A DNA stretch of 64,000 nucleotides from an uncultured Acidobacteriota bacterium (GTDB lineage: Bacteria; Acidobacteriota; Thermoanaerobaculia; UBA5066; Gp7-AA6). Below, piece after piece: positions 1-64,000 of this stretch (positions are counted from its first letter, which is position 1; each line of letters starts with the position of its first letter). The translations under genes and the position numbers were made by a program. The DNA is taken from positions 14,675 through 78,674 of the forward strand of contig CAWDSI010000034.1 of NCBI GenBank assembly GCA_963804915.1, in the 5' to 3' direction. The notes under the pieces are model-generated. The model was given only the letters and a program-made list of their open reading frames with translations, was not told where the DNA came from and ran no database searches.

Positions 1-1
1 C

Positions 2-730
2 GCCGGTGCCGAGCTCTTCGGCGGCCGCGCCGTCGACTTTCCAGAGGAGCTTTCCGGTCTTCGTCGAGTAGACGTAGACGCGGCCGGCGTCTTTCCCGGT
101 GCCGGCCCACGTCGGCGCGGAGGTCACGAAGTCTTCGACGCCGTCGCCGTCCACGTCGCCGAGGCTGCGCGCGATCCAGCCGAACTGGTCGCCCGGCCCC
201 TCGCCGACCCACTCTCGGAGCACGACGACGTGCTCGGCTTCGACGAAGGGATTCGCGAAGTCCTGAGGCTTCGGAAGCAGCGCCGCGAAGCGCGGGTCCT
301 TGGAAAGTGCCTTGAGATCCTCGTCCACCTCGATCTGCGTCATGTCGAGCTTCCCGGTGGCCTTCGCCTTCCCGAGCCACTCGAACGCGGCGTCGGTCTT
401 GCCCTCGAGGGCGTAGCCGACGCCGATGTTGTAGAGGGCCTGGGGCGCGCCTGGGGAGATCGCGAGCAGCTTTTCGTAGGCCGCGCGCGACTCCGGGATC
501 TTCTTCTGCTTCAGGTACGCGAAGCCGAGCTGGCGCCACGCGAGCTTGTTCCCGGGGTCGGCCGCGACCACCTTCTCGAGGATCGCGGTCGCGCCGGCGA
601 AGTCGCCCGCGCCGATCTTCGCGCCGGCGGCGGCGATCTGTGCATCGGAGCTGGAGCTAGGGGGAGTCTGGGCAGAAACGAGTGCGGCAACCAGAACCAG
701 GACCAGGACGACTATCAGATTCTTGCGCAT
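2..730 (-). CDS. Secreted TPR-repeat plus FG-GAP (integrin alpha-like) repeat protein, partial (runs off window start)
   Basis: Manual translation from ATG 730 (GAGGT upstream): signal peptide MRKNLIVVLVLVLVAALVSAQ, TPR-like helices (AWRQLGFAYLKQ, ALYNIGVGYALEG), then FG-GAP-like GDQFGWIARSLGDVDGDGVEDFVTSAP. Missing from the ORF track because it has no stop in the window. Confidence 0.75.
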   Translation of the reverse strand, partial: MRKNLIVVLVLVLVAALVSAQTPPSSSSDAQIAAAGAKIGAGDFAGATAILEKVVAADPGNKLAWRQLGFAYLKQKKIPESRAAYEKLLAISPGAPQALYNIGVGYALEGKTDAAFEWLGKAKATGKLDMTQIEVDEDLKALSKDPRFAALLPKPQDFANPFVEAEHVVVLREWVGEGPGDQFGWIARSLGDVDGDGVEDFVTSAPTWAGTGKDAGRVYVYSTKTGKLLWKVDGAAAEELGTG

Positions 731-799
731 TCATTACCTCCGCGGTCGCACCTCCTACGAATGGCCGCGAAGCGGGTTTTTCGGGAGAAGATTGGGGCG

Positions 800-1722
800 A
801 TGGAACGAGCCGAAGCGGAAACGGCAGCGACGTCGTCTCGAGGCCGCACCTCGGGCCGCACGAGCGGCTTCTCTGGAGCAATCCCTCGATAGCGCTCGGA
901 AGCTTCGACTCGTCTCCCGACGACGAGGACTTCGAGACGGCGGGGGAGATCGGCGACCGTCCCGCCATCGCGTTCTCGCGCACCGCCGTCGGCATCGCGC
1001 ACGCGAAGCGCGCGCCCGTCGTTTCCGACGGCACGGTCGCGGTCCTGCACAACCCGCGCTATCCCTACCGGCGCTTCCGAGTGGACGCGCGCGGCGATCA
1101 TTCCGAGTGGCTGTCGATCGACGCGGAGCTGCTGCTCGGGCTGAACCGGCGCCTCGGGAACGATCCGCGGCGTCCCTTCGCGGCGTCGACGGCCCCGCTC
1201 GGCCGGCGCGCGGCCGCGCTCCTGCGGCTCGTCGTCCGTCACCTGCGCGACTGGTCGCCGCCGGATCCGCTGTGGGTCGAGGAAACGCTGCTCGAGATCG
1301 TCTCCGCGCTCGGTCCCCACGGCGAAACGCCGAAGCGGCCGCGGGCGTCCGCGCGCCACGATCGCTTCGCGCATCGCGTGCGGGAGATCCTGGCCAGCCG
1401 CTCGGAGCATCCGTGGAGCGTGACCTCGATCGCGAAGGTCATGGAGAGCTCCCCGTTTCACGCCTGCCGCGTGTTCCGAAGCCGGACCGGATACACGCTG
1501 CACGGATACCTGACGGAGCAGCGCCTCCGCCGCGCGCTCACGCGGCTCGAAGAGGGAGACGGCCACGACATCCGCGAGATCGCCGTGAGGCTCGGGTTCG
1601 CGAGCCACAGCCACTTCACGGCGCATTTCCGAAGCGCCTTCGGGATCACGCCGTCCGAGTTTCGCCGGCGCGCCACTCCGGCGGCGGTCCGGGAGCTCGC
1701 CGGCCGCCTGAGGCCCGCCTAG
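800..1722 (+). CDS. AraC family transcriptional regulator (start uncertain)
   Basis: C-terminal AraC double HTH in ORF 682..1722 (IAKVMESSPFHACRVFR...IAVRLGFASHSHFTAHFRSAFGITPSEFRR). The track start at 682 overlaps the divergent gene; ATG 800 is out of frame and would need an indel. Confidence 0.8.
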
Positions 1723-2738
1723 ACCATCGTCAGCACGACCCGGAAGCGCGCGTCGCCGCTCATCATCCGGTCGTAGGCGGCGGCGGCCTCGTCCAGCGGG
1801 AAGAGCTCGATGCGGGGGCGCACGCCCATCTGCTTCGCGAACCGCAGGCACTCCTCCGAGTCGAGCGAGGTCCCGGAGGGCCAGCCCGAGATCGAGCGGC
1901 GGCCGAAGATCAGCGGCAGCGCCGACACCGACATCGGCTCGCTCGGCGCCCCCGCGATGATGAGCTGGCCATCGGGGCCGAGACCGCCGATGACCGCCGC
2001 CATGGCGTCGGCGTTGGTCGCGGTGGCGAGGATGACGCGCGCGCCGCCGAGCTTCTGGAGCTCGGCGACGGGGTCCTGGGCCTTGTTGTCGATGTAGACG
2101 CGGGCGCCCAGCTCGCGGGCGAGCGGGGCCTTGTCCGCGCCGCGGCCGATCGCGACGGTGTCGAAGCCCATCTTCGCCGCGAACTGGATGCCGAGGTGTC
2201 CGAGGCCGCCGATGCCGAGGATGGCGACGAGGTCGCCCGGCTTCGCGCCGGAGTGACGGAGCGGATTGAAAGTCGTCACGCCGGCATCCATCAGCGGCGC
2301 GGCCTCCTCGGACTTCAGCCCGTCCGGGATGTGGGCCAGCACCGCCCAGGGCGCCACCACGTAGTCCGCGTAGCCGCCGTCGAACGCGATCCCGGTGATC
2401 TGGAAGTCGTTCCGGCAGGTCAGGTAGTCGCCGCGGCGGCAGCGGTCGCAATAGCCGCAGAAGCCGCCGAGCCAGCCGATGCCGGCGCGGTCGCCGCGCT
2501 TCCACCCGGGCACGTTGGGCCCGACGGCGTCGACGACGCCCGCGATCTCGTGGCCGGGGACGCGGGGATACGCGATGCCGGGAAAGAGGCCCTGGACCGT
2601 GAGCACGTCGCTGTGGCAGATGCCGCAGGCTTCGATCCGCAGGCGGACCTGGCCGGGTCCGGGCTCGGGAACGTCGCGCTCGACGAGCTCGAGCTTCGCT
2701 CCGGGTTTCGAGACGGGGAAGGCGCGCATCTTGGCCAC
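1719..2738 (-). CDS. Zinc-dependent alcohol dehydrogenase (MDR family, AdhP-like)
   Basis: CGICHSD, GHEIAG, structural-zinc CGYCDRC...C, GIGGLG; AGGAGGAG RBS upstream. Confidence 0.9.
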   Translation of the reverse strand: MAKMRAFPVSKPGAKLELVERDVPEPGPGQVRLRIEACGICHSDVLTVQGLFPGIAYPRVPGHEIAGVVDAVGPNVPGWKRGDRAGIGWLGGFCGYCDRCRRGDYLTCRNDFQITGIAFDGGYADYVVAPWAVLAHIPDGLKSEEAAPLMDAGVTTFNPLRHSGAKPGDLVAILGIGGLGHLGIQFAAKMGFDTVAIGRGADKAPLARELGARVYIDNKAQDPVAELQKLGGARVILATATNADAMAAVIGGLGPDGQLIIAGAPSEPMSVSALPLIFGRRSISGWPSGTSLDSEECLRFAKQMGVRPRIELFPLDEAAAAYDRMMSGDARFRVVLTMV

Positions 2739-2819
2739 GAAGCTCCTCCTGTGGGTGGGCCGATTCCGCGGTATGGCGGTCCGCCAAAACTGTATTAGTC
2801 CGCGCCCGCGGCGGAGGGT

Positions 2820-4386
2820 TCAGACTTCCGGCAGCCGGACCTCGAAAACCGCGCCTCCGCCCTCGCGGTTCGCCGCCGTGATCCGCCCGCCGTAGCCCTC
2901 CGCGATGGCCGCGGCGATCGAGAGACCCAGGCCGCTGTGGCCGTCGGCGCTCGACGCGCCTTCGCCCGGCCGGTACGTGAAGAAGCGCTCGAAGACGCGC
3001 TCCATGTGCTGCGCCGGAATCCCCGGTCCGCGATCGGCGACGCGGATGACGGCGGTCGAGTCGCGCACGTTCCAAACTGACGACGACCTCCCCGCCCTCG
3101 GGACTGAACCCGGCCGCATTGTCGAGGAGATTCTCGACGATCTGGCTGACACGATCGGTCGAGCCCCGGACGGTCGCGGTCACGCGGCCCTCGAGGCGGA
3201 AGCGGACGCGCCCGTGCTCGCGGACGTTGAAGCTGTCGACGATCTCGGCGAGCAGCTGGTCGAGCGGGACGTTCTCCTTCGCCTCCTGATCGAGCCGCGC
3301 ATCGATCGAGGCGATGTCGCGCACGCCGGCCAGCAGGCGCTCGACGCGCGCGATGTCCCGCTGGACGATGTCGCGGAAGCGGCGGCGCTCCGCCGGATCG
3401 TCGACCTCGGCCGCCATCTCGGCGGCGGTGCGGATGGAGGTCAGCGGATTCCGAAGCTCGTGAGACACGTCGGCGGCGAAAGACTCGAGCGTCCGGATGC
3501 GCCCTTCGAGCCGCCGCGTCAGCTCCTGGAGCGCGCGGGCGAGGTCTCCGATCTGGTCGGCGCGGCGGGAGCCCTGGAAGCCTCCGGTGAGTCGGCCGCG
3601 GTGGTCGAGGATGGCCTTCGCCTCGTCGCGGAGGCGTCGCAGGGGACGGGCGATGGTGGCGGCCACGACGAACGAAAGAAGCGCCGCGACGGCGACGGAG
3701 AGGAGGACCACTTTGAAAAGGCCGAGGCGCTCGGCGTAGATATCTTGAAGGATACGGAATGTCGACTGGGAGACGAGAACGGCGCCGGCGATCTCTCCAT
3801 CGCGGCGGAAGGGGACGGCGCTGTAGAGCGTGACGGATCGCTGTCCCGATGCGGAGACTCGAGTCGCCGAGCCGTACTTGCCTTCGAGGGCGGCCTGGAT
3901 CTCGGGGCCGTCGAGGCGGCGGGCGGCGCCGTAGAACTCGGCAGACTCGAGAGTCGGCGTGGGCGGCTCGAAGATGCGGGCATAGATCCGGTAGAACCAG
4001 GCGCCCACGCGGTAGAGCAGCTTTTCGCGCGTGGGTTTCTTGCCGGACGAATATTCGTCGGAGGCGGGCGTGTCGTCGGGAGTCGGAGCGATGCGGCTCG
4101 AGTCGGCGAGCAGGTTGCCCCGGGCGTCGACCACGCGGAGGCGCGCTTCGAGGCGCCCCTGGAGGGATGCGATGAGGCGCTGCGCATCGTCCGCGTCGGT
4201 CTCCGTGAACGGTACCGTCGACAGCGCCGCGGCGAGCAGTCGCGCCTGCTGGACCATGCTGCGCTCCTGCGCGCGCAGGAGACGATGCTCCATGACATCG
4301 AGGTAGAGGAAGCCGAAGAGCGGCAGGAAGACGAGGAGGAGGTTGAACGCGAGCAGGCGGGGCCGGATGCCGGTGAAGATCCTCAC
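2820..4386 (-). CDS. ChvG-like sensor histidine kinase (TM-HAMP-HisKA-HATPase); one frameshift near 3068
   Basis: GTG 4386 overlaps the regulator stop. N-terminal RLLAFNLLLVFLPLFGFLYLD, H-box SHELRNPLTSI, N-box NLLDNA; VADRGPGIP and GLGLSIA continue in ORF 2820..3152. Confidence 0.88.
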
Positions 4387-5144
4387 GCGCCCTCGTCGCC
4401 CGCTTCGCGGTACCGGTACCCGAGGCCGTGGACCGTCTGGATCGCGTCGAAGCCCGGATTGAGATCCAGGAACTTCCGGCGCAGCCGCTTGATGTGGCTG
4501 TCGATCGTGCGCTCGCTGACGTACGCGTCCTCGGCGTAGCCCTCTTCCATGAGCTGCCGGCGCGTCTTGACGTGGCCGGGATGGCCCGCGAGCGCTTTCA
4601 ACAGCAGGAACTCCGTGACGGTCAGGGGCACGGGCGCGCCGTTCCACTGCGCGGAGTAGCGCTGCAGGTCGAGAACGAGCGCACCGCGACGGAGGACCTT
4701 GTCGTCGTCCCCGTCTTCTTCGTCGGCGCGCGCCGGCGCCGACTCGAGGAGCGCGAGGCGGCGGAGCAGCACGCGCACGCGCGCCACGAGCTCGCGGACC
4801 GAGAACGGCTTGCAGAGATAGTCGTCCGCTCCGAGCTCCAGGCCGAGGACGCGGTCCAGCTCGTCGTCCTTGGATGTGACGAAGACGATCGGCAGCGCCT
4901 GGGACAGGGCGCGCAGTCGGCGGCAGAGCTCCAGGCCGTCCATGCCGGGCATGAGGATGTCGAGGACGACGAGATCGGGCAGGCCCTTCGTGGAGCTGAA
5001 CGCGTTCCAGGCCGCGAGTCCGTCGGGATGCTCATCGACCGTATAGCCCTCGCGCCGCAGGGCGAAGGCGACGGTTTCGCGAATGTGCGGCTCGTCGTCG
5101 ACGACCGCGATGGTCCGTGCGCCCTCCATCGACGTCGGCGGCAT
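4383..5144 (-). CDS. OmpR-family response regulator, ChvI-like
   Basis: Receiver VVDDE, LDILMP, ADDYLCKPF; winged helix SERTIDSHIKRLRRKF...QTVHGLGYRY. The start may be 5129. Confidence 0.92.
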   Translation of the reverse strand: MPPTSMEGARTIAVVDDEPHIRETVAFALRREGYTVDEHPDGLAAWNAFSSTKGLPDLVVLDILMPGMDGLELCRRLRALSQALPIVFVTSKDDELDRVLGLELGADDYLCKPFSVRELVARVRVLLRRLALLESAPARADEEDGDDDKVLRRGALVLDLQRYSAQWNGAPVPLTVTEFLLLKALAGHPGHVKTRRQLMEEGYAEDAYVSERTIDSHIKRLRRKFLDLNPGFDAIQTVHGLGYRYREAGDEGA

Positions 5145-5151
5145 GGGCGAA

Positions 5152-5231
5152 GTCTGCCACGGCCGGGCGGGCCGGCCCCCGTCTCAAAGCGTCTGCCACG
5201 GAATTGCCACAACTTTCCTCGGAAGCTTCAC
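5152..5231. promoter_or_regulatory. Candidate response-regulator binding repeats in the divergent RR/creD intergenic region
   Basis: GTCTGCCACGG is exactly repeated at 5152 and 5191; TGCCAC occurs at 5194 and 5205 (11-bp period); TTCAC at 5227. Confidence 0.45.
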
Positions 5232-5289
5232 GCCGGCGCCCTTCGCCCGCCCGGCGCGCGCGGTCTCCTCTCGTCCAAGGGAGGTACGC

Positions 5290-6984
5290 ATGGGCAAACG
5301 CGTCGCGGCGATCCTGGTCATCTATGTGTGTTCCACGCTGGCCTGGGTCGTCCTGGGGGGCACGATCATGACCCGCACCTATTCCCTGGACGGCTCGCTC
5401 CAGCAGAAGGTCGCCTCGACGTGGGGAAGCCCGCAGACGCAGAGCCCGCCGGCGGCCTCGTTCGTGGTGACTTCGTACAAGGACGCCGAGTCGCTCGAGG
5501 ACGGGAAAAAAGTCGTCCGCAAAGTCGAGGTCAAGGAGGAGAAGCTGCTCGCGCTCGATGCGAGCCGCGTGGACGTGCAACTGGATCTGGAGCCCAGGAA
5601 GAAGGGGCTTCTCTGGTACAGCACGTACAAGGTCGTGTTCGACGCGAAGTACACGTTCGCGCCTGTGGCCACTCCGGAGGAGGTCACGATCCGCCTTCCC
5701 TTTCCCGCGGCGCAGGCGCTCTACGACGATCTCGCCGTCAAAGTCGACGGCGTGCCGATCGCGGTGACCAGCGAGCCGGCGAGCGCGCCTTCTCCGGGCG
5801 TGACGTCGGTGGCCGCGGTCCGCGGGAAGACGATGGCGCTTCCGGGGATACCTCTCGTCGTCGACGTGCGCTACCGCTCGCAGGGCCTCGACACCTGGAG
5901 GTACGACTTTGGCGGCGGGGCCACTCAGAGTGTCGCTCAGGTGCGGGACTTCGAGCTGAAGATGGCGACGAACTTCGACGACATCGACTTTCCGGACAAC
6001 ACGCTCTCGCCGACCTCCAAGCGCCGGTCCGGCCGCGGCTGGCACCTCCTGTGGGACTACGAAAATCTCGTTTCCGGCTACTCCGTCGCGATGGCGATGC
6101 CGGAGAAGCTGCAGCCCGGTCCGCTCGCCGGTCGGATCAGCTTCTTCGCGCCGGTCTCGCTCTTTTTCTTCTTCTTCGTGATGCTCCTGATCACGACGCT
6201 CCGGAGGATCGAGCTGCATCCCGTGAACTACTTCTTCCTCGCGGCCGCGTTCTTCGCGTTCCACCTGCTGCTGGCCTACCTCGTGGATCACATCGACATC
6301 CACATCGCGTTCCTGATCAGCTCCGCGGTGTCGCTGGCCCTGGTGGTGAGCTACCTGCGCCTGGTCGTCGGAATGCGGTTTGCGGCCGTCGAGGCCGGGC
6401 TGACGCAGTTCCTGTATCTGGTGCTCTTCTCGTACGCCTTCTTCTTCAAGGGGTTCACGGGGCTGACCGTGACGATCGGGTCGATCCTGACGCTCTTCGT
6501 CGCGATGCAGCTGACGGGCCGGATCCGGTGGTCGGAGCGGCTTGCACCCGCGCCCGGCCTCGGCTTCCATAAGCGCATGAGCGCCCAGTACAACGTCTGG
6601 ATCGTCACCGGCCTCCTCGCGCGGCTGAGGCTCCCGGAGGGGCCGCGGCGCACGGCCGCGCTCGCCGCGTGGTTCCAGGGCTTGTATCCGGCCGGCCGGG
6701 CCCCGGTCCTCGTCGGCGGGGCGGCGGCGCAGCTCCACGCTCGATCGGATTGCGCCCCGGACGATCTCGACTTCGTCGGCGACGTGACGCCGCCCGTCGC
6801 CGAGAGACTGCGGAAGGTGGGATTTCGCGAGGAGGGACGTCGCTGGCTGCTCGAGTCGGATCACGTCGTCCTGGACATCCCCGCGGCCGGTCTTCCCGAT
6901 GGCGCGACATGCGTCGTCCTCGACATCGACGACATCCGCGTCCTCGTCGCGAGCCGGGACGATGTCCCGGAGCCGCGCCGGTGA
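5290..6984 (+). CDS. creD: CreD-family inner membrane protein with an in-frame C-terminal nucleotidyltransferase-like extension
   Basis: ATG 5290 after GAGG. N-terminal TM, periplasmic domain, then a multi-TM block (LHPVNYFFLAAAFFAFHLLLAYL...YLVLFSYAFF) typical of CreD. No stop before the 6577-6984 segment. Confidence 0.75.
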   Translation: MGKRVAAILVIYVCSTLAWVVLGGTIMTRTYSLDGSLQQKVASTWGSPQTQSPPAASFVVTSYKDAESLEDGKKVVRKVEVKEEKLLALDASRVDVQLDLEPRKKGLLWYSTYKVVFDAKYTFAPVATPEEVTIRLPFPAAQALYDDLAVKVDGVPIAVTSEPASAPSPGVTSVAAVRGKTMALPGIPLVVDVRYRSQGLDTWRYDFGGGATQSVAQVRDFELKMATNFDDIDFPDNTLSPTSKRRSGRGWHLLWDYENLVSGYSVAMAMPEKLQPGPLAGRISFFAPVSLFFFFFVMLLITTLRRIELHPVNYFFLAAAFFAFHLLLAYLVDHIDIHIAFLISSAVSLALVVSYLRLVVGMRFAAVEAGLTQFLYLVLFSYAFFFKGFTGLTVTIGSILTLFVAMQLTGRIRWSERLAPAPGLGFHKRMSAQYNVWIVTGLLARLRLPEGPRRTAALAAWFQGLYPAGRAPVLVGGAAAQLHARSDCAPDDLDFVGDVTPPVAERLRKVGFREEGRRWLLESDHVVLDIPAAGLPDGATCVVLDIDDIRVLVASRDDVPEPRR

Positions 6985-7017
6985 CGCGATTGGAGGATCG
7001 TAGATAATCGGCACCGC

Positions 7018-8460
7018 GTGAAGCCTGTCGTCTTGAGGATTCGGTTCGCCGCGGCCGCTGCGGTCGCCGCGGCAGCCGCGTCAGTTCTGGTTCTGTTCGG
7101 AAGCGGCTGCGCGTCTTCGACGAAGCCCGCGACCGCCACCGCCGCGTCGAAGTGCGAGGGAACGCTGGGTCTCGAGGCGGGCCCGGGCGCGGTCGTGACG
7201 GAGGTGTACGCCGGCGGTCCCGCGGCGGCCGCGGGCATCCAGCTCAAGGACGTCGTCCTGAAGATCGGCGACACGACGATCCAGTACGACTGCGACGTCG
7301 ACAAGGCGGCCTTCAACCGCGCGTGCCAGCCGGTCAAGGTGGTCGTGCGGCGCGGCGGCGCCGAGGTCGACCTCACCCTCACGCCCGTCGACCAGATCGC
7401 GTTTCTCACCAAGGCCTGCATCGACGGCAACCCGAGCGCCTGTTTCCGGGACGCGTGGCTGCAGTGGGATCGTTCCCAGAACGCCCCCGACCTTTTCGCG
7501 ACCGCCTGCAACGGCGGATCGGGCGAGGCCTGCGCCTACCAGGGTCTCCAGCTCAGCGAGAAGTCGGACACCCTCTCCCAGGCCCTGCCCGTGCTCGAGC
7601 GCGCCTGCGAGCTTCGGAGCGGCAGCGGCTGCGCGACGCTCGGTTTCCTCTACGCCACCGGCAAGTCCGTGACGAAGGACGACAAGAAGGCGACCGCCCT
7701 GTATCGAAAGAGCTGCGAGCTCGGCGATGCGCAGGGTTGCTACAACGCGGGCCTCATGGCGGACAGCGGCCGGGGCACGAAGGAAGACGCCGCGAAGGCC
7801 GCGGCGGATTACGAGAAGGCCTGCGATCTCGGAAGCTCGACCGGCTGCACGAACCTCGGGTTCCTCTACGAGCGGGGGCGCGGCGTGAAGGAGGATCGGG
7901 CGCGCGCCGTGGCCCTCTATCAGCGCGGCTGCGACGGGTCGTCCTGCTCGGCCTCGAACCTGGGCGGCTGCGTGAATGTCGGCCGCGCGTATCGGGACGG
8001 CATCGGCGTCCCGAAGGACGCGGCGAAGGCCGCCGAGGTCTTCCGCGCGGCCTGCGAACGCAGAGACGGTCAGGATGATCCGCAGGCTGTGGCGAACGGC
8101 GCGCGCGCATGCTCGCTCCTCGGCGGCCTTCTCATCGCGGGCGACGGGATTCCGAAGGACATGGAGCACGGCCGCGACTTCTCGATCCTGGGCTGCGACC
8201 GTGGGGATGCCTTCGGCTGCTTCAACGCGGCGGTCTGCTTCAACTCGGGTTCGGACACGGATCCCGCGAAGGCGGCTTCGTACTTCGATCGCGCCTGCAA
8301 GCTCGGCGACGGCGAGAGCTGCCACGAGCTCGCGGTCGCGTACCAGAACGGGAAAGGCGTCGAAAAGAACGCCGGGATGGCGACGGCCCTCGAGAAGCAG
8401 GCCTGCGAGCTCGGCTTCGCGGCATCCTGTCCCAAGCCGAAACCGAAGAAGAAGAGCTAG
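7018..8460 (+). CDS. Lipoprotein with a PDZ domain and Sel1-like repeats
   Basis: Lipobox-like FGSGC; PDZ-like VVTEVYAGGPAAAAGIQLKDVVLKIG; repeated Cys-rich SLRs (KSCELGDAQGCYNAG, KACDLGSSTGCTNLG). Confidence 0.8.
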   Translation: MKPVVLRIRFAAAAAVAAAAASVLVLFGSGCASSTKPATATAASKCEGTLGLEAGPGAVVTEVYAGGPAAAAGIQLKDVVLKIGDTTIQYDCDVDKAAFNRACQPVKVVVRRGGAEVDLTLTPVDQIAFLTKACIDGNPSACFRDAWLQWDRSQNAPDLFATACNGGSGEACAYQGLQLSEKSDTLSQALPVLERACELRSGSGCATLGFLYATGKSVTKDDKKATALYRKSCELGDAQGCYNAGLMADSGRGTKEDAAKAAADYEKACDLGSSTGCTNLGFLYERGRGVKEDRARAVALYQRGCDGSSCSASNLGGCVNVGRAYRDGIGVPKDAAKAAEVFRAACERRDGQDDPQAVANGARACSLLGGLLIAGDGIPKDMEHGRDFSILGCDRGDAFGCFNAAVCFNSGSDTDPAKAASYFDRACKLGDGESCHELAVAYQNGKGVEKNAGMATALEKQACELGFAASCPKPKPKKKS

Positions 8461-8885
8461 GCCCGGCCTTCCCCCATCATCGAGCGGGCGCGATCCCGGA
8501 CGTCCTCCGGCAGCGCGCGCGCTTTGCGTGCCGTCGCGTCGAGGTGGACCGCGACGACGACCATCTTCGCAGCCACCTCGCCGGTGGCGTCGTTTCTCAT
8601 CTCGTGCGCAAAGCGAAGAACCTTGTCTTTGACCTCGAGGATGGTCGAGGTCACGGTGACGACGTCGCCGGGGAAGAGCTCGCGCTTGTACTCGATGTGC
8701 TGCTCGACGCCCGCCATGCCCAGCTTCTCGTCGCGCAGCCGCGCCCCCGTGAGCCCCATGGCCGCGAACAACTGCCAGGTCGCCTCGTCGAACTTCGCCA
8801 CGTAGAACGACACGTTCATGTGCCCCATGTGGTCGCATTGCGAGGGATAGACCGATCCCCGGTAGGTGACGAGAGGTTCAGCCAT
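8457..8885 (-). CDS. Acyl-CoA thioesterase (4HBT/FcbC hotdog fold)
   Basis: QCDHMGHMNVSFY motif; IEYKRELFPGD. Confidence 0.85.
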   Translation of the reverse strand: MAEPLVTYRGSVYPSQCDHMGHMNVSFYVAKFDEATWQLFAAMGLTGARLRDEKLGMAGVEQHIEYKRELFPGDVVTVTSTILEVKDKVLRFAHEMRNDATGEVAAKMVVVAVHLDATARKARALPEDVRDRARSMMGEGRA

Positions 8886-8894
8886 TGACGTCGC

Positions 8895-10562
8895 CTATTC
8901 ACCGACCCAGAAGTCGATCTCGCGCAACGCGCGGCTGCCGGGCTTGAGGTAGCCGTCCTGCCAGGTCGCGGTGTCCTTGAGGCCCTTCCAGCGCTTCTTG
9001 ACGGGCTGGACCTGCCGCCGGAACCGCCAGCGGTACTGGTTGTAGATGGCCATGATGTTGGCCGCGTACGCGGCCGCGAGGCCGGGCGCGTCCTCGATGA
9101 TCAGGAGGTTCTCGTCGTTCGTGCCGCTGGCCTTCGGGCCGAGGTTGTGCGAGCCGGTCAGGAGAATCGGGTGCTTGCCGAACGGGTCGATGAGGACGAC
9201 CTTGCTGTGGACCATCGCGAAGGTGCCGGGGAGCTTCTTCATCTCGCGCACGAAGAACTTCGTCGGCTCGTCGATCGCGGCCGGCAGCACGACCGCGTAA
9301 TCGGCGTTCTCGAAGTTGCTCTCGTCGAAGAGCTTGACGGGATTCTTCGTCGTGCTCGGGTCCTGGTTGATGGCGCCGTGGATGTAGAGGCGCTTGCCGC
9401 CGACCTTCTTCTTCCGCGCCTTCTCGATGATCGAGTTCAGGAGCGAGTCGCTCGGCCCGGGGTTGAACATCAGAAAGAGAATCGCCTGCTTCGCGCCGAG
9501 GATCTTCTTCTTCGCCTCGTCGAGGTCGACCTGTCCGACGGTGGGCGTGAACCAGAGCCGCGTGTCGACCTTGCCGGTCTTCTCCTTGCGAACCTTCGAG
9601 TTGCTCGTCTTGAGATCCTCGGGCGTCGCGTCCAGGGCGTCGCGCAGGCGGTCCCACTGGTCGCGATACTTCGCCGCGAGGCCGGGGTCGTCGACGAGGA
9701 TCGAATTGTTCGCCTGCGTGCAGAGGCCTGTCTTCGTCCAGTTCTGGCTGCCGGTCCAGACCCAGCGGGGCTTCTTGGCGCCGTCGCAGACGACCAGGAA
9801 CTTGTTGTGGGCGAGCGCCCGCGGGGAGGTCATCCGATCGTGGAGATCGATCTTCCCGGCGAGCTCGCCGCGGGCTTCGTCGTTCTGGTCCTGACCCTTC
9901 TTCTCGACGCTGCCGTTGCCGAGAACGACGTGGGCCTTCTTGCCCAGCTTTTTCAGCGCCGCGATGAGCTGGGGATCGTCCAGCTCGTAGAGAACGGCGT
10001 ACACGTGGCGCTTCTTCTTGCGCGTCTCCTCCAGGAGCGCGAACAGCCGGGCGCCGAGGGGTCCGGTGAGGTAGTTGCGAAAGGAGTCATTCGGCGTGGA
10101 GATGATCTTCCTGAGCTTCGCGGTCTTCAGATCGTGTGCGGTCACGCCGAGCCGGCGCGAGACCCACTGCGCCGCGACGATGCCCCGGTTGAAGTACGCC
10201 TCCATGTTCGGCGTGACCTCCGCGGAGAGCGTGATCTTCCCGGTCCAGTCGCTCGCCCGGGCCTCGTCGGCCTGCAGGTTCTTCTTGTCGGGGCCGACCA
10301 TCGGGACGACGCGATACTGCAGCGTGTCGCCGGGCGCGGCCATGTAGTCGGTCCACTGGTACTTCTGGATCGGCCAGTCCGTGGAGGAGCGGCGCTCGCC
10401 CTCTTCCCACTCGTCATCCTCGAAACCGACCCAGGTCTTGACGGGCACCTCGACCCCGTTTCTGCGGCGGATGAGCGCGAAGCCGCGGCAGTCGGGAATC
10501 GGACCTGCGGGCTTCCAACCGATGAATACGTCGTCGCCGTTGTGGTACGCGCGGACCTTCAT
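8895..10562 (-). CDS. Phospholipase D superfamily protein with two HKD motifs
   Basis: HNKFLVVCD...WTGSQN and HSKVVLID...LTGSHN. Confidence 0.85.
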   Translation of the reverse strand: MKVRAYHNGDDVFIGWKPAGPIPDCRGFALIRRRNGVEVPVKTWVGFEDDEWEEGERRSSTDWPIQKYQWTDYMAAPGDTLQYRVVPMVGPDKKNLQADEARASDWTGKITLSAEVTPNMEAYFNRGIVAAQWVSRRLGVTAHDLKTAKLRKIISTPNDSFRNYLTGPLGARLFALLEETRKKKRHVYAVLYELDDPQLIAALKKLGKKAHVVLGNGSVEKKGQDQNDEARGELAGKIDLHDRMTSPRALAHNKFLVVCDGAKKPRWVWTGSQNWTKTGLCTQANNSILVDDPGLAAKYRDQWDRLRDALDATPEDLKTSNSKVRKEKTGKVDTRLWFTPTVGQVDLDEAKKKILGAKQAILFLMFNPGPSDSLLNSIIEKARKKKVGGKRLYIHGAINQDPSTTKNPVKLFDESNFENADYAVVLPAAIDEPTKFFVREMKKLPGTFAMVHSKVVLIDPFGKHPILLTGSHNLGPKASGTNDENLLIIEDAPGLAAAYAANIMAIYNQYRWRFRRQVQPVKKRWKGLKDTATWQDGYLKPGSRALREIDFWVGE

Positions 10563-10578
10563 GCGAACCCTCCCTTTC

Positions 10579-10634
10579 GGAGACTTCGCTCGGGCTCACC
10601 GCGGGCGCGGGACTCGAGGGGAAGCGACGTCTCC
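10579..10634. repeat. 12-bp inverted repeat (one mismatch) between tdh and the PLD gene
   Basis: GGAGACTTCGCT 10579-10590 and AGCGACGTCTCC 10623-10634. Confidence 0.6.
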
Positions 10635-11788
10635 TATGATCTCCCGTTCGGCCAGAACACGACCTTCATCGCGCGGCGGTCGTTGAGCAGCTCCATCGCG
10701 TCGTGAAATTGCTCGAGACCGTCGAACTCGTTGGTGACGAGGTCCTCGACGTCGAGACCCGCGCGGAAGAGGTCGAGCATCTTGATCCACGTTTCGAAGA
10801 CGCGGCGGCCGATGATGGCGTGGATCGTGAGGCCCTTGAACACGAAGTCGTTCGTGTAATCGCGAATGGTCACGGCCTTCTCTCTCGGGATGCCGAGCAT
10901 GGAGAGCACCGCGCCCGGGCGGGCGGCGGCGAGGGCGAGATTGATCGACGACTCGGCTCCGGAGAGCTCGAGCACGACGTCGGGGCCGCCTCCGGTCGCG
11001 TCCTTGAGGCTGCCCACGGGATCCTTGGTCCGGGAGAGCTCGAGCACCGTGACCTGGGAGAGCCCGCGCGACTTGGCCCACTTGCGGGCGTGCGCGGCGG
11101 CGAGGCTGTTCACCTCGGTGATCGCGATGCGCGCGGCGCCGGAGACCCGCGCGATCTCGGCGCACATGGCGCCGATCGGACCGTAGCCGAGGACCGCCAC
11201 CGACTTGCCGGAGAGGTCGGCGACCTGCGTCGTGTGGACGGCGTTGCCGAGCGCGTCGAGAAACGCGCCGACCTTGGGCGGAATCATGGCGGCGTCGAGC
11301 GGCACGACGTTGAACGCGGGCACGACCACGTACTGCGCGAAGCAGCCGTTGCCGTGGACGCCCAGGATCCGGGTGTTCTCGCAGATGTGACGCTCACCGG
11401 TGCGGCAGGGACGGCACGCGCCGCAGGTCACGTGCATCTCGGCGGAGACGTACTGCCCGATCTCGAGGTGGGGCCGCTTGCCGCCGGGACCGAACGCGAC
11501 GATCTCGCCGCAGAACTCGTGGCCGTAGATGCGCGGCGGCTGGAACATGCCCGCCATCGACGCGTCCCACTGGTAGATGTGTTTGTCCGAGCCGCAGACG
11601 GCGGTGGCGATGACCTTGATGAGAACCTCGGCCTGGCCGGGGGAGGGAACGGGGACGCTGCGGACCTCGGTGGCGGAGGGGCCGGGGGCGGCCTTGGTCT
11701 TGACCACGGCCGTCATCTTCGTCGGGAGGCGCGAGGCCATGAGGGGGAGGCGGGCCGCGCTCCGCGACTTCTTCGGCTTGCTCTTCAT
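10634..11788 (-). CDS. tdh: L-threonine 3-dehydrogenase-like zinc dehydrogenase
   Basis: CGSD, GHEFCGE, VSAEMHVTCGAC..C, GCFAQYVVVPAFN and DALGNAVHT match TDH signatures. Confidence 0.72.
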   Translation of the reverse strand: MKSKPKKSRSAARLPLMASRLPTKMTAVVKTKAAPGPSATEVRSVPVPSPGQAEVLIKVIATAVCGSDKHIYQWDASMAGMFQPPRIYGHEFCGEIVAFGPGGKRPHLEIGQYVSAEMHVTCGACRPCRTGERHICENTRILGVHGNGCFAQYVVVPAFNVVPLDAAMIPPKVGAFLDALGNAVHTTQVADLSGKSVAVLGYGPIGAMCAEIARVSGAARIAITEVNSLAAAHARKWAKSRGLSQVTVLELSRTKDPVGSLKDATGGGPDVVLELSGAESSINLALAAARPGAVLSMLGIPREKAVTIRDYTNDFVFKGLTIHAIIGRRVFETWIKMLDLFRAGLDVEDLVTNEFDGLEQFHDAMELLNDRRAMKVVFWPNGRS

Positions 11789-11798
11789 CGTCTTCTGC

Positions 11799-13229
11799 CT
11801 AATCTCCGGCCTGATCGTCGCGCACGAACCCGGTGCGGGCTCCGGCGGCGACCGCGGCCGCCTCGTACACCGACACGGGCTTGACGTACTTCGCGACCAT
11901 CGCCCGCGAGTTCACGACGCGAAGCTTCTCGAAGAGGAACGTGAACTTCTCCTCGAGCGTCTCGCGGATGGCCTCTTTCGTGCCCTCGGGCAGGTTCCAG
12001 ACGTTTTCCTTGTAAGGGCCGATGGCCTTCTTGCGCGTCTTGTAGAGAAACTGCGGCTCCGTCTCGCCCTTCTTGCGCTCCTCGGCGGCGTTCTTGTCGA
12101 GCCAGCGCTCGATCTCCCGCTTCATCGGCCACGGGAAGGCGGGGTGGTCGTAGACCGTGTTCATGAAGTCGGTCGCGAGATGGATCTCCGCGCAGTCGTG
12201 GTCGGGAAAGTGTCCGAAGTATTCCGGCGGCAGCGTCGACGCGCCGTGCTGGACCGCGCCGGCGAGACCGTACTCTTCGCGCGCGACCTTGGATATCGCC
12301 TTGATGACGTTGAAATCGATGGCCACGCGCTCGACGGAGCCGTCCGCCGCGACGAGCCCACCATGGGAGGAGCCGGTCTGGACGGACACCTTCTCGATGC
12401 CGTCGATGCCGGCCCCGCTTCCCAGAGCCCGCTTGTAGACGTTCATGTAGGCGCGGAACTCCTCGGGCGTCGAGTTCTCCTTGCCGACCTCGCCGATCTC
12501 GCCGCCCACGGAAACCGGCATGGACTTGGGCTGCTTCACGCGGATGAACTTGGTGAAGCGGGCGCAGAGAGTGGCGTTGACGTCCTGCTGGGCCTCGAGA
12601 GTGGGCTTGGAGAGGTCGACGAGCGTGGAGGTGTCGATGTCGATCTGCAGGAAGCCGGCGGGGATCGACTCCTCGATCAGGGCCTCGATCGCGGCGACCT
12701 CCTTCTCGGGAGCCTCCTTCATCTTCTTGGGGTTGGTCTGGAAGTGGTCGCCCTGGAGGAAGAAGGGGCCCTGCCATTCCTCGCGGATCGCGGCGGCGAG
12801 CATGACGGCCGCGTACTCGGCGGGCCGCTGCTCCGTATAGCCCATCTCGCTGCGCGCGATCTCGAAGATCACGGCGCCGACGTCGAGCTTGCGCGCGGCG
12901 CGCAGGGCGGCGCGGGCCGTGTCGTAGGACATGATCCGCACGTTGATCGCGGGGACGGTGAAGCCCGAAACTTCGCCGCGGCCACGCGCCTTGTAGAGCG
13001 GCAGGATCGATGCCGGCAGGATGCCGAGGGACTCGGCCGCCTCGCGGATCGCGTGGCGCCCGGCCTCCCGGGCGTCGCCCTTTCCGAACACGGCGGTCCA
13101 GACGAGGCTGTCGAGCATCTCGGCGCGAAAGCGGGCGGGGTTCGTGACGACCACGCCGCCGTCGAAACGGGCGGTGCCCGAGAGGATCAGCGCCTCTCGC
13201 AGCTCGAGAGCCGAGGAATAGAGGTTCAT
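11799..13229 (-). CDS. Class II fructose-bisphosphate aldolase family protein
   Basis: VPAINVR, IFEIARSE, QGDHFQ, GEIGEVG, GSSHGG, VQHGAST. Confidence 0.8.
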   Translation of the reverse strand: MNLYSSALELREALILSGTARFDGGVVVTNPARFRAEMLDSLVWTAVFGKGDAREAGRHAIREAAESLGILPASILPLYKARGRGEVSGFTVPAINVRIMSYDTARAALRAARKLDVGAVIFEIARSEMGYTEQRPAEYAAVMLAAAIREEWQGPFFLQGDHFQTNPKKMKEAPEKEVAAIEALIEESIPAGFLQIDIDTSTLVDLSKPTLEAQQDVNATLCARFTKFIRVKQPKSMPVSVGGEIGEVGKENSTPEEFRAYMNVYKRALGSGAGIDGIEKVSVQTGSSHGGLVAADGSVERVAIDFNVIKAISKVAREEYGLAGAVQHGASTLPPEYFGHFPDHDCAEIHLATDFMNTVYDHPAFPWPMKREIERWLDKNAAEERKKGETEPQFLYKTRKKAIGPYKENVWNLPEGTKEAIRETLEEKFTFLFEKLRVVNSRAMVAKYVKPVSVYEAAAVAAGARTGFVRDDQAGD

Positions 13230-13286
13230 TGGAACGCTCCTGGAACGCGGGCGATTCTAATGCAGCCGTCATCCCGAGCGACTCCG

Positions 13287-14704
13287 ATGGGCCTGTGCTA
13301 CGTTCTTTCCGTGACGCCCGCGGAGCTCGCCAGAGCCCTTTCCCGGGCGCTGCCCGCGGAAACGATCTTTTCCGACGCGGCCTCGCTGGATGCCCATGCC
13401 CACGACGAAACCGAGGACTTGCGCGCGCGGCCCGGCCTCGTCGTCGCGCCCCGCACGGAGGAAGAGGTCCGGGCCCTGCTCGCGGCGGCGCGCGAGCTGC
13501 GCTTTCCCGTGACGCCCCAGGGAGGACTGACGGGGCTCTCGGGCGGGGCGCTGCCCTCGGAAGGCGGCGTGGCCCTGGACCTCCGGCGCATGAACCGGAT
13601 CCTGGAGGTCGACCGCGAGAACCTCTACGCGGTGGTCGAGCCGGGCGTGATCACGCAGACGCTCCAGGAGGAAGTCGAGAAGGTCGGCCTCTTCTATCCG
13701 CCGGATCCGTCCTCGCGCGGTTCGTGCACGATCGGGGGCAACATCGCGGAGAACGCGGGCGGCCCGCGCGCCGCGAAGTACGGGACGACGGGACGGTACG
13801 TCTCGGGCCTCGCGTCGTCGTCGTGCTCCCAGGCGGGGCGGTCCTCGAGCTCGGGGGCAAGAATCGCAAGGACGTCGCGGGCTACGACCTGCTGCCGCTC
13901 TTCGTCGGAAGCGAGGGCACGCTCGGCGTCGTGACGCGGGCGACGCTGCGGCTCGTGCCGCTGCCGTCGCACCGGCGGCTCCTCTGGGCGTCGTATGCCG
14001 ACGAGACGCTCGCCCTGGCCGCGGTCGCGCAGCTGTACGCGCGGGGGAGCGAGCCTTCGGCCTGCGAGTTCATGGAGCGGCGCGCCGCGGAAGTCTCGGC
14101 GGCCTTCCTCTCGATGTCGCTGCCGGCCGACGCGAACGCGCATCTCTTCGTCGAGGCGGATGGCTTTTCTGATGACTCCGTAGGTCAGGACGCCGAGAAG
14201 TTCGGCGAGATCATGCTCGCCTCGGGGGCCCTGGACGTCCGTGTCGCGATGGCCGAGCGCGAGGTGCGCGACTTCTGGAGGCTCCGGCGCGCGGTCGGCG
14301 AAGCCGTCAAGTCTCTCGGTCCCTACGCCGAAGAGGACTGCACCGTCCCGCGCTCGAAGCTGCCGGAGCTCCTCGCCGCCGTCCGCGAAATCGCCGCGAA
14401 GCGCCGGTTGGATGCCGTCTGTTACGGCCATGCCGCCGACGGCAACATCCACGTCAACGTCGTCCAGCCCCCGGGGGAAAAGGACCGCTGGCTGGCGGAG
14501 CGCGAGCTGGCCGTGGCGGAGATCTTCCGCGCGGTCGTGGCCCTGGGCGGCACGATCACGGGGGAGCACGGCGTGGGCGTGACGCAGCGGGCGTACCTGG
14601 CGCTCCGGCACTCGCCGGAGGTCCTCTCGGCGATGCGCGCGGTCAAGGCCCTGTTCGATCCGGACGGGGTCATGAACCCCGGTAAGATCTTCGCCGCAAC
14701 ATGA
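13287..14704 (+). CDS. FAD-linked oxidase, GlcD/D-lactate dehydrogenase-like; frameshift near 13812
   Basis: GGLTGLSGGA, FYPPDPSS, TIGGNIAENAGG, GSEGTLGVVT, GHAADGNIH, ITGEHGVG, DPDGVMNPGK, split over two frames. Confidence 0.88.
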
Positions 14705-15114
14705 TCCGCCTCTCGCGCACGATCCACTTCAACGCCGGCCGGTCCCTCTGGCGGCCGGAGTGGACCGCCGAGAAAAACACGTCTGTCTATGGCGTCGAAA
14801 GCCCGCACGGCTACGGCCACAACTACGAGCTCGAGCTCGCCGTCGAGGGGAAGGTCGACCCGGAGACGTCGATGGTGGTGAACCTGACCGACCTCGACCG
14901 GATCCTCAAGGAGGAGGTCGATCGGCCTCTCGACCACAAGAACCTCAACCGCGACGTGCCCGACTTCGCGAAGACGTCTCCGACCGCGGAAAACCTCGCG
15001 GCGTGGATCTGGAAGCGCGTCGCCGCGCGGATCGAGCGCGAGAAGTGGCCGTGCCGCGTGGTCCACCTGAGGCTGCGCCTGACCCCGCACTTCGCAGTCG
15101 AGATCGAAGAGTAG
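14701..15114 (+). CDS. QueD/6-pyruvoyl-tetrahydropterin synthase-like T-fold protein with a degenerate active site
   Basis: GHNY, MVVNLTDL, PLDHKNLN and PTAENLA are present; several canonical metal and catalytic residues are substituted (see findings). Confidence 0.8.
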   Translation: MIRLSRTIHFNAGRSLWRPEWTAEKNTSVYGVESPHGYGHNYELELAVEGKVDPETSMVVNLTDLDRILKEEVDRPLDHKNLNRDVPDFAKTSPTAENLAAWIWKRVAARIEREKWPCRVVHLRLRLTPHFAVEIEE

Positions 15115-15122
15115 GCGCGCCG

Positions 15123-16112
15123 ATGGGACCGGTCCTCGTCGTCGGCGCCACCGGCCAGCTCGGCACGGCGGTCGTGGACCGGTTGCGACAGGGGGGACAG
15201 CGCGTCCGCGCGCTCGTCCGCGCGGGGTCGCCGCGCGAGTTCGAGTCGGAAGGCGTCGAGCTCGCGTTCGGAGATCTGCGAGAGCCCGAGAGCCTCGTCG
15301 CGGCGTGCCAGGGCATGGCCACCGTCGTGTCGACGGCCAACGCGGTCGTCCCGAGGGACAAGGCGACGTTCGCCCAGGTCGAGGAGACCGGCTACGACAA
15401 CCTGCTCGACGCCTGCCGCGCCGAAAACGTCCGGCGGTTCATCTTCATGTCCGTGGTGCCGACGCCGCACGACAAGAGCGTCACGACCTTCCGGCTGAAG
15501 CGCCGGATCGAAGAGCGCATCCAGGGGAGCGGCCTCGCGTATTCGATCTTCCGCGGCGATTTCTTCATGGACGACTGGTTCGCGCTGATGGGCAGCGCGA
15601 TTCCGCTCCGCGGCGCGAAGGCGCATACGCTGCGGCGGCCCTTCTGGTTCGCGAAGGGATTCATGCGCTTCGCGGGGTCGTCGATCGACAAGCGCGGGAT
15701 CGCGCTCGTGCCGGGCGACGGCCGATCCCGGCACACACCCGTCGCGCTCGACGACGTCGCGGCCATCCTCGCGGCCGCCGCGTCGGAGCCGGAGACCGGC
15801 GAGAGCGCGAACCTGGTCGACAACCTCGGCGGGCCCGAGATCCTCTCGTGGCATGACGTCGTCGCCATCTTTTCGCGCGTGCTGGGAAGGCCCTTGAAGA
15901 TGATGCACACGCCCGCGAAGGTCTATCGCGTGGCCGCGGACGTGCTCGAAGCGCTCTCGCCTCCCGCCGGCAACCTCATGGCGATGAGCTGGGTGGCGTC
16001 GATGAGCGACACCGCCTTCGACGGGAAGCCTCTGGCCGAACGGTTCGGCGTGAAGCTGACGACCGCCGAGCAATTCCTGCGCGCGAAGGCGGCCCTGCCG
16101 CCTGAAGCCTGA
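15123..16112 (+). CDS. Atypical SDR / NmrA-like NAD(P)-binding protein
   Basis: VLVVGATGQLG, VRALVR, GDLREPESL; ATG 15123. Confidence 0.85.
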   Translation: MGPVLVVGATGQLGTAVVDRLRQGGQRVRALVRAGSPREFESEGVELAFGDLREPESLVAACQGMATVVSTANAVVPRDKATFAQVEETGYDNLLDACRAENVRRFIFMSVVPTPHDKSVTTFRLKRRIEERIQGSGLAYSIFRGDFFMDDWFALMGSAIPLRGAKAHTLRRPFWFAKGFMRFAGSSIDKRGIALVPGDGRSRHTPVALDDVAAILAAAASEPETGESANLVDNLGGPEILSWHDVVAIFSRVLGRPLKMMHTPAKVYRVAADVLEALSPPAGNLMAMSWVASMSDTAFDGKPLAERFGVKLTTAEQFLRAKAALPPEA

Positions 16113-16867
16113 TGGGCCTCGCGCTCGGGCTGATTCTCTCGGCAGCGATCGGTCTGTCCCTCGGACTGGTCGGCGGGGGCGGATCGATCATCACGGTCCC
16201 GATCCTCGTCTATGCCCTGGGCATTCCGCCGCATCGGGCGATCGGAATGTCGCTCGCCGTCGTGGGCTCGACCGCCCTCATCGGAGCGATGCTTCATCAT
16301 CGAAAGGGCTCGGTCTCGTGGAAGACGGGCAGCATCTTCGCGGCGAGCGGGATCCCGAGCGCGTACCTCGGCTCGAAGCTGACGCGCCTGGTGTCGCCGC
16401 CGGTCCTGATGCTCCTCTTCGCCGGGATCATGCTCGTGGCGGCGATCCTGATGCTGGCCCGCCGGCACCCCGAGAACGAGAAGCCCCACGTGCCGAGCCC
16501 GCCCCGGGAGGCGCTCGCGGGTTTCGGGGTGGGATTCATGACCGGGTTTCTCGGCGTGGGAGGCGGCTTCCTGATCGTTCCGGCGCTGCACGTTTTCGGG
16601 GGTCTGCCGATGAAGGCCGCCATCGGAACGTCCCTCTTTGTCATCGGGATCAACTGCGCGGCCGGCCTGATCGGCCACATGACCTCCGGCGCGGTGGATG
16701 GGAAGATGACCGCGCTCGTCACAGGACTCGCGGTCACAGGCGCGCTCGCGGGGACCGCCCTCTCGGACCGCTTCCACCCCAAGGGCCTGCGCCGGTTGTT
16801 CGCCTGGCTGGTTCTCGCGGTCGCCGCGTACCTGATCTACCGGAACTACAATGCGCTCTTTCAATGA
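16112..16867 (+). CDS. TauE/SafE family sulfite exporter
   Basis: Two repeats GLVGGGGSIITVP and GFLGVGGGFLIVP, AIGTSL; multi-TM. Confidence 0.9.
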   Translation: MGLALGLILSAAIGLSLGLVGGGGSIITVPILVYALGIPPHRAIGMSLAVVGSTALIGAMLHHRKGSVSWKTGSIFAASGIPSAYLGSKLTRLVSPPVLMLLFAGIMLVAAILMLARRHPENEKPHVPSPPREALAGFGVGFMTGFLGVGGGFLIVPALHVFGGLPMKAAIGTSLFVIGINCAAGLIGHMTSGAVDGKMTALVTGLAVTGALAGTALSDRFHPKGLRRLFAWLVLAVAAYLIYRNYNALFQ

Positions 16868-16958
16868 ATCCGAACGGCAACTCCGGGCGGCCGACAGGGC
16901 CGCCCCGACAAGCGGGAGCGTAGGAGCGGGGCGGGCCCCCCGCCCCGAAAACCGGACC

Positions 16959-18350
16959 ATGCAATTCGAACAGTTTTATCTGGGCTGTCTCGCGCAGGCG
17001 TCCTACCTGATCGGTTCCGACGGCGAGGCCGCCATCGTCGACCCGCGGCGCGACGTCGACGTCTACATCGAGGCGGCGAAGGCGAAGGGCCTGCAGATCC
17101 GCCACGTCATCGAGACGCACCTGCACGCGGACTTCGTCTCGGGCCATCGCGAGCTCGCCGAGCGGACCGGCGCGAAGATCTACTTCGGCGCGAAGGCCGG
17201 CGCGAAGTTCTCGCACGTCCCGGTCAAGGACGGCGACGAGATCCGCGTCGGGAAGGTCCGGCTGAAGTTTCTCGAGACGCCCGGGCATACTCCCGAGTCC
17301 GTCTCCATCGTCGTGACGGACGAAGAGAATTCGCCGGCTCCCGAAGCGGTCCTGACCGGCGACACGCTCTTCATCGGCGACGTGGGCCGGCCCGACCTGC
17401 TGGGCTCCAAGGCGAGCCCCGAGGATCTCGCGAGCAAGCTCTACGACTCGCTCCACGAGAAGCTCCTCACGCTGCCGGACGCGACGAAGGTCTATCCCGC
17501 GCACGGCGCCGGCTCGCTCTGCGGCCGCAACATCTCGAGCGAGAGGAGCTCGACGATCGGCGAGCAGCGGAAGTTCAACTACGCCCTGCGTCCCATGCCG
17601 CGCGAGGAGTTCGTCAAGCTCGTCACGACGGATCTGCCCGAGGCGCCGGCGTACTTCTCGCGCGACGCGGCGCTCAACCGGGAAGGCCCGGGCTCGCTCG
17701 AGGCCCTGCCTCCGCCGCCCGCGCTGTCGCCCGACGACGTGGCCCTGCTGCAGAAGGCCGGCGCCATCGTGCTCGACACGCGTTCGGCCGCCGAATACGG
17801 CGCGGGGCACGTGCCGGGCTCGCTCCACATCGGACAGTCGGGCCAGCTCGCTTCGTGGGCCGGCTCGCTGATGTCGCCCCAGGGCCCGATCGTTCTCGTC
17901 GCGGAAGACGAGGAACGGATGGGGGAGACGCGCACGCGGCTCGCGCGCGTCGGCATCGAGAACGTGTCGGGCTATCTCGAGGGCGGCATCCGCGCGTGGG
18001 ATTCGGCGGGGAAACCGCTGGCCCGGACCGAGCAGATCGACGTGGACGAGCTGGCGGCGCGGCTCGCCGACACACAGAGCGCGGACCTGCAGCTCGTGGA
18101 CGTGCGCCGGCCTCCGGAGTGGAAGGACGGCCACATCCGGCAGGCGGCCTGGATGCCGCTGGACCGGCTCTCCGAGCTCGCGAAGACGCTCGACAAGAAG
18201 CGCCCCGTCGCGGCGATCTGCGCCGGCGGCTATCGCTCCTCGATCGCCACGAGCGTCCTCGAGCGGATCGGGTTCCAGAAGATCACCAACGTCGTCGGCG
18301 GCATGGCCGCCTGGACCGGCGCGAAGCACGAGATCGTCACCACAGGTTAG
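16959..18350 (+). CDS. MBL-fold persulfide dioxygenase-like hydrolase fused to two rhodanese domains
   Basis: ETHLHADFVSG, TPGHTPES, TGDTLF, YPAHGAGS; rhodanese LDTRS and DVRRPPEW...ICAGGYRS. Confidence 0.88.
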   Translation: MQFEQFYLGCLAQASYLIGSDGEAAIVDPRRDVDVYIEAAKAKGLQIRHVIETHLHADFVSGHRELAERTGAKIYFGAKAGAKFSHVPVKDGDEIRVGKVRLKFLETPGHTPESVSIVVTDEENSPAPEAVLTGDTLFIGDVGRPDLLGSKASPEDLASKLYDSLHEKLLTLPDATKVYPAHGAGSLCGRNISSERSSTIGEQRKFNYALRPMPREEFVKLVTTDLPEAPAYFSRDAALNREGPGSLEALPPPPALSPDDVALLQKAGAIVLDTRSAAEYGAGHVPGSLHIGQSGQLASWAGSLMSPQGPIVLVAEDEERMGETRTRLARVGIENVSGYLEGGIRAWDSAGKPLARTEQIDVDELAARLADTQSADLQLVDVRRPPEWKDGHIRQAAWMPLDRLSELAKTLDKKRPVAAICAGGYRSSIATSVLERIGFQKITNVVGGMAAWTGAKHEIVTTG

Positions 18351-18358
18351 GAGGCCGG

Positions 18359-19803
18359 ATGAGAAGGGCATGGGCCGCTCGCGGCGGCGCTCACGATCGG
18401 GCTATGCATGAACGGGGCAGGCCAGGAGTCCGACAAGAAGTCCGAGGGCTTCTGGGCTTCCAAGAAGTCGGCCTGGGTCGGGCTCCCGGCGGCGCAGAAG
18501 GATCAGGTCTTCAAGTTCGCCGAGGACTACAAGGCCTACCTCGCTGTCGCGCGCACGGCGGACACGTCGACGCGTGAGGTCATCCGGCTCGCGAAGGCGG
18601 CCGGGTTCTCCGAGTTCAAGGACGCCGGCCAGGTGAAGTCCGGCGCGAAGCTCTGGATCAACGGGAGGGACCGCGCGCTGATCCTCGTCGTCGTCGGATC
18701 GGATCCGATCGTCTCGGGCTCCCGGCTCGTCGGCACCCACCACGACAGCCCGCACATCGATCTCAAGGCCCGGCCTCTCTATGCTGTCGGGCGGGTTCGC
18801 TCTCTTCAACACGGTCTACTACGGCGGAATCAAGAAGTACCAGTGGGCGAACCGGCCGCTCGGCCTGATCGGCCGCGTCGACACGACCGAGGGCAAGCGG
18901 ATCGACGTCTCGATCGGCTTCAAGGAGGGCGATCCCGTCTTCGTGATCGCCGACAACGCGCCCCACTCGGACAAGCCGCTGCGCGAGCGCAAGTACCAGG
19001 ATGTCCTCTCGGGCGAAGAGCTGGATCCCGTCGCGGGCAGCATCCCGGGAGCCGACGCCTCGGTCCTCGCCCAGGTCACGGCGACGCTGACCTCGACGTA
19101 CGGGATCACCGAGCAGGACTTCGTCTCCTCGGAGCTCGCCCTGGTGCCCTCGGCGCCGCCGCAGGACGTGGGCATCGACCGCGGGCTCGTGGGCGCGTAC
19201 GGCCAGGACGACCGGCTCTCCTCTTACTGCGCGGCGCGCGCGGTGCTCGATCTGTCCGGAACGCCGAAGAAGACGGCGCTGGCGTACCTCTCGAACTTCG
19301 AAGAGGAAGGGTCGGTCAACAACACCGGCGCGGCCTCGCAGTTCTACAACAACGTGCTCGCGAAGCTCGTCGCCGCGGAGCGTGCCGACAAGTACACCGA
19401 CCTCGACCTCCGCGAAGCGCTGCGGCGGTCGGAGGTCATCTCCGCCGACGTCAACGACGGCATCAACCCCATCTTCACGAGCCAGACGAGCGAGGCCACG
19501 AACGCGGCGCGCCTCGGCTACGGCGTGACGATCAAGAAGTACGGCGCGGGCTTCGACGCCAACTCCGAGTTCACCGCGCGCATTCGCGGCATCCTCGACA
19601 AGGGCGGCATCGCCTGGCAGACCCAGACGCCGAAGGTGGAAGGGTATTCCGGCGGCACGATCGGCGGCTTCCTCTCCGCGTGGGACATGGAAGTCATCGA
19701 CATCGGCGTGCCGCTGCTCTCGATGCACTCGCCCTTCGAGATGTCGTCGAAGGTCGACGTGTGGAGCTTCTACCGGCTCATGTCGGCGTTCTACGGCTCC
19801 TGA
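18359..19803 (+). CDS. M18 family aminopeptidase; frameshifts near 18375 and 18785
   Basis: GTHHDSPHIDLK, YYGGIKKYQW, YGQDDR, FEEEGS, ISADV, GGTIG, LLSMHSPFE. Confidence 0.85.
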
Positions 19804-19810
19804 TCACGAG

Positions 19811-21338
19811 TTACTTCCAGTCGGCGGGCCGCTCACCGATCGGGCCGTGGCCGCAGCCGAGGCGGGCGGTGGCTTCCGGTTTCCACGCGGGAAGCGGATG
19901 CGTCTCGGCCGCGTCGGCCGGCAGGGAGCCGGCGTTCGAGAGATCCCAGAGGACAGCCTCCGCGCCTTTTGCACGGAGCGCCTCCTTCCGGCTTCCCATC
20001 CGACTGAGGTACCCGTCCACGATCTCGGCCTCGAACAGCTCTCTGTAGACGTGAGTTCGGACGACCCAGACGCGGGGTCGGCCACGGAAAGCGTCGAGCT
20101 CGCGGAGATAGCGGCGCGGCTCGCCACGGTGACAGCGACCGAACGAAGCGCCGTCGAGACCCAGGGCCACGCGCGGCCCGTAGAAGCGATAGGCCGGCTC
20201 GGCGGCGTAGTACACGTAGATCTCGTCGCCCGGAAGCCGGCGGCGCGCCAGGTCCGCGAGGACGGGGCGCATCTCTTCGGACCGATGAGGAGGCAGGTCG
20301 CGGACGACGATCGCGGCCAGGGCGAGCGCCGGAAGCGCCCATGCGACAGGGCGGGGGACGCGGATCCTCTCGAGCCCCTCGACGAGCCGGCCGGAACACT
20401 CGGCGACGGCCAGCGCCCAGACCGGCGTCAGGAACAGGATCGCCCGTCCGGAAAACGGGTAGAGATGGGTCCCGGCGGCCAGCAGCGTCACGGCCACCGG
20501 ACCGAGCAGGAGGATCGCCGCCCGCCGGCTGCGGATCCAGAGAGCGAGTCCGGCGACGACCAGCAGAAGCCATGTCGTCGCCGATGGGAGCGACGGCTCC
20601 CAGACGCGATCGAAGTACTCGCGCATGGCGGGTGGAACTCGAGCGAGGCCGGTGGCGACCGCCGCGCCCGCGCTCGCCGTCCAGACGGCAACGACGGCGA
20701 TGAGTCGCGGAGGCAGGCGCCGCGGGCGACCCGTGAGCGCCAGCACGACCAGGCTCGCGCCGAGTCCGGCCACCATGAACACGGCCGTCTGTGAGAACCA
20801 GACTGCGGCGCCTCCGAAGAGCGCGGCGCGCAGGAATCGGCCGGACGATTCGTCGCCGTCGGTGTCGGCATCGTGATCGGACTCGCCGAGCCCGAACGCG
20901 ATGAGCATGAGCGCCACGGCTGCCGCGACGTCGGTCGAGTACGGCTTGAACTCCGCGCTGTAGCGCACGAGGGTCGGAGCCAGGGAGAAAAGAGCCGTCG
21001 CGAACACCGTAGATCCACGCCGGCTGGAAGCGGCGTGAGAGCCGCGGGAAGAGCGCGAGCGCCAACAGGCCGCTCGCGAGCGGGACCAGGCGGAGGGCCA
21101 TCTCGCTTTCTCCGAAGACGGCCGTCGAAGCTTTGGCGAGCGCGAGGAAGCCCGGTGGCGCGACCTGGTCGAGAGCCAGCGGTTCGCGAAGGAGCGCCGA
21201 GAGCGGCCGGCGCAGAACGTTCTCCGCGAGTGCGATCTCGTCGATCCAGAGAGACGCGTTCGCGAAATACTGCCAGAGGCGAAGGGCCGCCCCGACGATG
21301 ACCAGGGCGGTCACTGCCACCCTCGCGCTGCGGGGCAT
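19811..21338 (-). CDS. Multi-TM glycosyltransferase-like membrane protein (GT-C/PMT-like); frameshift near 21010
   Basis: ASLWIDE, APPGFL, EMALRLVPLASG, YSAEFKPYS. Confidence 0.6.
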
Positions 21339-21360
21339 CGCTCGTCGCTCGTGGACGAGC

Positions 21361-22067
21361 TCATGGCGGCGTTCTTCGCGTCGTGAGAGCGGCCAGCGCG
21401 CCCGCGTAGTCCTCGGGCAGCGGCGCCGAGACGTCGAGGCCGAGCTCCTCGATGACGATGCGCTCGGCATGGAGGAGGGGCCGCGTGACGGCGGCGAGGG
21501 CGCGTCGCCGCCCGGGGTCGCGCACGCCGCGCCAGCGCGTCGCGCCGCCGTAGAGATCGTCGCCGACGATCGGGTGCCCGTGCGCGGTGAGATGCACGCG
21601 GATCTGGTGCGTGCGGCCGGTCTCCGGGAAGAGGCGCAGGTCGGCGATCGAGGGAAGACGCGCCAAAGACTCGTAGCGCGTGACGGCGGCTTTTCCCTCA
21701 GCGCGGACGACCTTCATCTTCCGCCCGTCCTTCGGGTCGCGGCCCAGCGGAGTCTTCGTAGACGCCGCGCGCGGGCACGGGATGTCCCCAGACGAGCGCC
21801 CGGTAGGTCTTCTTCGCCACGCGGGATTGAAACGCGCGCGAGAGCGCGCGGTGCGCCTCGTCGCTCTTCGCGAGGAGCACGACGCCCGATGTGCCGACGT
21901 CCAGCCGGTGCACGAGGAGAAGCGGCTCGCCGGGATCCTCGCCGCAGGCCTCCAGGAGCCTTGCGACCACCCGCGCCGCCGACTTGTCTTCGCGCGTCGA
22001 GGTCGCCATCGAGACGCCCGCCGGCTTGTCGAGCGCGACGACGAGGTCGTTCTCGAAGCAGCTTCAC
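21361..22067 (-). CDS. RluA family RNA pseudouridine synthase; frameshifted
   Basis: Catalytic HRLDVGTSG, KTYRALV, TGRTHQIRVH, GHPIVGDDLYG, spread over ORFs 21698..22009 and 21361..21717. Confidence 0.88.
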
Positions 22068-22963
22068 CGCTCGAACCGGTCGTACACCATCCGCGCGAGC
22101 TCGGCGCCCAGGACGAACGTCTCGTTGTCGGCGCTCGCGCGTTTGTCCTGGATGCGGCGCGCGCAGATGGCGAGCACGAACCGCGCCTTCGGCCCCTTGA
22201 CGTACGCCGCGTCGTTGCGGACGTCGCCTTTGAAACCCTTCGCGTCGGGATTCTTTTCCTCGTCCCAGCCGGTCTTGTTGGCGACGAGGATGTCGCCTTT
22301 GTCGAACGGCAGCGAGCGCGGGATCATGGCGCGGTCCTGTTGCATCGCGAGGAGAGCGATCATCTCGTCGCAGGCCTTGCGCGAGACGACCTTGCCCTGG
22401 GCGATGAGCTCCATGAGCGTCGCGGCTTCGCGCGGCGTCGTGGAGCCGAGGCCGTACTCTTTCTCTTCCTCGGGCAGAACGTCGGCGTGGCCGTCCCGGA
22501 ACGTCGGGCGGTAGAGGCGCGTCTTCGTCAGTCCGAGGGAGTCCAGGAGCGCGTCGACGTTCTTCGTGCCGACCTTCGCGACGAGGAGGTTCGTGGCCGT
22601 GTTGTCGCTGTAAGCGATCATGAACTTCAAGAGATCCGAGACCGTCAGGACCGTCCCGTCATGGAGCATGTTGAGCGGGACGGTCTCGTCGCCGGCCTTG
22701 TCCGAGTCGTGGAGAGTCACCGGCGTGTCCTTGCCGAACTTGCCCGCGCCCATCTGCCGGTACACCTCGGCCATCACGGCGACCTTGATGAGGCTCGCGG
22801 TCGGAAAGCGCTGGTCGGCGTTCACGGCGAAGACCTCGCCGGTGTCGAGATTCTTCGCATACACACCCATCTCGCCGTGGAAGGCGCGAACCCTCGCCGC
22901 CAGCTCGCTCTCGAAGGCGGCGGAGCTGGAGGTCACTGCGAGCATCGCGAACACGAAGGCCAT
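22064..22963 (-). CDS. Exported serine hydrolase with a class A beta-lactamase fold
   Basis: SxxK (TASLIK), SDN, KTG; signal peptide. Confidence 0.8.
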   Translation of the reverse strand: MAFVFAMLAVTSSSAAFESELAARVRAFHGEMGVYAKNLDTGEVFAVNADQRFPTASLIKVAVMAEVYRQMGAGKFGKDTPVTLHDSDKAGDETVPLNMLHDGTVLTVSDLLKFMIAYSDNTATNLLVAKVGTKNVDALLDSLGLTKTRLYRPTFRDGHADVLPEEEKEYGLGSTTPREAATLMELIAQGKVVSRKACDEMIALLAMQQDRAMIPRSLPFDKGDILVANKTGWDEEKNPDAKGFKGDVRNDAAYVKGPKARFVLAICARRIQDKRASADNETFVLGAELARMVYDRFER

Positions 22964-23020
22964 CGGCCGCAGATGCTATCGCGCGCGATAAGCTCCGCCC
23001 GACATTTCAGAAGGAGACTC

Positions 23021-24592
23021 ATGAAGAGGATGCTCGCGGCCGGGATCCTGGCTTGTCTCGTGAGCGCCGGACTCCGGGCCCAGGAAAAAAGCGCTCAGGA
23101 AAAAAGTGCCCAGGAGAAAAGTGCCCAGGAGAAGACCGGAGCGGAAGCCGCCAAGAAAGAGCCGCCCAGGGCCGAACAGTCGATCACGCAGCACACGGCG
23201 GTGATCGGCGGGTCTCCCGTCTCGTTCACCGCGACGGCGGGCACGCTCATCGTGCGCAACGACAAGGACGAGCCGTGGGCGAGCATGGGATACGTCGGCT
23301 ACGTCCGGAAAGACGCCAGCACCGCGTCACGCCGCCCGATCGCGTTCTGCTACAACGGAGGCCCCGGCTCCTCCTCGATCTGGCTGCACATGGGAGCGCT
23401 CGGCCCGAAGCGCGTCGTCGTCGCGGACGCCGCCACGACGCCCCCGCCTCCGTACCAGGTCGTCGACAACGCCTACAGCCTGCTCGATCGGGTCGACATC
23501 GTCCTGATCGACCCCGTCGGCACCGGCGTGAGCAAGCCGGTCGGCGACTTCAAGAACCAGGACTTCTGGGGCGTCGATCCGGACATCGAGTCGGTTTCGC
23601 GCTTCATCAAGCAGTACGTGTCGGACAACGGCCGCTGGAACTCGCCGAAGTACCTGATCGGCGAGAGCTACGGCACGACGCGTTCGGCCGGCGTCGTGGA
23701 CTGGCTCCAGAGCAAGGGCGGGATGGCCTTCAACGGCGTCGTGCTCGTTTCGAACGCGACCGACCTCGGCGCGATCTTCGCGATGCCGGGAGGATCGGAT
23801 CTCCCGTACCCGTTCTTCGTGCCGAGTTACGCCGCGACGGCCTGGTACCACAAGGTGCTGCCGAATCCGCCGCAGGAGCTGGAGCCCTGGCTCACGGAAG
23901 TCCGCAAGTTCGCGGCGGGCGAATTTACGGCGGCGCTCTTCGAGGGAGACCGGCTTTCCGACGATCGGCGCGCGGCCGTCACGAAAAAGCTGAGCGAGTA
24001 CACGGGGCTCTCGGAGGAGTACCTGCGCCTCGCGGATCTGCGTGTGTCGGAGGGCGAATACACGCAACAGCTCTTCCGCCAGAAGCGCATCACGGTCGGG
24101 CGGCTCGACTCGCGCTTCGTCGGCCCGACGGTCGACCCGCTCGCGAAGGAGGCCGAGGCCGATCCGCAATCGGACGCGATCTCGGCGGCGTACACGGCGG
24201 CCTTCCTCGACTGGTACAACGGCTCGTTGAAGTTCGGCGAGGGCAAGTCCTACGTGGTTTCCGCGGAGGCCTGGAAGACCTGGGACTTCCGCCACAAAGT
24301 CCCGGGGCTCCCGTTCCCGAGCCCGACCCTGACGAACACGGGCGTCGATCTCGCGCGTGCGATGGCCGCGAACCCGAACCTGAGCGTCCTCGTCCTCAAC
24401 GGCTACTTCGACCTCGCGACGCCGTTCTTCGCGACCGAGTACATGATGGGACACCTCGGGCTCGAGAAATCGCTCCAGTCCCACATCGAGATGAAGTACT
24501 ACCCGGCCGGCCACATGATGTACGTCAACGAGCCGTCTCTGAAGTCGATGAAGGCGGACATGGCCGACTTCGTCTCGAGGACGTCGAAGTAG
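23021..24592 (+). CDS. Secreted S10 family serine carboxypeptidase-like peptidase
   Basis: ATG 23021 after AAGGAG; signal peptide; NGGPGSSS, IDPVGTG, nucleophile GESYG, YPAGHMMY. Confidence 0.88.
   Translation: MKRMLAAGILACLVSAGLRAQEKSAQEKSAQEKSAQEKTGAEAAKKEPPRAEQSITQHTAVIGGSPVSFTATAGTLIVRNDKDEPWASMGYVGYVRKDASTASRRPIAFCYNGGPGSSSIWLHMGALGPKRVVVADAATTPPPPYQVVDNAYSLLDRVDIVLIDPVGTGVSKPVGDFKNQDFWGVDPDIESVSRFIKQYVSDNGRWNSPKYLIGESYGTTRSAGVVDWLQSKGGMAFNGVVLVSNATDLGAIFAMPGGSDLPYPFFVPSYAATAWYHKVLPNPPQELEPWLTEVRKFAAGEFTAALFEGDRLSDDRRAAVTKKLSEYTGLSEEYLRLADLRVSEGEYTQQLFRQKRITVGRLDSRFVGPTVDPLAKEAEADPQSDAISAAYTAAFLDWYNGSLKFGEGKSYVVSAEAWKTWDFRHKVPGLPFPSPTLTNTGVDLARAMAANPNLSVLVLNGYFDLATPFFATEYMMGHLGLEKSLQSHIEMKYYPAGHMMYVNEPSLKSMKADMADFVSRTSK
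23081..23140 (+). repeat. 15-bp tandem repeat, 4 degenerate units, encoding QEKSA-QEKSA-QEKSA-QEKTG
   Basis: caggaaaaaagcgct caggaaaaaagtgcc caggagaaaagtgcc caggagaagaccgga. Confidence 0.8.
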
Positions 24593-24622
24593 CGCGCCGC
24601 CGGGTGTAGGCTCCAATCCGGG

Positions 24623-27339
24623 TTGACCCTGACCGCGGGCTCGCGCCTCGGCCCTACGAGATCCTCTCGCCCATCGGCGCCGGTGGGATGGGGGAGGTCT
24701 ACAAGGCGCGGGACACGCGGCTCGACCGCGTCGTCGCGATCAAGGTGCTGCCCGAGAAGTCGATGCCGTCCGCCGAGGCGCGCCAGCGCTTCGAGCGCGA
24801 GGCGAAGACGATCTCGCAGCTCTCCCATCCGCACATCTGCACGCTCTACGACGTCGGACGAGAGGACGACGATCGAGTACCTGGTCATGGAATACATCGA
24901 GGGGGACACGCTCGGCGAGCGACTGGCGAACGGTCCTCTGCCGCTCGAGCAGACGCTGCGCTACGGCATCGAGATCGCGGACGCGCTCGATCGGGCGCAC
25001 CGGCAGGGCATCGTGCATCGCGACCTGAAGCCCGGCAACGTGATGCTGACGCACGGCGGGAGTCAAGCTTCTCGACTTCGGTCTGGCGCGGGATTTCGCG
25101 GCGCTCGTCCTCCGGACCGGCCGCGTTTACCGGTCTGCCGACGGCAGCGCCGAACCTGACGCAGGAAGGCATCGATCCTCGGCACCTTCCAGTACATGGC
25201 GCCCGAGCAGCTCGAGGGCAAGACGCGCGACGCGCGGACGGACATCTTCGCGTTCGGCGCGCGTGCTCTACGAGATGGCGACCGGCAAGAAGGCGTTTAC
25301 GGGACGCGTCCAGGCCTCGCTCATCTCGTCGATCATGAAAGAGGAGCCGTCGCCGATCTCGACGCTCTCGCCGATGAGCCCGCCGGCGCTCGACCGCGTC
25401 GTGCGGACCTGTCTCGCCAAGGATCCCGACGACCGCTGGCAGACCGCGCGCGACGTCGGGCTCCAGCTTCAGGGGATCCGGGACGACCGGTCGGCGTCGC
25501 AGCCCGCCGTTCTGCCCGCTCCGGGGCGCCGGCGGCGGACCGCGCTGCTGCCGTGGCTCCTCGCCGCCGCGAGCCTGGTGCTCGCCGTTTTCGGATGGAC
25601 GCATCGTCCACCGCCAGGTCCCGGCCTTCCCGTGCTGCGCACCTATCTTCCGCCGCCGCCCAACGCCAGCTTCCACGCCCTCGGCGCGAACGTCGGGGGC
25701 ATGGCACTCTCTCTCGACGGTCGCCGACTCGCGTTCGCCGCGCACGAGACGGACGGCATGCACCGGCTGTGGGTCCGGGACATGGACGCGCTCGAGCCGT
25801 ACGCCGTGCCGGGGGGAGAGGAGGCCATCTTTCCCTTCTGGTCGCCGGATGGCCGATCGATCGGTTTCTTCGCCCGGGGGAGGCTCAAAGTGGTCGAGGC
25901 GTCTCCCAATCCGCCTCCGGCGCGCGAGCTCGCGGACGTGCTCGAGGCGCGAGGAGGGAGCTGGGGAGCGGACGGGATCATCGTCTACTCGCCGCAGAAC
26001 TATCGTGGGCTCTGGCGCGTTCCCGCGGCCGGGGGCACGCCGGCGCCGGTGACCGAGCTCGACAAGACTCGCGGCGAGACGTCGCACCGGTGGCCCGTTT
26101 TCCTGCCGGGAGGCCGGCGCTTCCTCTACATGGCCCGATCGGCCGACCCCAAGGCGCTGATCGAGGTTCGCAACGCGATCATGGTGGGCTCGCTCGACGG
26201 GGAGAAGGCGCGCGAGGTGATCCCGGCGTCCATCGGGGCAACTCGGACGATCTATGCGCGTCCGGGGTATCTGCTGTTCCGGCGGGCGGGCAACCTGATG
26301 GCCCTCCCGTTCGATCTCCGGACGCTCACGAGCTCGGGGGAGCCCCTGCTCGTGGCGAAGGACATCCAGGGATTCTCCGCGACGGGCCTGGCGGTCTTCG
26401 ACGTATCCGACGACTTGCTCGTCTACTCGACGCGCGTCTCGGATCCCCCGACGCGTCTGTCCCTGGTCGATCGCTCGGGCAAGGAGCTTTCGACGCTCAT
26501 GTCCGAGGGATTGCTGATCCAGCTTGCCCTGGCGAGAGATGGCCGGACTGTCGCGGTCGCGAGAGTCGAGGAGCCTCTCCCTCCCGACCTCTGGCTCTCC
26601 GAGATCGGCGTCGGCCGGGAAATCCGCCTCATCCGCGACTCGATTCCGCAGGTTGCCCCCGTCTTTCAACCCGACGGGAAGCGTCTCTTCTACTCGTCGC
26701 TGTCGAACGGTCCCTGGGACATCTGGGAGATGCCGCTGCCCGGCGGGAAGGATCCCAAGCCGTTTCTGGAGTCGGAGACCACGAAGACGTGCTACGACAC
26801 CTCGCCCGACGGCCGCTGGCTCCTCGTACCGGGAGTTCAACCCGGGAACGCGCGGCGATCTGAAGTACGTGGCGCTCGAGGGGGATCGAACGCCCCACAC
26901 CTACATTGCCACGGCCGACGACGAGACCCACGGCGCGTTCTCTCCCGACGGGAATTGGGTGGCCTACGTGTCCGACGACTCGGGCCGCAAAGAGGTCTAC
27001 GTCGCCTCCTTCCCCGATCCCGTGCGGCGGTTTCGGGTCTCCTCGGGAGGCGCCATGCAGCCGCGCTGGAGCCGGGACGGCAAGGAGCTCTACTACATCC
27101 AGGCGAGCCAGATGATGGCGTCGGTCATCGGGCGGCATGGCGACGATCTGACGTTCGGGCAAGGTCAGCCACTCTTCACGATGGCCTTCTTTGCGCGGAT
27201 GAATCCCGGATTCGACCTCATCGCCCCATACGACGTCACGCCCGACGGAAAATTCGTCGTTTTCCTGAGGGCGTCGGAGGGCTCGAACCCTCCGCTGGTC
27301 GTGCTGCAGAACTGGAGAGCGGGCCTGAAGAAGCCGTGA
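24623..27339 (+). CDS. K1: Ser/Thr kinase - TM - TolB/PD40 beta-propeller; multiple frameshifts
   Basis: [24 protein letters not shown]; TM helix; repeated WSPDG/SPDG; ends QNWRAGLKKP. Confidence 0.88.
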
Positions 27340-27357
27340 GGTAGGCTTCTCTCAACT

Positions 27358-30034
27358 TTGACCCTTTCGACAGGTTCACGTCTCGGACCCTACGAGATCC
27401 TCGCGCCGATCGGCGCCGGCGGGATGGGAGAGGTCTACAAGGCGAAGGACACGCGGCTCGAGCGCACCGTCGCCATCAAGGTGCTGCCGCAGCATCTGTC
27501 CGCCTCGGCCGAGGTGCGCCAGCGGTTCGAGCGCGAGGCGAAGACGATCTCGCAGCTCTCGCATCCCCACATCTGCGCGCTCTACGACGTCGGCAACCAG
27601 GACGGGATCGAGTACCTGGTGATGGAGCTGCTCGAAGGCGAGACGCTGTCGGATCGGCTGGCGAAAGGCTCGCTCCCTCTGTCGCACACGCTGCGCTTCG
27701 GCGTCGAGATCGCCGATGCGCTCGACAAGGCGCACCGGCAGGGGATCGTGCACCGGGACCTGAAGCCGGGCAACGTCATGCTGACGAAGTCGGGCGTGAA
27801 GCTGCTCGACTTCGGCCTCGCCAAGGCGATGGCGCCGGCCGCTCCGCCCTCGGGCGCGACGTCGCTGCCGACCGTCATGGGCAAGGGCGGCGAGAACCTC
27901 ACGCAGGAGGGGACGATCCTCGGGACGTTCCAGTACATGTCGCCGGAGCAGCTCGAGGGCAAGGAGGCCGACGGGCGGACCGACATCTTCGCGTTCGGCT
28001 GCGTGCTCTACGAGATGGCGACCGGCCGGAAGGCGTTCACGGGCTCCTCGCAGGCTTCGCTGATCTCCTCGATCATGAAGGAGGAGCCGGCGCCGGTTTC
28101 GGTGGTGCTCGCCGACTTCGCCGCCGGCGCTCGACCGCGTCATCCGGAAGGCGCTCTCGAAGGATCCCGAAGATCGCTGGCAGAGCGCGGGCGATCTCGG
28201 CAGCGAGCTGAAATGGATCGGCGAGGGCGGCTCGGCGAGCGGCATCGCCGCGCCGGCGCTTCCGGCGCGGCGGAAGCGGCTCGCGTGGTTGCCGTGGGCC
28301 GCGGCGCTCCTGCTCGCGGCGGGCGCGTTCGCCGTGGGCCTCCGGGCTCGCCGCGCCCCCGAGGCCTCCGTCACGCGCTCTTCGATCGAGCTTCCGCCCG
28401 AGATGGATCTGGATCGCTGGACTTCGCCCGCGATCTCGCCCGACGGCTCGACGCTCGTCTTCGCCGCGACGGGATCCGACCGGAAGCGCCAGCTCTGGGT
28501 TCGCCGGATGGACGGTTTCGCCGTGCAGCCGCTCGCCGGAACGGACGACGCCATGGGCCCGTTCTGGTCTCCCGACGGCCGCTCGATCGGGTTCTTCGCG
28601 GACCGCAAGCTCAAGCGCATCCCGTCCGCGGGCGGCGCGGTTCAGACGATCTGCGACGCGTCGGACGGCCGCGGAGCGCTCGTGGAGCGTCGACGACGTC
28701 ATCGTCTTTGCGCCGGCGCTCCTTCGGAGGTCTGTTCGCAGGTCGCCGGCCACGGGCGGCGCCCCGGTGGCCGTCACGCGCGTGGAGGGCCAGGGCCGGA
28801 CGAATCGCCTTCCGTGGTTTCTGCCGGACGGCAAGCATCTGCTCTATCTGGCTGGCACGCAGACCTCGGACGTCGACAAGCACACATCGATCCAGGTGCT
28901 CGACCTCGCGACCGGCAAGTCCACGCTCGTGGCCCGGGAAAGCAGCGAGGGACGCTTCGTCGAGCCCGGGTACCTCGTCGTTCGTGCGCGAGGGCAACCT
29001 TCTCGCGCAGCCGTTCGACCGCAAGACGCTGAAGACGACGGGCCCGGCGGTTCCGATCGCGGAAGGCGTGGCCTTCGAGGCGTTTCGCTGGGTCGGAAAG
29101 TTCGCGATCTCGAACACGGGGAGGCTCGTGTACCAGAGCAACGAGGCCATTCGACGAAGAGCCGGCTGACGTGGTTCGACCTCGACGGCAAGCCGCTCGG
29201 CAGCGTGGGCGAAGCGGCGAACTTCTTTACGGTCGCTCTGTCGCCGGATTCGCAGCGCGTCGTGGCGACCGTGCTCGGCGACAAGAACCACGCGGCCCGA
29301 GATTCGCCTCTACGATCTCGAGCGCGGCGTCGGATCCCGGTTCACGTTCGGCGAACAGGGCGCGAACTTCCCGTCCTGGTCGCCGGACGGACAATCGATC
29401 GCATATGGCGATCCCGGGCTCCGGCGTTCGCGTCAAGGCCGCCGACGGGAGCTCGGAGTCGAAGCTGATCCTCGCCGAGAAGACCAACATCTGGCCGCTC
29501 TCCTGGTCGGCCGACGGAAAGCGGATGCTGCTCCGGATTCAGGACAACCAGAGGCGGAGGCGTCGAGCTCTGGGATCTGCCTCTGGAGGGCGAAACGAAG
29601 CGGCGTCAGCTCTTCCCGACGGATCCGGACGAGCTCGAGAACGGCTCGATCTCGCCGGACGGGAAGTGGCTCCTCTACGTCTCGAACGAAACCGGGCGCC
29701 GCGAGGTCTACGTCGTGCCCTACCCGTCGCTCGGCGAGAAGCGGCAGGTGTCGACGGCGGGCGCCGACTCCGGAATATGGCTCGGCGACAAGGCGATCGT
29801 CTACGAGCAGCCGCCCGACGGCCGGCTCTTCGCGGTCGACGTCGACACCGAGGGCGGGGGACTGCGCCTCGGCGCGCCTCGACCGATCTTCGGCGGCAAG
29901 CCGCCTCCGCGCGGTCCCGTTCGACGCGACGCGCGACGGAAAGCGGCTCCTCTTCGCGGTCCCGGACGAGAGACGCTGCGTCGGCGCAGATTCGGTTCGT
30001 CTCCGACTGGCGCGCCGACCTCGTGAAGAAGTGA
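27358..30034 (+). CDS. K2: Ser/Thr kinase - TM - TolB/PD40 beta-propeller; multiple frameshifts
   Basis: [31 protein letters not shown]; SPDG repeats; ends SDWRADLVKK. Confidence 0.9.
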
Positions 30035-30048
30035 GGCCCGGAGGTCGT

Positions 30049-30546
30049 CTAGCTCCAGTCGACCCGAATCGCCGGCGGCTTCGACAGCGTCTGCATGACG
30101 ACGCAGTACTGCTCGGTCTTCTCGGCCAGCGCGCGGAGCTGATCCGGCGTCGCGTCCGGCGCATCGACGTCGAACTTCAAACGGATCGACTCGAAGCCGA
30201 CCGGAACCTCCTTCGAGATGCCGAGCGTGCCGGAGAGATCGAGATCGCCGTCGACCGTCACCGCGATCGATTTCGTCGGGATGCCCATCGCCGTGGCCAC
30301 CATCTGGCACGTCACCTGCGCGCACGCGGCGAGCGCGCCGAGGAGCAGGTCGCCCGAGCACGCTCCGGTCCCCGCGCCGCCGACGCCCGCGTGCGCCTGC
30401 GCCTCGTAGACCGCGCGGCCGATGTCCACGGAGCAGGCGATCGGCGCGCCGGATTCGCCGCCCTTCGCGGTCAGAGTGATGCGGGAGGCCTTCGGGTCGG
30501 CCCGGTATTTGTCCTTGAGGGGTTTCTGAAGGGAACGCAGGTCCAT
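30049..30546 (-). CDS. OsmC family protein
   Basis: Two conserved Cys motifs: [17 protein letters not shown] and [11 protein letters not shown]. Confidence 0.85.
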
Positions 30547-30596
30547 GGAGCCTCCGCGCGGATTCTACGCGGACGTCCGTTGTACTCTCTGCGGCC

Positions 30597-33280
30597 GTGA
30601 CGCTCGCTGCCGGAACGAAGCTCGGTCCCTACGAGATCGTCGCTCCCCTTGGTGCCGGCGGGATGGGCGAGGTCTACGCGCGCGCGATGCGCGCCTCTCG
30701 CGCGAGGTCGCGATCAAGGTGCTTCCGGAGAGCCTGGTGCGCGACACGGAGCGGCTGACCCGCTTCCGCCGCGAGGCGCAGGTCCTCGCGTCGCTCAATC
30801 ATCCCGCACATCGCGGCGATCTACGGGCTCGAGGAGCAGGACGGCCGGGAGGCGCTGATTCTCGAGCTGGTCGAAGGCGAAACGCTCGCCGAGCGGATCG
30901 CTCGCGGAGCGCTTCCGATCGACGAGGCGCTCGAGATCGCGCGCCAGATCGCCCGCGCCCTCGAGGCCGCGCACGAGAAGGGGATCGTGCACCGGGATCT
31001 CAAGCCCGCGAACGTGAAGCTCGACCGGGCCGGACAGGTCAAGGTGCTCGACTTCGGGCTCGCGAAAGCGCTCGCCACCGACGGGTCCTCGCCGGACATC
31101 ACGTCTTCGCCGACGATGACCGCGGCCGCGACGCAGGCCGGCGTCGTGCTCGGCACGGCCGCCTACATGTCGCCGGAGCAGGCGCGCGGCAAGCCCGTCG
31201 ACGAGCGCGCCGACATCTGGGCCTTCGCGACGGTGCTCTACGAGATGCTCACGGGCCGCAAGGCCTTCGAGGGCGAGACGGTCTCCGACACGCTCGCGGC
31301 GATCCTCACGAAGGAGCCGGACTGGAGCGCGCTGCCGGCCGACACGCCGGCGTCGGTCCGCCGCGTGCTTCGCCGTTGCCTCGACCGGGACCCGAAGACG
31401 CGCATCCACGACATCGCCGACGCGCGCCTCGAGCTCGACGAGCCCTCGTTGCCGCCGGCCGGCCCGGTGCCGATCCCGTACCCGAGCTCTCGCATCCCGG
31501 CCTGGGGATGGATCGCCGGCCTCGTTCTTCTTCTCGCCGCCGGAATCGGATGGTGGCGGGCGCTGCAGCCCAAGGCCGCCGCCCCGCCGACCGAGATCAC
31601 CGGCTTCGCCGTCGCGGTCCCGGGCAATGACCAGATCCCGTTCGACGATTCCCCGGTCCTCGATCTTTCGCGTGACGGAAGACAGCTCGTTTTCATCGGC
31701 GAACGCGACGGACAGACGACAGCTCTACGTTCGCTCCCGCGACCGGATCGCCGCGAGACCCGTTGCGGGCACGGCGGGCGCCTACAGCCCGTTCTTCTCG
31801 CCCGACGGTCAGTGGCTGGGCTTCTTCGCCGAGGGAAAGCTGAAGAAGGTACCGGTGGCCGGCGGTTCGGCGATCGTGCTCGCGGACGCGCCGAGCAACC
31901 GGGGAGGGGTCTGGCTGGAGGACGACACGATCGTGTTCTCGCCGGAATTCACCTCGGGGCTGAGCCGCGTGTCGGCGCGCGGCGGAAAGGTCGAGACGCT
32001 GACGACTCCCGACGCGAAAGCGGGCGAGCGCTCGCACCGCTGGCCGACGTATCTCCCGGGCGATTCCGCGGTGCTCTTCACGGTCGGACTGCTCTCGGCG
32101 CCCGGCAACTACGACGACGCTCGCATGGCCGTCTGGGAGCCCGCGACACGGAAGACGCGCATCGTGTACGAGGGTGGCACGCATGCCGCGCGTCGCCGGT
32201 GAGAACCATCTCGTCTTCTGGCGAGGCAACGCGATGCTCGCGGCCGGATTCGATTCGAAGACCCGGCGCCTGGTCGGCGAACCGGTGCCGCTCGCCGAAA
32301 GAGCGGCCGGCGATCCTTCGAGCGGAGTGGCCTACGTCGCCTTCGCGAGCCGACGGCACCTTCGCCTTCGTTCCCGAGGGGGCGTCCATCGAGCGCCGGC
32401 TCGTTCTCACCGATCGCACCGGAAAGGCCAGGCCCGTCCCCGGCCCGCCGCGCGAGTACCACTATCCTCGCTTCTCTCCGGACGGAACCCGTCTCGCCGT
32501 CTCGATCGGTCCCGGACACGGGCACTCCGACGAGGTCTGGATCTGCGACATCGCGACCGGCGCTGTCCGGCGTCTGACCTTCGGCGATGGAAACGGCAAC
32601 TACTACGCGGTCTGGTCGCCGGACGGGAAACGCCTGGCCTACACCACGGACCGCGCGCATCAGGGAATCTTCTTCAAGAACGCCGACGGCTCCGGACAGG
32701 AGGAGCCGCTGCGGCCCGAGGCGCATGGGTGACACTCCCGCAGGACTGGTCGCGCGACGGCTCACTTCTTCTGGTCGACCGCAATCTTCCCGTCACGGAC
32801 GTCCTCACGTATTCGTTGAAGGACCGACGCGAAACTCTCCTTGCGAAGTCGGCGGGCGCTGCCGTCTTCTCGCCGGACGGCCGCTGGGTCTCCTACACGA
32901 CCTTCGCGACCGGAAGCAGCAGCAGCCGGCCGCAGATCGTCGTCCAGCCCGCGACCGGCTCCGAGGGGAAGGTCCAGCTCACTCCGGAATCCGGCTATTT
33001 CTCCGTCTGGACGGACCGCGAGCTGATCTATCTCGTGGATCGCAATGTCGTGGCGGTCGAGACGCAGACCTCGCCCACGTTTCGGGCGGGACCGGAGCGC
33101 GTCCTCTTCGAGATGCTCTACGACCGAGGGACGGAGCCGTTGCGCGAATACGACGTCACGCGCGACGGCCAGACCTTCGTGTTCGTCGGCGGCTCGGGCG
33201 AGCGGATTCGGAAAGAGGTCGACGTCGTCCTGAACTGGACGAACGAGCTGGCCCGCCAGTTGCCGGAGGGGAAGAAGTGA
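30597..33280 (+). CDS. K3: Ser/Thr kinase - TM - TolB/PD40 beta-propeller; multiple frameshifts
   Basis: GTG 30597 ([10 protein letters not shown]), [32 protein letters not shown]; SPDG repeats; ends [18 protein letters not shown]. Confidence 0.88.
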
Positions 33281-33747
33281 GCGCCCTGCTCATCGTCCAG
33301 CTCGTGTCCGTCTTCACGACGGGACTGCTCGCCGGAATCTTCTTCGGAGACCGGATGGGCAACAGCTATGCGCGGCCGAAGCTTCCGCCCTCGGCGTTCG
33401 TGACGTTCCAGCAGGTCCAGAACGTCCGCTTCGCGAGGATGATGCCGCTTCCGATCCTCGCCGCGCTCGTCTCCGACGCGCTGTGGATGGTGCTTCTCCG
33501 CGACCACATGGACACGACGGGCTTCCGGCTTCTGGCGGGCGGCACGCTCGCGCTGTTTCTGGCCGTGGTGCTCACACGTGTGGTGAACATCCCGATCAAC
33601 AACCGGCTCGCCAAGTGGAGTCCCGCGTCGCCGCCGTCCGATTTCACCTCGACCTGGGCGCGCTGGGAACGGGTCCACACCGTGCGCACGATCCTCGCCG
33701 TGCTGTCCTTCGCCCTGGTTCTCGCCGCGTTCGGGCTGGAGCTTTAG
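33277..33747 (+). CDS. DUF1772 / anthrone oxygenase-like membrane protein
   Basis: GTG overlaps the K3 stop (GTGA); hydrophobic helices; [24 protein letters not shown]. Confidence 0.7.
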
Positions 33748-35000
33748 GCCGTGACCGGCCGGGACGCTTCCTTGCGGGGATACTTCGTCGCGACGTAGTC
33801 GTCGACGAGGGCGCGGAAGGCCGTGGCGAGCTCCTCGTAGGTCCCTTCGAGCGTCGTGAAGTGCTGGCCGTCGATGTAGACGGGACAGTGCGGCTCTTCG
33901 CCGGTGCCGGGCAGCGAGATGCCGATGGAGGCCGCCTTGGATTCGCCGGGGCCGTTGACGACGCAGCCCATCACGGCGAGCGTCATGTTCTCGACGCCCT
34001 CGTGCTCCTGCTTCCAGACGGGCATCTGGTCGCGGATGTAGCCCTGGATGCGCTCGGCGAGCTCCTGGAACGTCGTCGACGTCGTGCGGCCGCAGCCCGG
34101 GCAGGCCGTGACCGACGGCGCGAAGGCACGGATGCCCAGCGACTGCAGAAGCTCGCACGCGGCGTAGACCTCTTCGCGCCGATCGCCTCCGGGCCTCGGC
34201 GTCAGCGAGATGCGGATCGTGTCGCCGATGCCCTCGTTCAGGAGCACGCCCATCGCCGAGGAGGACCACACGAGGCCCTTCATGCCCATGCCGGCCTCGG
34301 TCAGTCCCAGGTGGAGCGGCTGGTCGGTGCGCGTGGCGAGCTCGCGATAGACCGCGATCAGATCGAGCGGCCGCGAGACCTTGCACGAGATGATGATCTG
34401 GTCCTTGCGCAGCCCCGACTGCAGCGCGAGCTCGGTCGACTGGAGGGCGGAGAGGACCATGCACTCGTTGATGATTTCCTCGGAGGTGTGTCCGAGGTCC
34501 TTGTCGGTGTTCTCCTGCATCTTCTCCATGACGAGCTCCTGGTTCAGGGAGCCGCCATTGACGCCGATGCGGACGGGCTTGGCGTTCTCGACGGCGATCT
34601 TGCAGATCGTCGCGAACTGCTCGTCGCGCCGAACACCTTTGCCGACGTTGCCGGGATTGATCCGGTACTTGTCGAGGGCCCGGGCGCAGTCGGGGTACTT
34701 CGTCAGAAGAACGTGCCCGTTGTAGTGAAAGTCTCCGATCAGGGGCGCGTCGACCCCCGCGTCGAGCATCCGCTTCTTGATCTCGGGCACGGCGGCTGCG
34801 GCCTCAGGAATGTTGACCGTGATCCGGACCATCTCCGAGCCGGCCCGGGCGAGCTCGATGCACTGCGTGGCGGTGGATTTCACGTCCACCGTGTCGGTGT
34901 TCGACATCGACTGGACGACGACGGGGGCGCCGCCGCCGACCATCACCTTGCCGACGCGGACCCCCACGGTGGAGTGACGTTTGCGCTGACTCATGGACAT
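33744..35000 (-). CDS. ispG: 4-hydroxy-3-methylbut-2-en-1-yl diphosphate synthase
   Basis: [57 protein letters not shown]. Confidence 0.97.
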
Positions 35001-35121
35001 TTCAATTTACCAGATGACCGGAGGTCTTTGAATCCCGCACACGAGCAATGCCGACACGCGCCGTACGAGGTCGGCAGCCGAAGACGGCGTCGAGTCGCGG
35101 TAGAATCGGGCTAAACAGAGG

Positions 35122-37252
35122 ATGCCATAGAAGGACTGCGGCGCTGGTTCGGGGAGACTGAAGCCAGAAAGTTCGAGGAACGACTCGGCCGCGGATCCAC
35201 TCGCTTCCAGCTCGGCCTCTCCACTTTCTGCATTCTGGCTCTGGAGCTCGCCCTCATTCGCTGGGTTTCCGGTCAGGTCAGGATCTTTGCGTATTTCGCA
35301 AACCTGGTCTTGCTGGCGGCCTTTCTGGGCATGGGGCTTGGCCTCGCGATCGGTCGACGGCGCCCGATTCTGGTGCGGGCGGCGCTTCCTGTTCTGGCGG
35401 TTTTTCGGCGATCCTCGCATTCTCAGCGGAGCTCGGGCTGCTCCACATGCGCTTCCCGGATCCGGCGATCGTTTTCTGGGGGGGAGAATCGGCCGTTTCC
35501 CTCTGGGCCTTCGTGCGGGGAGTTGTCCAGATCGCCGGGCTCTTCTCTCTCGTCTCCCTGATTTTCCTGCTCGCATCCTGCCCGTTGGGCTGGCTCTTCG
35601 GGCGACTGCCTCCTTTGACGGCCTATTCGGCAGATCTGCTCGGGTCGATGCTCGGCGTCCTCGCCATGGCGGCTCTCGCGGTGGCAAGCACAGGTCCCGT
35701 GGTCTGGATGCTGTTGGTGGTCTGCCCGCTCCTGTGGCTCGCGCCGTCGCGCATCGGGGTCATCTCCGCGCTCCTCGTTCTCGTGTTCGCGGCGATCTCC
35801 GTTCGCGGCGCGATCTTTTCTCCTTACAACCGACTCGATCTTCAGCCCCACAGCCTCGGGGACCCCGGAGACCACGGGAAAGAATGGATTCTGTCGACCA
35901 ACCGTGACTTTTCGCAGCAGATTCTCGACCTGTCCTCGCAAGCCTCGAAGGACAGCCCTCACCGCCAGCCCTATCAGTCCGTCTACGAACTTCCATTCCG
36001 GCTGGGACGGCCCGGCGGCCGAGCCCTGGTCGTGGGCGCCGGAACTGGAAACGATGTCGCGGCCGCGCTTCGAGTGGGTTCCGCGCAGGTCGTGGCGGTC
36101 GAGATCGACCCCCAGATTGCCGGCATCGGCCGTCGGCTGCATCCCGAGCGACCCTATGAGGATCGCCGCACGGCGCTCGTCATCAACGACGCACGAGCCT
36201 ACTTCGAACAACACCCCGACGAGCGATTCGACGTCGTCGCTTATGGGCTGCTCGACTCGCACTCGATGTTTTCCTCGATGTCTTCGCTGAGACTGGACAA
36301 CTACGTCTACACCGTCGAGGGGATTCGCGCGGGGTGGTCCCACGTCAAAGACGGAGGGATCCTGTCCATCTGCTTTTCGATCGTGACGGGAAACGAATTC
36401 ATTGCCGATCGCATGATCGGGATCATCCAGGAAGCGACGGGCGTCCGGCCCGTCGTCGTGACGCACGGAATGAACTACGGAATGACGTTCATTGCCAGCC
36501 GCAGTCCGGACCTCATGAATTTTCCGCCCGTGGTCGGCCGAGTGGTGAGGGACGCCGTGGCCGATCCCCGAGTTCGAATTCCCACGCGACGACTGGCCTT
36601 TCCTGTACCTGCGCCCCGGAGCGACTCCGTGGACCTACATCGCGGTCCTGGGAGTCATTCTTCTGATTGCCTGGGCCGGTATTCGCAACGTGTACGGGTT
36701 GGGAAAGGCTGGGGCGAAATCGTTCGATCCCCCTCTCTTCTTCATGGGCGCCGCCTTTCTTCTGCTCGAAACGAGAATGGTGACGACGTTGAGTCTCCTT
36801 TTTGGATCCACATGGGTGGTCAACGCCTCTGTCTTCTCCGGAATCCTGATGACCGCGTTCCTCGCCAATCTCGCGGCCATGCGCCTGCCCCGGAGAACGA
36901 TCCTGCTTTCCTACGTTCCCCTGGCGGCCAGCTTGCTTCTCACCTGGGCGATCCCGCCGGGCTGGCTGAATTCGCTGCCACTTCTCTCGAGAGGAATCGC
37001 CGGCGGGACTCTCTATGCTCTTCCCGTCGCTTTTGCCGGCGTCATTTTCTCCGGGTTCCTCAGAGAGTCGACCCAACCGGCGGCCGCTCTCGGATCCAAC
37101 CTTCTCGGCGCCGTCGTCGGCGGCACGATCGAGTACACCTCGATGGCGATCGGCCTTCGGAGCCTGACGCTGCTGGCGTTGGTTTTCTACCTGCTCTCGT
37201 ATCTGTTCGTGTCGCGAGCGGCCAGGACCTCGCCGATTCCCGTGGCCTCTTA
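35122..37252 (+). CDS. Membrane protein with a spermidine-synthase-like SAM-binding domain; start uncertain, frameshifts near 35410 and 36590
   Basis: N-terminal LELALIRWVSGQVRIFAYFANLVLLAAFLGMGLG; SPYNRL; LVVGAGTGNDV...VVAVEIDP; NDAR; C-terminal FFMGAAFLLLET...GSNLLGAVVGG. Confidence 0.72.
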
Positions 37253-37360
37253 GTGTTCGTGGAGCGCTCTTCGCCGAACTGATTCACCGGCAACTCCGGC
37301 GGCACGAGAGGGGCGGCACGGCGGTCGCCGGCCGCGGGGCGATTCTGTATGCTTGGCGCA

Positions 37361-37427
37361 GACTCTTAGCGGCCCGCTCCGCGGGCCAACCGACGAGAGA
37401 GGGGACGTCGCTCTTGCACCCTCTCCC
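37361..37427 (+). promoter_or_regulatory. Conserved structured kinase-leader motif, copy 1 (before K4)
   Basis: GACTCTTAGC GGCCCGC-TCC-GCGGGCC AAC CGACG A GAGAGGG...CGTCG...CCCTCTCCC, 13 nt before ATG 37441; -10-like TATGCT at 37348. Confidence 0.7.
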
Positions 37428-37440
37428 GAGTGTGAGTGAG

Positions 37441-40129
37441 ATGCCGCTTTCCGCCGGGACACGCCTCGGTCCCTACGAGATCCTCTCGCCGCTCGGCGCG
37501 GGAGGGATGGGCGAGGTCTACCGGGCGCGCGATCCCAAGCTGAACCGGGACCTCGCGATCAAAGTCCTTCCCGAGGCGGTCGCGGAGGACCCCGAGCGGC
37601 TGGCGCGGTTCCAGCGGGAAGCCCAGCTTCTGGCCGCGCTCAACCATCCGCACATCGGCGCGATCTACGGGCTCGTGGAATCCGACGGGCGTCGAAGCTC
37701 TCGTGCTCGAGCTCGTCGAAGGGGAGACGCTCGCCGAGAGGCTCGCGGTCGGGGCGATGCCGATCGACGAGGCTCTGGCCGTCGCCCGGCAGATCGGCGA
37801 CGCGCTCGAGGCGGCGCACGAGAAGGGCATCGTCCACCGGGACCTGAAGCCCGCGAACGTCAAATTGACGCCCGGCGGATCGGTCAAGGTCCTCGACTTC
37901 GGTCTCGCGAAGGCGTTGTCGACCGACGCGTCGGCGCCCGACGTGACGCGCTCACCCACCATCACCGCCGCGGCGACGCAGGCCGGCGTGGTGCTCGGTA
38001 CGGCGGCGTACATGTCGCCGGAGCAGGCGCGCGGAAGGCCGGTCGACAAGCGATCCGACATCTGGTCGTTCGGGGTCGTGCTGTACGAGATGCTGACGGG
38101 CACGCGCTGCTTCGAGGGCGAGACCGTCTCGGACGTGCTCGCCGCCGTGCTGCGGCAGGAGCCGGACTGGTCGAAGCTGCCTCCGGACACGCCGCCCCAG
38201 GTTCGCGCGCTCCTCGGCCGCTGTCTCGAGCGCGATCCGAAGAAGCGGCTGCGCGACATCGGCGACGCGTGGTTGGAGGGCGGCGCCGCGCCGCCCGTTC
38301 CGGTCGAGCGAAAAGCCCCGGCGTCGCGATGGCCCTGGGTCGCCACGGTGTTCGTCGCGCTCGCGGCGCTCGCGCTCGGATTCGCGGCGGCCCGCTGGCT
38401 CGCGAGACCCGCGCCGGCAGCGAAGGCCGCCGCCATCCACTCGGTCGTCCCGCTCCCTCCCGGCACGCGTCTCTCCGGCTGGGCCTCGCCGATCGTCGCG
38501 ATCTCGCGCGACGGCCGCACGCTCGCCTTCGTCGCCGAAAAGGAAGGGGAGCCGCAGAGACTGTACGTGCACCGTCTCGACCGGGACGATACGCGCGTGG
38601 TGCCCGACAGCGCCTCGGCCGAAGGCCCGTTCTTCTCTCCGGACGGGCAGTGGGTCGGCTTTGCGACGAACGTGTCGCAGGTATCCCGCACGGGCAGCGG
38701 AGATCTGAGGAAGTACTCCCTGGCGACGGGCCTCACGCAGAAGATCGCCGACATCCCGGACTTCTTCGGCGCGAACTGGTCGATCGACGGGACGATCGTC
38801 GTCGCCGTTTCGACCACGGAGGGCGTGTGGCGCTTCCCGCCCGGAGGCGGACCGCCCGACACCTCGGCGCAGACGATCGCTCGTGGACGGCAAGCCTGTC
38901 CGGCGCCGGCTCTGGTGGCCGCAGTGGATGACGTCCATCGGGCGTGCTCGTCACGGACGAGGGCGACACGAGCTGGGGAGGCGCGGCGGTGCTCGGACTT
39001 CCCGCTCGGACGTTGTCGAGTATCGAGAAGGACGTGCTCTTCTCGCGGTACGCGTCCAACGGATGCCTGCTCATGTCTCGCCGCGACCGCACGCTCTTCT
39101 CGGCTCCGTTCGATGCGCGGACGCTGCGCGCGAGCGGTCCTCCCGTCGCCGTGCTGCGCGAGGTCGCGTTCGGCTGCAACGGCGCGGCGGCGATGGCCGT
39201 CTCCGAGAACGGAACCCTGGTCTACGCGAGCGGCTACGTCCGAGGCAGCGGAATGGACCTCTCGCGTATGGCGCGCATCGGGTCGAAGGGCGAAGTCGAG
39301 ATGCTGCCCTTCGACGCGGGATTCGTTCGGCCGCGTGCCCATGCCGTCGCCGGACGGCCGCTCTCTCGCCGTGATCACGTCCGACGGAGCGGTGTGGGTC
39401 TACGATCTGGCCCGCCGGATCCGCAGGGCCCTTCCGCTCGGGAAGCGCCGCTCCCAGGGCTACGCCGTCTCCTGGTCCCCCGATGGGCGCAGCATCGCGT
39501 ACTCGGCGTCGTCCGAAGGGAGTCAGGGCTGGGGCATCTATCGGCAGCCTGCGGACGGCAGCGGCGCCCCCGAGGAGCTCGTGCCTCCCGGCGAGGAGGC
39601 CTACGCCCTGGCGTTTGCTCCGGACGGGTCGTCATTCGTGTCCGCGGAATTCGCGGCGCACCCGAGTCTCTCGCGCCGATCCCTGAATGGAAAGAACGAA
39701 GCCGCGAAGATCGTCGACGGCCTGGTCGCTGGAGCAAGCTTTTCACCGGACGGGCGATGGCTCGCCTACGACCTGCAGGTGTCCGACGGGTGGCAGGTCC
39801 TGATGATGCCCGTATCCGGCGACGGGCCTCGCGTGCCGCTCGCGTCGGGCGCCCGATTCCCTCGCTGGTCGCCGGATGGGCGAAGCGTCTATTGCCGACA
39901 GGGAGACGCGCTCATACGGATACCGATCCCCGCAGGCGACCACCCCGAGCCCGGCGCGCCCGAGGTGCTACTCAAGATGCCGATGCGCGGCTACTCCGTC
40001 GCGCCCGACGGCAAGGGATTCTTCGCGGTCGTCGATGCGGACGACTCCGGCATCGTGAAGGAGCTCCACCTCGTGACGAACTGGTTCTCGGAGCTCGAAG
40101 CCCTCACGTCGCCACCGCCGGCGAAGTAG
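37441..40129 (+). CDS. K4: Ser/Thr kinase - TM - TolB/PD40 beta-propeller; frameshifts near 37695, 38900-38940 and 39325
   Basis: [32 protein letters not shown]; SPDG repeats; ends LVTNWFSELEAL. Confidence 0.9.
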
Positions 40130-40687
40130 TCAGTTTCCGGCGGCCGCGTTCTTCGCGCCGGGGGGCGGCGGATACTCGGCGAGGAGCTCGGAGACCGCCT
40201 TGTTGATGTCGCGTCGGAGCGCGTCGGGATTCGTGCCGAGCAGCGCCGACTTGAGCCCGCGCCAGATGAGCTTGCGCTCGGAGTCGCGGATGTTGATCCA
40301 GAGCGTGCCCCCCTGGCGGTACTTCGTGCTCGTGTCGTACAGGCCGCTCCACCAGACGTACCCGCTGACGCGTTCCTGGGACGAGGCGCCTTCCGCCCGC
40401 GTCGAGTAGGAGATGTAGATGTCGGGCGTGGCGCCGGCGGCCGCGGGCTGGACGCCTTTCTTCTTGAGGTTCTCGTCGATGGCCCTCCGAATGTTCTCGT
40501 CGATGAATTGCCCGTCGACGACCGCCCCGCCGCCGGGCATCTTGAAGTCCGGATCGTCGTACCACGCGTACGTCGTCGGGGGCGTGAAGCGAAAGTTCGG
40601 ATCGAAAGCATAGTCGTACGTCGGCTTTCCGGCGCAGCCGACCAGGAAGCTCGCGGCGAGCGACAGGGAAACGAGGACTTTTCGCAT
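40130..40687 (-). CDS. DUF4136 family lipoprotein
   Basis: ATG 40687 after AAGGAG; lipobox LVGC; TYAWY, FIDENIRRAIDENL, GTLWINIRD...LIWRG. Confidence 0.75.
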   Translation of the reverse strand: MRKVLVSLSLAASFLVGCAGKPTYDYAFDPNFRFTPPTTYAWYDDPDFKMPGGGAVVDGQFIDENIRRAIDENLKKKGVQPAAAGATPDIYISYSTRAEGASSQERVSGYVWWSGLYDTSTKYRQGGTLWINIRDSERKLIWRGLKSALLGTNPDALRRDINKAVSELLAEYPPPPGAKNAAAGN

Positions 40688-40695
40688 GGGGCTCC

Positions 40696-41254
40696 TTACT
40701 GCGACGGCGTCGATCCGGGCGCCGGCGGGAAATGCGACAGCAGGACGTCGATTTCGTGGCGGATCTCGCGGCCGACCTGCGCCGGGATCTTCTCCTTCGA
40801 GGCGCGTGATCGAGCCCTGCCAGACGAGGGTCTTCGCCGGGTTGTAGATGTCGATGATGATCTGCCTCGACTTCTCGTACATGTCGTTCTCGTAGCCCGT
40901 GAGAACCGCGCGGTTCCAGTCCTTGACCTGGTCGGTCACGCGGGTGTCACCGGTGCCGTAGGAAACGAGCATCGAGGCCTGCGCCGCGTCGACTTTCTGA
41001 AAGCCGCGCTTCCCGAGCGACTCGTCCACCGCCTGCCGGACGGTCCGGTCGATGAACTGCCCGTCGATGATCGAGTCCCCGTGCGGCATCTGGAAGTTCG
41101 GGCCCTCGTACCACGCATACGTTTTCATCCCGGCGAGACTGCTCGTCGCGGCCTGGTCCCAGGCATAGATGGGCGCCGGATGCGTTCCGCGACAGGCAGC
41201 GCGACCAGCGCCGCCGCCGCGATCATCAGAGAGCAGGAGAGCCCGTCGTCTCAT
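40696..41254 (-). CDS. Second DUF4136 family protein; frameshifted
   Basis: KTYAWY, FIDRTVRQAVDESL, IIIDIYNPAKTLVWQG; own TAA at 40696-40698; fused to its neighbour in the ORF track only through indels. Confidence 0.65.
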
Positions 41255-41301
41255 CGTTCCTCCGTCGGGGGTTTCACCGGGACATTACTATAGGCGACTC
41301 A

Positions 41302-41366
41302 GACTCTTGAGCGGCCCGCTTCGCGGGCCGACCGACGAGAGAGGGAAAGTCGCGAGACCCTCTCCC
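41302..41366 (+). promoter_or_regulatory. Conserved structured kinase-leader motif, copy 2 (before K5)
   Basis: GACTCTTGAGC GGCCCGC-TTC-GCGGGCC GAC CGACG A GAGAGGG AAA GTCG CGAGA CCCTCTCCC, 9 nt before ATG 41376; -10-like TACTAT at 41286. Confidence 0.7.
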
Positions 41367-41375
41367 GGAAATGAA

Positions 41376-44046
41376 ATGACGCTGCGCGGAACCAAGCTCG
41401 GTCCGTACGAGATCCTCGCGCCGATCGGCGCGGGAGGGATGGGAGAGGTCTACAAAGCGAAGGACACGCGGCTGGAACGGACAGTCGCGGTGAAAGTCCT
41501 GCCGCAGCATCTGTCCTCTTCCCCGGACGTGCGCCAGCGTTTCGAGCGCGAGGCGAAGACGATCTCGCAGCTCTCGCATCCTCACATCTGCGCGCTCTAC
41601 GACGTCGGGCACGAGGGAGACGTCGAGTACCTCGTCATGGAGCTCCTCGAGGGCGAGACGCTCTCCGATCGGCTCGCGAAGGGAGCGCTGCCGCTCGAGC
41701 AGACGCTCCGGTTCGGGCAGGAGATCGCCGACGCGCTCGAGAAGGCGCACCGGCAGGGGATCGTGCACCGGGATCTGAAGCCCGGCAACGTGATGCTGAC
41801 GAAGTCCGGCGTGAAGCTTCTGGATTTCGGCCTGGCGAAGGAGATCGGCGCGGCGAACCCGACCTCCGGCGCGACGTCCCTGCCGACCGAGCTCGGCACG
41901 GCGCAGAACCTGACGCGAGAAGGGCACGATCCTCGGAACGTTCCAGTACATGTCGCCCGAGCAGCTCGAGGGCAGGGAGGCCGACGGGCGGTCGGACATC
42001 TTCGCCTTCGGCGCCGTGCTCTACGAGATGGCGACGGGCAGGAAGGCGTTCTCGGGTCAGAGCCAGGCCTCGCTCATCTCGGCGATTCTCCGCGACGACC
42101 CGCAGCCGATCTCGCAGATTCAGCCGACCTCGCCGCAAGCGCTCGATCGCGTCGTCCGGACCTGCCTCGCCAAGGATCCCGAGGATCGTTGGCAATCGGC
42201 CGGCGATCTGAAGCGCGAGCTGCGTTGGATCGGCGAAGGATCGCAGAGCGGGGCGGCGATTCCGGCCGCGGCCGTTCCCGCTCCGCGCCGGCGCGGGAGC
42301 GGCCTCGCCTGGGCCGTCGCGGCGGCGGCTCTCGTGGCGGCGATCCTCCTCGCGTTGACCCTCGCGCGCGCGCGCTCCGTCCGACCACCAGCCGTGCACG
42401 CGTTTCTCGACCCGCCTCCGAAAGCCGCGTTCCAGCTCACCGGCGACGAAGGCTCGCCGCCCGCGGTTTCGCCGGACGGATCGAGCGTCGTGTACGGCGC
42501 CGGCGGACGGCTCTGGATCCAGTCGCTGCGCGCGGCGGAGGTCAAGCCGCTCTCGTCGGGAGGAAGCCGGACGGTGGCCCTTCTGGTCCCCCGACAGCCG
42601 GCGCATCGGCTTCTTCTCGGGCGGCAAGCTCAAGGTCGTCGACGCCGCGGGCGGGCCGGTCCAGGCGGTCGCCGATGCTCCCACGCCGCGCGGCGCCTCC
42701 TGGGGGCCCGACGGAACGATCGTGTTCACGCCGGACTTTCGCGGCGGGTTGATGCGCGTTTCGGCCTCCGGCGGCGTGGTCTCGCCGCTGACGACGGTCG
42801 ACATGGCGCGGCACACGACGCACCGCTGGCCGTCCTTCCTGCCCGACGGCAAGAACGTCATCTTTCTGGCGGCCAATCACGGCCGGCCGCGATCGGACGA
42901 GTCCGGTATCTACGTCGTTCCGTTGTCCGGCGGAACACCCAAGCGCCTCCTGACGTCTTACGGCAGTGCGCAGGCCGTGAACGGATGGCTCCTGACTGTG
43001 CGGGAGTCGAGCCTCATGGCCGCGCCGTTCGACGCCGCGCGTCTGGCGGTGACGGGCCCTCCCGTGCAGGCCGCGCCGGAGGTGCAGTTCGACACGGGAA
43101 CCTGGCGCGGCGTCTTCTCCGCGTCGCCCGGGATCCTGGTCTACCAGTATTCGCGAGACGGCGGCGGGGGACAGCTCGGGTGGCACGACGCCCAGGGCCG
43201 GCGCATCGCATCCATCGGCGAGAGAAGCCAGGGCTACGCGCTGCGACTCTCGCCCGACGGAAAAAGGGCTTCGGTGATCGAGGGCGATCCGAACAACGAC
43301 ATCTGGATCTACGAGCTCGAGCGGGGCGTGCGCACCCGGCTGACGAGCGATGCGCAGGTGCTCACGTCCCCGGTTTGGTCTCCGGACGGAACCGAGATCA
43401 TCTTCGTCTCCGCCCAGGCCCCGAGCGGCGGCGACTATCTCCTTCAACGAATTCCGAGCGACGGCTCGGGGGTGGCGCGCACCGTCGCCAAGTCCCCCGA
43501 ACGGATCGAGCCGACCGACTGGTCGCGCGACGGCAAGTACGTCCTGGTCGACCGCGGGCCCATCGGTGCGACGGACATCTGGGTCTATCCCATGGCGAAG
43601 CCCGACGAGCCCTTCCGATTGCTGAAGGCGAGCAAGGCGCTGGACACCTACGGTCAGTTCTCGCCGGACGGCCGTTGGGTCGCGTACGTCTCCCTCGACA
43701 CGGGACGGTTCGAGATCAACGTGACGGCATTCCCCGGCGGCGGCCCGCGCGTTCAGGTCTCCCCGCGCGGCGGCACGCAGGTGCGCTGGGGCCCCGACGG
43801 CAAGACGCTCTACTACGTGTCCACCGAAGATGCGTCCCTCGTCGCGGCCTCGGTGGACGGTTCGGGGGCCCAGTTCCAGGTCAAGGGCGTGACGACTCTG
43901 TTCCCGTGAACGTCTTCCAGGGGCCGCGCGTGACGGGCAGTTTCGACGTCTCCGCCGACGGGCGTTTCCTGATCATCAGCGCGGGCGACGTCTCGGGATC
44001 CCGGGTCGCCGTCGTCTCGAACTGGACCTCCGAGTTGCCGCACTGA
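41376..44046 (+). CDS. K5: Ser/Thr kinase - TM - TolB/PD40 beta-propeller; frameshifts near 41920, 42570 and 43900
   Basis: [28 protein letters not shown]; SPDG repeats; ends VVSNWTSELPH. Confidence 0.9.
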
Positions 44047-44121
44047 TCCCCGCCCGGGGGCCCAAGAAGTTCCTCGCGATCCGCCACGCTCTGCGTCAGA
44101 ATCCCCAACCTAGGAGCCTGA

Positions 44122-46782
44122 ATGACAATTGAAGCGGGGGCCCGCCTCGGGCCTTACGAGATCCTCGCGCCCATCGGGGCGGGAGGAATGGGTGAGGTCT
44201 ATCGCGCGAAGGACACCCGCCTTGGGCGCGAGGTCGCGGTGAAGGTGCTGTCCTCGCATCTTTCGACGAGCGAGGAAATCCGCCAGCGCTTCGAGCGCGA
44301 GGCGAAGACGATTTCGCAGTTCTCGCACCCGCACATCTGCGCGCTCTACGACGTCGGACGGGAGGGCGACACCGACTTCCTCGTGATGGAGCTGCTCGAG
44401 GGCGAGAGCCTCGCGGACCGGCTCGGCAAGGGACCACTCCCGACCGAGCAGCTTCTGCGTTACGGGATCCAGATCGCCGACGCGCTCGACAAGGCCCACC
44501 GGCAGGGGATCGTCCACCGCGACCTGAAGCCCGGCAACGTGATGATCACGAAGACGGGCGTGAAGCTGCTCGACTTCGGACTGGCGAAGCCTCTGATCTC
44601 CGCCGGAGCGCGGCCTGCCTCCGGCGCCTCGGTCCTCGCCGACGGAAGCGCAGGTCAGCGCGCCTCTCACCGAGCGCGGGACGGTCCTCGGGACCTTCCA
44701 GTACATGGCGCCCGAGCAGCTCGAAGGCGGCGAGGCGGACGGGCGCTCCGACATCTTCGCGTTCGGCGCCGTGCTGTACGAAATGGCGACGGGCAAGAAA
44801 GCATTCACGGGCAAGAGCCAGGCCTCTCTGATCGGTTCGATCCTGCGCGACGACCCGCCCTCGATTTCCGAAACGGCGCCGATGATCCCGCCGGCTTTGA
44901 ACCGCGTCGTCAAGACCTGCCTGGCCAAGGATCCCGAGGACCGCTTCCAGACGGCGCACGACGCCAAGCTCCAGCTCGAGTGGATCGACGAGGGCGGCTC
45001 GCAGGCGGGCCTGCCGGCTCCCGTCGTCGCGCGGCGCAAGAACCGCGAGAAGCTCGCGTGGGCCGTGTCTGCGATCGCGATCGCCGCGGCGGGCCTCGCG
45101 TCCTACGGATATCTGCGCCGCGCTCCGAAGCCGCCGCGGACCGTCCGGTTCGAAGTCGCCATCCCTCCAAACGTCATCGCGATCGACACGCCCCGAATCT
45201 CCCCGGACGGCCGGATCCTGGCCTTCAACGCCACCGACTCGGGGGGGCTGACGCGGATCTGGATCCGTCCGCTGAACGCGCTCGCGGCCCAGCCGCTCCC
45301 GGGGACGGAGGGAACCACGCGCCCCTTCTGGTCGCCCGACAGCCGCTTCATCGGTTTCGTCGCAGGGCGGGAAGCTCATGAAGATCGACGTTTCGGGAGG
45401 TCCGCCGACGAAGATCTGCGACGCGCCGACCGGTTCCGACGGCACATGGAGCCCGGAGGGCGTCATCCTCTTCGACGGGACCGGCAACGATCCGATTCAG
45501 CGCGTCTCGGCCGCCGGCGGCACGCCCACCGTCGCCGTCAAGGCCGACAGCCTCGCGAAAAGAGACCCAGATCGGCTGGCCCGAGTTTCTTCCTGACGGC
45601 CGCCACTTCATGTACATGTCGATCAACCAGAAGGTGGATGACAGCGCTTATCGGATCGGCTCGCTCGACTCCTCGGACACGAAGTCGTTCGCGCCCGCGC
45701 AGACGATGCTGACCTACGCTCCGCCGGGCTATCTGCTCTTCGTACGGGACCGGACGCTGGTGGCCCAGCCTTTCGACGCGAAGGCGATGAAGACGACCGG
45801 CGAGCCCGTCCCTCTCGCCGAGCAGATCGGAACCGACGCGGTCGGGCTCGCTCGTTTCTCCGTCTCGCGCGACGGCGTTCTCGCGTACCGCACCGGCGAG
45901 TCGGGGAACCGTCTCGTCTGGGTCGACCGGTCCGGAAAGGAGCTCGACACGCTCGGTGACCCGGGCGAGTACGGCGAGCCCGACCTCTCGCCCTCGGGCG
46001 ACCGGCTCGCATTCGACCTTGTCGACCTCCGCTCGAACAAGTCCGACATATGGATTCGCGACCTCGCGCGCGGCGTGAACTCGCGTTTCACGTTCGCCCC
46101 CGGCAACGCCTTCGCGCCCCTCTGGTCACGCGGAGGCGAGACCATCGTCTTCACGTCGGATCGCGAGGGAGCGCCCGGTCTCTACGAGAAGGCCGCGAGC
46201 GGCCAGGGTGAAGAAAAGCTGCTCCTCAAGGAGGAGGCGCTGGTCATTCCCATCAGCTTCTCCCCCGACGGACGCTTCCTCGCCTACCAGATGCGCAACC
46301 CGAAGACCAGCTGGGACATCATGATCCTGCCCATGACCGGCGAGCGAAAGCCCGTTGCCTTCGCCGCGGCATCGTTCAATGAGAATCAGGGGAAGTTCTC
46401 CCCGGACGGGCGCTTCCTCGCCTACATTTCGAACGAGTCGGGCCGCAACGAGATTTATGTGCAGAGCTATCCCGGCCCAGGCGGAAAGTGGCAGATCTCG
46501 AACGCGGGCGGCACAGACCCCCACTGGCGCGCCGACGGCAAGGAGCTCTACTACCGGAGCCCCGACCAGAAGCTGATGTCGGTCGAAATCCGGGGAGACG
46601 CCTCGGTCGAGGCCGGCATCCCGCAGCCGCTGTTCCTCGGGCGCGTCCACATTGGCACCGCCCGCAACAAGCTCGTGCCGGCGAAGGACGGCCAGCGCTT
46701 CCTCTTCGTCGCGCCGCTCGGCCGCGACGCCATGACGCCCACGACCGTCGTCCTGAACTGGTTCGCGGGACTGGGCAAGTGA
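44122..46782 (+). CDS. K6: Ser/Thr kinase - TM - TolB/PD40 beta-propeller; frameshifts near 44650, 45365 and 45560
   Basis: [17 protein letters not shown]; ends PTTVVLNWFAGLGK. Confidence 0.9.
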
Positions 46783-46816
46783 ACCGTCAGTGGAAAGGAA
46801 CTCGATGAGTCTCGAA
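46702..46816 (+). repeat. Direct repeat A: K6 3' end, spacer and K7 start (partner at 49378-49491)
   Basis: About 115 bp, differing from the partner by about 7 substitutions and 1 indel; includes the AAAGGAA RBS. Confidence 0.85.
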
Positions 46817-49458
46817 CCCGGAACGAGGCTCGGTCCCTACGAGATCTCGGCGCCGATCGGGGCCGGGGGCATGGGCGAGGTCTACCGCGCGAGGGACACG
46901 CGCCTGGGGCGCGACGTTGCCGTGAAGGTCCTGCCGGCGCACATGTCCTCTTCGCCGGAGCTGCGCCAGAGGCTCGAGCGCGAGGCGAAGACGATCTCGC
47001 AGCTCTCGCATCCGCACATCTGCATGCTCCACGACGTCGGTCACCAGAACGGGACCGACTACCTGGTCATGGAGTTTCTGGAGGGCGAGACGCTCGCGGA
47101 TCGGCTGGCGAAGGGGGCGTTGCCCGTCGAGCAGGCGCTTCGGATCGGGACCGAGATCGCCGGAGCGCTGGACGCGGCGCATCGGAGCGGGATCGTGCAT
47201 CGGGACCTGAAGCCCGGCAACATCATGCTGACGAAGACGGGCGTGAAGCTCCTCGACTTCGGCCTGGCGAAGCTCGCGGCGCCGACGACGCCCGTGTCGC
47301 AGGCGACGAGCCTGCCGACCGCTCTGCAGGAGAGCCAGCCGCTCACGAGCCGGGGGACGATCCTCGGGACGTTCCAGTACATGTCGCCCGAGCAGCTCGA
47401 GGGAAAAGACGCCGACGCGCGCAGCGACATCTTCGCCTTCGGCTGCGTCCTCTACGAGATGCTGACGGGCCGGAAAGCGTTCACGGGAAAGAGCCAGGCC
47501 TCGCTGATCGGCTCGATCATGAATACCGAGCCCCCGCCCATCTCAACGATTCAGCCGATGACGCCTCCGGCGCTGGACCGCGTCGTCAAGGGATGTCTCG
47601 CGAAGGAGCCCGAGCATCGCTGGAGCACCGCGCACGACGTGATGCTCCAGCTCCAGTGGGTCGCGGAGGGAGGGTCGGCCGCGGGGCTTCCGGCGCCCGT
47701 CGCCGCACGACGCAGGAGCCGCGAAAAGCTGGCCTGGGGCGTCGCCGCCGCGCTTCTGCTCGCCGTCGCGGCGCTCGCCTACGGTTTCATTCGCCGGGCG
47801 CCGAAGCCACTGCGCGTCGTTCGATTCGAGGTCGCCAATCCGCCGGCCATCACCACGATCGACGCTCCGAAAATCTCCCCGGACGGAAAGACGCTCGCCT
47901 TCAATGCGACGGATTCGGGAGGCAAGACTCAGATCTGGCTCCGGCCGCTCAACGCGCTCACGGCGCAGCCCCTGCCCGGAACCGAGGGAACGCGCCGCCC
48001 CTTCTGGTCTCCCGACAGTCGCTATCTGGCGTTCATCGCGGACGGCAAGCTCAAGAAAATCGACGTCACCGGAGGTCCACCCACCAAGATCTGCGACGCG
48101 CCGACCGGAGTCGACGGGAGCTGGAGTCCCGAAGGCGTCATCCTCTTCGACGGCACGGGCACGGATCCGATCTACCGGGTCCCGGCCGCGGGCGGAACGC
48201 CGGTCGTCGCCGTGAAGGCCGATCCGGAGCACAAGGAGATCCAGGTCGGATGGCCCGAGTTTCTCCCCGACGGCCGCCAGTACATTTACATGGTCATCAA
48301 TCAGAAGGCCGAGCTGAACTCGTACCGCATCGGCTCGCTCGATTCGAAAGAGACGAAGCCGTTCGCGCCCGCGCAGATCATGCTGGTCTACGCCCCCCAG
48401 GGCTACCTCCTGTTCTTGAAGGACCGGACGCTCATGGCGCAGCCGTTCGACGCGAAGGCGATCAAGACGACGGGAGAATCCGGTTCCCATCGCGGAGCAG
48501 ATCGGCACCGACGCGGTCGGGCTGGCGCGCTTCTCGGTCTCGCGCGACGGCGTGCTCGCATACCGGACGGGAGAATCGGGTAACCGCATGCTCTGGATGG
48601 ATCGGTCGGGGAAAGAGCTCGACACCCTCGGCGACCCGGCGGAGTACGAGGATCCGGATTTTTCCCCGGCGGGCGACCTGCTCGCGTTCGACCTCACCGA
48701 CACGCGTTCCGGCAAGTCGGACATCTGGATCCGCGATCTTTCGCGAGGCGTCAACTCGCGATTCACCTTCGGCCCGGACAATTCTTTCGCTCCCGTATGG
48801 TCGCGGCGCGGCGACGCGATCGTCTACGCCTCGGATCGGGACGGGGCGTTCGCCATCTACCAGAAAGCGACGAGCGGGAACGGGGAGGAGAAGCTTCTGG
48901 TCAAGTCGGACGCGCTCCTCGTTCCCATGAGCTTTTCTCCCGACGGCCGTTTCCTCGCGTATCAACGCCAGGACCGCAAGACGAACTGGGATGTCCTGCT
49001 CCTTCCTCTGACCGGCGAGGAGAAGCCGGTCACGTTCCGCGCCACTCGCTTCCGCGACGTCCAACCGAGGTTCTCACCCGACGGCCGCTTCATCGCGTAT
49101 GCCGTCAAATGAGTCGGGCCGCAACGAGGTCTACGTGCAGAGCTATCCCGGGCCCGGACGGACGTGGCAGATCTCGACGTCCGGTGGAACCGACCCGCAA
49201 TGGCGCCGGGACGGAAAGGAGCTCTACTACCGCGGCCTCGACCAGAAACTCATGGCCGTCGACATCCGGGGCGGCGACGCGCTCGAGCCGGGCCTCCCGC
49301 AGGCGCTGTTCCAGGCTCGAGTCTCGATCGGTCTGCGGAGCACGAAATACCTTCCGGACCAGACAGGGCAGAAGTTTCTCTTCGTCGCGCCGCTCGGCCG
49401 CGATGCCATGACGCCCACGACCGTCGTCCTGAACTGGTTTGCGGGACTGGGAAAGTAA
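46805..49458 (+). CDS. K7: Ser/Thr kinase - TM - TolB/PD40 beta-propeller; frameshifts near 48480 and 49100
   Basis: ATG 46805 after AAAGGAA; [19 protein letters not shown]; ends PTTVVLNWFAGLGK. Confidence 0.92.
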
Positions 49459-49491
49459 ACCGTCGTTGAAAGGAACTCAATGAGTCTCGAA
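49378..49491 (+). repeat. Direct repeat B: K7 3' end, spacer and K8 start
   Basis: Partner of 46702-46816. Confidence 0.85.
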
Positions 49492-52132
49492 GCCGGAACG
49501 AAGCTCGGTCCCTATGAGATCTCGGCGCCTGTCGGCGCCGGAGGGATGGGAGAGGTTTACCGGGCGAAGGACACGCGGCTGGGCCGCGACGTCGCCGTCA
49601 AGGTGCTGCCCGCGCACCTGTCGGCGAGCGCGGAGCTGCGGCAGCGGCTCGAGCGCGAGGCGAAGACGATTTCGTCGCTCTCGCATCCGCACATCTGCAT
49701 GCTCCACGACGTCGGCCACCAGAACGGGACCGACTACCTCGTCATGGAGTTCCTGGAGGGCGAGACGCTGGCGGATCGGCTGGCCAAGGGCGCGCTGCCG
49801 ATGGAGCAGGCGCTGAAGATCGGCATCGAGACCGCGGGCGCTCTCGACGCCGCGCACAAGAGCGGCATCGTCCACCGCGACCTGAAGCCCGGCAACATCA
49901 TGCTGACGAAGTCGGGCGTGAAGCTGCTCGACTTCGGCCTGGCGAAGCTCGCGACTCCGGACAAGCAGCGCCGTCTCGCAGGCGACGAGCATGCCGACGG
50001 CGCTGCAGCAGAGCCAGCCGCTGACGTCCCGCGGAACGATCCTCGGGACCTTCCAGTACATGGCGCCCGAGCAGCTCGAGGGCGGCGAGGCCGACGCGCG
50101 CAGCGACATCTTCGCGTTCGGCTGCGTCCTCTACGAGATGCTGACGGGCCAGAAGGCGTTCACCGGCAAGAGCCAGGCGAGCCTGATCTCCTCGATCATG
50201 GGCTCGGACCCGCCGCCGATCTCCTCGATCCAGCCGATGATCCCGGCCTCTCTCGATCGGATCGTCAAGGGATGCATCGCGAAGGAGCCCGAACAGCGCT
50301 GGTCGACCGCGCACGACGTGATGCTGCAATTGCAGTGGATCGCGGAGGGCGGCTCGATGGCGGGAGTGCCGGCGCCGGTCGTCGCGCGGCGGAAGAACCG
50401 CGAGAAGCTGTCATGGGCGGTCGCGGCGGCCGCGCTTCTCGCGGCGGCCGTCTTTGCGTGGGGCTTCGTAGGCCGGGCGCCGGTGCCGCCGCCGCTCGTC
50501 CGCTTCGAGATCCCCGTGCCCTCGGACGTCACGTCGATCGACGTACCGCGCATCTCGCCCAACGGGAAGATCCTCGCGTTCGACGCGACCGATGTGACCG
50601 GGAAGAACCGGATCTGGATCCGCCCTCTGAACGCGCTCGTCGCTCAGCCGCTGGCCGGCACCGAGGGAGGGGCCCGTCCCTTCTGGTCGCCAGACAGCAA
50701 GTACGTCGGCTTCGTCGCCGACGGCATCATGAAGAAGGTCGACGTGACGGGCGGTCCCCCGACCAAGATCTGCGACGCACCCGGTGCGTCCGACGGAAGC
50801 TGGAGCCCCGAAGGCGTCATCCTCTTCGACGGCACCGGCACCGATCCGATCTATCGGGTCCCGGCCAGCGGAGGTGCGCGCACGCCGTGGGTCGAGCTCG
50901 ATGCCGCCCGCAAGGAAACGTCGGTCGGATGGCCGGAGTTTCTTCCCGACGGCAAACACTTTCTCTTCATGGCCAGCGGCGAGAAGTCGGAGGAAACGGC
51001 CTACTGGGTCGGCACGATCGACTCGAAGGAGCGCCGCAAACTCGCGCCCGCCCAGACGCTCGTCACCTACGCGCCGGGGTACCTGCTTTTCGTCCGCGAC
51101 CGCACGCTCGTCGCCCAGCCGTTCGATGCGAAGGCACTGAAGACGCTGGGCGAGCCGACGCCGCTGGCCGAGCAGATCGGCACCGACGCCGCCGGCCTGG
51201 CGCGATTCTCGGTGTCCCGGAACGGCGTGCTGGCGTATCGCACGGGCGAGACGGGCGGGCGGCTGCTGTGGCGCGACCGCTCGGGGAAGGAACTGGAATC
51301 CCTCGGGGGATCCGCCTCCTATGGCAACCCCGTGCTCTCGCCCTCCGGCGATCGGATCGCCTTCGGCATCGTCGATGCCCGAAGCGCCAAGACGGACATC
51401 TGGGTGCGCGACGTCGCCCGAGGGGTCAATTCACGGTTGAGTCTCGGGGCCGGAAACAACTTCCGGCCGGTCTGGTCGGCCGACGGCGAGAAGATCTTCT
51501 TCACGACCGACCGTGAAGGCACCCTCGACCTGTGGGAGAAGGCAACGCGAGGCCAGGGCGTCGAGAAGGTCCTGTTCAAGAACGAGGAGATCAAGTACGC
51601 GGCGAGCGTCAGCCCCGACGGCCGCTATCTCGCATACGCCGCGCAGAACCCGAAAACAGGGTGGGACCTCTGGGTGCTGCCGACCTTTGGCGACCGCAAG
51701 CCGATCCCGGTCGCCGTTTCGACGTTTCAGGAGAACACCCCGATGTTCTCTCCGGACGGGAAGTTGATCGCGTTCGTGTCGGAAGAGTCCGGCCGCCCCG
51801 AGATCTACGTCCAGACCTTTCCGGACGGAACCGGCAAATGGCAGGTCTCCAACGGCGGCGGCATCGATCCCAGCTGGCGGCGCGACGGTAAGGAGCTGTA
51901 CTACCGCGCCCCGGACCAGAAGCTCATGGCGGTCGATATTCGGACCGTGGGCGACTTCCAGGCCGGCATTCCGCAGCCGCTCTTTTCGGTCGCCGTCCGG
52001 ACGGGCAACGCCCGAAACAAATACATGCCGTCGGCCGACGGCCAGCGGTTCCTCTTCGACGCGCCTCTCGGCCGCGAGGCCTTGAGCCCGACGACGATGG
52101 TGCTCAACTGGACCTCCAGCCTCGGGAAGTAG
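49480..52132 (+). CDS. K8: Ser/Thr kinase - TM - TolB/PD40 beta-propeller; frameshift near 49965
   Basis: ORFs 49480..51516 (kinase N-part) and 49991..52132; ends MVLNWTSSLGK. Confidence 0.92.
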
Positions 52133-52137
52133 GCCCG

Positions 52138-54464
52138 TTGACCGCAACCGCGGAGCGCCGCTGGGGACTCGCGGCCGTGACAGCGGTGCTCGGATGCTTC
52201 GCCCTGCTGGCCGTGCGATCGTCCGCGGCTCCCGAACCGCGTGTGGGCTCGCTCCTGCTCGTCGCGGCCGCCCTGGAGTTGTTCCACGGCTTCCGGCGCT
52301 CGAGCGAGGCGGGCCAGCGCGAGGCCTGGACGGGCGGCCTGATCACGCTCCTGATGGGACTCCTGCTTCTGAATGCTCCGGACCTGGCGTCCGGGGCGCT
52401 GGTCGTCTTCTTCGGCGGCGGGTTCGCGCTCGACGGAATCCGGCACGCGAAACACGCGCTCGGCGCGCGAAAGGCTGGTCGCCCGTTCACCGCGCATGCG
52501 TGGGCGGCCGTCGGCAACTTCGCTCTCGCGGCGCTGCTCGCGGTGCTCGGCGGATGGGCGCCGGACTGGATGGTTCCGATCGCTGGCGCGCTCCGCATCT
52601 TCGGGACGGCCTGGGGCATCGCGATGGCTCCGGTCTTCGATGCGGCCGACGCAGGAGACACGGTGGTTCGCGACCTCGGCCTCGAAGATCGGCCCGAAAT
52701 CGCGGCGCTCGCGGAGCGGCTCGAGGACGAGGAGGCCCACCGCGCGCCGATCGACCGGCACTGGATCTTCGTGCTGATCCTCACGCTCTTCGCGATCCAC
52801 CTCGGGCGAATGGGATTCGACCGCACGGCCCTCGGCATCCTGGCGCCGGGTGTCGCCGTGCTCGGCGATCTGTTCGTCGGGCTCGTCGTGGGATTCCTCA
52901 TCGTGCTGCCGGGGCGCCTGGCCTTGCTTCGGCTGACCGGCCCGCTCGCTCGGCGCGCCGCGGACTGGCGCGCGGCGGCGAAGCCCTCCTGGCGGTCGCG
53001 TCTGGTGGATCGCTGGCTGACCCGTCGGCTTCGCGCCAACATTCGCATGCGCGACGCGCGCTACTCTTTTGCCGCCGCCGCCTCGCGCAGTCTGCGGGTC
53101 GGCCTGCCGGTGGCGGCGGTCTTCGCGGCCACGATCCCGGTCTGGGGCATGAGCTGGTATTTCGACACGGAGAACTGGGCGTCCGGCGTCTGGGACTCCT
53201 GGGCCGAGGAGCGTACCGATGTGTGGCGCGCGGCGATGACCTCCGCGACGGCCGAAGGCGAGCGCGCCGCGGGGCGGCCGGCGGACTTCGCCGTGGCGCC
53301 GGCCGGGACCGGGAAAGACTTCGCGTTCGTGGTCGTCGGCGACACCGGAGAGGGCGACGCGTCGCAGCATGTGCTCCGCCGCTCGCTGCTCCGCGCCACC
53401 GCGCAGCCCGAAGTGAAGTTCCTCATCGTCTCTTCCGACGTCGTCTATCCCTCGGGCGAGATGAAGGACTACGAGCGCAAGTTCTGGCTGCCCTTCATGG
53501 GAGTCGAGAAGCCGGTCTACGCGATTCCGGGCAACCACGACTGGTACGACGCGCTCGACGGCTTTGCCGTGACCTTCTTCACGCCCGAGGCCGCGCGGCG
53601 AGCGCTCCGGGCACGCGCCGAAGTCCGACCACCACCTGACGACGACCACCGACGCCGAGGCGGACGCGCTCGTCGCCGAGGCAGCGCGGCTGCGTGCGGC
53701 GTACGGCGTTCCGACCGGACTTCAGCAGGCGCCCTATTTCCAGATCCAGACTCCGGACTTCGCCCTGATCGCCGTCGACACCGGCATTCGCCGCGCGGTC
53801 GATGCGGCGCAGCTCGCCTGGCTGCAAATCGGCGCTCGACGCCTCGCGCGGCAAGTTCACGATGGCGCTTCTCGGTCATCCTTTCTACGCCGTCGGCGCG
53901 TACCAGGGCGCCAACAGGGAGGAATTCGACGCGCTGCACCGCCTGCTGCGTGAGCACGGGGTGCCTCTGGTCATGGCGGGCGACACGCACGATCTCGAGT
54001 ACTACCGGGAGCCGGGCGCTTCAGGTCGCGCGACCATGCACCACGTGGTGAACGGCGGAGGCGGCGCCTATCTGAGCCTGGGCACCGCCCTCGCGAAGCC
54101 TGAAAGCATGCCCACGCGGGAGTGGGCGTTCTATCCCTCGACCGCGCCCATCGTCGAAAAGGTCGTGACCAACAATCCGTCGTGGAAGCGCCCGGTCTGG
54201 TTGTGGGCCAGCCGCCTCGGCGGATGGCCGTGGTCGTCCGAGTGGCTCTCGGCCGCGTTCGACTACAACGTCGCACCCTTCTTCCAGAGCTTCGTCGAGG
54301 TCCGTGTCGAGCCCTCGGCCGGCCGCGTTCGGCTCCTGCCGTGGGGCGTTCACGGTCGCCTGCGCTGGTCCGACCTTCAGACCTCCGACGGGTTGCGTCC
54401 CGAGGGGGTCGCGCCGGACGCGCCGGTCGAGTGGACCCTGCCGCTCGGAGCGCCGGCGCGCTGA
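52138..54464 (+). CDS. Multi-TM membrane protein with a C-terminal calcineurin-like metallophosphoesterase domain; frameshifts near 53630 and 53830
   Basis: About 350 aa of hydrophobic helices, then [25 protein letters not shown] and AGDTH motifs. Confidence 0.78.
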
Positions 54465-54471
54465 GGCCTCG

Positions 54472-55809
54472 ATGACGCGAGCCCCTGGGCCGCCGCGCCG
54501 CTTTCCGGGAGGCCACCTTCTCGCGATGCGGCGCGATCCGCTCGCCTTCCTGACCCGGCTCTCGCGCGAGTACGGAGACGTCGTCCGGTTCCGGCTCGGT
54601 CCGGTCGAGATTCACCTGCTCAACCGGCCCGACTTCATCCGCGACCTTCTCGTGACGGACGCGGCGGCGTTCCACAAGGGACGCGGTCTCGAGCGCGCAA
54701 AGCGGCTCCTCGGCGAAGGGCTCCTGACGAGCGAGGATCCGGTGCATCTTCGCCAGCGGCGGATGATCCAGCCCGCGTTCCACCACGAGCGCATCGCGGG
54801 TTACGGCGAAGTCATGGTCGAGCCTGCGGAGCGGCTCTCGGGCCGCTGGCAGGACGGCGAGACCCGGGAGGTGTCGCTCGAGATGTCCCGGCTCACGCTG
54901 TCGATCGTCGGACGGGCGCTTTTCGACGCCGACGTCGAATCGGAAGCCGACGAGATCGGGGCCGCCCTCACGACGGCGGTCACGCTTTTCGGTCGGACCG
55001 TCACGCTGCCGTACTTCCACATCCTCGACCGCTTGCCGATTCCCTCCAACCGGCGCTTCGAGAAAGCGAAGGCGCGCATCGACGCGACGATCGCCCGGAT
55101 GATCGCCGAACGGCGGCGAGCGCCGGCCGGGCGCTCGGATCTGTTGAGCCTTCTCATCGCGGCCTCGGATCCCGAGGGAGACGGCGGGAAGATGACCGAC
55201 GCGCAAGTGCGCGACGAGGCGGTCACGATCTTTCTCGCCGGCCACGAGACCACGGCCAACGCGCTGACCTGGACCTGGTACCTGCTGTCGCAAAATCCCG
55301 ACGTCGAGGCGAAGCTCCACGGCGAGGTCGACGCGGTTCTGGGAGATCGATCGCCCGGCGTCGCGGATCTTCCGAAGCTCGCGTACACGGAGATGGTGCT
55401 CGCGGAGTCGATGCGCCTCTACCCGCCGGCCTGGATCATCGGACGGCGGGCGCTCTCCGACTACGAGGTCGGCGGCTACGCAGTGCCCAAGCGTTCGATC
55501 GTCGTCGCGAGCCAGTGGGTGACTCACCGTGACCCGCGGTACTTCCCGGATCCGGAGCGCTTCGATCCCGAGCGCTTCCGGCCGGAGGCGAAGGCCGCTC
55601 GTCCGAAGTTCTCCTATTTCCCGTTCGGCGGCGGCCCGCGGGTGTGCATCGGAGAGGGCTTCGCCTGGATGGAGGGTGTCCTGCTCCTCGCGACGCTGGC
55701 CCGGCGCTGGCGACTGCGCCTCGAGCCCGGGCAGGTCGTTGCCCCGGCCCCCTCCATCACGCTCCGCCCAAAGCGTGGCCTGCGGATGACCCTCAGTCGG
55801 AGGCCCTAG
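54472..55809 (+). CDS. Cytochrome P450
   Basis: AGHETT, ESMR (ExxR), PERF, heme-binding [12 protein letters not shown]. Confidence 0.96.
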
Positions 55810-55853
55810 GCAGGGGCCACGATGTATCCTTTGCGCGCCATTCGATTCCTTAA

Positions 55854-58436
55854 ATGAGCCTGACGCCCGGCACCCGGCTGGGTCCCTACGAGATCCTCGC
55901 GCCGATCGGCGCTGGAGGGATGGGGGAGGTCTACCGGGCGAAGGATCCGCGACTTGGGCGCGACGTCGCGATCAAGGTCCTGCCGGCGACCTTTTCGCAG
56001 GACGCGGAGCGGCTGCGCCGCTTCGAGCAGGAGGCTCGGGCCGCGGGCGTCCTGAACCACCCCAACATCACCGCCGTGTACGACATCGGCACTCACGAGG
56101 GCGCTCCGTACGTCGTCCAGGAGCTGCTCGAAGGCGACACACTGCGCTCGGTTCTCTCGGGCGGGCGTCTCCCGCAGCGCAAGACGATCGACTACGCCCT
56201 CCAGATCGTCCACGGTCTGGCGGCGGCGCACGAGAAGGGGATCGTGCACCGGGACCTGAAGCCCGAGAACGTCTTCGTGACGAACGACGGCCGGGTGAAG
56301 ATCCTCGACTTCGGCCTCGCCAAGCTGACCCACACGGAGGAGCGCGGCCAGGCGACCAACCTGCCGACCGCGACCGCGGGCACGGAGCCCGGCGTCGTCA
56401 TGGGAACGCTCGGTTACATGTCGCCCGAGCAGGTGCGCGGCAAACCGGCCGACGCGCGCTCCGACATCTTCTCCTTCGGGGCAATCCTGTACGAGATGCT
56501 GTCCGGCAGGCGCGCGTTCCACGGCGACTCGGCGGCGGACACGATGTCGGCGATCCTCAAGGAGGATCCGCCGGATCTCTCCATCACCAACCAGAACATC
56601 CCTCCCGGCCTCGAGCGGATCGTTCGGCACTGTCTCGAAAAGAGCCCCGAGCAGCGCTTCCATTCCGCGCACGATGTCGCTTTCGATCTGGAAGCCCTGT
56701 CGGGCCTCTCCATGCCCCGGATCGAGCCCTCGAAGTCGCGTATTCCCGTCCGACTTCCCTCGCGCCTGGTGGCGGCGGCCGTCCTCGCGGCCCTCGCGGT
56801 CGGGCTTTTCGCCGGCCGCTTGATCTGGAGCGCGGGTCCTGGGTTCTCTCCGAGCTTCCACAGACTGACATTTCGCCGCGGGCCGGTCCAGAGCGCGCGC
56901 TTTGCCCCCGACGGAAGCACGGTCATCTATACCGCCGCCTGGGACGGCGCTCCGAAGCCGGAGCTCTACTCGGTTCGCGTGGAGAGCCCCGAGTCCATGC
57001 GGCTCAGCCTCCCGAATCGATTGATCGAGGCGATCTCCCGTACGGGCGAGATGCTCGTGCTGGACCCGCTCCCCTCAGGGGTGGGGTACTCCATCACCGG
57101 CACTCTTTCGCAGGCGCCTCTGTCGGGCAGCGCGTCGCGAGAGTTGCTCGAGGATGTCGGAAGCGCCGATTGGTCCCCGGACGGAGCGAGTCTCGCCGTC
57201 GTACGCGCGCCCCAGTTCCGCTACCGACTCGAGTTTCCCGCCGGCAAGGTCCTCTACGAGACGACCGGCTGGATCAGCCACCCGCGCGTCTCTCCGAAGG
57301 GAGACGCCGTCGCGTTTCTGGACCACCCGGTCCTCGGCGACGACCGCGGCTCGGTCGCAATCGTAGACCTCGCAGGAAAGAAAAGGACGCTGTCCGAGGG
57401 ATGGGAAAGCGCACAGGGCCTGGCCTGGTCGGTCTCCGGCAAGGAGATCTGGTTCACGGCGACCCGCGCCGGCAACGCCCGCTCTGTCTACGCCGTGACG
57501 CCCGCGCGCCGCGAGCGCGCCGTGCTCGCGACGCCTGCAGGACTGGTGCTCCAGGACATTTCCCGCGACGGGCGCGTCCTCCTGGTCCAGGACAACGCGC
57601 GTGTCGGGTTCTACGCCGTGCTGTCCGGCGAAGCCAGGGAGCGGGACCTCTCGGGTCTCGAATGGTCGTGGGGCCCGCGCCTGTCCGCGGACGAGAAGTC
57701 GGTCGTCTTTACGGAAATGGGGGAGGCCGGCCTCGCGGGTTATTCCGTCTACATGCGCAAGCTCGACGGGTCGGCGGCAGTGCGGCTGGGAGAGGGAGCC
57801 GCGGTGGCGGCCTCGCCCGACGGGAAGTGGATCTTGACCCGCCGCATCCGAACGACACCGGCGACGTTCGTGCTGCTGCCGACCGGCGCCGGGCAGCCGA
57901 AGGCCTTCCCGAAAGACTCGATCGACCGGTCCGGCTTCGCGGCGTTCCTTCCCGACGGAAAGCGCATCGCGTTCAACGGCAACGAGGCGGGAAAGCCCAC
58001 ACGCGTTTTCGTCCAGAGTCTCGACGGAGGCTCGGCGCGGCCCGTCACCCCGGAGGGAGTCACCGCCAGGCTAATCTCGCCGGACGGCAAGTTCCTGCTG
58101 ACCGAGACGGCAGGGCAGGGGTTCGGCCTGGCACCCCTGGACGGCGGCGGCCCCCCGGTACCGATTCGCGGTCTCGAGCCGAGCGACGACCCGCTGCGAT
58201 GGACCGCCGACGGCCGTTCGCTTTTCATCCGCAGCTCGAAAGACTTTTTCCCCGCGCGAGTCTACCGACTGGATCTCGAGACGGGCCGCCGCGAGGTTTG
58301 GAAAGAGTTCATGCCCAGCGACCCAACCGGTATCACCGGCATGGGCCCCAATTCGATCTCCGCGGACGGCAACACCATCCTCTTCGGCTACAGCCACACC
58401 CTGAGCGATCTGTACGTCGCGGACGGCCTTCGGTGA
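55854..58436 (+). CDS. K9: Ser/Thr kinase - TM - TolB/PD40 beta-propeller, intact 860 aa
   Basis: [34 protein letters not shown]; FHRLTFRRG propeller entry; SPDG repeats. Confidence 0.95.
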
Positions 58437-58549
58437 GTCTCTCCTCGGGAACGAAGCTCGGTCTCGGACTCTCAGCGGCCCGCTGCGCGGGCCAACCGAC
58501 GAGAGAGGGGAAATCGGGTGTGCACCCTCTCCCAGGGCATTCGAGATGA
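58433..58549 (+). pseudogene. Kinase N-terminal stub ([10 protein letters not shown]) running into the leader motif; 38-codon uORF
   Basis: GTG overlaps the K9 stop. The first 10 codons match the kinase-start consensus (K12 [11 protein letters not shown]8 MSLEAGTKLG). The frame ends at TGA 58547-58549, overlapping the K10 ATG. Confidence 0.7.
58467..58533 (+). promoter_or_regulatory. Conserved structured kinase-leader motif, copy 3 (before K10)
   Basis: GACTCTCAGC GGCCCGC-TGC-GCGGGCC AAC CGACG A GAGAGGGG AAA TCGG GTGTGCA CCCTCTCCC, 12 nt before ATG 58546. Confidence 0.7.
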
Positions 58550-59153
58550 CGCTCTCCGCCGGATCGAGGCTCGGGCCGTACGAAATTCTGTCGCCGCTCG
58601 GGGCGGGCGGGATGGGGGAGGTCTACCGGGCGCGCGATGCGAAGCTCAACCGCGACGTTGCGATCAAGGTGCTGCCGGAGGCGGTGGCGGACGGGGAGCG
58701 GCTGGCGCGGTTCCAGCGTGAGGCGCAGGTGCTGGCGTCGCTGAATCATCCGCACATCGCGGCGATCTACGGGCTCGAGAAATCGGGCCACGTCGAGGCG
58801 CTGGTGCTGGAGCTCGTCGAGGGGGAGACGCTGGCCGAGCGGATCGGGGCCGGACCGATCCCGGTGGACGAGGCCCTCGCGATTGCGCGCCAGATCGCGG
58901 ACGCACTCGAGGCCGCGCACGAGAAAGGGATCGTGCACCGGGACCTGAAACCCGCCAACGTGAAGGTGACGCCGGAGGGCAAGGTCAAGGTGCTCGACTT
59001 CGGCCTCGCGAAGGCCCTGACGGGCGACCCCTCATCTGGGCGTTCGGCGCGGTCCTGTACGAGATGCTTGCCGGGCGCAAGGCCTTCGCTCGATCGCATT
59101 GCCGGAGGAGCAAGAAAGTGACCAACTGGACGGCGGGGCTCGAGAAGAAGTAA
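58546..59153 (+). pseudogene. K10: internally deleted kinase-propeller gene (N-terminus, subdomain IX fragment and extreme C-terminus only)
   Basis: Intact to [13 protein letters not shown], then jumps out of frame to [18 protein letters not shown] (from 59034), then to VTNWTAGLEKK with stop at 59151-59153. Confidence 0.8.
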
Positions 59154-59179
59154 GACGTACCGCCAGAAAGCCTTCTGAC

Positions 59180-61855
59180 GTGACTCTCGCCGCGGGAACG
59201 AAGCTCGGGCCCTACGAGATCCTCGCGCCGCTCGGAGCGGGCGGGATGGGCGAGGTCTACCGCGCGCGCGATACGCGGCTGGAGAGGACGGTGGCGGTCA
59301 AGGTGCTGCCCGAGCGCCTGGCCGAGGACGCCGACGCGCTGGCGCGCTTCGGGCGGGAAGCGAAGGCGGTCGCGGCGCTCTCGCATCCGAACATTCTCGC
59401 GATCCACGACTTCGGCCACGAGGGCACCGTCGCTTACTCCGTCTCGGAGTTGCTCGAGGGCGAAACGCTGCGCGAAGCCCTCTCGTCCGGGCCGCTGTCG
59501 TCCCGCCAGGTGCGGGATTACGGCGTGCAGATCGCGTTGGGCCTCGCCGCGGCCCACGAGAAGGGGATCGTCCACCGGGATCTGAAGCCCGACAACATCT
59601 TCATCACTCGGGACGAGCGCTTGAAGATCCTCGACTTCGGGCTGGCGAAGCCGAGCGCAGGCCCGTCCGATGCGCGCGATCAGACCCAATCCCCGACCGT
59701 CTCGGGCTACACGGAACCTGGAAAGGTCATGGGCACCGTCGGCTACATGTCGCCGGAGCAGGTGCGGGGCATCGCGGTCGATCAGCGGTCCGACATCTTT
59801 TCCTTCGGCGCCGTGCTCTACGAGATGCTTACGGGAAGCCGGGCGTTTGCGCGGGAGACGGCTGCCGAGACGATGACGGCGATCCTCAAGGAGGATCCCC
59901 GCGAGCCTTCGTCGGTCGGAGCGGACGCGGCGGCTCTCGTCCCGGTGCTGCGCCACTGCCTGGAGAAGAAGCCCGAGAAGCGTTTCCAGTCGGCGCGGGA
60001 CCTGGCCTTCGCCCTGGAGACGGCTGTAACGACAAGCTCCGCCGCCGTGGCTGTCGCGCCGGCCGCTCCTCGCTCCGTGCCGATCTGGCGGTGGCTCGGC
60101 GTCGCGGCGCTCGCGGTCGCCGCGGCGGCGGCCGGCTACTTCGCCCGTTCCGGCGGTTCGGCCGAGGCTCCGCCGCCGTCCGACTGGAACGACGCGACGA
60201 TCATGCCGCTCACGACGGATCCGGGTTACGAAGGCGAGCCGACGTTTTCTCCCGACGGACAGACGATTGCGTACGTGTCCGATCGCGACGGCAACTTCGA
60301 GATCTATCTGCAACAGATCGCGGGCGGACCCGCGATCAACTTGACGAACAATCCGGCGGCCGACATCCAGCCGTCGTTTTCTCCCGACGGCCGCGAGATC
60401 GCGTTCGTTTCGGATCGCTCGGGCGGCTCCGAGATCATTCACGCGGCTCCCGGCCTTCCGCGCGTCGGGGGCGACATCTGGGTGATGCCCGCTCTCGGGG
60501 GTCCGGCTCGACGAATCGTCGAGAAAGGGGACTGCCCGTCCTGGACGCCGGACGGCGCGAGCCTGGTTTACGTTCACGGCACCTACCGCAACGCCCGGAT
60601 CGGCATCGTTCCCGCGGCGGGGGGCGAGAGCCGCGACGTGCCGATCGAGGAGCCGTTCTTGCAGCGGTACTTCTTCCCCAGCATCTCGGACGACCGCCGC
60701 TGGGTGCTGTACCAGAACGGCGGCCAGGTTGAAGTCGTTCCCGCGGAAGGCGGGAAGGCGAAAATCCTCGCTCGCGGGGAGTGGCCTTCGTGGGGACCCG
60801 GCTCGACGAGCGTTCTGTACACGAATGACACGCCCGGCAAGGGCCGCACTCTCTGGAGGGCGCCGTTCTCGCTCGTCCGAGGAGAGTTATCGGGACTGCC
60901 GGAGCCGCTGACCTTCGGGCGCGGCGGCGACCTGGGCGCGAAGTCCTCGCGGGATGGAGCGTCGATCGCATTCTCCGCCGTGCAGGAGAGCCTCAACCTC
61001 GAAGAGCTTCCGTTCGATGCAGAGGCCGGGCGCGTGACGGGACCGCTCCGGGAATTGACCACCGGGAACAACCGCGTGGGTTTCTTCGGCGTCGCGCCCG
61101 ACGGAAAGGCGGTCGTCTTCGCCGCGGAACGCGGCGCCCGGTCGCATCTGTGGCGGATCGATCCGCCGGCACCGCCGGTCGAGCTCACACGCGATCCGAA
61201 CTACTCGGATACGTCCCCCGTGTGGTCGCCCGACGGCGGCGAGATCGCGTTTTCTCGAGGGGCCGTCGGGGCGGGCCAGGGCGCTCAGGCTCTCTGGATC
61301 ATGAGGTCCGATGGCACAAACCCCCGACGCGTCGCCGACTTCTCCGGACAGATGGTCTGGCTGCCGGATCGCAAGATGCTCATCCAGCGCGGCGACAGCC
61401 TCCTGCGGCTCGATCCCGCCTCGGGTGCCACCGAGCCATTGCCGGGAGCCAAGGCGCGGACGCTCCTGTCGGTCGATCGCACCGGGGAGTGGCTCGCGTA
61501 CCAGAGTAGTGAAGGCGGGGGGATGAACGTCATGGCCGTTCCGGCCGCCGGCGGAACCCCTCGCCTCGTCGAGACCGCGCAGTACGATGGCTATCACCCG
61601 CTCTTCTCGCCGTCCGGCCGCTGGCTCTATTTTCAGCCCGGCCACAAGAACCTTTACCGTGTGCCCGGCCCGGCGCAGGGCTGGGCGACCGCCGCTCCGG
61701 AGAAGGTGACAGAGTTCTCCGGGCTCGACCTCTACATCGAAGATCCCAAGTTCTCCCGCGACGGTTCTCGCCTCTTCTACACGCGCGGGCGGACGACGGG
61801 AGACATCTACATTCTCCACTTCGGGAAGGGCGCAGAGCCGAAGGCCAGCCGATGA
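59180..61855 (+). CDS. K11: Ser/Thr kinase - TM - TolB/PD40 beta-propeller, intact 891 aa
   Basis: GTG 59180; [31 protein letters not shown]; TolB-like [23 protein letters not shown]. Confidence 0.95.
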
Positions 61856-61895
61856 CACCTGGCCGACCGAGGCTCGGCGAATGAGGGAGGTTGAC

Positions 61896-62966
61896 ATGGC
61901 GCCGATCAGGGTGTGGCTGTCCGCCGCGGCCGGATTGCTCATCAGCGTTTGCGGCTTCGCCGCTGGCCCGGACCCGGGTGCGTTTACAGTCGGCACGGCT
62001 TCTGCCAATCCCGGCCAGAAAGTCACCGGCATTCTCGCGGTTCCCGCGGGCTCCGACGCGGGACTCGACATTCCCGTCGCCGTGGTCCGCGGAGCGCGGC
62101 CGGGGCCGGTCCTGGCTCTCGTCGCCGGCGCGCATGGCACCGAGTACGCCTCGATCGTCGCGATCGAGCGCCTGATCGAAAAGCTCGACCCGGCGCAGGT
62201 CTCCGGCACGCTCATCCTGGTCCCGCTCATCAACACGCCGTCCTTCGAGCAGAAGGTTCCGCACCTGAACCCCGTGGACGGCAAGAGCATGAACCGCTTC
62301 TATCCCGGCAAGGCGGACGGGACGCAGACGGAGCGCGCGCTCTTCCTCATCACGCGCCAAATCGTCGAGCGGTGCGACTACCTGATCGACTTTCACGGCG
62401 GCGATCTCGACGAGGACCTGCGGCCCTACAGCTACTGGCTGAAGACCGGCAACGAGAAGCAGGACGCCGCCTCGCGCCAGATGGTCCTGGCGTTCGGCCT
62501 CGGCACGATCATCATCTCCACCGACCGCCCGACGGATCCCGCCGCCTCACGCTATCTCGACGCGACGGCCTCCACTCGCGGCAAGCCGTCGATCACGGTC
62601 GAGGCGGGCCACGCCGGGACCGTGGAACCGGCGGACGTGTCGGCCCTCGTCGACGGGAGCCTGTCCGTCATGCGACTGCTCAAGATGCTTCCCGGCACTC
62701 CCGCGATGGTCGATCACCCGATCTGGATCGAGTCGATCAAGCCGGTCGCGAGCGAACAGACCGGGATCTTCTATCCGCTCGTCGCGGGGGGAACCTACGC
62801 CGCCCGGGGCATGCTTCTCGGATACGTGACGGACTACGTGGGTCGGAAGACCTTCGAAGCGCGCGCACCGGAGGCGGGCATCGTTCTCTACATCTGCGCC
62901 GTGCCCTCCATGAAGAAAGGCGACACGATCGCCAATATCGGCGTCGTCGCCTCGTCGCCGCCATGA
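61896..62966 (+). CDS. Exported M14-like succinylglutamate desuccinylase/aspartoacylase family hydrolase
   Basis: ATG 61896 after GGAGG; signal peptide; GAHGTE, MNRFYPG, DFHGGD, ITVEAG. Confidence 0.85.
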
Positions 62967-64000
62967 GTCTGGCGGCAGGAACAAAGCTCGGGCCATACGA
63001 GATTCTGTCGCCTCTGGGCGCGGGCGGGATGGGGGAGGTCTACAAGGCGCGGGACACGCGGCTGGAGCGGACGGTGGCTGTGAAGGTGCTGCCGTCGAGC
63101 ATGTCGGCTTCGCCGGAGGTGCGCCAGCGCTTCGAGCGCGAGGCGAAGACGATCTCGCAGCTCTCGCATCCGCACATCTGTGCGCTCTACGACGTGGGGC
63201 GCGAGGGCGAGACCGAATACCTGGTCATGGAGTATCTCGAGGGCGAGACGCTCTCGGATCGGTTGGCGAAGGGTCCGATGCCGCTGGAGCAGACGCTGCG
63301 GTATGGCGTGGAGATCGCCGACGCGCTGGACAAGGCGCACCGGCAGGGGATCGTGCACCGGGACCTGAAGCCCGGCAACGTGATGATCACGAAGTCGGGC
63401 GTGAAGCTCCTCGACTTCGGCCTCGCCAAGGCGATAGCGCCCGCGGCGGCGAAGTCGAGCCTGACGTCTCTGCCCACGCAGCAGAGCCTGACGCAGGAAG
63501 GGACGATCCTGGGCACGTTCCAGTACATGGCGCCGGAGCAGCTCGAGGGCAAGGACGCGGACGCGCGGACAGACATCTTCGCGTTCGGCGCGGTCCTGTA
63601 CGAGATGGCGACCGGGAGGAAGGCGTTCTCCGGGGCGAGCCAGGCGTCGCTGATCTCGTCGATCATGTCGGCGGATCCGCCGTCGATTGGGTCGACGCAG
63701 CCGATGTCGCCTCCGGCGCTCGACCGCGTCGTAAAAACGTGTCTCGCCAAGGACCCGGAAGATCGCTGGCAGTCCGCCGGAGACGTCGGCAAGCAGCTGA
63801 GGTGGGTTTCGGAAGGCTCCGCAGCCAGCGTCGCTCCGGTCGTCTCCGTCCGGCGCAAGCGGCGCGAAGCTCTCGCATGGGCCTTCGCTGCGGTCGCCGC
63901 GGCCGTCGCCGCGACAGCGCTGCTCTCTCGCCGTCCCGCTCCGGCGCGCGAGGAGCCGTTGCGCTTCACGATCATGCCGCCGCCCGGCCGGGGCTTTCTC
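62963..64000 (+). CDS. K12: Ser/Thr kinase - TM (propeller presumably beyond the window), partial
   Basis: ATGA overlap with the M14 stop; [48 protein letters not shown] after [10 protein letters not shown]. Confidence 0.92.

Follow-up and report, generated by a model that had tools for sequence, protein, structure and literature searches.

Results

The window analyzed here, a 64,000-nucleotide stretch of a contig from an uncultured, soil-type Acidobacteriota bacterium, carries a row of receptor-kinase-like genes in its last 39.4 kb. A tblastn search of the window with the kinase domain gives 12 kinase loci (herein G1 through G12), all on the + strand, with gene spans that sum to 28.3 kb; this bears out the initial annotation, which had counted 12 co-oriented loci over about 28 of the last 39 kb. 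The tblastn starts coincide with the gene starts given below except for G1 (24652; ORF start 24623) and G5 (41388). Eleven of the 12 loci are full length (2.58 to 2.72 kb; ten span 2583 to 2722 bp), and G10 alone is a remnant. The size claimed earlier for ten loci stands, with the correction that eight genes (G1 through G8) carry one to eight frame switches each; the only single-frame open genes are G9, G11, and G12. Nine unrelated genes, three of them on the - strand, break up the row. Kinase genes that follow one another head to tail are separated by gaps of 14 to 76 nt and are therefore possibly cotranscribed. Of the several such arrays in the genome, this one is the largest.

Each full-length copy has a kinase–transmembrane (TM) helix–double-propeller layout, and the kinases fall into groups A, B, and C. 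The array opens with G1 (24623 through 27344; group A, ∼5 frame switches), whose orthologue in genome G002 has a 58% identical ectodomain, and G2 (27358 through 30034; group A, ∼8 switches), which has an intact orthologue in genome G007 (kinase 88%, ectodomain 85%). An OsmC-like gene on the - strand (30049 through 30546; PF02566, E = 4.8e-22), found at the same position in G007 and G018, separates these from G3 (30597 through 33280; group B, ∼7 switches). There follow a gene for a small, anthrone-oxygenase-like (DUF1772-type) membrane protein (33280 through 33747, +, start approximate; PF08592, E = 1.2e-13, in the C-terminal part of ORF 32587 through 33747), the intact housekeeping gene ispG (GcpE; 33744 through 35006, -; PF04551, E = 2.8e-106; 90 to 94% identity in same-genus genomes), and a methyltransferase-like ORF that is possibly frameshifted (35447 through 37282, +; weak Methyltransf_25 match, E = 2.9e-4; GC3 phase changes). 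G4 (37441 through 40129; group B, ∼4 switches) has a leader motif of ∼70 nt upstream (37359 through 37430) and is followed by a gene for a DUF4136 protein (40130 through 41254, -; PF13590, E = 7.2e-36).

Next in the row come G5 (41373 through 44046; group A, three switches; leader motif upstream; orthologues in G018, G012, and G006), G6 (44122 through 46782; group A, three switches; orthologue G007_34911), G7 (46805 through 49455; two switches), and G8 (49480 through 52132; one switch). A metallophosphoesterase-like gene, probably frameshifted at ∼53.8 to 54.05 kb (52138 through 54464, +; Metallophos, E = 4.7e-5; two overlapping ORFs with different GC3 phases), and an intact cytochrome P450 gene (54304 through 55809, +; PF00067, E = 4.3e-89; 71 to 78% identity in G007, G002, and G006) lead to G9 (55854 through 58436; group C, intact, 860 aa), a type with orthologues phylum-wide. 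The remnant G10 (58546 through 59121; 576 bp, 191 aa), again with the leader motif upstream, keeps the kinase from the N-lobe to DFG and is without activation segment, TM helix, and sensor. G11 (59180 through 61855, ORF open from 59099; group C, intact) has the most PD40-rich sensor and an orthologue, G007_57008, with 94% kinase and 78% ectodomain identity. Beyond an AstE/AspA-type desuccinylase-like gene (61881 through 62966, +; PF24827, E = 2.1e-27), G12 (group A) starts at 62963, leaves the window at 64000, and continues on the contig to the equivalent of 65623, forming an intact ORF of 887 aa. The array had been thought to continue past the window; this holds for G12 itself, but the 2.7 kb of contig 3′ of G12 contain no further kinase.

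All 11 full-length copies have the Gly-rich loop, the VAIK Lys, an RD-type HRD loop, DFG, and an activation segment ending in PE. The motifs HRDLKPxN, DFG, and GTxxYM[AS]PEQ are kept in every one of them, as is a motif ending in [IV]K (its 11 preceding letters are not shown here); VAIK is replaced by LAIK in G4. Matches to Pfam PF00069 (G9, 175.9 bits; G11, 167.7 bits; gathering cutoff, 31.7) place the proteins among the Hanks-type kinases. Each full-length copy has a single hydrophobic segment (residues ∼298 through 335), so the RD kinase and lone TM helix described by the initial annotation are both present, and the structural model of G9 has a helix at 304 through 325 followed by an all-β ectodomain (pLDDT ∼85 to 95). 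Basic residues lie on both flanks of the helix; a cytoplasmic kinase is predicted because the N terminus has no signal peptide and a kinase needs ATP. The sequences thus support a reading of the 11 full-length genes as encoding bitopic receptor-like Ser/Thr kinases with a predicted extracytoplasmic propeller sensor, in line with the topology envisaged earlier.

The ectodomain (∼550 aa) is PD40/TolB-like. Pfam PF07676 (PD40) matches exceed the gathering cutoff of 20.9 in G11 (138.9 bits), G8 (112.6 bits), and G9 (34.9 bits), and a profile of the ectodomain finds TolB chains in the PDB (E = 1.7e-29). An AlphaFold model of the G8 ectodomain (mean pLDDT 89.5) has ∼48 strands, and Foldseek matches it best to double-propeller proteins, TolB, and tricorn (TM ∼0.3 to 0.5). 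The ectodomain is predicted to form two tandem PD40/TolB-type propellers with ∼12 blades in total, the blade number and the two-propeller split being derived from the strand counts and these Foldseek matches.

The frame switches, ∼33 over the eight genes, could mean that the array evolves by birth and death, as in eukaryotic receptor clusters, and that the frameshifted copies, especially G1 through G4 (four to eight shifts each), are truly inactive. A uniform error model fails, because shifts are ∼5-fold denser in the kinase genes (∼1.2 per kb vs. 0.24 per kb elsewhere) and absent from the interspersed single-copy genes (OsmC, IspG, DUF4136, and P450, all intact); other few-contig metagenome-assembled genomes (MAGs; G018, G002, and L008) share this skew, G10 is a true remnant, and species differ in copy number. 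Against this, the stitched frames contain zero stop codons and keep GC3 periodicity, and homology is colinear through every frame switch. The G007 orthologues are intact, and L008 is frameshifted at places where the window is intact. Nonsynonymous/synonymous (N/S) counts on the window lineage (G2, 25/53; G3, 40/64) are not raised relative to the intact orthologues (21/64 and 47/72) and lie below the neutral ratio of ∼2.5 to 3. Nonkinase genes are also hit, with 18 frameshifts in 73.7 kb affecting 13 of 56 nonkinase loci, and the genome is 81% complete by marker estimate. Wholesale inactivation is therefore unlikely, and the ∼33 frameshifts are most likely, judging from these sequence features, for the most part assembly indels.

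The locus recurs in independent assemblies, namely those of five same-genus genomes (G007, G018, G002, G006, and G012) and of L008, an 89%-identical MAG. The flanks through G1-G2-OsmC-G3-IspG have the same order in G007, G018, and G002, and L008 matches the window from the end of G6 onward, through G7-G8-phosphoesterase-P450-G9. That scattered paralogues were artificially joined might be suspected, since several contigs of the assembly start or end within kinase arrays (C8 and C3) and indel errors are present. Such a misassembly is nonetheless extremely improbable: the independent assemblies agree on gene order, arrays occur in short-read assemblies too, and nucleotide identity between window copies peaks at 82%. 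We consider it highly probable that eleven genes for bitopic receptor Ser/Thr kinases and one remnant form a genuine chromosomal cluster here, conserved in the genus, and that the frameshifts are mostly assembly indels. Synteny across the genus is accompanied by changes in copy number and order: the distance from IspG to P450 ranges from 4.7 to 19 kb across genomes, reflecting variable copy number, and gene order within the locus also differs between same-genus genomes.

Kinase domains of the window copies share on average 59% identity (range 45 to 87%), and ectodomains 30% (18 to 73%); the propellers are thus far from being as conserved as the kinases, as the initial annotation had noted. Its further proposal was a sensor repertoire diversifying in place, with diversifying selection on the propellers and recent local duplication. 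Besides the low ectodomain identity, the faster evolution of the sensors is consistent with that proposal, as dN/dS between orthologues is 0.07 to 0.16 for the kinase and 0.15 to 0.33 for the sensor, 1.3 to 3 times higher in orthologue pairs. Separate domain trees and dN/dS maps argue otherwise. Each of the 10 window genes placed in the ectodomain tree pairs first with a gene from another same-genus genome and never with a neighbor; the duplications are therefore older than the splits within the genus, and each sensor has a one-to-one orthologue in another species. In 40-codon windows, dN/dS never reaches 1 in any orthologue comparison. Full-length proteins of the G9 type are still 49 to 58% identical between classes of the phylum, the locus is syntenic, and no two window copies exceed the 82% nucleotide identity given above. 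Rapid diversification in place is accordingly improbable. The sensors are old paralogue lineages, individually conserved under purifying selection, and are not hypervariable.

Changes are seen instead in how many genes there are, in their order, and in which kinase is joined to which sensor. Sliding nucleotide identity reveals G7 to be a mosaic, its kinase half resembling G8 and its sensor half G6. Kinase and ectodomain trees are discordant, with starred support, for the G7 group, G012_53523, G018_44001, G007_43755, and G007_46415, and near-identical kinases carry different sensors in G007 and G006. As the two trees disagree in several places, the two halves must have recombined.

The genome holds ∼110 kinase genes (110 kinase N termini), at least 67 of them with this double-propeller sensor type, and seven clusters of at least three kinase genes. 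Elsewhere in the genome, outside the window, lie 16 FHA-domain loci and one or more PP2C genes. Each relative has at least ∼58 Pkinase matches (first-look kinase candidates, 28 to 127), and co-oriented arrays of five to nine kinases occur in 13 other MAGs, short-read assemblies included. Kinase genes are similarly expanded and arrayed throughout related Acidobacteriota of the Thermoanaerobaculia type.

A role as anti-phage defense kinases related to PD-T4-6 or to Mad6 of the MADS system was considered, since the PADLOC PD-T4-6 and mad6 models match (E down to 1.5e-91), as does NCBIfam MAD6 (E = 1e-47). The matches are confined to the generic kinase domain (residues ∼9 through 282, extending at most to ∼320), NCBIfam MAD6 scores 151 to 163 bits against a cutoff of 460, and a TM helix with a periplasmic double propeller is foreign to PD-T4-6 and MADS systems. 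The kinases number ∼110 copies per genome, with orthologues kept across the phylum, and MADS/BREX partner genes were not found in the window; one ORF weakly matches the mad2 methyltransferase (E = 2.9e-11), which we read as a generic methyltransferase-domain match. We therefore do not assign the proteins to PD-T4-6 or Mad6, and a defense role is very unlikely.

Discussion

The Acidobacteriota rank with the most abundant bacteria of soils, and to our knowledge very little has been established about their sensing of the environment. The kinome described here is dominated by a single architecture, in which a Hanks-type kinase is fused to a periplasmic double PD40 propeller; it is encoded by at least 67 of the ∼110 kinase genes and takes up an estimated ∼3% of the genome. 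The array is an ordinary example of a very large, known, uncharacterized family; it is typical of its lineage and would be only a modest surprise to a specialist.

A close parallel in overall plan is PknD of Mycobacterium tuberculosis, reportedly a receptor Ser/Thr kinase with an extracellular β-propeller sensor. Both have a cytoplasmic Hanks-type kinase, a lone TM helix that links kinase and outer domain, and an extracytoplasmic propeller, and both are presumed to be ligand-activated through the sensor. PknD, however, is a single gene with one six-bladed NHL propeller, whereas the window genes belong to ∼70 similar genes and encode two tandem PD40/TolB-type propellers (∼550 aa); Pfam searches of the window proteins find PD40 and no NHL, and the NCBIfam PknD equivalog model PRK13184 scores 148 to 157 bits against a cutoff of 839. 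PknB/PknA/Stk1-type kinases share the catalytic motifs and 33 to 39% identity in the kinase domain (structure and sequence searches), with 35 to 39% for PknA and PknB. The window proteins, unlike PknB and Stk1, have no PASTA domains, and NF033483 (PknB_PASTA_kin) matches the kinase domain only, at 290 to 316 bits against a cutoff of 450. The C-terminal half of the ectodomain resembles the six-bladed PD40 propeller of TolB (target-normalized TM ≤0.49 in Foldseek, and the profile match above). The N-terminal domain of TolB lies outside the match, the window proteins add a second propeller, a TM helix, and a kinase, and TIGR02800 (TolB) scores 60 to 145 bits against a cutoff of 343, over model positions ∼196 through 384 (the propeller) only.

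From N to C terminus, each protein comprises a cytoplasmic Hanks-type RD kinase, then a short juxtamembrane linker, the TM helix, and an ectodomain of ∼550 aa that is predicted to be periplasmic. The propellers may bind a periplasmic or envelope-derived ligand, as suggested by PknB and PknD; TolB, S9-peptidase, and tricorn propellers point to a peptide, protein segment, or envelope component as the most likely candidate. Binding would alter the oligomeric state, upon which the kinase would autophosphorylate the activation-loop Thr (in GTxxYM[AS]PEQ) and phosphorylate cytoplasmic targets. Since the sensors are one-to-one between species, each probably recognizes a distinct, stable ligand.

The array itself changes by gene gain, loss, and rearrangement, and kinase heads are re-paired with sensors where copies recombine or undergo gene conversion close to the kinase/sensor boundary. 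It is possible, if on balance doubtful, that such arrays are modular banks of receptor cassettes in which the ∼850-nt kinase heads serve both as a common signaling module and as recombination handles. Unequal crossover or gene conversion between heads would then allow sensors to be gained, lost, and re-paired, leaving the downstream wiring unchanged. If true, such banks would represent a prokaryotic way of assembling a large set of receptor kinases, with ∼70 members per 4- to 5-Mb genome built on one dominant sensor fold. The analogy with plant receptor-like kinase (RLK) clusters drawn earlier extends to layout, but to nothing beyond it: both have kinase, TM helix, and ectodomain, tandem clustering, copy-number change, and domain-level recombination. 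The proteins here have the reverse topology, in which the kinase occupies the N terminus and the sensor the C terminus. Their sensor fold has no relation to that of the plant receptors, the sensor lineages are old and have been conserved, and positive selection was not detected.

Ser/Thr kinases are among the notable paralogue families of Candidatus Solibacter usitatus Ellin6076, where paralogues are <50% identical and show no positive selection (PMC3174227), in agreement with our findings at this locus. The word “propeller” has no occurrences in that paper, which describes neither tandem arrays of these genes nor kinase/sensor recombination. The intact genes G9, G11, and G12 lend themselves well to expression and to ligand screening. 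Members of the family already bear a generic annotation, either “protein kinase” or “Tol biopolymer transport system component.”

Genomic layout and conservation of the kinase array

The assembly that contains the window (C34:14675-78674) comprises 5.17 Mb in 39 contigs at 68% GC and has a marker-based completeness of 81%. With one kinase domain as the query, tblastn identifies 12 kinase loci (G1 through G12 in window order) between 24.6 and 64 kb, 12 of 12 on the + strand, with gene spans that take up 28.3 kb of 39.4 kb; the initial annotation had described just such a row of 12 co-oriented + strand loci over ∼28 of the last 39 kb. G9 (55854-58436, +; 860 aa) and G11 (59180-61855, +) each occupy a single open frame inside the window. 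G12 (from 62963, +) continues along the contig as an intact 887-aa open reading frame (ORF) completed beyond the window. G10 (58546-59121, +) is a 191-aa kinase remnant lacking the activation segment, transmembrane (TM) helix, and sensor.

The row of kinase genes is impure. Pfam-type domain assignments place unrelated genes between them. Those for OsmC, IspG, and a DUF4136 protein are on the − strand; the others encode an anthrone-oxygenase-like membrane protein, a methyltransferase-like ORF product, a metallophosphoesterase-like protein, a P450, and an AstE-like protein. Just upstream of the array lies a class A β-lactamase-family gene (22064-22963, −; Pfam Beta-lactamase2, E = 4.7e-57), found at the same position in two same-genus genomes (G007 and G002) with 84 to 88% identity.

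The array is not an assembly artefact; misassembly, which the initial annotation had raised, is set aside on independent assemblies. The upstream flanks followed by G1-G2-OsmC-G3-IspG are common, in whole or in part, to five same-genus genomes, with orthologs of G4, G5, G6/7/8, G11, and G12 downstream of that shared order. L008, a metagenome-assembled genome (MAG) with 89% nucleotide identity, is colinear with window positions 45886 through 58463, and 13 further MAGs, SPAdes and MEGAHIT short-read assemblies among them, have co-oriented arrays of 5 to 9 kinases per ∼23 kb. Related loci are all in Acidobacteriota MAGs, mostly labeled Thermoanaerobaculia and many of them few-contig “MFD” assemblies; in Terriglobales-type relatives, the G9 ortholog usually stands alone. 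Comparison of copy number and order across related genomes, as the initial annotation had proposed, reveals a shared locus in which both vary: IspG and P450 are 4.7 to 19 kb apart, individual genomes carry three to five genes of the G6/7/8 type, and the window segment G10-G11-AstE, flanked by G9 and G12, is missing from that position in L008.

Architecture of the array proteins

Joining frames across frame switches gives proteins of 860 to 920 aa. Their architecture and its conservation are directly observed: every stitched full-length protein has the catalytic motifs (a motif ending [IV]K, HRDLKPxN, DFG, and GTxxYM[AS]PEQ), one hydrophobic segment and no more (approximately residues 298 through 335), and an ectodomain of ∼550 aa with PD40 repeats (Pfam), matching the annotated RD-type kinase, single TM helix, and ∼550-aa repeat sensor. 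The kinase domain shares 35 to 39% identity with PknA/PknB. None of the NCBIfam equivalog models, including PknB-PASTA, PknD, TolB, and MAD6, reached its cut-off. The homologs, at least 8000 proteins at E ≤ 1e-20, are called “protein kinase”, “serine/threonine protein kinase”, or “Tol biopolymer transport system component” in public sources. PF26549 and PF26550 occur in the precomputed domain lists of homologs P0004-P0123 and may be newer propeller families over the N-terminal propeller.

For G9, AlphaFold modeling from an alignment of 25 sequences predicts a TM helix (residues 304 through 325) and an all-β ectodomain (pLDDT ∼85 to 95); the kinase part of the model is poor (pLDDT ∼30 to 57). 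As a Foldseek search with the whole G9 model returned mostly kinases, the search was redone with an ectodomain-only model. The ectodomain-only model of G8 has a mean pLDDT of 89.5 and ∼48 β-strands, a predicted number that corresponds to ∼12 four-stranded blades; its best PDB fold matches are two-tandem-propeller proteins (2ymu, Aip1, LRP6), tricorn protease, S9 peptidases, and TolB. The ectodomain sequence profile also matches TolB (E = 1.7e-29), covering the C-terminal half. PknD is reported to have an NHL propeller, a description said to be that of Good et al. 2004.

Frameshifts in the kinase genes

Frame changes were traced using a GC3-based Viterbi path together with chained tblastn high-scoring segment pairs (HSPs) of intact relatives, which stay colinear across every frame switch. 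The eight full-length genes other than G9, G11, and G12 contain 1 to 8 frame changes each; in the whole assembly, a frame change falls inside the 850-bp kinase domain at ∼40 of 114 kinase loci. As a quality probe, rpoB is intact over 4.35 kb, which by itself is not decisive; hence 56 non-kinase loci (73.7 kb) were surveyed against relatives' proteins, giving 18 frame changes in 13 loci. We think that the frameshifts are mostly artefacts, because they also occur in these non-kinase loci, stitched frames are free of stop codons (and retain GC3 periodicity), the worst-affected genes have intact orthologs in G007, and L008 has additional single bases within G9, where the window copy is intact. Counts of nonsynonymous/synonymous codon changes lead to the same reading: on the window terminal branch they are 25/53 for G2 and 40/64 for G3, the same pattern as in the intact G007 orthologs (21/64 and 47/72, respectively).

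If the frameshifted copies were instead real pseudogenes, the uneven distribution of frame switches would be in keeping with this: they number ∼1.2 per kb in the kinase genes (24623-52132) vs. 0.24 per kb elsewhere (∼5-fold), and the interspersed single-copy genes at 30049-30546, 33744-35006, and 54304-55809 have none. Homopolymer runs are not diagnostic and do not account for the excess; the 14 junctions inspected lie in ordinary sequence or in runs of just 3 to 4 bases. Cross-mapping of paralog reads is rejected as well, because the highest nucleotide identity between copies is 82%. The G2 and G3 counts, however, match those of intact orthologs and lie far from the ratio of ∼2.5 to 3 expected under neutral decay, and we regard real pseudogenes as improbable. 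A skew of frame switches to kinase genes recurs in the few-contig MAGs G018, G002, and L008.

Age, selection, and re-pairing of the sensors

Mean identity within the array is 59% for kinase domains (45 to 87%) and 30% for ectodomains (18 to 73%), in line with the annotated conserved kinases and divergent propellers. The kinases form three groups: A (G1, G2, G5, G6, G7, G8, and G12), B (G3, G4, and G10), and C (G9 and G11). When 57 ectodomains, taken from the window and five same-genus genomes, are placed in a maximum-likelihood tree, the nearest partner of all 10 window genes included is a gene from another genome, and the label “window” requires 10 changes; G007 has an ortholog for each of G6, G7, and G8, with starred support for the G6 and G8 pairings. 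The duplications are therefore older than the divergence within the genus. Older still, on sequence grounds, is the G9 type, which has 49 to 58% full-length identity in Terriglobales, Solibacteraceae, and Pyrinomonadaceae.

Against the G007 orthologs, dN/dS is 0.07 to 0.16 for the kinase and 0.15 to 0.33 for the sensor, and no 40-codon window reaches 1 (maximum 0.76). By these estimates the sensors are under purifying selection, though they evolve faster than the kinases. The separate kinase and propeller trees and dN/dS analysis that the initial annotation had suggested thus yield trees that conflict in places and dN/dS below 1 in both halves. Its observation holds overall and its interpretation in part: constant kinases with divergent sensors stand, whereas diversification in place is not supported, given the cross-genome pairing of sensors and dN/dS <1.

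The conflict between trees is exemplified by G7. Its first ∼900 nt are closer to G8 than to G6 (79 to 93% vs. 69 to 79%), and from nt ∼1050 most of the remainder is closer to G6 than to G8 (70 to 83% vs. 55 to 76%); the G7 and G8 groups cluster together in the kinase tree (100/100), but in the ectodomain tree G7 clusters with G6 (100/99). The G7-G8 kinase likeness is also present in their orthologs. No recent homogenization is seen within the window, where no two kinases are more alike than G7 and G8 (87% identity). Further conflicts involve the same-genus genes G012_53523, G018_44001, G007_43755, and G007_46415, and near-identical kinases carry different sensors in G007 and G006. G9 and G007:43767 are not orthologs, being 80% identical in the kinase but just 27% in the ectodomain; the kinase and ectodomain trees show this pair to be a kinase/sensor re-pairing. 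Near-identity is also found between 46690-46830 and 49365-49505, which comprise the last ∼90 nt of G6/G7, the short spacers that follow, and the initial codons of G7/G8, a pattern that fits a junction-spanning unequal crossover or conversion tract.

Kinase repertoire of the genome

The genome has 110 kinase N-termini, 67 of which are followed by this sensor type, which bears out for this genome the expansion of kinase-TM-PD40 proteins noted for some Acidobacteriota. Clusters of three or more hold 42 kinase loci; the window array is the largest, and two others have 10 (contig C13) and 6 (contig C8). Contig starts C8:3, C3:2, and C15:1763 lie inside or beside kinase arrays, which appear to be places where assembly breaks. 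All 30 relatives sampled have at least ∼58 Pkinase matches or close to that, and first-look kinase candidates number 28 to 127 per 3- to 6-Mb genome. Such kinases are reportedly abundant in acidobacterial genomes (a finding ascribed to Perez et al. 2008). The genome search found FHA domains at 16 loci and a minimum of one PP2C gene, all outside the window.

Signaling, defense models, and a leader motif

The window genes gave no hints to a ligand or pathway, and the neighbors have mixed metabolic functions. By analogy with PknB, PknD, and TolB, we infer a mechanism in which a periplasmic ligand would bind the double propeller and change the oligomeric state, whereupon the kinase would autophosphorylate at the activation loop and phosphorylate cytoplasmic targets. 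Matches to the PADLOC PD-T4-6 and mad6 models are confined to the kinase domain, and a defense role for the array genes is rejected on that basis. PD-T4-6 matches ordinary receptor kinase domains (P0001, P0002) with E down to 1e-91; its matches in kinase-rich genomes should not be taken as defense genes.

A full-text literature search did not turn up any paper describing acidobacterial kinase-PD40 arrays. The sole relevant paper lists Ser/Thr kinases among the notable paralog families of Candidatus Solibacter usitatus, at <50% identity and without positive selection, and does not mention propellers (PMC3174227). The window array belongs, as an ordinary example, to a known but experimentally untouched family, and its modest interest lies in modular kinase/sensor recombination and repertoire size.

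A ∼70-nt motif with two hairpins (CAGACTCTTAGCGGCCCGC..GCGGGCCAACCGACGAGAGAGGGGA..CCCTCTCCC) lies upstream of G4, G5, and G10 (37359-37430, ∼41300-41345, and ∼58467-58511, respectively). In an Rfam search of the window no family reached its gathering score, and the motif has no Rfam match. It is not a kinase-specific element, as only these 3 of its 16 genomic copies precede kinases; the others are at C34:82983-83026 and 12 other genomic sites. Straight after G9, a short kinase-start-like stub (..SLLGTKLG..) runs into the motif and then the truncated G10 (58433-59121). One copy of the motif lies 36 nt from a contig end.

Follow-up and report, generated by a model that had tools for sequence, protein, structure and literature searches.

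A two-hairpin interspersed repeat of a Thermoanaerobaculia genus with a secondary link to Ser/Thr kinase genes

Introduction

ERIC/IRU elements are small noncoding repeats of transcribed intergenic regions whose copy number varies widely among related species, and the element described here resembles them in these respects; ERICs are co-transcribed with their neighbors, and it has been proposed that their RNA structure alters how stable the upstream transcript is, in a way that depends on ribosomes (PMC2229807). However, an ERIC is an imperfect palindrome of ~127 bp with paired ends, whereas in the present element the ends do not pair and the two hairpins are separate and internal. ERICs are enterobacterial, whereas the present element belongs to another phylum and has no sequence similarity to them, and its strict abutment to stop codons is not described for ERIC. 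A second likeness is to the bacterial MITEs (Correia/NEMIS, RUP, Nezha, and others), which are often co-transcribed (PMC2229807, PMC3184786) and which are, like the present element, nonautonomous, multicopy, lineage restricted, and polymorphic for insertion. Their defining terminal inverted repeats (TIRs) and target site duplications (TSDs) are, however, absent from the present element, for which no parent IS was found.

REP/BIME sequences are also GC-rich hairpins at the 3' ends of genes and form mosaic or nested composites, as the present element does. It differs from them in showing no correlation with RAYT, in combining, within 72 to 85 nt, two unlike hairpins with conserved single-stranded segments, and in occurring as single copies in one orientation instead of inverted pairs. 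In 2015, Liang, Rudd and Deutscher reportedly found that a REP located no more than ~15 nt from a stop codon hinders ribosomes during termination. MIRUs, in turn, are intercistronic operon spacers, oriented with transcription, with frames that overlap the flanking stop and start codons. Six of the present loci are similar in that an upstream open reading frame (uORF) traverses the repeat and overlaps the following start codon in an RTGA. However, this read-through frame is confined to a kinase-stub subset, and MIRUs are tandem units of 40 to 100 bp without strong hairpins, whereas the repeat described here consists of one structured unit. Finally, attC sites are imperfect hairpin repeats lying right after a stop and shortly before the next promoterless open reading frame in co-oriented arrays, and one of the copies described below (copy 3), with its gene, resembles such an inserted unit. 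Unlike attC, the present element has no R''/R' core sites or end pairing, no integrase context was seen, and its copies are scattered one at a time downstream of housekeeping genes and a tRNA.

Results

Three copies in the window

The 64,000-nt stretch of DNA analyzed here (the window) comes from an uncultured acidobacterium and contains three + strand copies of the element, as the original prediction had described. Copy 1 (37357 to 37427, + strand; covariance model [CM] match C34:52023-52108, 87.9 bits) comprises a 5' arm, CGCAGACTCTTAGC, followed by the hairpins P1 (GGCCCGC, 37371 to 37377; GCGGGCC, 37381 to 37387) and P2 (GAGAGGG, 37397 to 37403; CCCTCTC, 37419 to 37425). It precedes the ATG at 37441 of a gene encoding Pkinase and PD40 domains (37441 to 40129, + strand). 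Copy 2 (41298 to 41366, + strand), likewise a CM match, lies in a divergent intergenic region with a DUF4136 gene on the - strand as its upstream neighbor, and is followed by the ATG at 41376 of a Pkinase and beta-propeller gene (41376 to 43909, + strand). Each of these two kinase genes is disrupted by at least two frame changes in the present assembly. Copy 3 (58463 to 58533, + strand; CM match) is separated by a 12-nt spacer from the ATG, at 58546, of the truncated kinase gene K10.

A 33-nt core, GGCCCGC-NNN-GCGGGCC-R-ACCGACGAGAGAGGG, matched exactly at 37371, 41313, and 58477 and in none of 100 shuffles. The stems are indeed identical in all three copies, which differ instead in the loop of P1 (TCC/TTC/TGC) and in the loop or linker of P2, and CCCTCTCCC lies 13, 9, and 12 nt from the ATG in copies 1, 2, and 3, as had been noted. 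The unit is slightly longer than first described, beginning 4 bases 5' of the GACTCT motif, at CTCGGA, CGCAGA, and CTCAGA in copies 1, 2, and 3, respectively, and homology among the three loci starts exactly at this 5' end. The putative promoter boxes upstream of copies 1 and 2 exist as hexamers (TATGCT and TACTAT), but a sigma-70 consensus scan found no promoter there. A scan for intrinsic terminators at the window copies was empty. Orthologous empty sites for these three copies were not found; other genomes matched the kinase N termini only.

Anatomy and conservation of the hairpins

The repeat unit is noncoding, with a core of ~72 nt that extends to ~85 nt when a loose GAAAY tail is included. 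As seen across the family, the 5' arm CTCGGACTCTGAGC, which bears TGA/TAG triplets, is followed by P1, a linker, and P2; P1 is a 7- to 8-bp GC hairpin with a triloop, and P2 is a 7- to 9-bp GAGAGGG/CCCTCTC hairpin whose loop starts with the invariant GGGGAAGUCGC. Nested and mosaic copies also occur.

Base pairing is kept at 94% in P1 and 85% in P2, with double changes at 10 pairs, values equaled by 0 of 500 shuffles. Moreover, the P1 stems of orthologous hslU copies differ by paired changes. The compensatory change in P1 is mainly one CG/UA switch that divides two subfamilies, so that few independent compensatory events lie behind the P1 signal, and the changes in P2 are mostly one-sided G-U. 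Comparison of the family members thus indicates that both hairpins are conserved, partly through compensatory and G-U changes on the element strand; this conservation would fit recognition as single-stranded DNA equally well. Folding energy cannot choose between the strands, since both fold about equally well (z of -1.1 to -2.9).

A complement to the CCGACG segment (CGTCG, GTCG, or TCGG) is present in each of the three window copies, as the original prediction had observed. The H-type pseudoknot that it derived from these complements is not supported. Among 97 family members, the 3' partner GTCG of the proposed CGAC:GTCG pairing was invariant, whereas the 5' partner was altered in ~35%, and no compensation was found.

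Family size, host range, and filled and empty sites

The covariance model matched 25 sites in the genome that carries the window and 0 to 70 per genome within one genus of uncultured soil Thermoanaerobaculia (Acidobacteriota); other families of the same order gave only marginal matches (E of ~1e-3). In an exact-pattern scan of 185,579 species genomes, matches were confined to Acidobacteriota/Thermoanaerobaculia metagenome-assembled genomes (MAGs). Rfam searches gave no match anywhere in the window at the gathering threshold, and at permissive E values copy 1 and 20 own-genome copies yielded only a tRNA and chance-level matches, none overlapping the element. Rfam thus offers no matching family, and the original prediction had likewise recognized no named riboswitch; a kinase-specific character was not borne out, as copies occur across the genome and in sister genomes. 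A literature search found no repeat family described for Thermoanaerobaculia.

Empty orthologous sites were sought by BLAST with joined flanks and by alignment of filled and empty sites. Orthologous sites were occupied in some species and vacant in others. At least 8 species lack the copy upstream of mdh, the hslU site is filled in ~14 species and empty in ~15, and the tsf-pyrH, C22, and C35 sites are filled in the closest relative only. The tRNA-adjacent copy gave no clean empty site in other species because the sequence 3' of the tRNA varies between them.

Placement relative to genes

Gene contexts were determined for 110 copies and depend on a crude codon bias gene caller. In tandem gene contexts, the element was co-oriented with transcription in 59 of 68 cases and anti-oriented in 9 (p = 4e-10), and its 5' end adjoins an upstream stop codon, the 3' end of a tRNA, or a terminator T-tract. 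Half of the co-oriented upstream genes (39 of 78) have their stop codon 0 to 6 nt before the element, and a stop triplet was found within the last 9 nt upstream of 58% of copies, versus 8% for the genome background. At two loci, the element itself provides the stop codon: alignment of filled and empty hslU sites showed that RYVL* becomes RYVLL* upon its presence, and at the C22 site the original TGA was pushed downstream. Nineteen copies sit between convergent genes, and at least 5 copies lie 0 to 4 nt after a canonical terminator consisting of a hairpin and a T-tract. Selection alone does not explain such exact abutment to stop codons and T-tracts.

At many loci, the element occupies the interval from a stop codon to the -10 box of the next gene, where terminators sit, and P1 is a perfect 7-3-7 palindrome, both of which would suit a multiplied host signal at gene ends, either a terminator lacking a U-tract or a site bound by a regulatory or nucleoid protein. 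We consider this very unlikely. Neither P1 nor P2 is followed by a T run in the family consensus, and the canonical terminators directly upstream of at least five copies mean that no further terminator is needed there. Furthermore, the P1 bases covary instead of staying fixed, which argues against sequence-specific protein binding, and the empty orthologous sites carry no equivalent signal.

Mobility features

The two ends of the element, CTCGGACTCT (5') and CCCTCTCCC (3'), show no complementarity, so that no TIRs are present and the only inverted repeats are the internal P1 and P2 hairpins. Alignments of filled and empty sites revealed no TSD, and among 59 unique copies, 3- to 8-nt k-mers were common to both flanks no more often than in shuffled pairings. 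The consensus has no GTT and its ends do not pair, and integron attC core sites (RYYYAAC ... GTTRRRY) are thus absent. A search for a larger autonomous element by BLAST of the own-genome flanks gave only kinase paralogy and a C12/C33 duplicate.

Movement of the element as single-stranded DNA by a Y1 transposase, as a REP/REPIN with a RAYT or as a palindrome-associated derivative of IS200/IS605, would explain why the element has hairpins, is strand specific, and lacks TIRs and TSDs. The subterminal position of the hairpins, the G-T tolerance of the stems on one strand, and the strong orientation bias are in line with this explanation. Nevertheless, it is extremely unlikely, given that Y1_Tnp (PF01797) is missing from the high-copy genomes G000, G001, and G022 (25, 28, and 70 copies), as well as from G016 (10 copies), and occurs in low-copy genomes, with five in G007, which has 1 copy of the element. 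Nor was a conserved 4- to 5-nt target found 5' of the left end, where the flank logo shows only a G at -2 and a purine at -1 (every other flank position, ≤0.25 bits); no inverted doublets occur, and the unit is 2 to 3 times the length of a REP. Other candidate enzymes fared no better in the genomes examined. IS110 DEDD (PF01548) was found in 7 of 31 genomes, unrelated to copy number and absent from G000, G002, G015, and G022, and reverse transcriptase (PF00078) was found in only 1 of 31 (G011, 1 copy). Copy number therefore tracks none of these three classes of gene.

Association with kinase genes

Three of the 25 copies in the own genome precede kinases, and 3 of its ~49 kinases carry the element. 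Across the genus, 14 of 110 copies (~13%) lie before kinases, which make up 1.1% of genes, an enrichment of more than 10-fold; these copies lie ~12 nt before the start of a PD40 Ser/Thr kinase. We found ~27 element-kinase junctions in 15 of 44 genomes and none in the reversed control, and the ~12-nt spacing to ATGAC/GTGAC starts is nearly fixed over at least 8 kinase lineages in 15 genomes. The kinase link is thus real but secondary.

One of the two readings in the original prediction was a cis-regulatory RNA that co-regulates part of the kinase family; as the identity of the element this is not supported, since a position conserved relative to kinases is seen in only ~13% of copies. The placement is genome-wide and largely unrelated to kinases, with many copies at convergent-gene, tRNA, and terminator sites. 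The end of a small mobile or recombination module, which had been offered as the alternative, comes close to the data. A narrower version would hold that a dedicated leader RNA, a riboswitch-like or protein-binding 5' untranslated region (UTR), co-regulates a subset of PD40 kinases and that the other copies were exapted or decayed. This version draws on the enrichment and the constant spacing, on the invariant loop GGGGAAGUCGC and conserved stems, on the uORFs that traverse the element into the start codon (see below), and on a decayed copy in G023 that still precedes a kinase. However, ~87% of copies are not before kinases, some sister species have 0 to 1 copies although the kinase family spans the genus, orthologous kinases without the element were found in other genomes, and neither an upstream promoter nor the pseudoknot is supported. 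We therefore regard it as unlikely as an account of the family. Since the association is statistically real, a leader-like role of the kinase-linked subset could hold, and the enrichment and constant 12-nt spacing across lineages could reflect a genuine leader function.

Stub reading frames and the K9-K10-K11 array

At six loci, a kinase-start stub and the entire element form a uORF of 37 to 50 amino acids that ends on the real start codon; in all six, the frame stays open across the element and closes at the kinase start or 1 nt upstream of it. At copy 3, the stub (58433 to 58462, + strand) begins with a GTG that overlaps the TGA stop of kinase K9, and its read-through with the repeat gives a uORF of 38 amino acids (58433 to 58549) with an ATGA overlap with the K10 start. 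K10 (58546 to 59121, + strand; 191 amino acids) is a truncated Pkinase gene, followed at ~59119 to 59154 by a relic of a kinase C terminus, VTNWTAGLEKK*. The K10 locus and the copy 1 locus are 81% identical over 555 nt, repeat included. The start region of the intact kinase K11 (59180 to 59209, + strand) matches the stub at 26 of 30 positions, with a perfect 16-nt core, CGGGAACGAAGCTCGG (58446 to 58461 and 59193 to 59208), so that the repeat and K10 are flanked by an imperfect direct repeat.

One reading of this array is that segments of repeat plus PD40 Ser/Thr kinase insert into the first 3 to 15 codons of resident kinases and bring along a substitute start region, with the repeat as the left end in a cassette-like building of arrays. 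The displaced start would become the stub, stub and repeat would be translated as a uORF handing ribosomes to the new start through the RTGA overlap, and the dispersed stop-proximal copies would be by-products. The likeness between the stub and the start of the kinase after next is clear at copy 3 (26 of 30) and marginal or negative at five other loci, and we hold this reading to be rather improbable. If true, it would be an undescribed mode of mobilizing and translationally wiring a signaling gene family.

Discussion

Overall, the element represents a bacterial interspersed repeat of a new, though fairly ordinary, type. The explanation that we consider probable is that of a proliferating ~72- to 85-nt two-hairpin repeat of one Thermoanaerobaculia genus, probably co-transcribed, which has spread without a classical transposase and owes its kinase link to recombination within gene arrays. 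As a 3' UTR or intercistronic spacer, it may be co-transcribed with its neighbors and either tolerated or used as an RNA structural module. Such an RNA could act as a barrier to 3' exonucleases or as a ribosome-sensitive structure, the latter because the 5' arm and P1 would be unfolded by a ribosome positioned on the neighboring stop. The most likely route of spread, which leaves no target duplication, would be recombination or template switching involving short GC hairpins and paralogues.

The genes for PD40 Ser/Thr kinases are arrayed in tandem and in one orientation, with stop/start overlap in some arrays. Such arrays would duplicate and recombine, and the kinase link may have arisen because the repeat travels with kinase 5' ends in this process. 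Copy 3 would thus have come as a segment of repeat and kinase placed into the start of the next kinase. Where the element splits a kinase start, the leftover stub and the repeat may be read as a short uORF that passes ribosomes to the real start.

These results remove a false lead, in that the element is not a new kinase riboswitch. Three features go beyond the textbook picture of such repeats, namely, the precision of 0 to 6 nt with which the 5' end adjoins or takes the place of stop codons, tRNA ends, and terminator T-tracts; the lack of TIR, TSD, and a recognizable transposase; and the repeated linkage to gene 5' ends within a large family of Ser/Thr kinases, with read-through uORFs among these cases. 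The covariance model can flag copies in MAG annotation and so prevent mistaken calls of regulatory RNAs. Should a defined mechanism underlie the stop codon targeting or the kinase cassette behavior, it would be relevant to the transposase-independent spread of repeats and to the expansion of bacterial kinase arrays.

Distribution of the element and evidence of insertion

The element, a small two-hairpin intergenic unit (5' arm, hairpin P1, linker and hairpin P2), had been predicted to be a structured leader of three kinase genes. All three predicted sites were present in the window, with left ends at 37357, 41298 and 58463 (copies 1, 2 and 3), which places the true start four bases 5' of the predicted boundary. 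The 33-nt core GGCCCGC-N3-GCGGGCC-R-ACCGACGAGAGAGGG was exact in all three copies and occurred in 0 of 100 dinucleotide shuffles; as predicted, the stems were identical across the copies, variation was confined to loops and linkers, and CCCTCTCCC lay 13, 9 and 12 nt, respectively, 5' of the ATG of genes that encode Pkinase proteins with a PD40 beta-propeller (Pfam). A fourth copy was seen on the same contig (C34:82964-83049), 4.3 kb past the end of the window, with an ATG 15 nt further on, at the contig edge.

In the host genome, a metagenome-assembled genome (MAG) of 5.17 Mb in 39 contigs (68% GC, 81% complete), nhmmer together with a covariance model based on 23 copies identified 25 copies on 14 contigs. 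Their neighbors include hslU, tsf/pyrH, mdh, leuS-like genes and a tRNA, which argues against a kinase-specific leader, and no Rfam family matched the element. Among 40 relatives, covariance-model matches were restricted to the same genus, with 0 to 70 copies per genome, although all genomes compared are MAGs and copy counts vary with assembly quality; other families of the order gave only matches of E~1e-3. Scanning 185,579 species genomes for the exact pattern gave 73 loci, every one in an Acidobacteriota/Thermoanaerobaculia MAG.

When the joined flanks of 13 host-genome copies were compared with 30 congeners, many junction-spanning matches were obtained, revealing orthologous empty sites. 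As seen in the alignments, the copy upstream of mdh is missing in at least eight species, the closest ones among them; the hslU copy is filled in ~14 species and empty in ~15; and the tsf-pyrH, C22:114662 and C35 copies are common to the host genome and its nearest relative only. The HslU C terminus reads RYVL* in empty genomes and RYVLL* in the host genome, with the stop within the element, and at C22:114662 the original TGA is now downstream of the insert, indicating that the element supplies the stop codon at both loci.

The element consensus has no terminal inverted repeats, and around its copies we found no target-site duplication, no conserved target beyond G at -2 and a purine at -1, and no repeated flanks pointing to a larger parent element. 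Copy number did not correlate with Y1 transposases, IS110-type transposases or reverse transcriptases. By defining features, therefore, the element does not belong among MITEs, REP/RAYT elements or IS200/605 derivatives. The evidence best supports a new family of small, structured interspersed repeats restricted to one genus, similar in lifestyle to ERIC, REP/BIME, MIRU and MITE but with the defining features of none of them.

Placement and RNA structure

Placement was surveyed over 110 copies, with genes called by a crude in-house codon-bias method. In tandem gene contexts, 59 copies were co-oriented and 9 anti-oriented (p=4e-10), while 19 lay in convergent and 9 in divergent regions. The upstream stop was 0 to 6 nt before the element in 39 of 78 co-oriented upstream genes, and a stop triplet, with TAG over-represented, fell within the last 9 nt 5' of the element in 58% of copies (genome background, 8%). 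Some copies begin 1 nt past a tRNA CCA end or 0 to 4 nt past the T-tract of a canonical terminator, and the -10 box of the next gene is often 40 to 60 nt 3' of the element. This placement fits a 3'-UTR or intercistronic element, not the predicted 5' leader; the repeat would reside in transcribed spacers, along the direction of transcription and immediately behind the upstream gene. Abutment of such 0- to 6-nt precision is not explained by selection alone.

Over 88 distinct copies, pairing reached 94% in P1 and 85% in P2, with two-sided changes at ten pairs, values reached by no shuffle; most double changes represent one CG<->UA switch dividing subfamilies A and B. Moreover, orthologous hslU-site copies differ in P1 by paired changes (CGCGCCGC, CGGCGCGC and CGGCCCGC, with matching 3' arms). 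Folding energies did not discriminate between the two strands, and G-U pairs in P2 assign the structure to the strand given. The predicted H-type pseudoknot was not borne out: GUCG is invariant, yet its partner is altered in ~35% of copies. Overall, the hairpins of the element RNA are maintained, and a stabilizing or ribosome-sensitive function is a plausible hypothesis.

Subfamilies and mosaic copies

The copies fall mainly into two subfamilies: subfamily A carries P1 GGCCCGC/GCGGGCC and linker RACCGACGR, and subfamily B carries P1 GGUCCGC/GCGGACC and linker GUGGAAAU; GAGAGGGGAAGUCGC ... CCUCUCCC is common to both. Nested and mosaic copies also occur. In the host genome, C12:74300-77350 and C33:23650-26800, spanning hslU and a lipoprotein gene, are 94 to 95% identical over >3 kb, which points either to heterogeneity among strains or to a large duplicated region of the MAG; C33 has an extra half-element (arm, P1 and linker, 46 nt) inserted after GAGAGGGGAA, a position that recurs in a congener (G001:C9:63640-63783) and at locus L181. 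A second module of ~55 nt, hairpin GCCGUCC-UGCG-GGACGGC followed by UCUCCUACUGCCGAGGGUCUGCCUUUGGU, sits inside the P1 loop of a subset of copies, the mosaic "variant C" (host genome C14:66782-66830(-), C11:145860-145905 and C3:312450-312497; loci L159, L163, L166 and L172), and looks like another repeat targeting the hairpin loop. At L097:6520-6545, directly 3' of a terminator T-tract, the 5' hexamer CTCGGA is tandemly triplicated (GACTCGGACTCGGACTCGGACC).

Association with kinase genes

The kinase start M-T-L-S-x-G-x-K/R-L-G-P-Y-E-I lies just 3' of 14 of the 110 copies, usually 12 nt past CCUCUCCC. Such kinases account for 49 of ~4,400 host-genome genes (enrichment binomial p=3e-11, the copies being partly non-independent). 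A pattern scan gave ~27 repeat-to-kinase junctions in 15 of 44 genus genomes, many of them between tandem kinases, and none with a reversed control pattern. The predicted kinase link is statistically real, although the element is not kinase-specific. A true leader function is an unlikely alternative for this kinase-linked subset.

At six loci, a stub of kinase-start codons precedes the element, with the junction exactly after codon 10 (...AAG CUC GGN) at four (window copy 3, L174, L158 and L162) and after ...UAC GAG AUC/G at two (L157 and L179). In all six, stub and whole element form an open frame of 37 to 50 aa that either overlaps the true kinase start through RTGA or terminates 1 nt short of it. 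The four codon-10 junctions read CTCGGN-CTCGGA; the kinase Leu-Gly codons (CUC GGN) resemble the element 5' end, a likeness that may be relevant to junction formation. At L186 (G047:C1:11300-16300), two tandem kinases have near-identical 5' regions, including 12 nt upstream (51/55), pointing to a recent duplication or to gene conversion in the array.

The kinases behind window copies 1 and 2 (37441-40129 and 41376-43909) each contain at least two reading-frame switches, whereas the neighboring kinases K9 (55854-58436) and K11 (59180-61855) are intact. Either these two genes are pseudogenes, or the long-read MAG may carry paralogue misassembly/indel errors here. Counting truncated K10, behind copy 3, every one of the three repeat-led kinases in the window appears broken.

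At copy 3, an imperfect direct repeat bounds the segment made up of the repeat, K10 and a kinase C-terminal relic: the stub (58433-58462) and the start of intact K11 (59180-59209) agree in 26 of 30 nt, including an uninterrupted 16-nt core. K10 is 81% identical to the kinase behind copy 1, starting at the first base of the repeat. The locus looks, from its sequence, like a repeat-plus-kinase unit inserted into the start of K11; in the same comparison at five further loci, similarity of the stub to the start of the kinase after next was at best marginal. The in-frame relic 3' of K10 (59119-59154, VTNWTAGLEKK*) resembles the C terminus of the copy-1 kinase lineage (..VTNWFSELEAL..), and K10 therefore appears to be a full-length kinase with an internal deletion.

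The kinase link is best explained by the tandem, often stop/start-coupled organization of these genes, by recombination of the arrays, and by the repeat occasionally moving along with the 5' end of a kinase or with an entire kinase gene.

Follow-up and report, generated by a model that had tools for sequence, protein, structure and literature searches.

The analysed window is a stretch of 64,000 nucleotides from the metagenome-assembled genome of an uncultured, Thermoanaerobaculia-like Acidobacteriota bacterium. This genome is labelled G000 and its relatives carry G0xx labels. Three adjacent and co-oriented receptor Ser/Thr kinase genes, K6, K7, and K8, lie within an array of about 12 genes. 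The 5.2-Mb genome encodes at least 92 kinase domains, with arrays of up to about 12 genes. Overall nucleotide identity among the three paralogues is 69–73%. The locus is composed of the following features.

44122–46782, forward strand: K6, receptor Ser/Thr kinase with a putative transmembrane (TM) helix and a PD40/TolB-like propeller; type I kinase, orthologue group B (reading frames, tblastn)
46695–46870, forward strand: junction repeat, copy 1, comprising the end of K6 (~29 codons), a 22-nt spacer that holds the ribosome-binding site GGAAAGGAAC, and the start of K7 (~22 codons) (repeat alignment)
46805–49458, forward strand: K7, mosaic gene, orthologue group C (reading frames, tblastn, Pfam, orthologue alignment)
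46805–47778, forward strand: K7 kinase and juxtamembrane module, codons 1 to ~325, type II as in the K8/D lineage
47690–48150, forward strand: breakpoint zone, codons ~295–450 (MaxChi, quartet profile, linker/TM alignment)
47779–49458, forward strand: K7 sensor module (putative TM helix and propeller), whose sister is the K6/B lineage
49371–49545, forward strand: junction repeat, copy 2, comprising the end of K7 (~29 codons), a 21-nt spacer, and the start of K8 (~22 codons) (repeat alignment)
49480–52132, forward strand: K8, type II kinase, orthologue group D (reading frames, tblastn, trees)

In the alignment, the family start corresponds to the ATG of K7 at 46805, and a GTG at 46790 provides an alternative further upstream. 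Each protein is predicted to be sequentially composed of a Hanks-type kinase, a conserved linker, one TM helix, and a PD40/TolB-like β-propeller. With its two extra bases removed, K7 matches Pkinase (PF00069) over residues 12–277 with 170.1 bits (cut-off 31.7). The GxGxxG motif, the VAxK lysine, HRDLKPxN, DFG, and an APE-like (S/A)PEQ are all present in the translations of K6, K7, and K8. As judged from its sequence, K7 is a Hanks-type (eukaryote-like) Ser/Thr protein kinase. Its C-terminal half matches PD40 (PF07676) with 77 bits (cut-off 20.9) and the propeller matches DPPIV_N with 24.5 bits (cut-off 22); the match to Peptidase_S9_N, at 22.8 bits, falls slightly under the 24-bit cut-off. The putative TM helix is a run of hydrophobic residues between kinase and propeller, LAWGVAAALLLAVAALAYGFI, with RR..REK on one side and RRAPKP on the other. 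It is preceded by the conserved linker EGGS.AGLPAPV.ARR..REKLAW.

In the deposited sequence, the reading frame of each of the three genes is interrupted. Alignment and frame segmentation locate six single extra bases, three in K6 (near 44639, 45364, and 45549), two in K7 (near 48479 and 49102), and one in K8 (near 49966). The peptides of K6, K7, and K8 quoted in a preliminary description of this DNA are all found in the translations. They sit in different frames of the raw sequence, and the frameshifts were missed there. Dropping rare alignment columns yields an 884-codon frame with no stop in 34 of 34 sequences. In the kinase-gene alignment, private insertions are absent from all three rows that derive from short-read-type assemblies of hundreds of contigs, and several are present in many rows from few-contig assemblies. 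The identifiable relatives are Nanopore-only MFD MAGs with a single Medaka polish (PMC12313526). Sites where the frame switches without a stop number about 1,110 genome-wide; 81% are in the one-extra-base direction, and some lie in non-kinase genes of the window. Given this burden, the six frameshifts are almost certainly consensus errors of a long-read assembly, and K6, K7, and K8 would thus be intact in the organism. At about one indel per 5 kb, ORF-based annotation will split many genes here, and 'pseudogene' calls are untrustworthy.

K7 is a robust mosaic of a K8-lineage kinase and a K6-lineage propeller. The preliminary description had proposed this composition, and site counts, MaxChi, and trees bear it out. 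The sliding identity between K7 and K8 is 82–93% from 46685 to about 47570. On the 3′ side of this position, K6 and K7 are 65–81% identical (90% in the last window), versus 51–77% for K7 and K8. Among the informative sites left of codon 326 (nt 47777/47779), K7 agrees with K8 at 161 and with K6 at 58; to the right, it agrees with K6 at 285 and with K8 at 125. K7 is thus not equidistant from K6 and K8 throughout, as its similarity flips at codon 326. The breakpoint search by sliding identity that had been advised was run together with MaxChi, which gives a value of 106.6 (p < 0.001; permutation maximum 22.2, n = 1000). The best change-point, 47777/47779 (about 47,778), lies at the end of the segment coding for the putative TM helix. 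The quartet profile of the orthologue groups changes once, somewhere within residues ~300–450, from CD|AB to BC|AD. The mosaic has a single dominant breakpoint, and the small tract at the gene junctions is a separate, genome-specific feature. The kinase domains of K7 and K8 have peptides in common that read differently in K6. In the propeller, K6 and K7 share the peptides GTDAVGLARFSVSRDGVLAYRTGESGNR..KELDTLGDP, whereas K8 reads GTDAAG..SRNG..ETGGR..KELESLGG.

Trees were built from K6, K7, and K8 plus 31 homologues, covering 11 congeneric genomes. The three genes fall into orthologue groups B, C, and D, respectively. In the kinase part, C and D form a clade (support 100/100), and grouping B with C is rejected (AU p = 5e-65). 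In the propeller part, B and C form a clade (99/99 on DNA, 100/99 on protein); grouping C with D is rejected on protein (AU p = 0.0019) and is marginal on DNA (p = 0.068). The K6 propeller joins G023_B and G007_B in the B clade (100/99). K8 lies in the D clade with both its kinase (96/96) and its propeller (100/100), the latter being a long branch (0.26–0.28). In the propeller trees, every B gene, those of G010 and G017 among them, stays in one group outside C (support 75–94%), and a propeller topology with C nested inside B is not rejected (p = 0.22). For the kinase, a grouping of C with D1 that excludes the D genes of G010, G011, and G017 is likewise not rejected (p = 0.40). Alternative branching orders within the type II kinases are not rejected (p = 0.23–0.40).

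Purifying selection, claimed earlier, is evident in both halves of K7, with a dN/dS of about 0.18 after removal of indels. In the kinase module, dN and dS are 0.084 and 0.48 between K7 and K8, and 0.215 and 0.75 between K7 and K6. In the propeller, they are 0.172 and 0.97 between K6 and K7, and dN between K7 and K8 is 0.321. Across the groups, C–D pairs have a dS of 0.36–0.48 in the kinase and 0.82–1.11 in the propeller, and A–B pairs 0.26–0.31 and 0.84–0.87. The B–C propeller dS is 0.86–0.97, and type I versus type II kinases reach merely 0.52–0.75. Synonymous sites are saturated, to different levels in the two modules, so the ages of the two K7 halves are not comparable.

The same mosaic gene is present in at least five other species. 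Full-length orthologues of K7 share 84% nucleotide identity in G023 and G013, 79% in G007, and 78% in G014, and a partial orthologue is found in G002. G023_C and G007_C are mosaic with respect to their own neighbours, with MaxChi values of 73.5 and 52.6. The mosaic predates the divergence of the C-bearing species of the genus. The earlier statement that the event is not brand new holds as to age, but the orthologous mosaics show that it is not this genome's own event. Old and common to several related soil Acidobacteriota species, the swap is what recombination within a tandem gene family ordinarily yields, not a fresh event in G000.

In G010, a B gene is followed immediately by a D gene, with no C. 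The rpoB identity to G000 is 87–88% in G010 and G011 (88% in G010), versus 90–92% in the C-bearing genomes. We infer the polarity from rpoB identity and two gene trees. A two-gene K6–K8 arrangement, which was to be sought in related genomes as a possible ancestral state, has its like in the B–D adjacency of the more distant G010, but the propeller trees favour a loss of C there. Taken at face value, the topology with all B genes outside C places the B–C split before the split of G010, and the B–D adjacency would then reflect C loss.

The two junctions flanking K7 resemble one another. The core of the repeat, 46702–46816 versus 49378–49491, is identical at 108 of 115 positions (94%), and identity jumps at about 46695 from 0.54–0.70 to at least 0.90. 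Where the two copies differ within coding sequence, the change is either synonymous or an exchange of stop codons (TGA/TAA), in agreement with the preliminary description. The spacer and the first 66 nt match the K8 copy at 0.77 and 0.88; the junctions of other genomes reach at best 0.52 and 0.83. The derived N-terminal 'PYEISAP' is common only to K7 and K8 of G000. The B–C spacer is 4 nt in G023 and G007, and their C–D spacers of about 25–40 nt are unrelated. The spacer duplication noted earlier is real, but it lies outside the shared mosaic architecture, and its near-identity is found only in G000. The repeat probably reflects a later, short (~175 nt) homogenisation in the G000 lineage. The likeness of the two spacers in G000, unlike in G023 or G007, fits an ancestral as well as a re-homogenised state. 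K6 and K7 are also identical over their last 27 residues, FLFVAPLGRDAMTPTTVVLNWFAGLGK, as had been pointed out. The tail motif is conserved across A, B, C, and some D members, however, so it carries little weight for K6–K7 kinship.

The likely explanation of the locus combines an old mosaic, recombination between array neighbours, a later homogenisation of the junctions, and frameshifts that are assembly errors. The mosaic would have been born by homologous recombination between neighbours, in or just past the conserved linker/TM region, before the C-bearing species of the genus diverged. The simplest path would be a single unequal crossover in which a B gene recombined with the D gene downstream of it, giving the order B – (D5′/B3′) – D. 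K7 is the G000 orthologue of the old mosaic lineage C; its kinase and juxtamembrane part would descend from D and its TM and propeller part from B. A second, smaller, and later homogenisation in G000 would have made the junctions (tail, spacer, and first ~20 codons) 94% alike.

Three other readings have little probability. Unequal domain constraints or rates, or convergence, might imitate recombination on one gene tree, as conservation is much higher in the kinase domains than in the propellers, where synonymous sites are saturated, K8 forms a long branch, and the AU test is marginal on DNA. Such a cause is nevertheless very improbable. The halves differ in topology beyond distance, each with strong support; the switch is abrupt and at one place; for a given gene pair (A–B or C–D), one half also has a different dS from the other; and the boundary is shared by several mosaics of independent origin. 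A recent unequal crossover between K6 and K8 within the lineage of G000 is suggested by the duplicated spacer, the identical tail, and the earlier advice to look for a two-gene K6–K8 ancestral state in relatives. It would suit the junction repeat, with its 94% identity, and the 'PYEIS' N-terminus confined to K7 and K8. This history is still less probable, since the orthologous mosaics occur in at least five species and the G000-specific high-identity tract spans merely ~175 nt. In addition, K7 and K8 as sister kinases are rejected (AU p = 0.003), the K7 kinase is no nearer to K8 than to the C and D kinases of other species, and the K7 propeller is 80–90% identical to its orthologues versus 68–81% to K6. 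A recent crossover is thus refuted for the whole K7 gene and survives solely for the junction tract. Least credible is that paralogous reads were mis-joined into K7, although the region is repeat-rich and the assembly prone to error, with its ~1,100 indel-like sites. The gene recurs in five independent assemblies; in independent assemblies of other species it is found full-length, flanked by neighbours of the same kinds, and the paralogues are too diverged, at 69–73% identity, to mislead a long-read assembler.

The remaining choice concerns how the two halves of K7 came together. The K6–K7–K8 order is the duplication product predicted for an unequal crossover, that is, the A, B5′/A3′, B pattern recognised in the preliminary description, and the B–D adjacency of G010 fits too. 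Nor is either of two topologies that suit it rejected, C nested inside B and C with D1 apart from the D genes of G010, G011, and G017. Conversion of the kinase half fits as well. Here, C would have begun as a full-length B duplicate with a type I kinase; the type II kinase of D, the gene downstream, would later have replaced its 5′ half in a non-reciprocal transfer. The A and B kinases of G023 and G007 are near-identical in protein (dN 0.005, dS 0.26–0.31), with a propeller dN of 0.28; this concerted evolution demonstrates that kinase-half conversion is active in the family. The kinases of G023c2_A and G023c2_B cluster together, within one contig. G018_b has a kinase of group C, a propeller of group A, and a place directly before D, an arrangement that a single unequal crossover does not yield, and the propeller trees show B as a monophyletic group outside C. 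G012_x1, whose propeller falls in the C clade and whose kinase is of type I, could be an unconverted C gene, but it is equally explicable as a secondary swap. Conversion also requires an additional C loss in G010. It does not predict the B–C–D order with a downstream 5′ half and an upstream 3′ half, which is exactly what crossover predicts. Saturated synonymous sites and the concerted evolution of kinase halves elsewhere prevent a separation of the two paths. We infer recombination by unequal crossover with a confidence just short of probable and prefer it slightly over conversion, which is possible but somewhat doubtful.

'Anti-Lepore'-type duplication products of unequal crossing-over occur in the haemoglobin delta/beta and the red/green opsin genes. 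Like these, K7 is a middle, co-oriented gene that joins a downstream 5′ part to an upstream 3′ part at one breakpoint in a conserved stretch. In contrast, K7 is bacterial, old, and present in multiple species at 14–25% nucleotide divergence, not a polymorphism; conversion stays a live alternative for it, and equal age of its halves is not demonstrable.

The sensor of Mycobacterium tuberculosis PknD is an extracellular β-propeller of NHL repeats. PknD is a receptor Ser/Thr kinase (PMC1847690). K7 has a similar predicted layout: a Hanks kinase at the N-terminus, on the cytoplasmic side, then a juxtamembrane linker, one putative TM helix, and an extracytoplasmic β-propeller at the C-terminus. Its propeller, however, matches PD40 (TolB-like) and DPPIV_N-like repeats in Pfam, and the kinases here form large arrays, unlike the single pknD gene. 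Expanded families of Ser/Thr kinase paralogues also characterise the myxobacterial kinomes, in large soil-bacterial genomes. Within the Acidobacteriota, Candidatus Solibacter usitatus Ellin6076 carries many Ser/Thr kinase paralogues under purifying selection, mostly <50% identical, and propeller or TolB-type sensors are unmentioned in that report (PMC3174227). The present genome shares the phylum, the many paralogues, and the purifying selection, but its paralogues are tandem, 69–73% identical in nucleotides, and subject to module re-assortment. Plant receptor-kinase and NLR clusters evolve through unequal crossing-over and gene conversion. As in these clusters, variable sensors in tandem receptor arrays are re-paired with conserved signalling domains, the signalling part evolving in concert and the sensor diversifying. 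The kingdom and the domain families differ.

Because the mechanism is textbook and the event old, K7 changes no general view. It is a clean, statistically supported bacterial case of a new sensor/kinase pairing that arose through recombination of tandem paralogues and was then kept by purifying selection in several species. Independent kinase/sensor swaps in other family members share the boundary of K7 and fit the earlier idea of a mechanism for creating new kinase–sensor pairings. The data suggest that the conserved linker/TM helix boundary is where such swaps succeed. It is quite possible, and we propose tentatively, that the tandem arrays of the genus are a mix-and-match system, in which type I and type II kinases are repeatedly re-paired with diversifying propellers by linker/TM recombination and neighbouring kinase halves are kept alike by conversion. 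If so, the arrays would be a bacterial counterpart of the plant receptor-gene clusters, with four distinct instances in K7/C, G018_b, G012_x1, and the A/B kinase pairs. Natural chimeras that combine the same kinase with different sensors, or the same sensor type with different kinases, could reveal which half sets ligand and which sets substrate specificity.

By tblastn, about 12 same-strand genes of a kinase-propeller family lie within 24.6-64 kb of the window, which has a G+C content of 68%. Three adjacent members, K6, K7 and K8, are separated by spacers of 22 nt (K6-K7) and 21 nt (K7-K8).

44122-46782: K6, kinase-propeller gene
46805-49458: K7, kinase-propeller gene
49480-52132: K8, kinase-propeller gene

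With two extra bases removed, K7 gives a Pfam Pkinase match of 170 bits over residues 12-277; it also matches PD40/TolB-like propeller repeats and, more weakly, DPPIV_N. In the alignment, a linker that is conserved and a single hydrophobic helix separate the kinase from the propeller. Given this order of elements, the family is predicted to consist of receptor Ser/Thr kinases whose propellers lie outside the cytoplasm. PknD of M. tuberculosis has this topology in common with K7, but its propeller repeats are of a different type. At least 92 Hanks-type kinase N-lobes are detected by tblastn in the 5.17-Mb assembly of the source genome (G000), many of them in additional tandem arrays. The kinome is unusually large relative to genome size. 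Kinase sites and arrays found by tblastn in G000 are as follows.

Contig C34: kinase site or array
Contig C3, 18879-26871: kinase site or array
Contig C8, 2934-13441: five consecutive kinase genes
Contig C27, 276138-281825: kinase site or array
Contig C35, 53155-57987: kinase site or array
Contig C13: kinase site or array

As deposited, none of K6, K7 and K8 is a single ORF. The reading-frame path is 1, 2, 3, 1 in K6, 2, 3, 1 in K7 and 1, 2 in K8. Alignment with homologues locates the following single extra bases, all outside long homopolymers.

Near 44639, 45364 and 45549: extra bases in K6
Near 48479 and 49102: extra bases in K7
Near 49966: extra base in K8

When all 5.17 Mb of the assembly were segmented by frame with seven states, approximately 1,110 same-strand switches without a nearby stop codon were counted, or 2.1 per 10 kb, of which 81% are in the direction of one extra base. 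Almost all contigs carry some of them, and non-kinase genes of the window are affected too. Examples in the window are at 3071, 13813, 18771, 21008, 36565, 53596 and 53832. Removal of columns filled in less than half of the rows from the alignment of 34 genes yields a single 884-codon frame with zero stops in all 34. In the same alignment, the three rows whose assemblies are of short-read type, in hundreds of contigs, all lack private insertions, and several are carried by many rows from few-contig assemblies. Named relatives are uncultured Acidobacteriota/Thermoanaerobaculia MAGs, many of them from the Nanopore-only Microflora Danica set (PMC12313526). From the genome-wide switches, the restored frame and the insertion-free short-read-type rows, we conclude that the frameshifts in K6-K8 are most probably consensus errors. 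The rpoB gene is intact (1451 aa), but it was dropped as a test of assembly quality in favor of the genome-wide segmentation because, with ~2 errors per 10 kb, a single gene is uninformative. Many genes of this MAG will be split by ORF-based annotation. The gene 3' of K8 (52138-54464) combines an N-terminus of membrane type with a GDTGEG/GNHD part like that of metallophosphoesterases, and it too is broken by apparent frameshifts, one near 53596 and one near 53832.

K7 is composed of a kinase of the K8 lineage and a propeller of the K6 lineage, as proposed in the preliminary description. Sliding identity between K7 and K8 is 82-93% from 46685 to ~47570; 3' of this point it is 51-77%, versus 65-81% between K6 and K7 (90% in the last window). 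Of the informative sites 5' of codon 326, 161 pair K7 with K8 and 58 pair it with K6; 3' of this codon, the numbers are 125 and 285. MaxChi places the change-point at nt 47777/47779, codon 326, with a value of 106.6 compared with a permutation maximum of 22.2 (n=1000).

Trees were built from K5 (a further family member in the window), K6, K7, K8 and 30 homologues from 11 congeneric genomes. In the propeller tree, the genes separate cleanly into orthologue groups A, B (K6), C (K7) and D (K8). In the kinase part, C and D form a clade with 100/100 support; the AU test rejects B+C (p=5e-65). In the propeller part, B and C form a clade (99/99 on DNA, 100/99 on protein), and C+D is rejected on protein (AU p=0.0019) and marginal on DNA (p=0.068). 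Over residues ~300-450, the quartet profile of the orthologue groups changes from CD|AB to BC|AD.

The mosaic is old, older than the preliminary description supposed. Full-length K7 orthologues are present in G023 (84%), G013 (84%), G007 (79%) and G014 (78%), and a partial one in G002. The best matches of the K7 propeller are these orthologues, at 80-90%, with K6 at only 68-81%. The C genes of G023 and G007 display the same mosaic against their own neighbors (MaxChi 73.5 and 52.6). The K7 kinase is no nearer to its own K8 than to the D or C kinases of other species, and K7 and K8 as sister kinases are rejected (AU p=0.003). Thus, both a recent event in the source genome and an assembly chimera are ruled out for the whole gene. 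The branching order among the type II (K7/K8-like) kinases is not distinguished by the AU test (C monophyly, D monophyly and C+D1, p=0.23-0.40). NG86 dS was rejected for dating the two halves of K7, because it saturates at differing levels (~0.5-0.75 in the kinase, ~0.8-1.1 in the propeller); the lower C-D kinase dS is therefore not proof of younger age. The K8 propeller (50500-52132) forms a long terminal branch of 0.26-0.28, versus ~0.09 for its orthologues; the K8 kinase shows nothing unusual. The long branch suggests that the sensor has evolved faster in the source genome, or that assembly errors remain.

Two further resemblances had been linked to the origin of K7. The identical C-terminus of K6 and K7 says little about their kinship, because the tail is a family-wide motif, (F/L)(F/I/V)VAPLGR(D/E)(A/S)MTPTTVVLNWFAGLGK, shared by groups A, B and C as well as some members of D. 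The duplicated spacer is real, being part of a 115-nt junction repeat with 94% identity, but it is confined to the source genome. Compared with other genomes, the repeat's spacer, together with ~66 nt at the start of the next gene, is common to the G000 junctions only, and the derived N-terminus PYEISAP occurs only in K7 and K8. The B-C spacers of G023 and G007 measure 4 nt and are unrelated to the C-D spacers of these genomes. The repeat is read as a later, short (~175 nt) homogenization in the G000 lineage; conceivably, it is instead an ancestral state retained there.

Independent mosaics in relatives break at the same boundary as K7.

L018 (contig C2 of G018), 7917-10709: G018_b, C kinase (100/99) and A propeller (100/100), breakpoint at codons ~284-301, directly upstream of a D gene
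L017 (contig C6 of G012), 4828-7646, minus strand: G012_x1, type I (B-like) kinase and a propeller branching basally in the C clade, breakpoint near codon 318
G023 and G007: kinase sharing between A and B genes, boundary at codons 288-295

Conservation ends with the linker (codons 271-310), which precedes the divergent TM segment and propeller; inter-type nucleotide identity is 0.79-0.82 in the linker and falls to 0.61 afterwards. The linker does not have the highest conservation in the gene, so survival of domain-intact chimeras may account for the clustered breakpoints as much as a mechanistic hot spot does. G012_x1 is either an unconverted C gene or a secondary swap; the array order in G012 is unlike that of other genomes, with a D-type gene upstream. 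G023 contains two parallel A-B-C array copies on contigs C1 and C2 (L013, L024) that differ by a few percent, and in the C2 copy the kinase of A is closest to that of B, and vice versa. The paired arrays suggest either that the MAG mixes strains or that a segment was duplicated and its copies evolve in concert. In G013 (L014, contig C1, ~9330-9450, minus strand), the C gene lacks a preceding B gene, and its start and upstream spacer resemble those of K6. A deletion-type fusion of B and C close to its 5' end is possible, but the MaxChi signal is weak (11.2 at codon 44).

Unequal crossover between a B gene and a downstream D gene would produce the order B - (D5'/B3') - D, exactly as seen, and we tentatively give it nearly an even chance of having made K7. 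In G010, B is immediately followed by D, which may represent the two-gene state envisaged in the preliminary description. The rpoB genes of G010 and G011 are 87-88% identical to that of the source genome, and those of C-bearing genomes 90-92%. The topologies needed, C nested in B (AU p=0.22) and C+D1 with the G010, G011 and G017 D genes left outside (AU p=0.40), are not rejected. These observations count for unequal crossover, but the best propeller trees place all B genes together, outside C.

That placement favors conversion of the kinase half instead, a possible but somewhat doubtful origin of K7, which does not share crossover's exact prediction of the gene order. The pairing of a type I kinase with a C-type propeller in G012_x1 also speaks for conversion. 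In addition, G023 and G007 have A and B kinases that are near-identical in protein (dN 0.005) and cluster within contig, while the propellers of the same genes differ (dN 0.28). Kinase-half conversion is thus active in the family.

With indels removed, dN/dS is 0.084/0.48 for the K7-K8 kinases and 0.172/0.97 for the K6-K7 propellers, which indicates purifying selection on these genes, in agreement with the preliminary description. A literature search, limited and thus no proof of absence, found no account of recombination within tandem kinase-propeller arrays of Acidobacteriota. K7 is an ordinary outcome of recombination within a tandem family, and represents a documented bacterial instance of sensor/kinase re-pairing.
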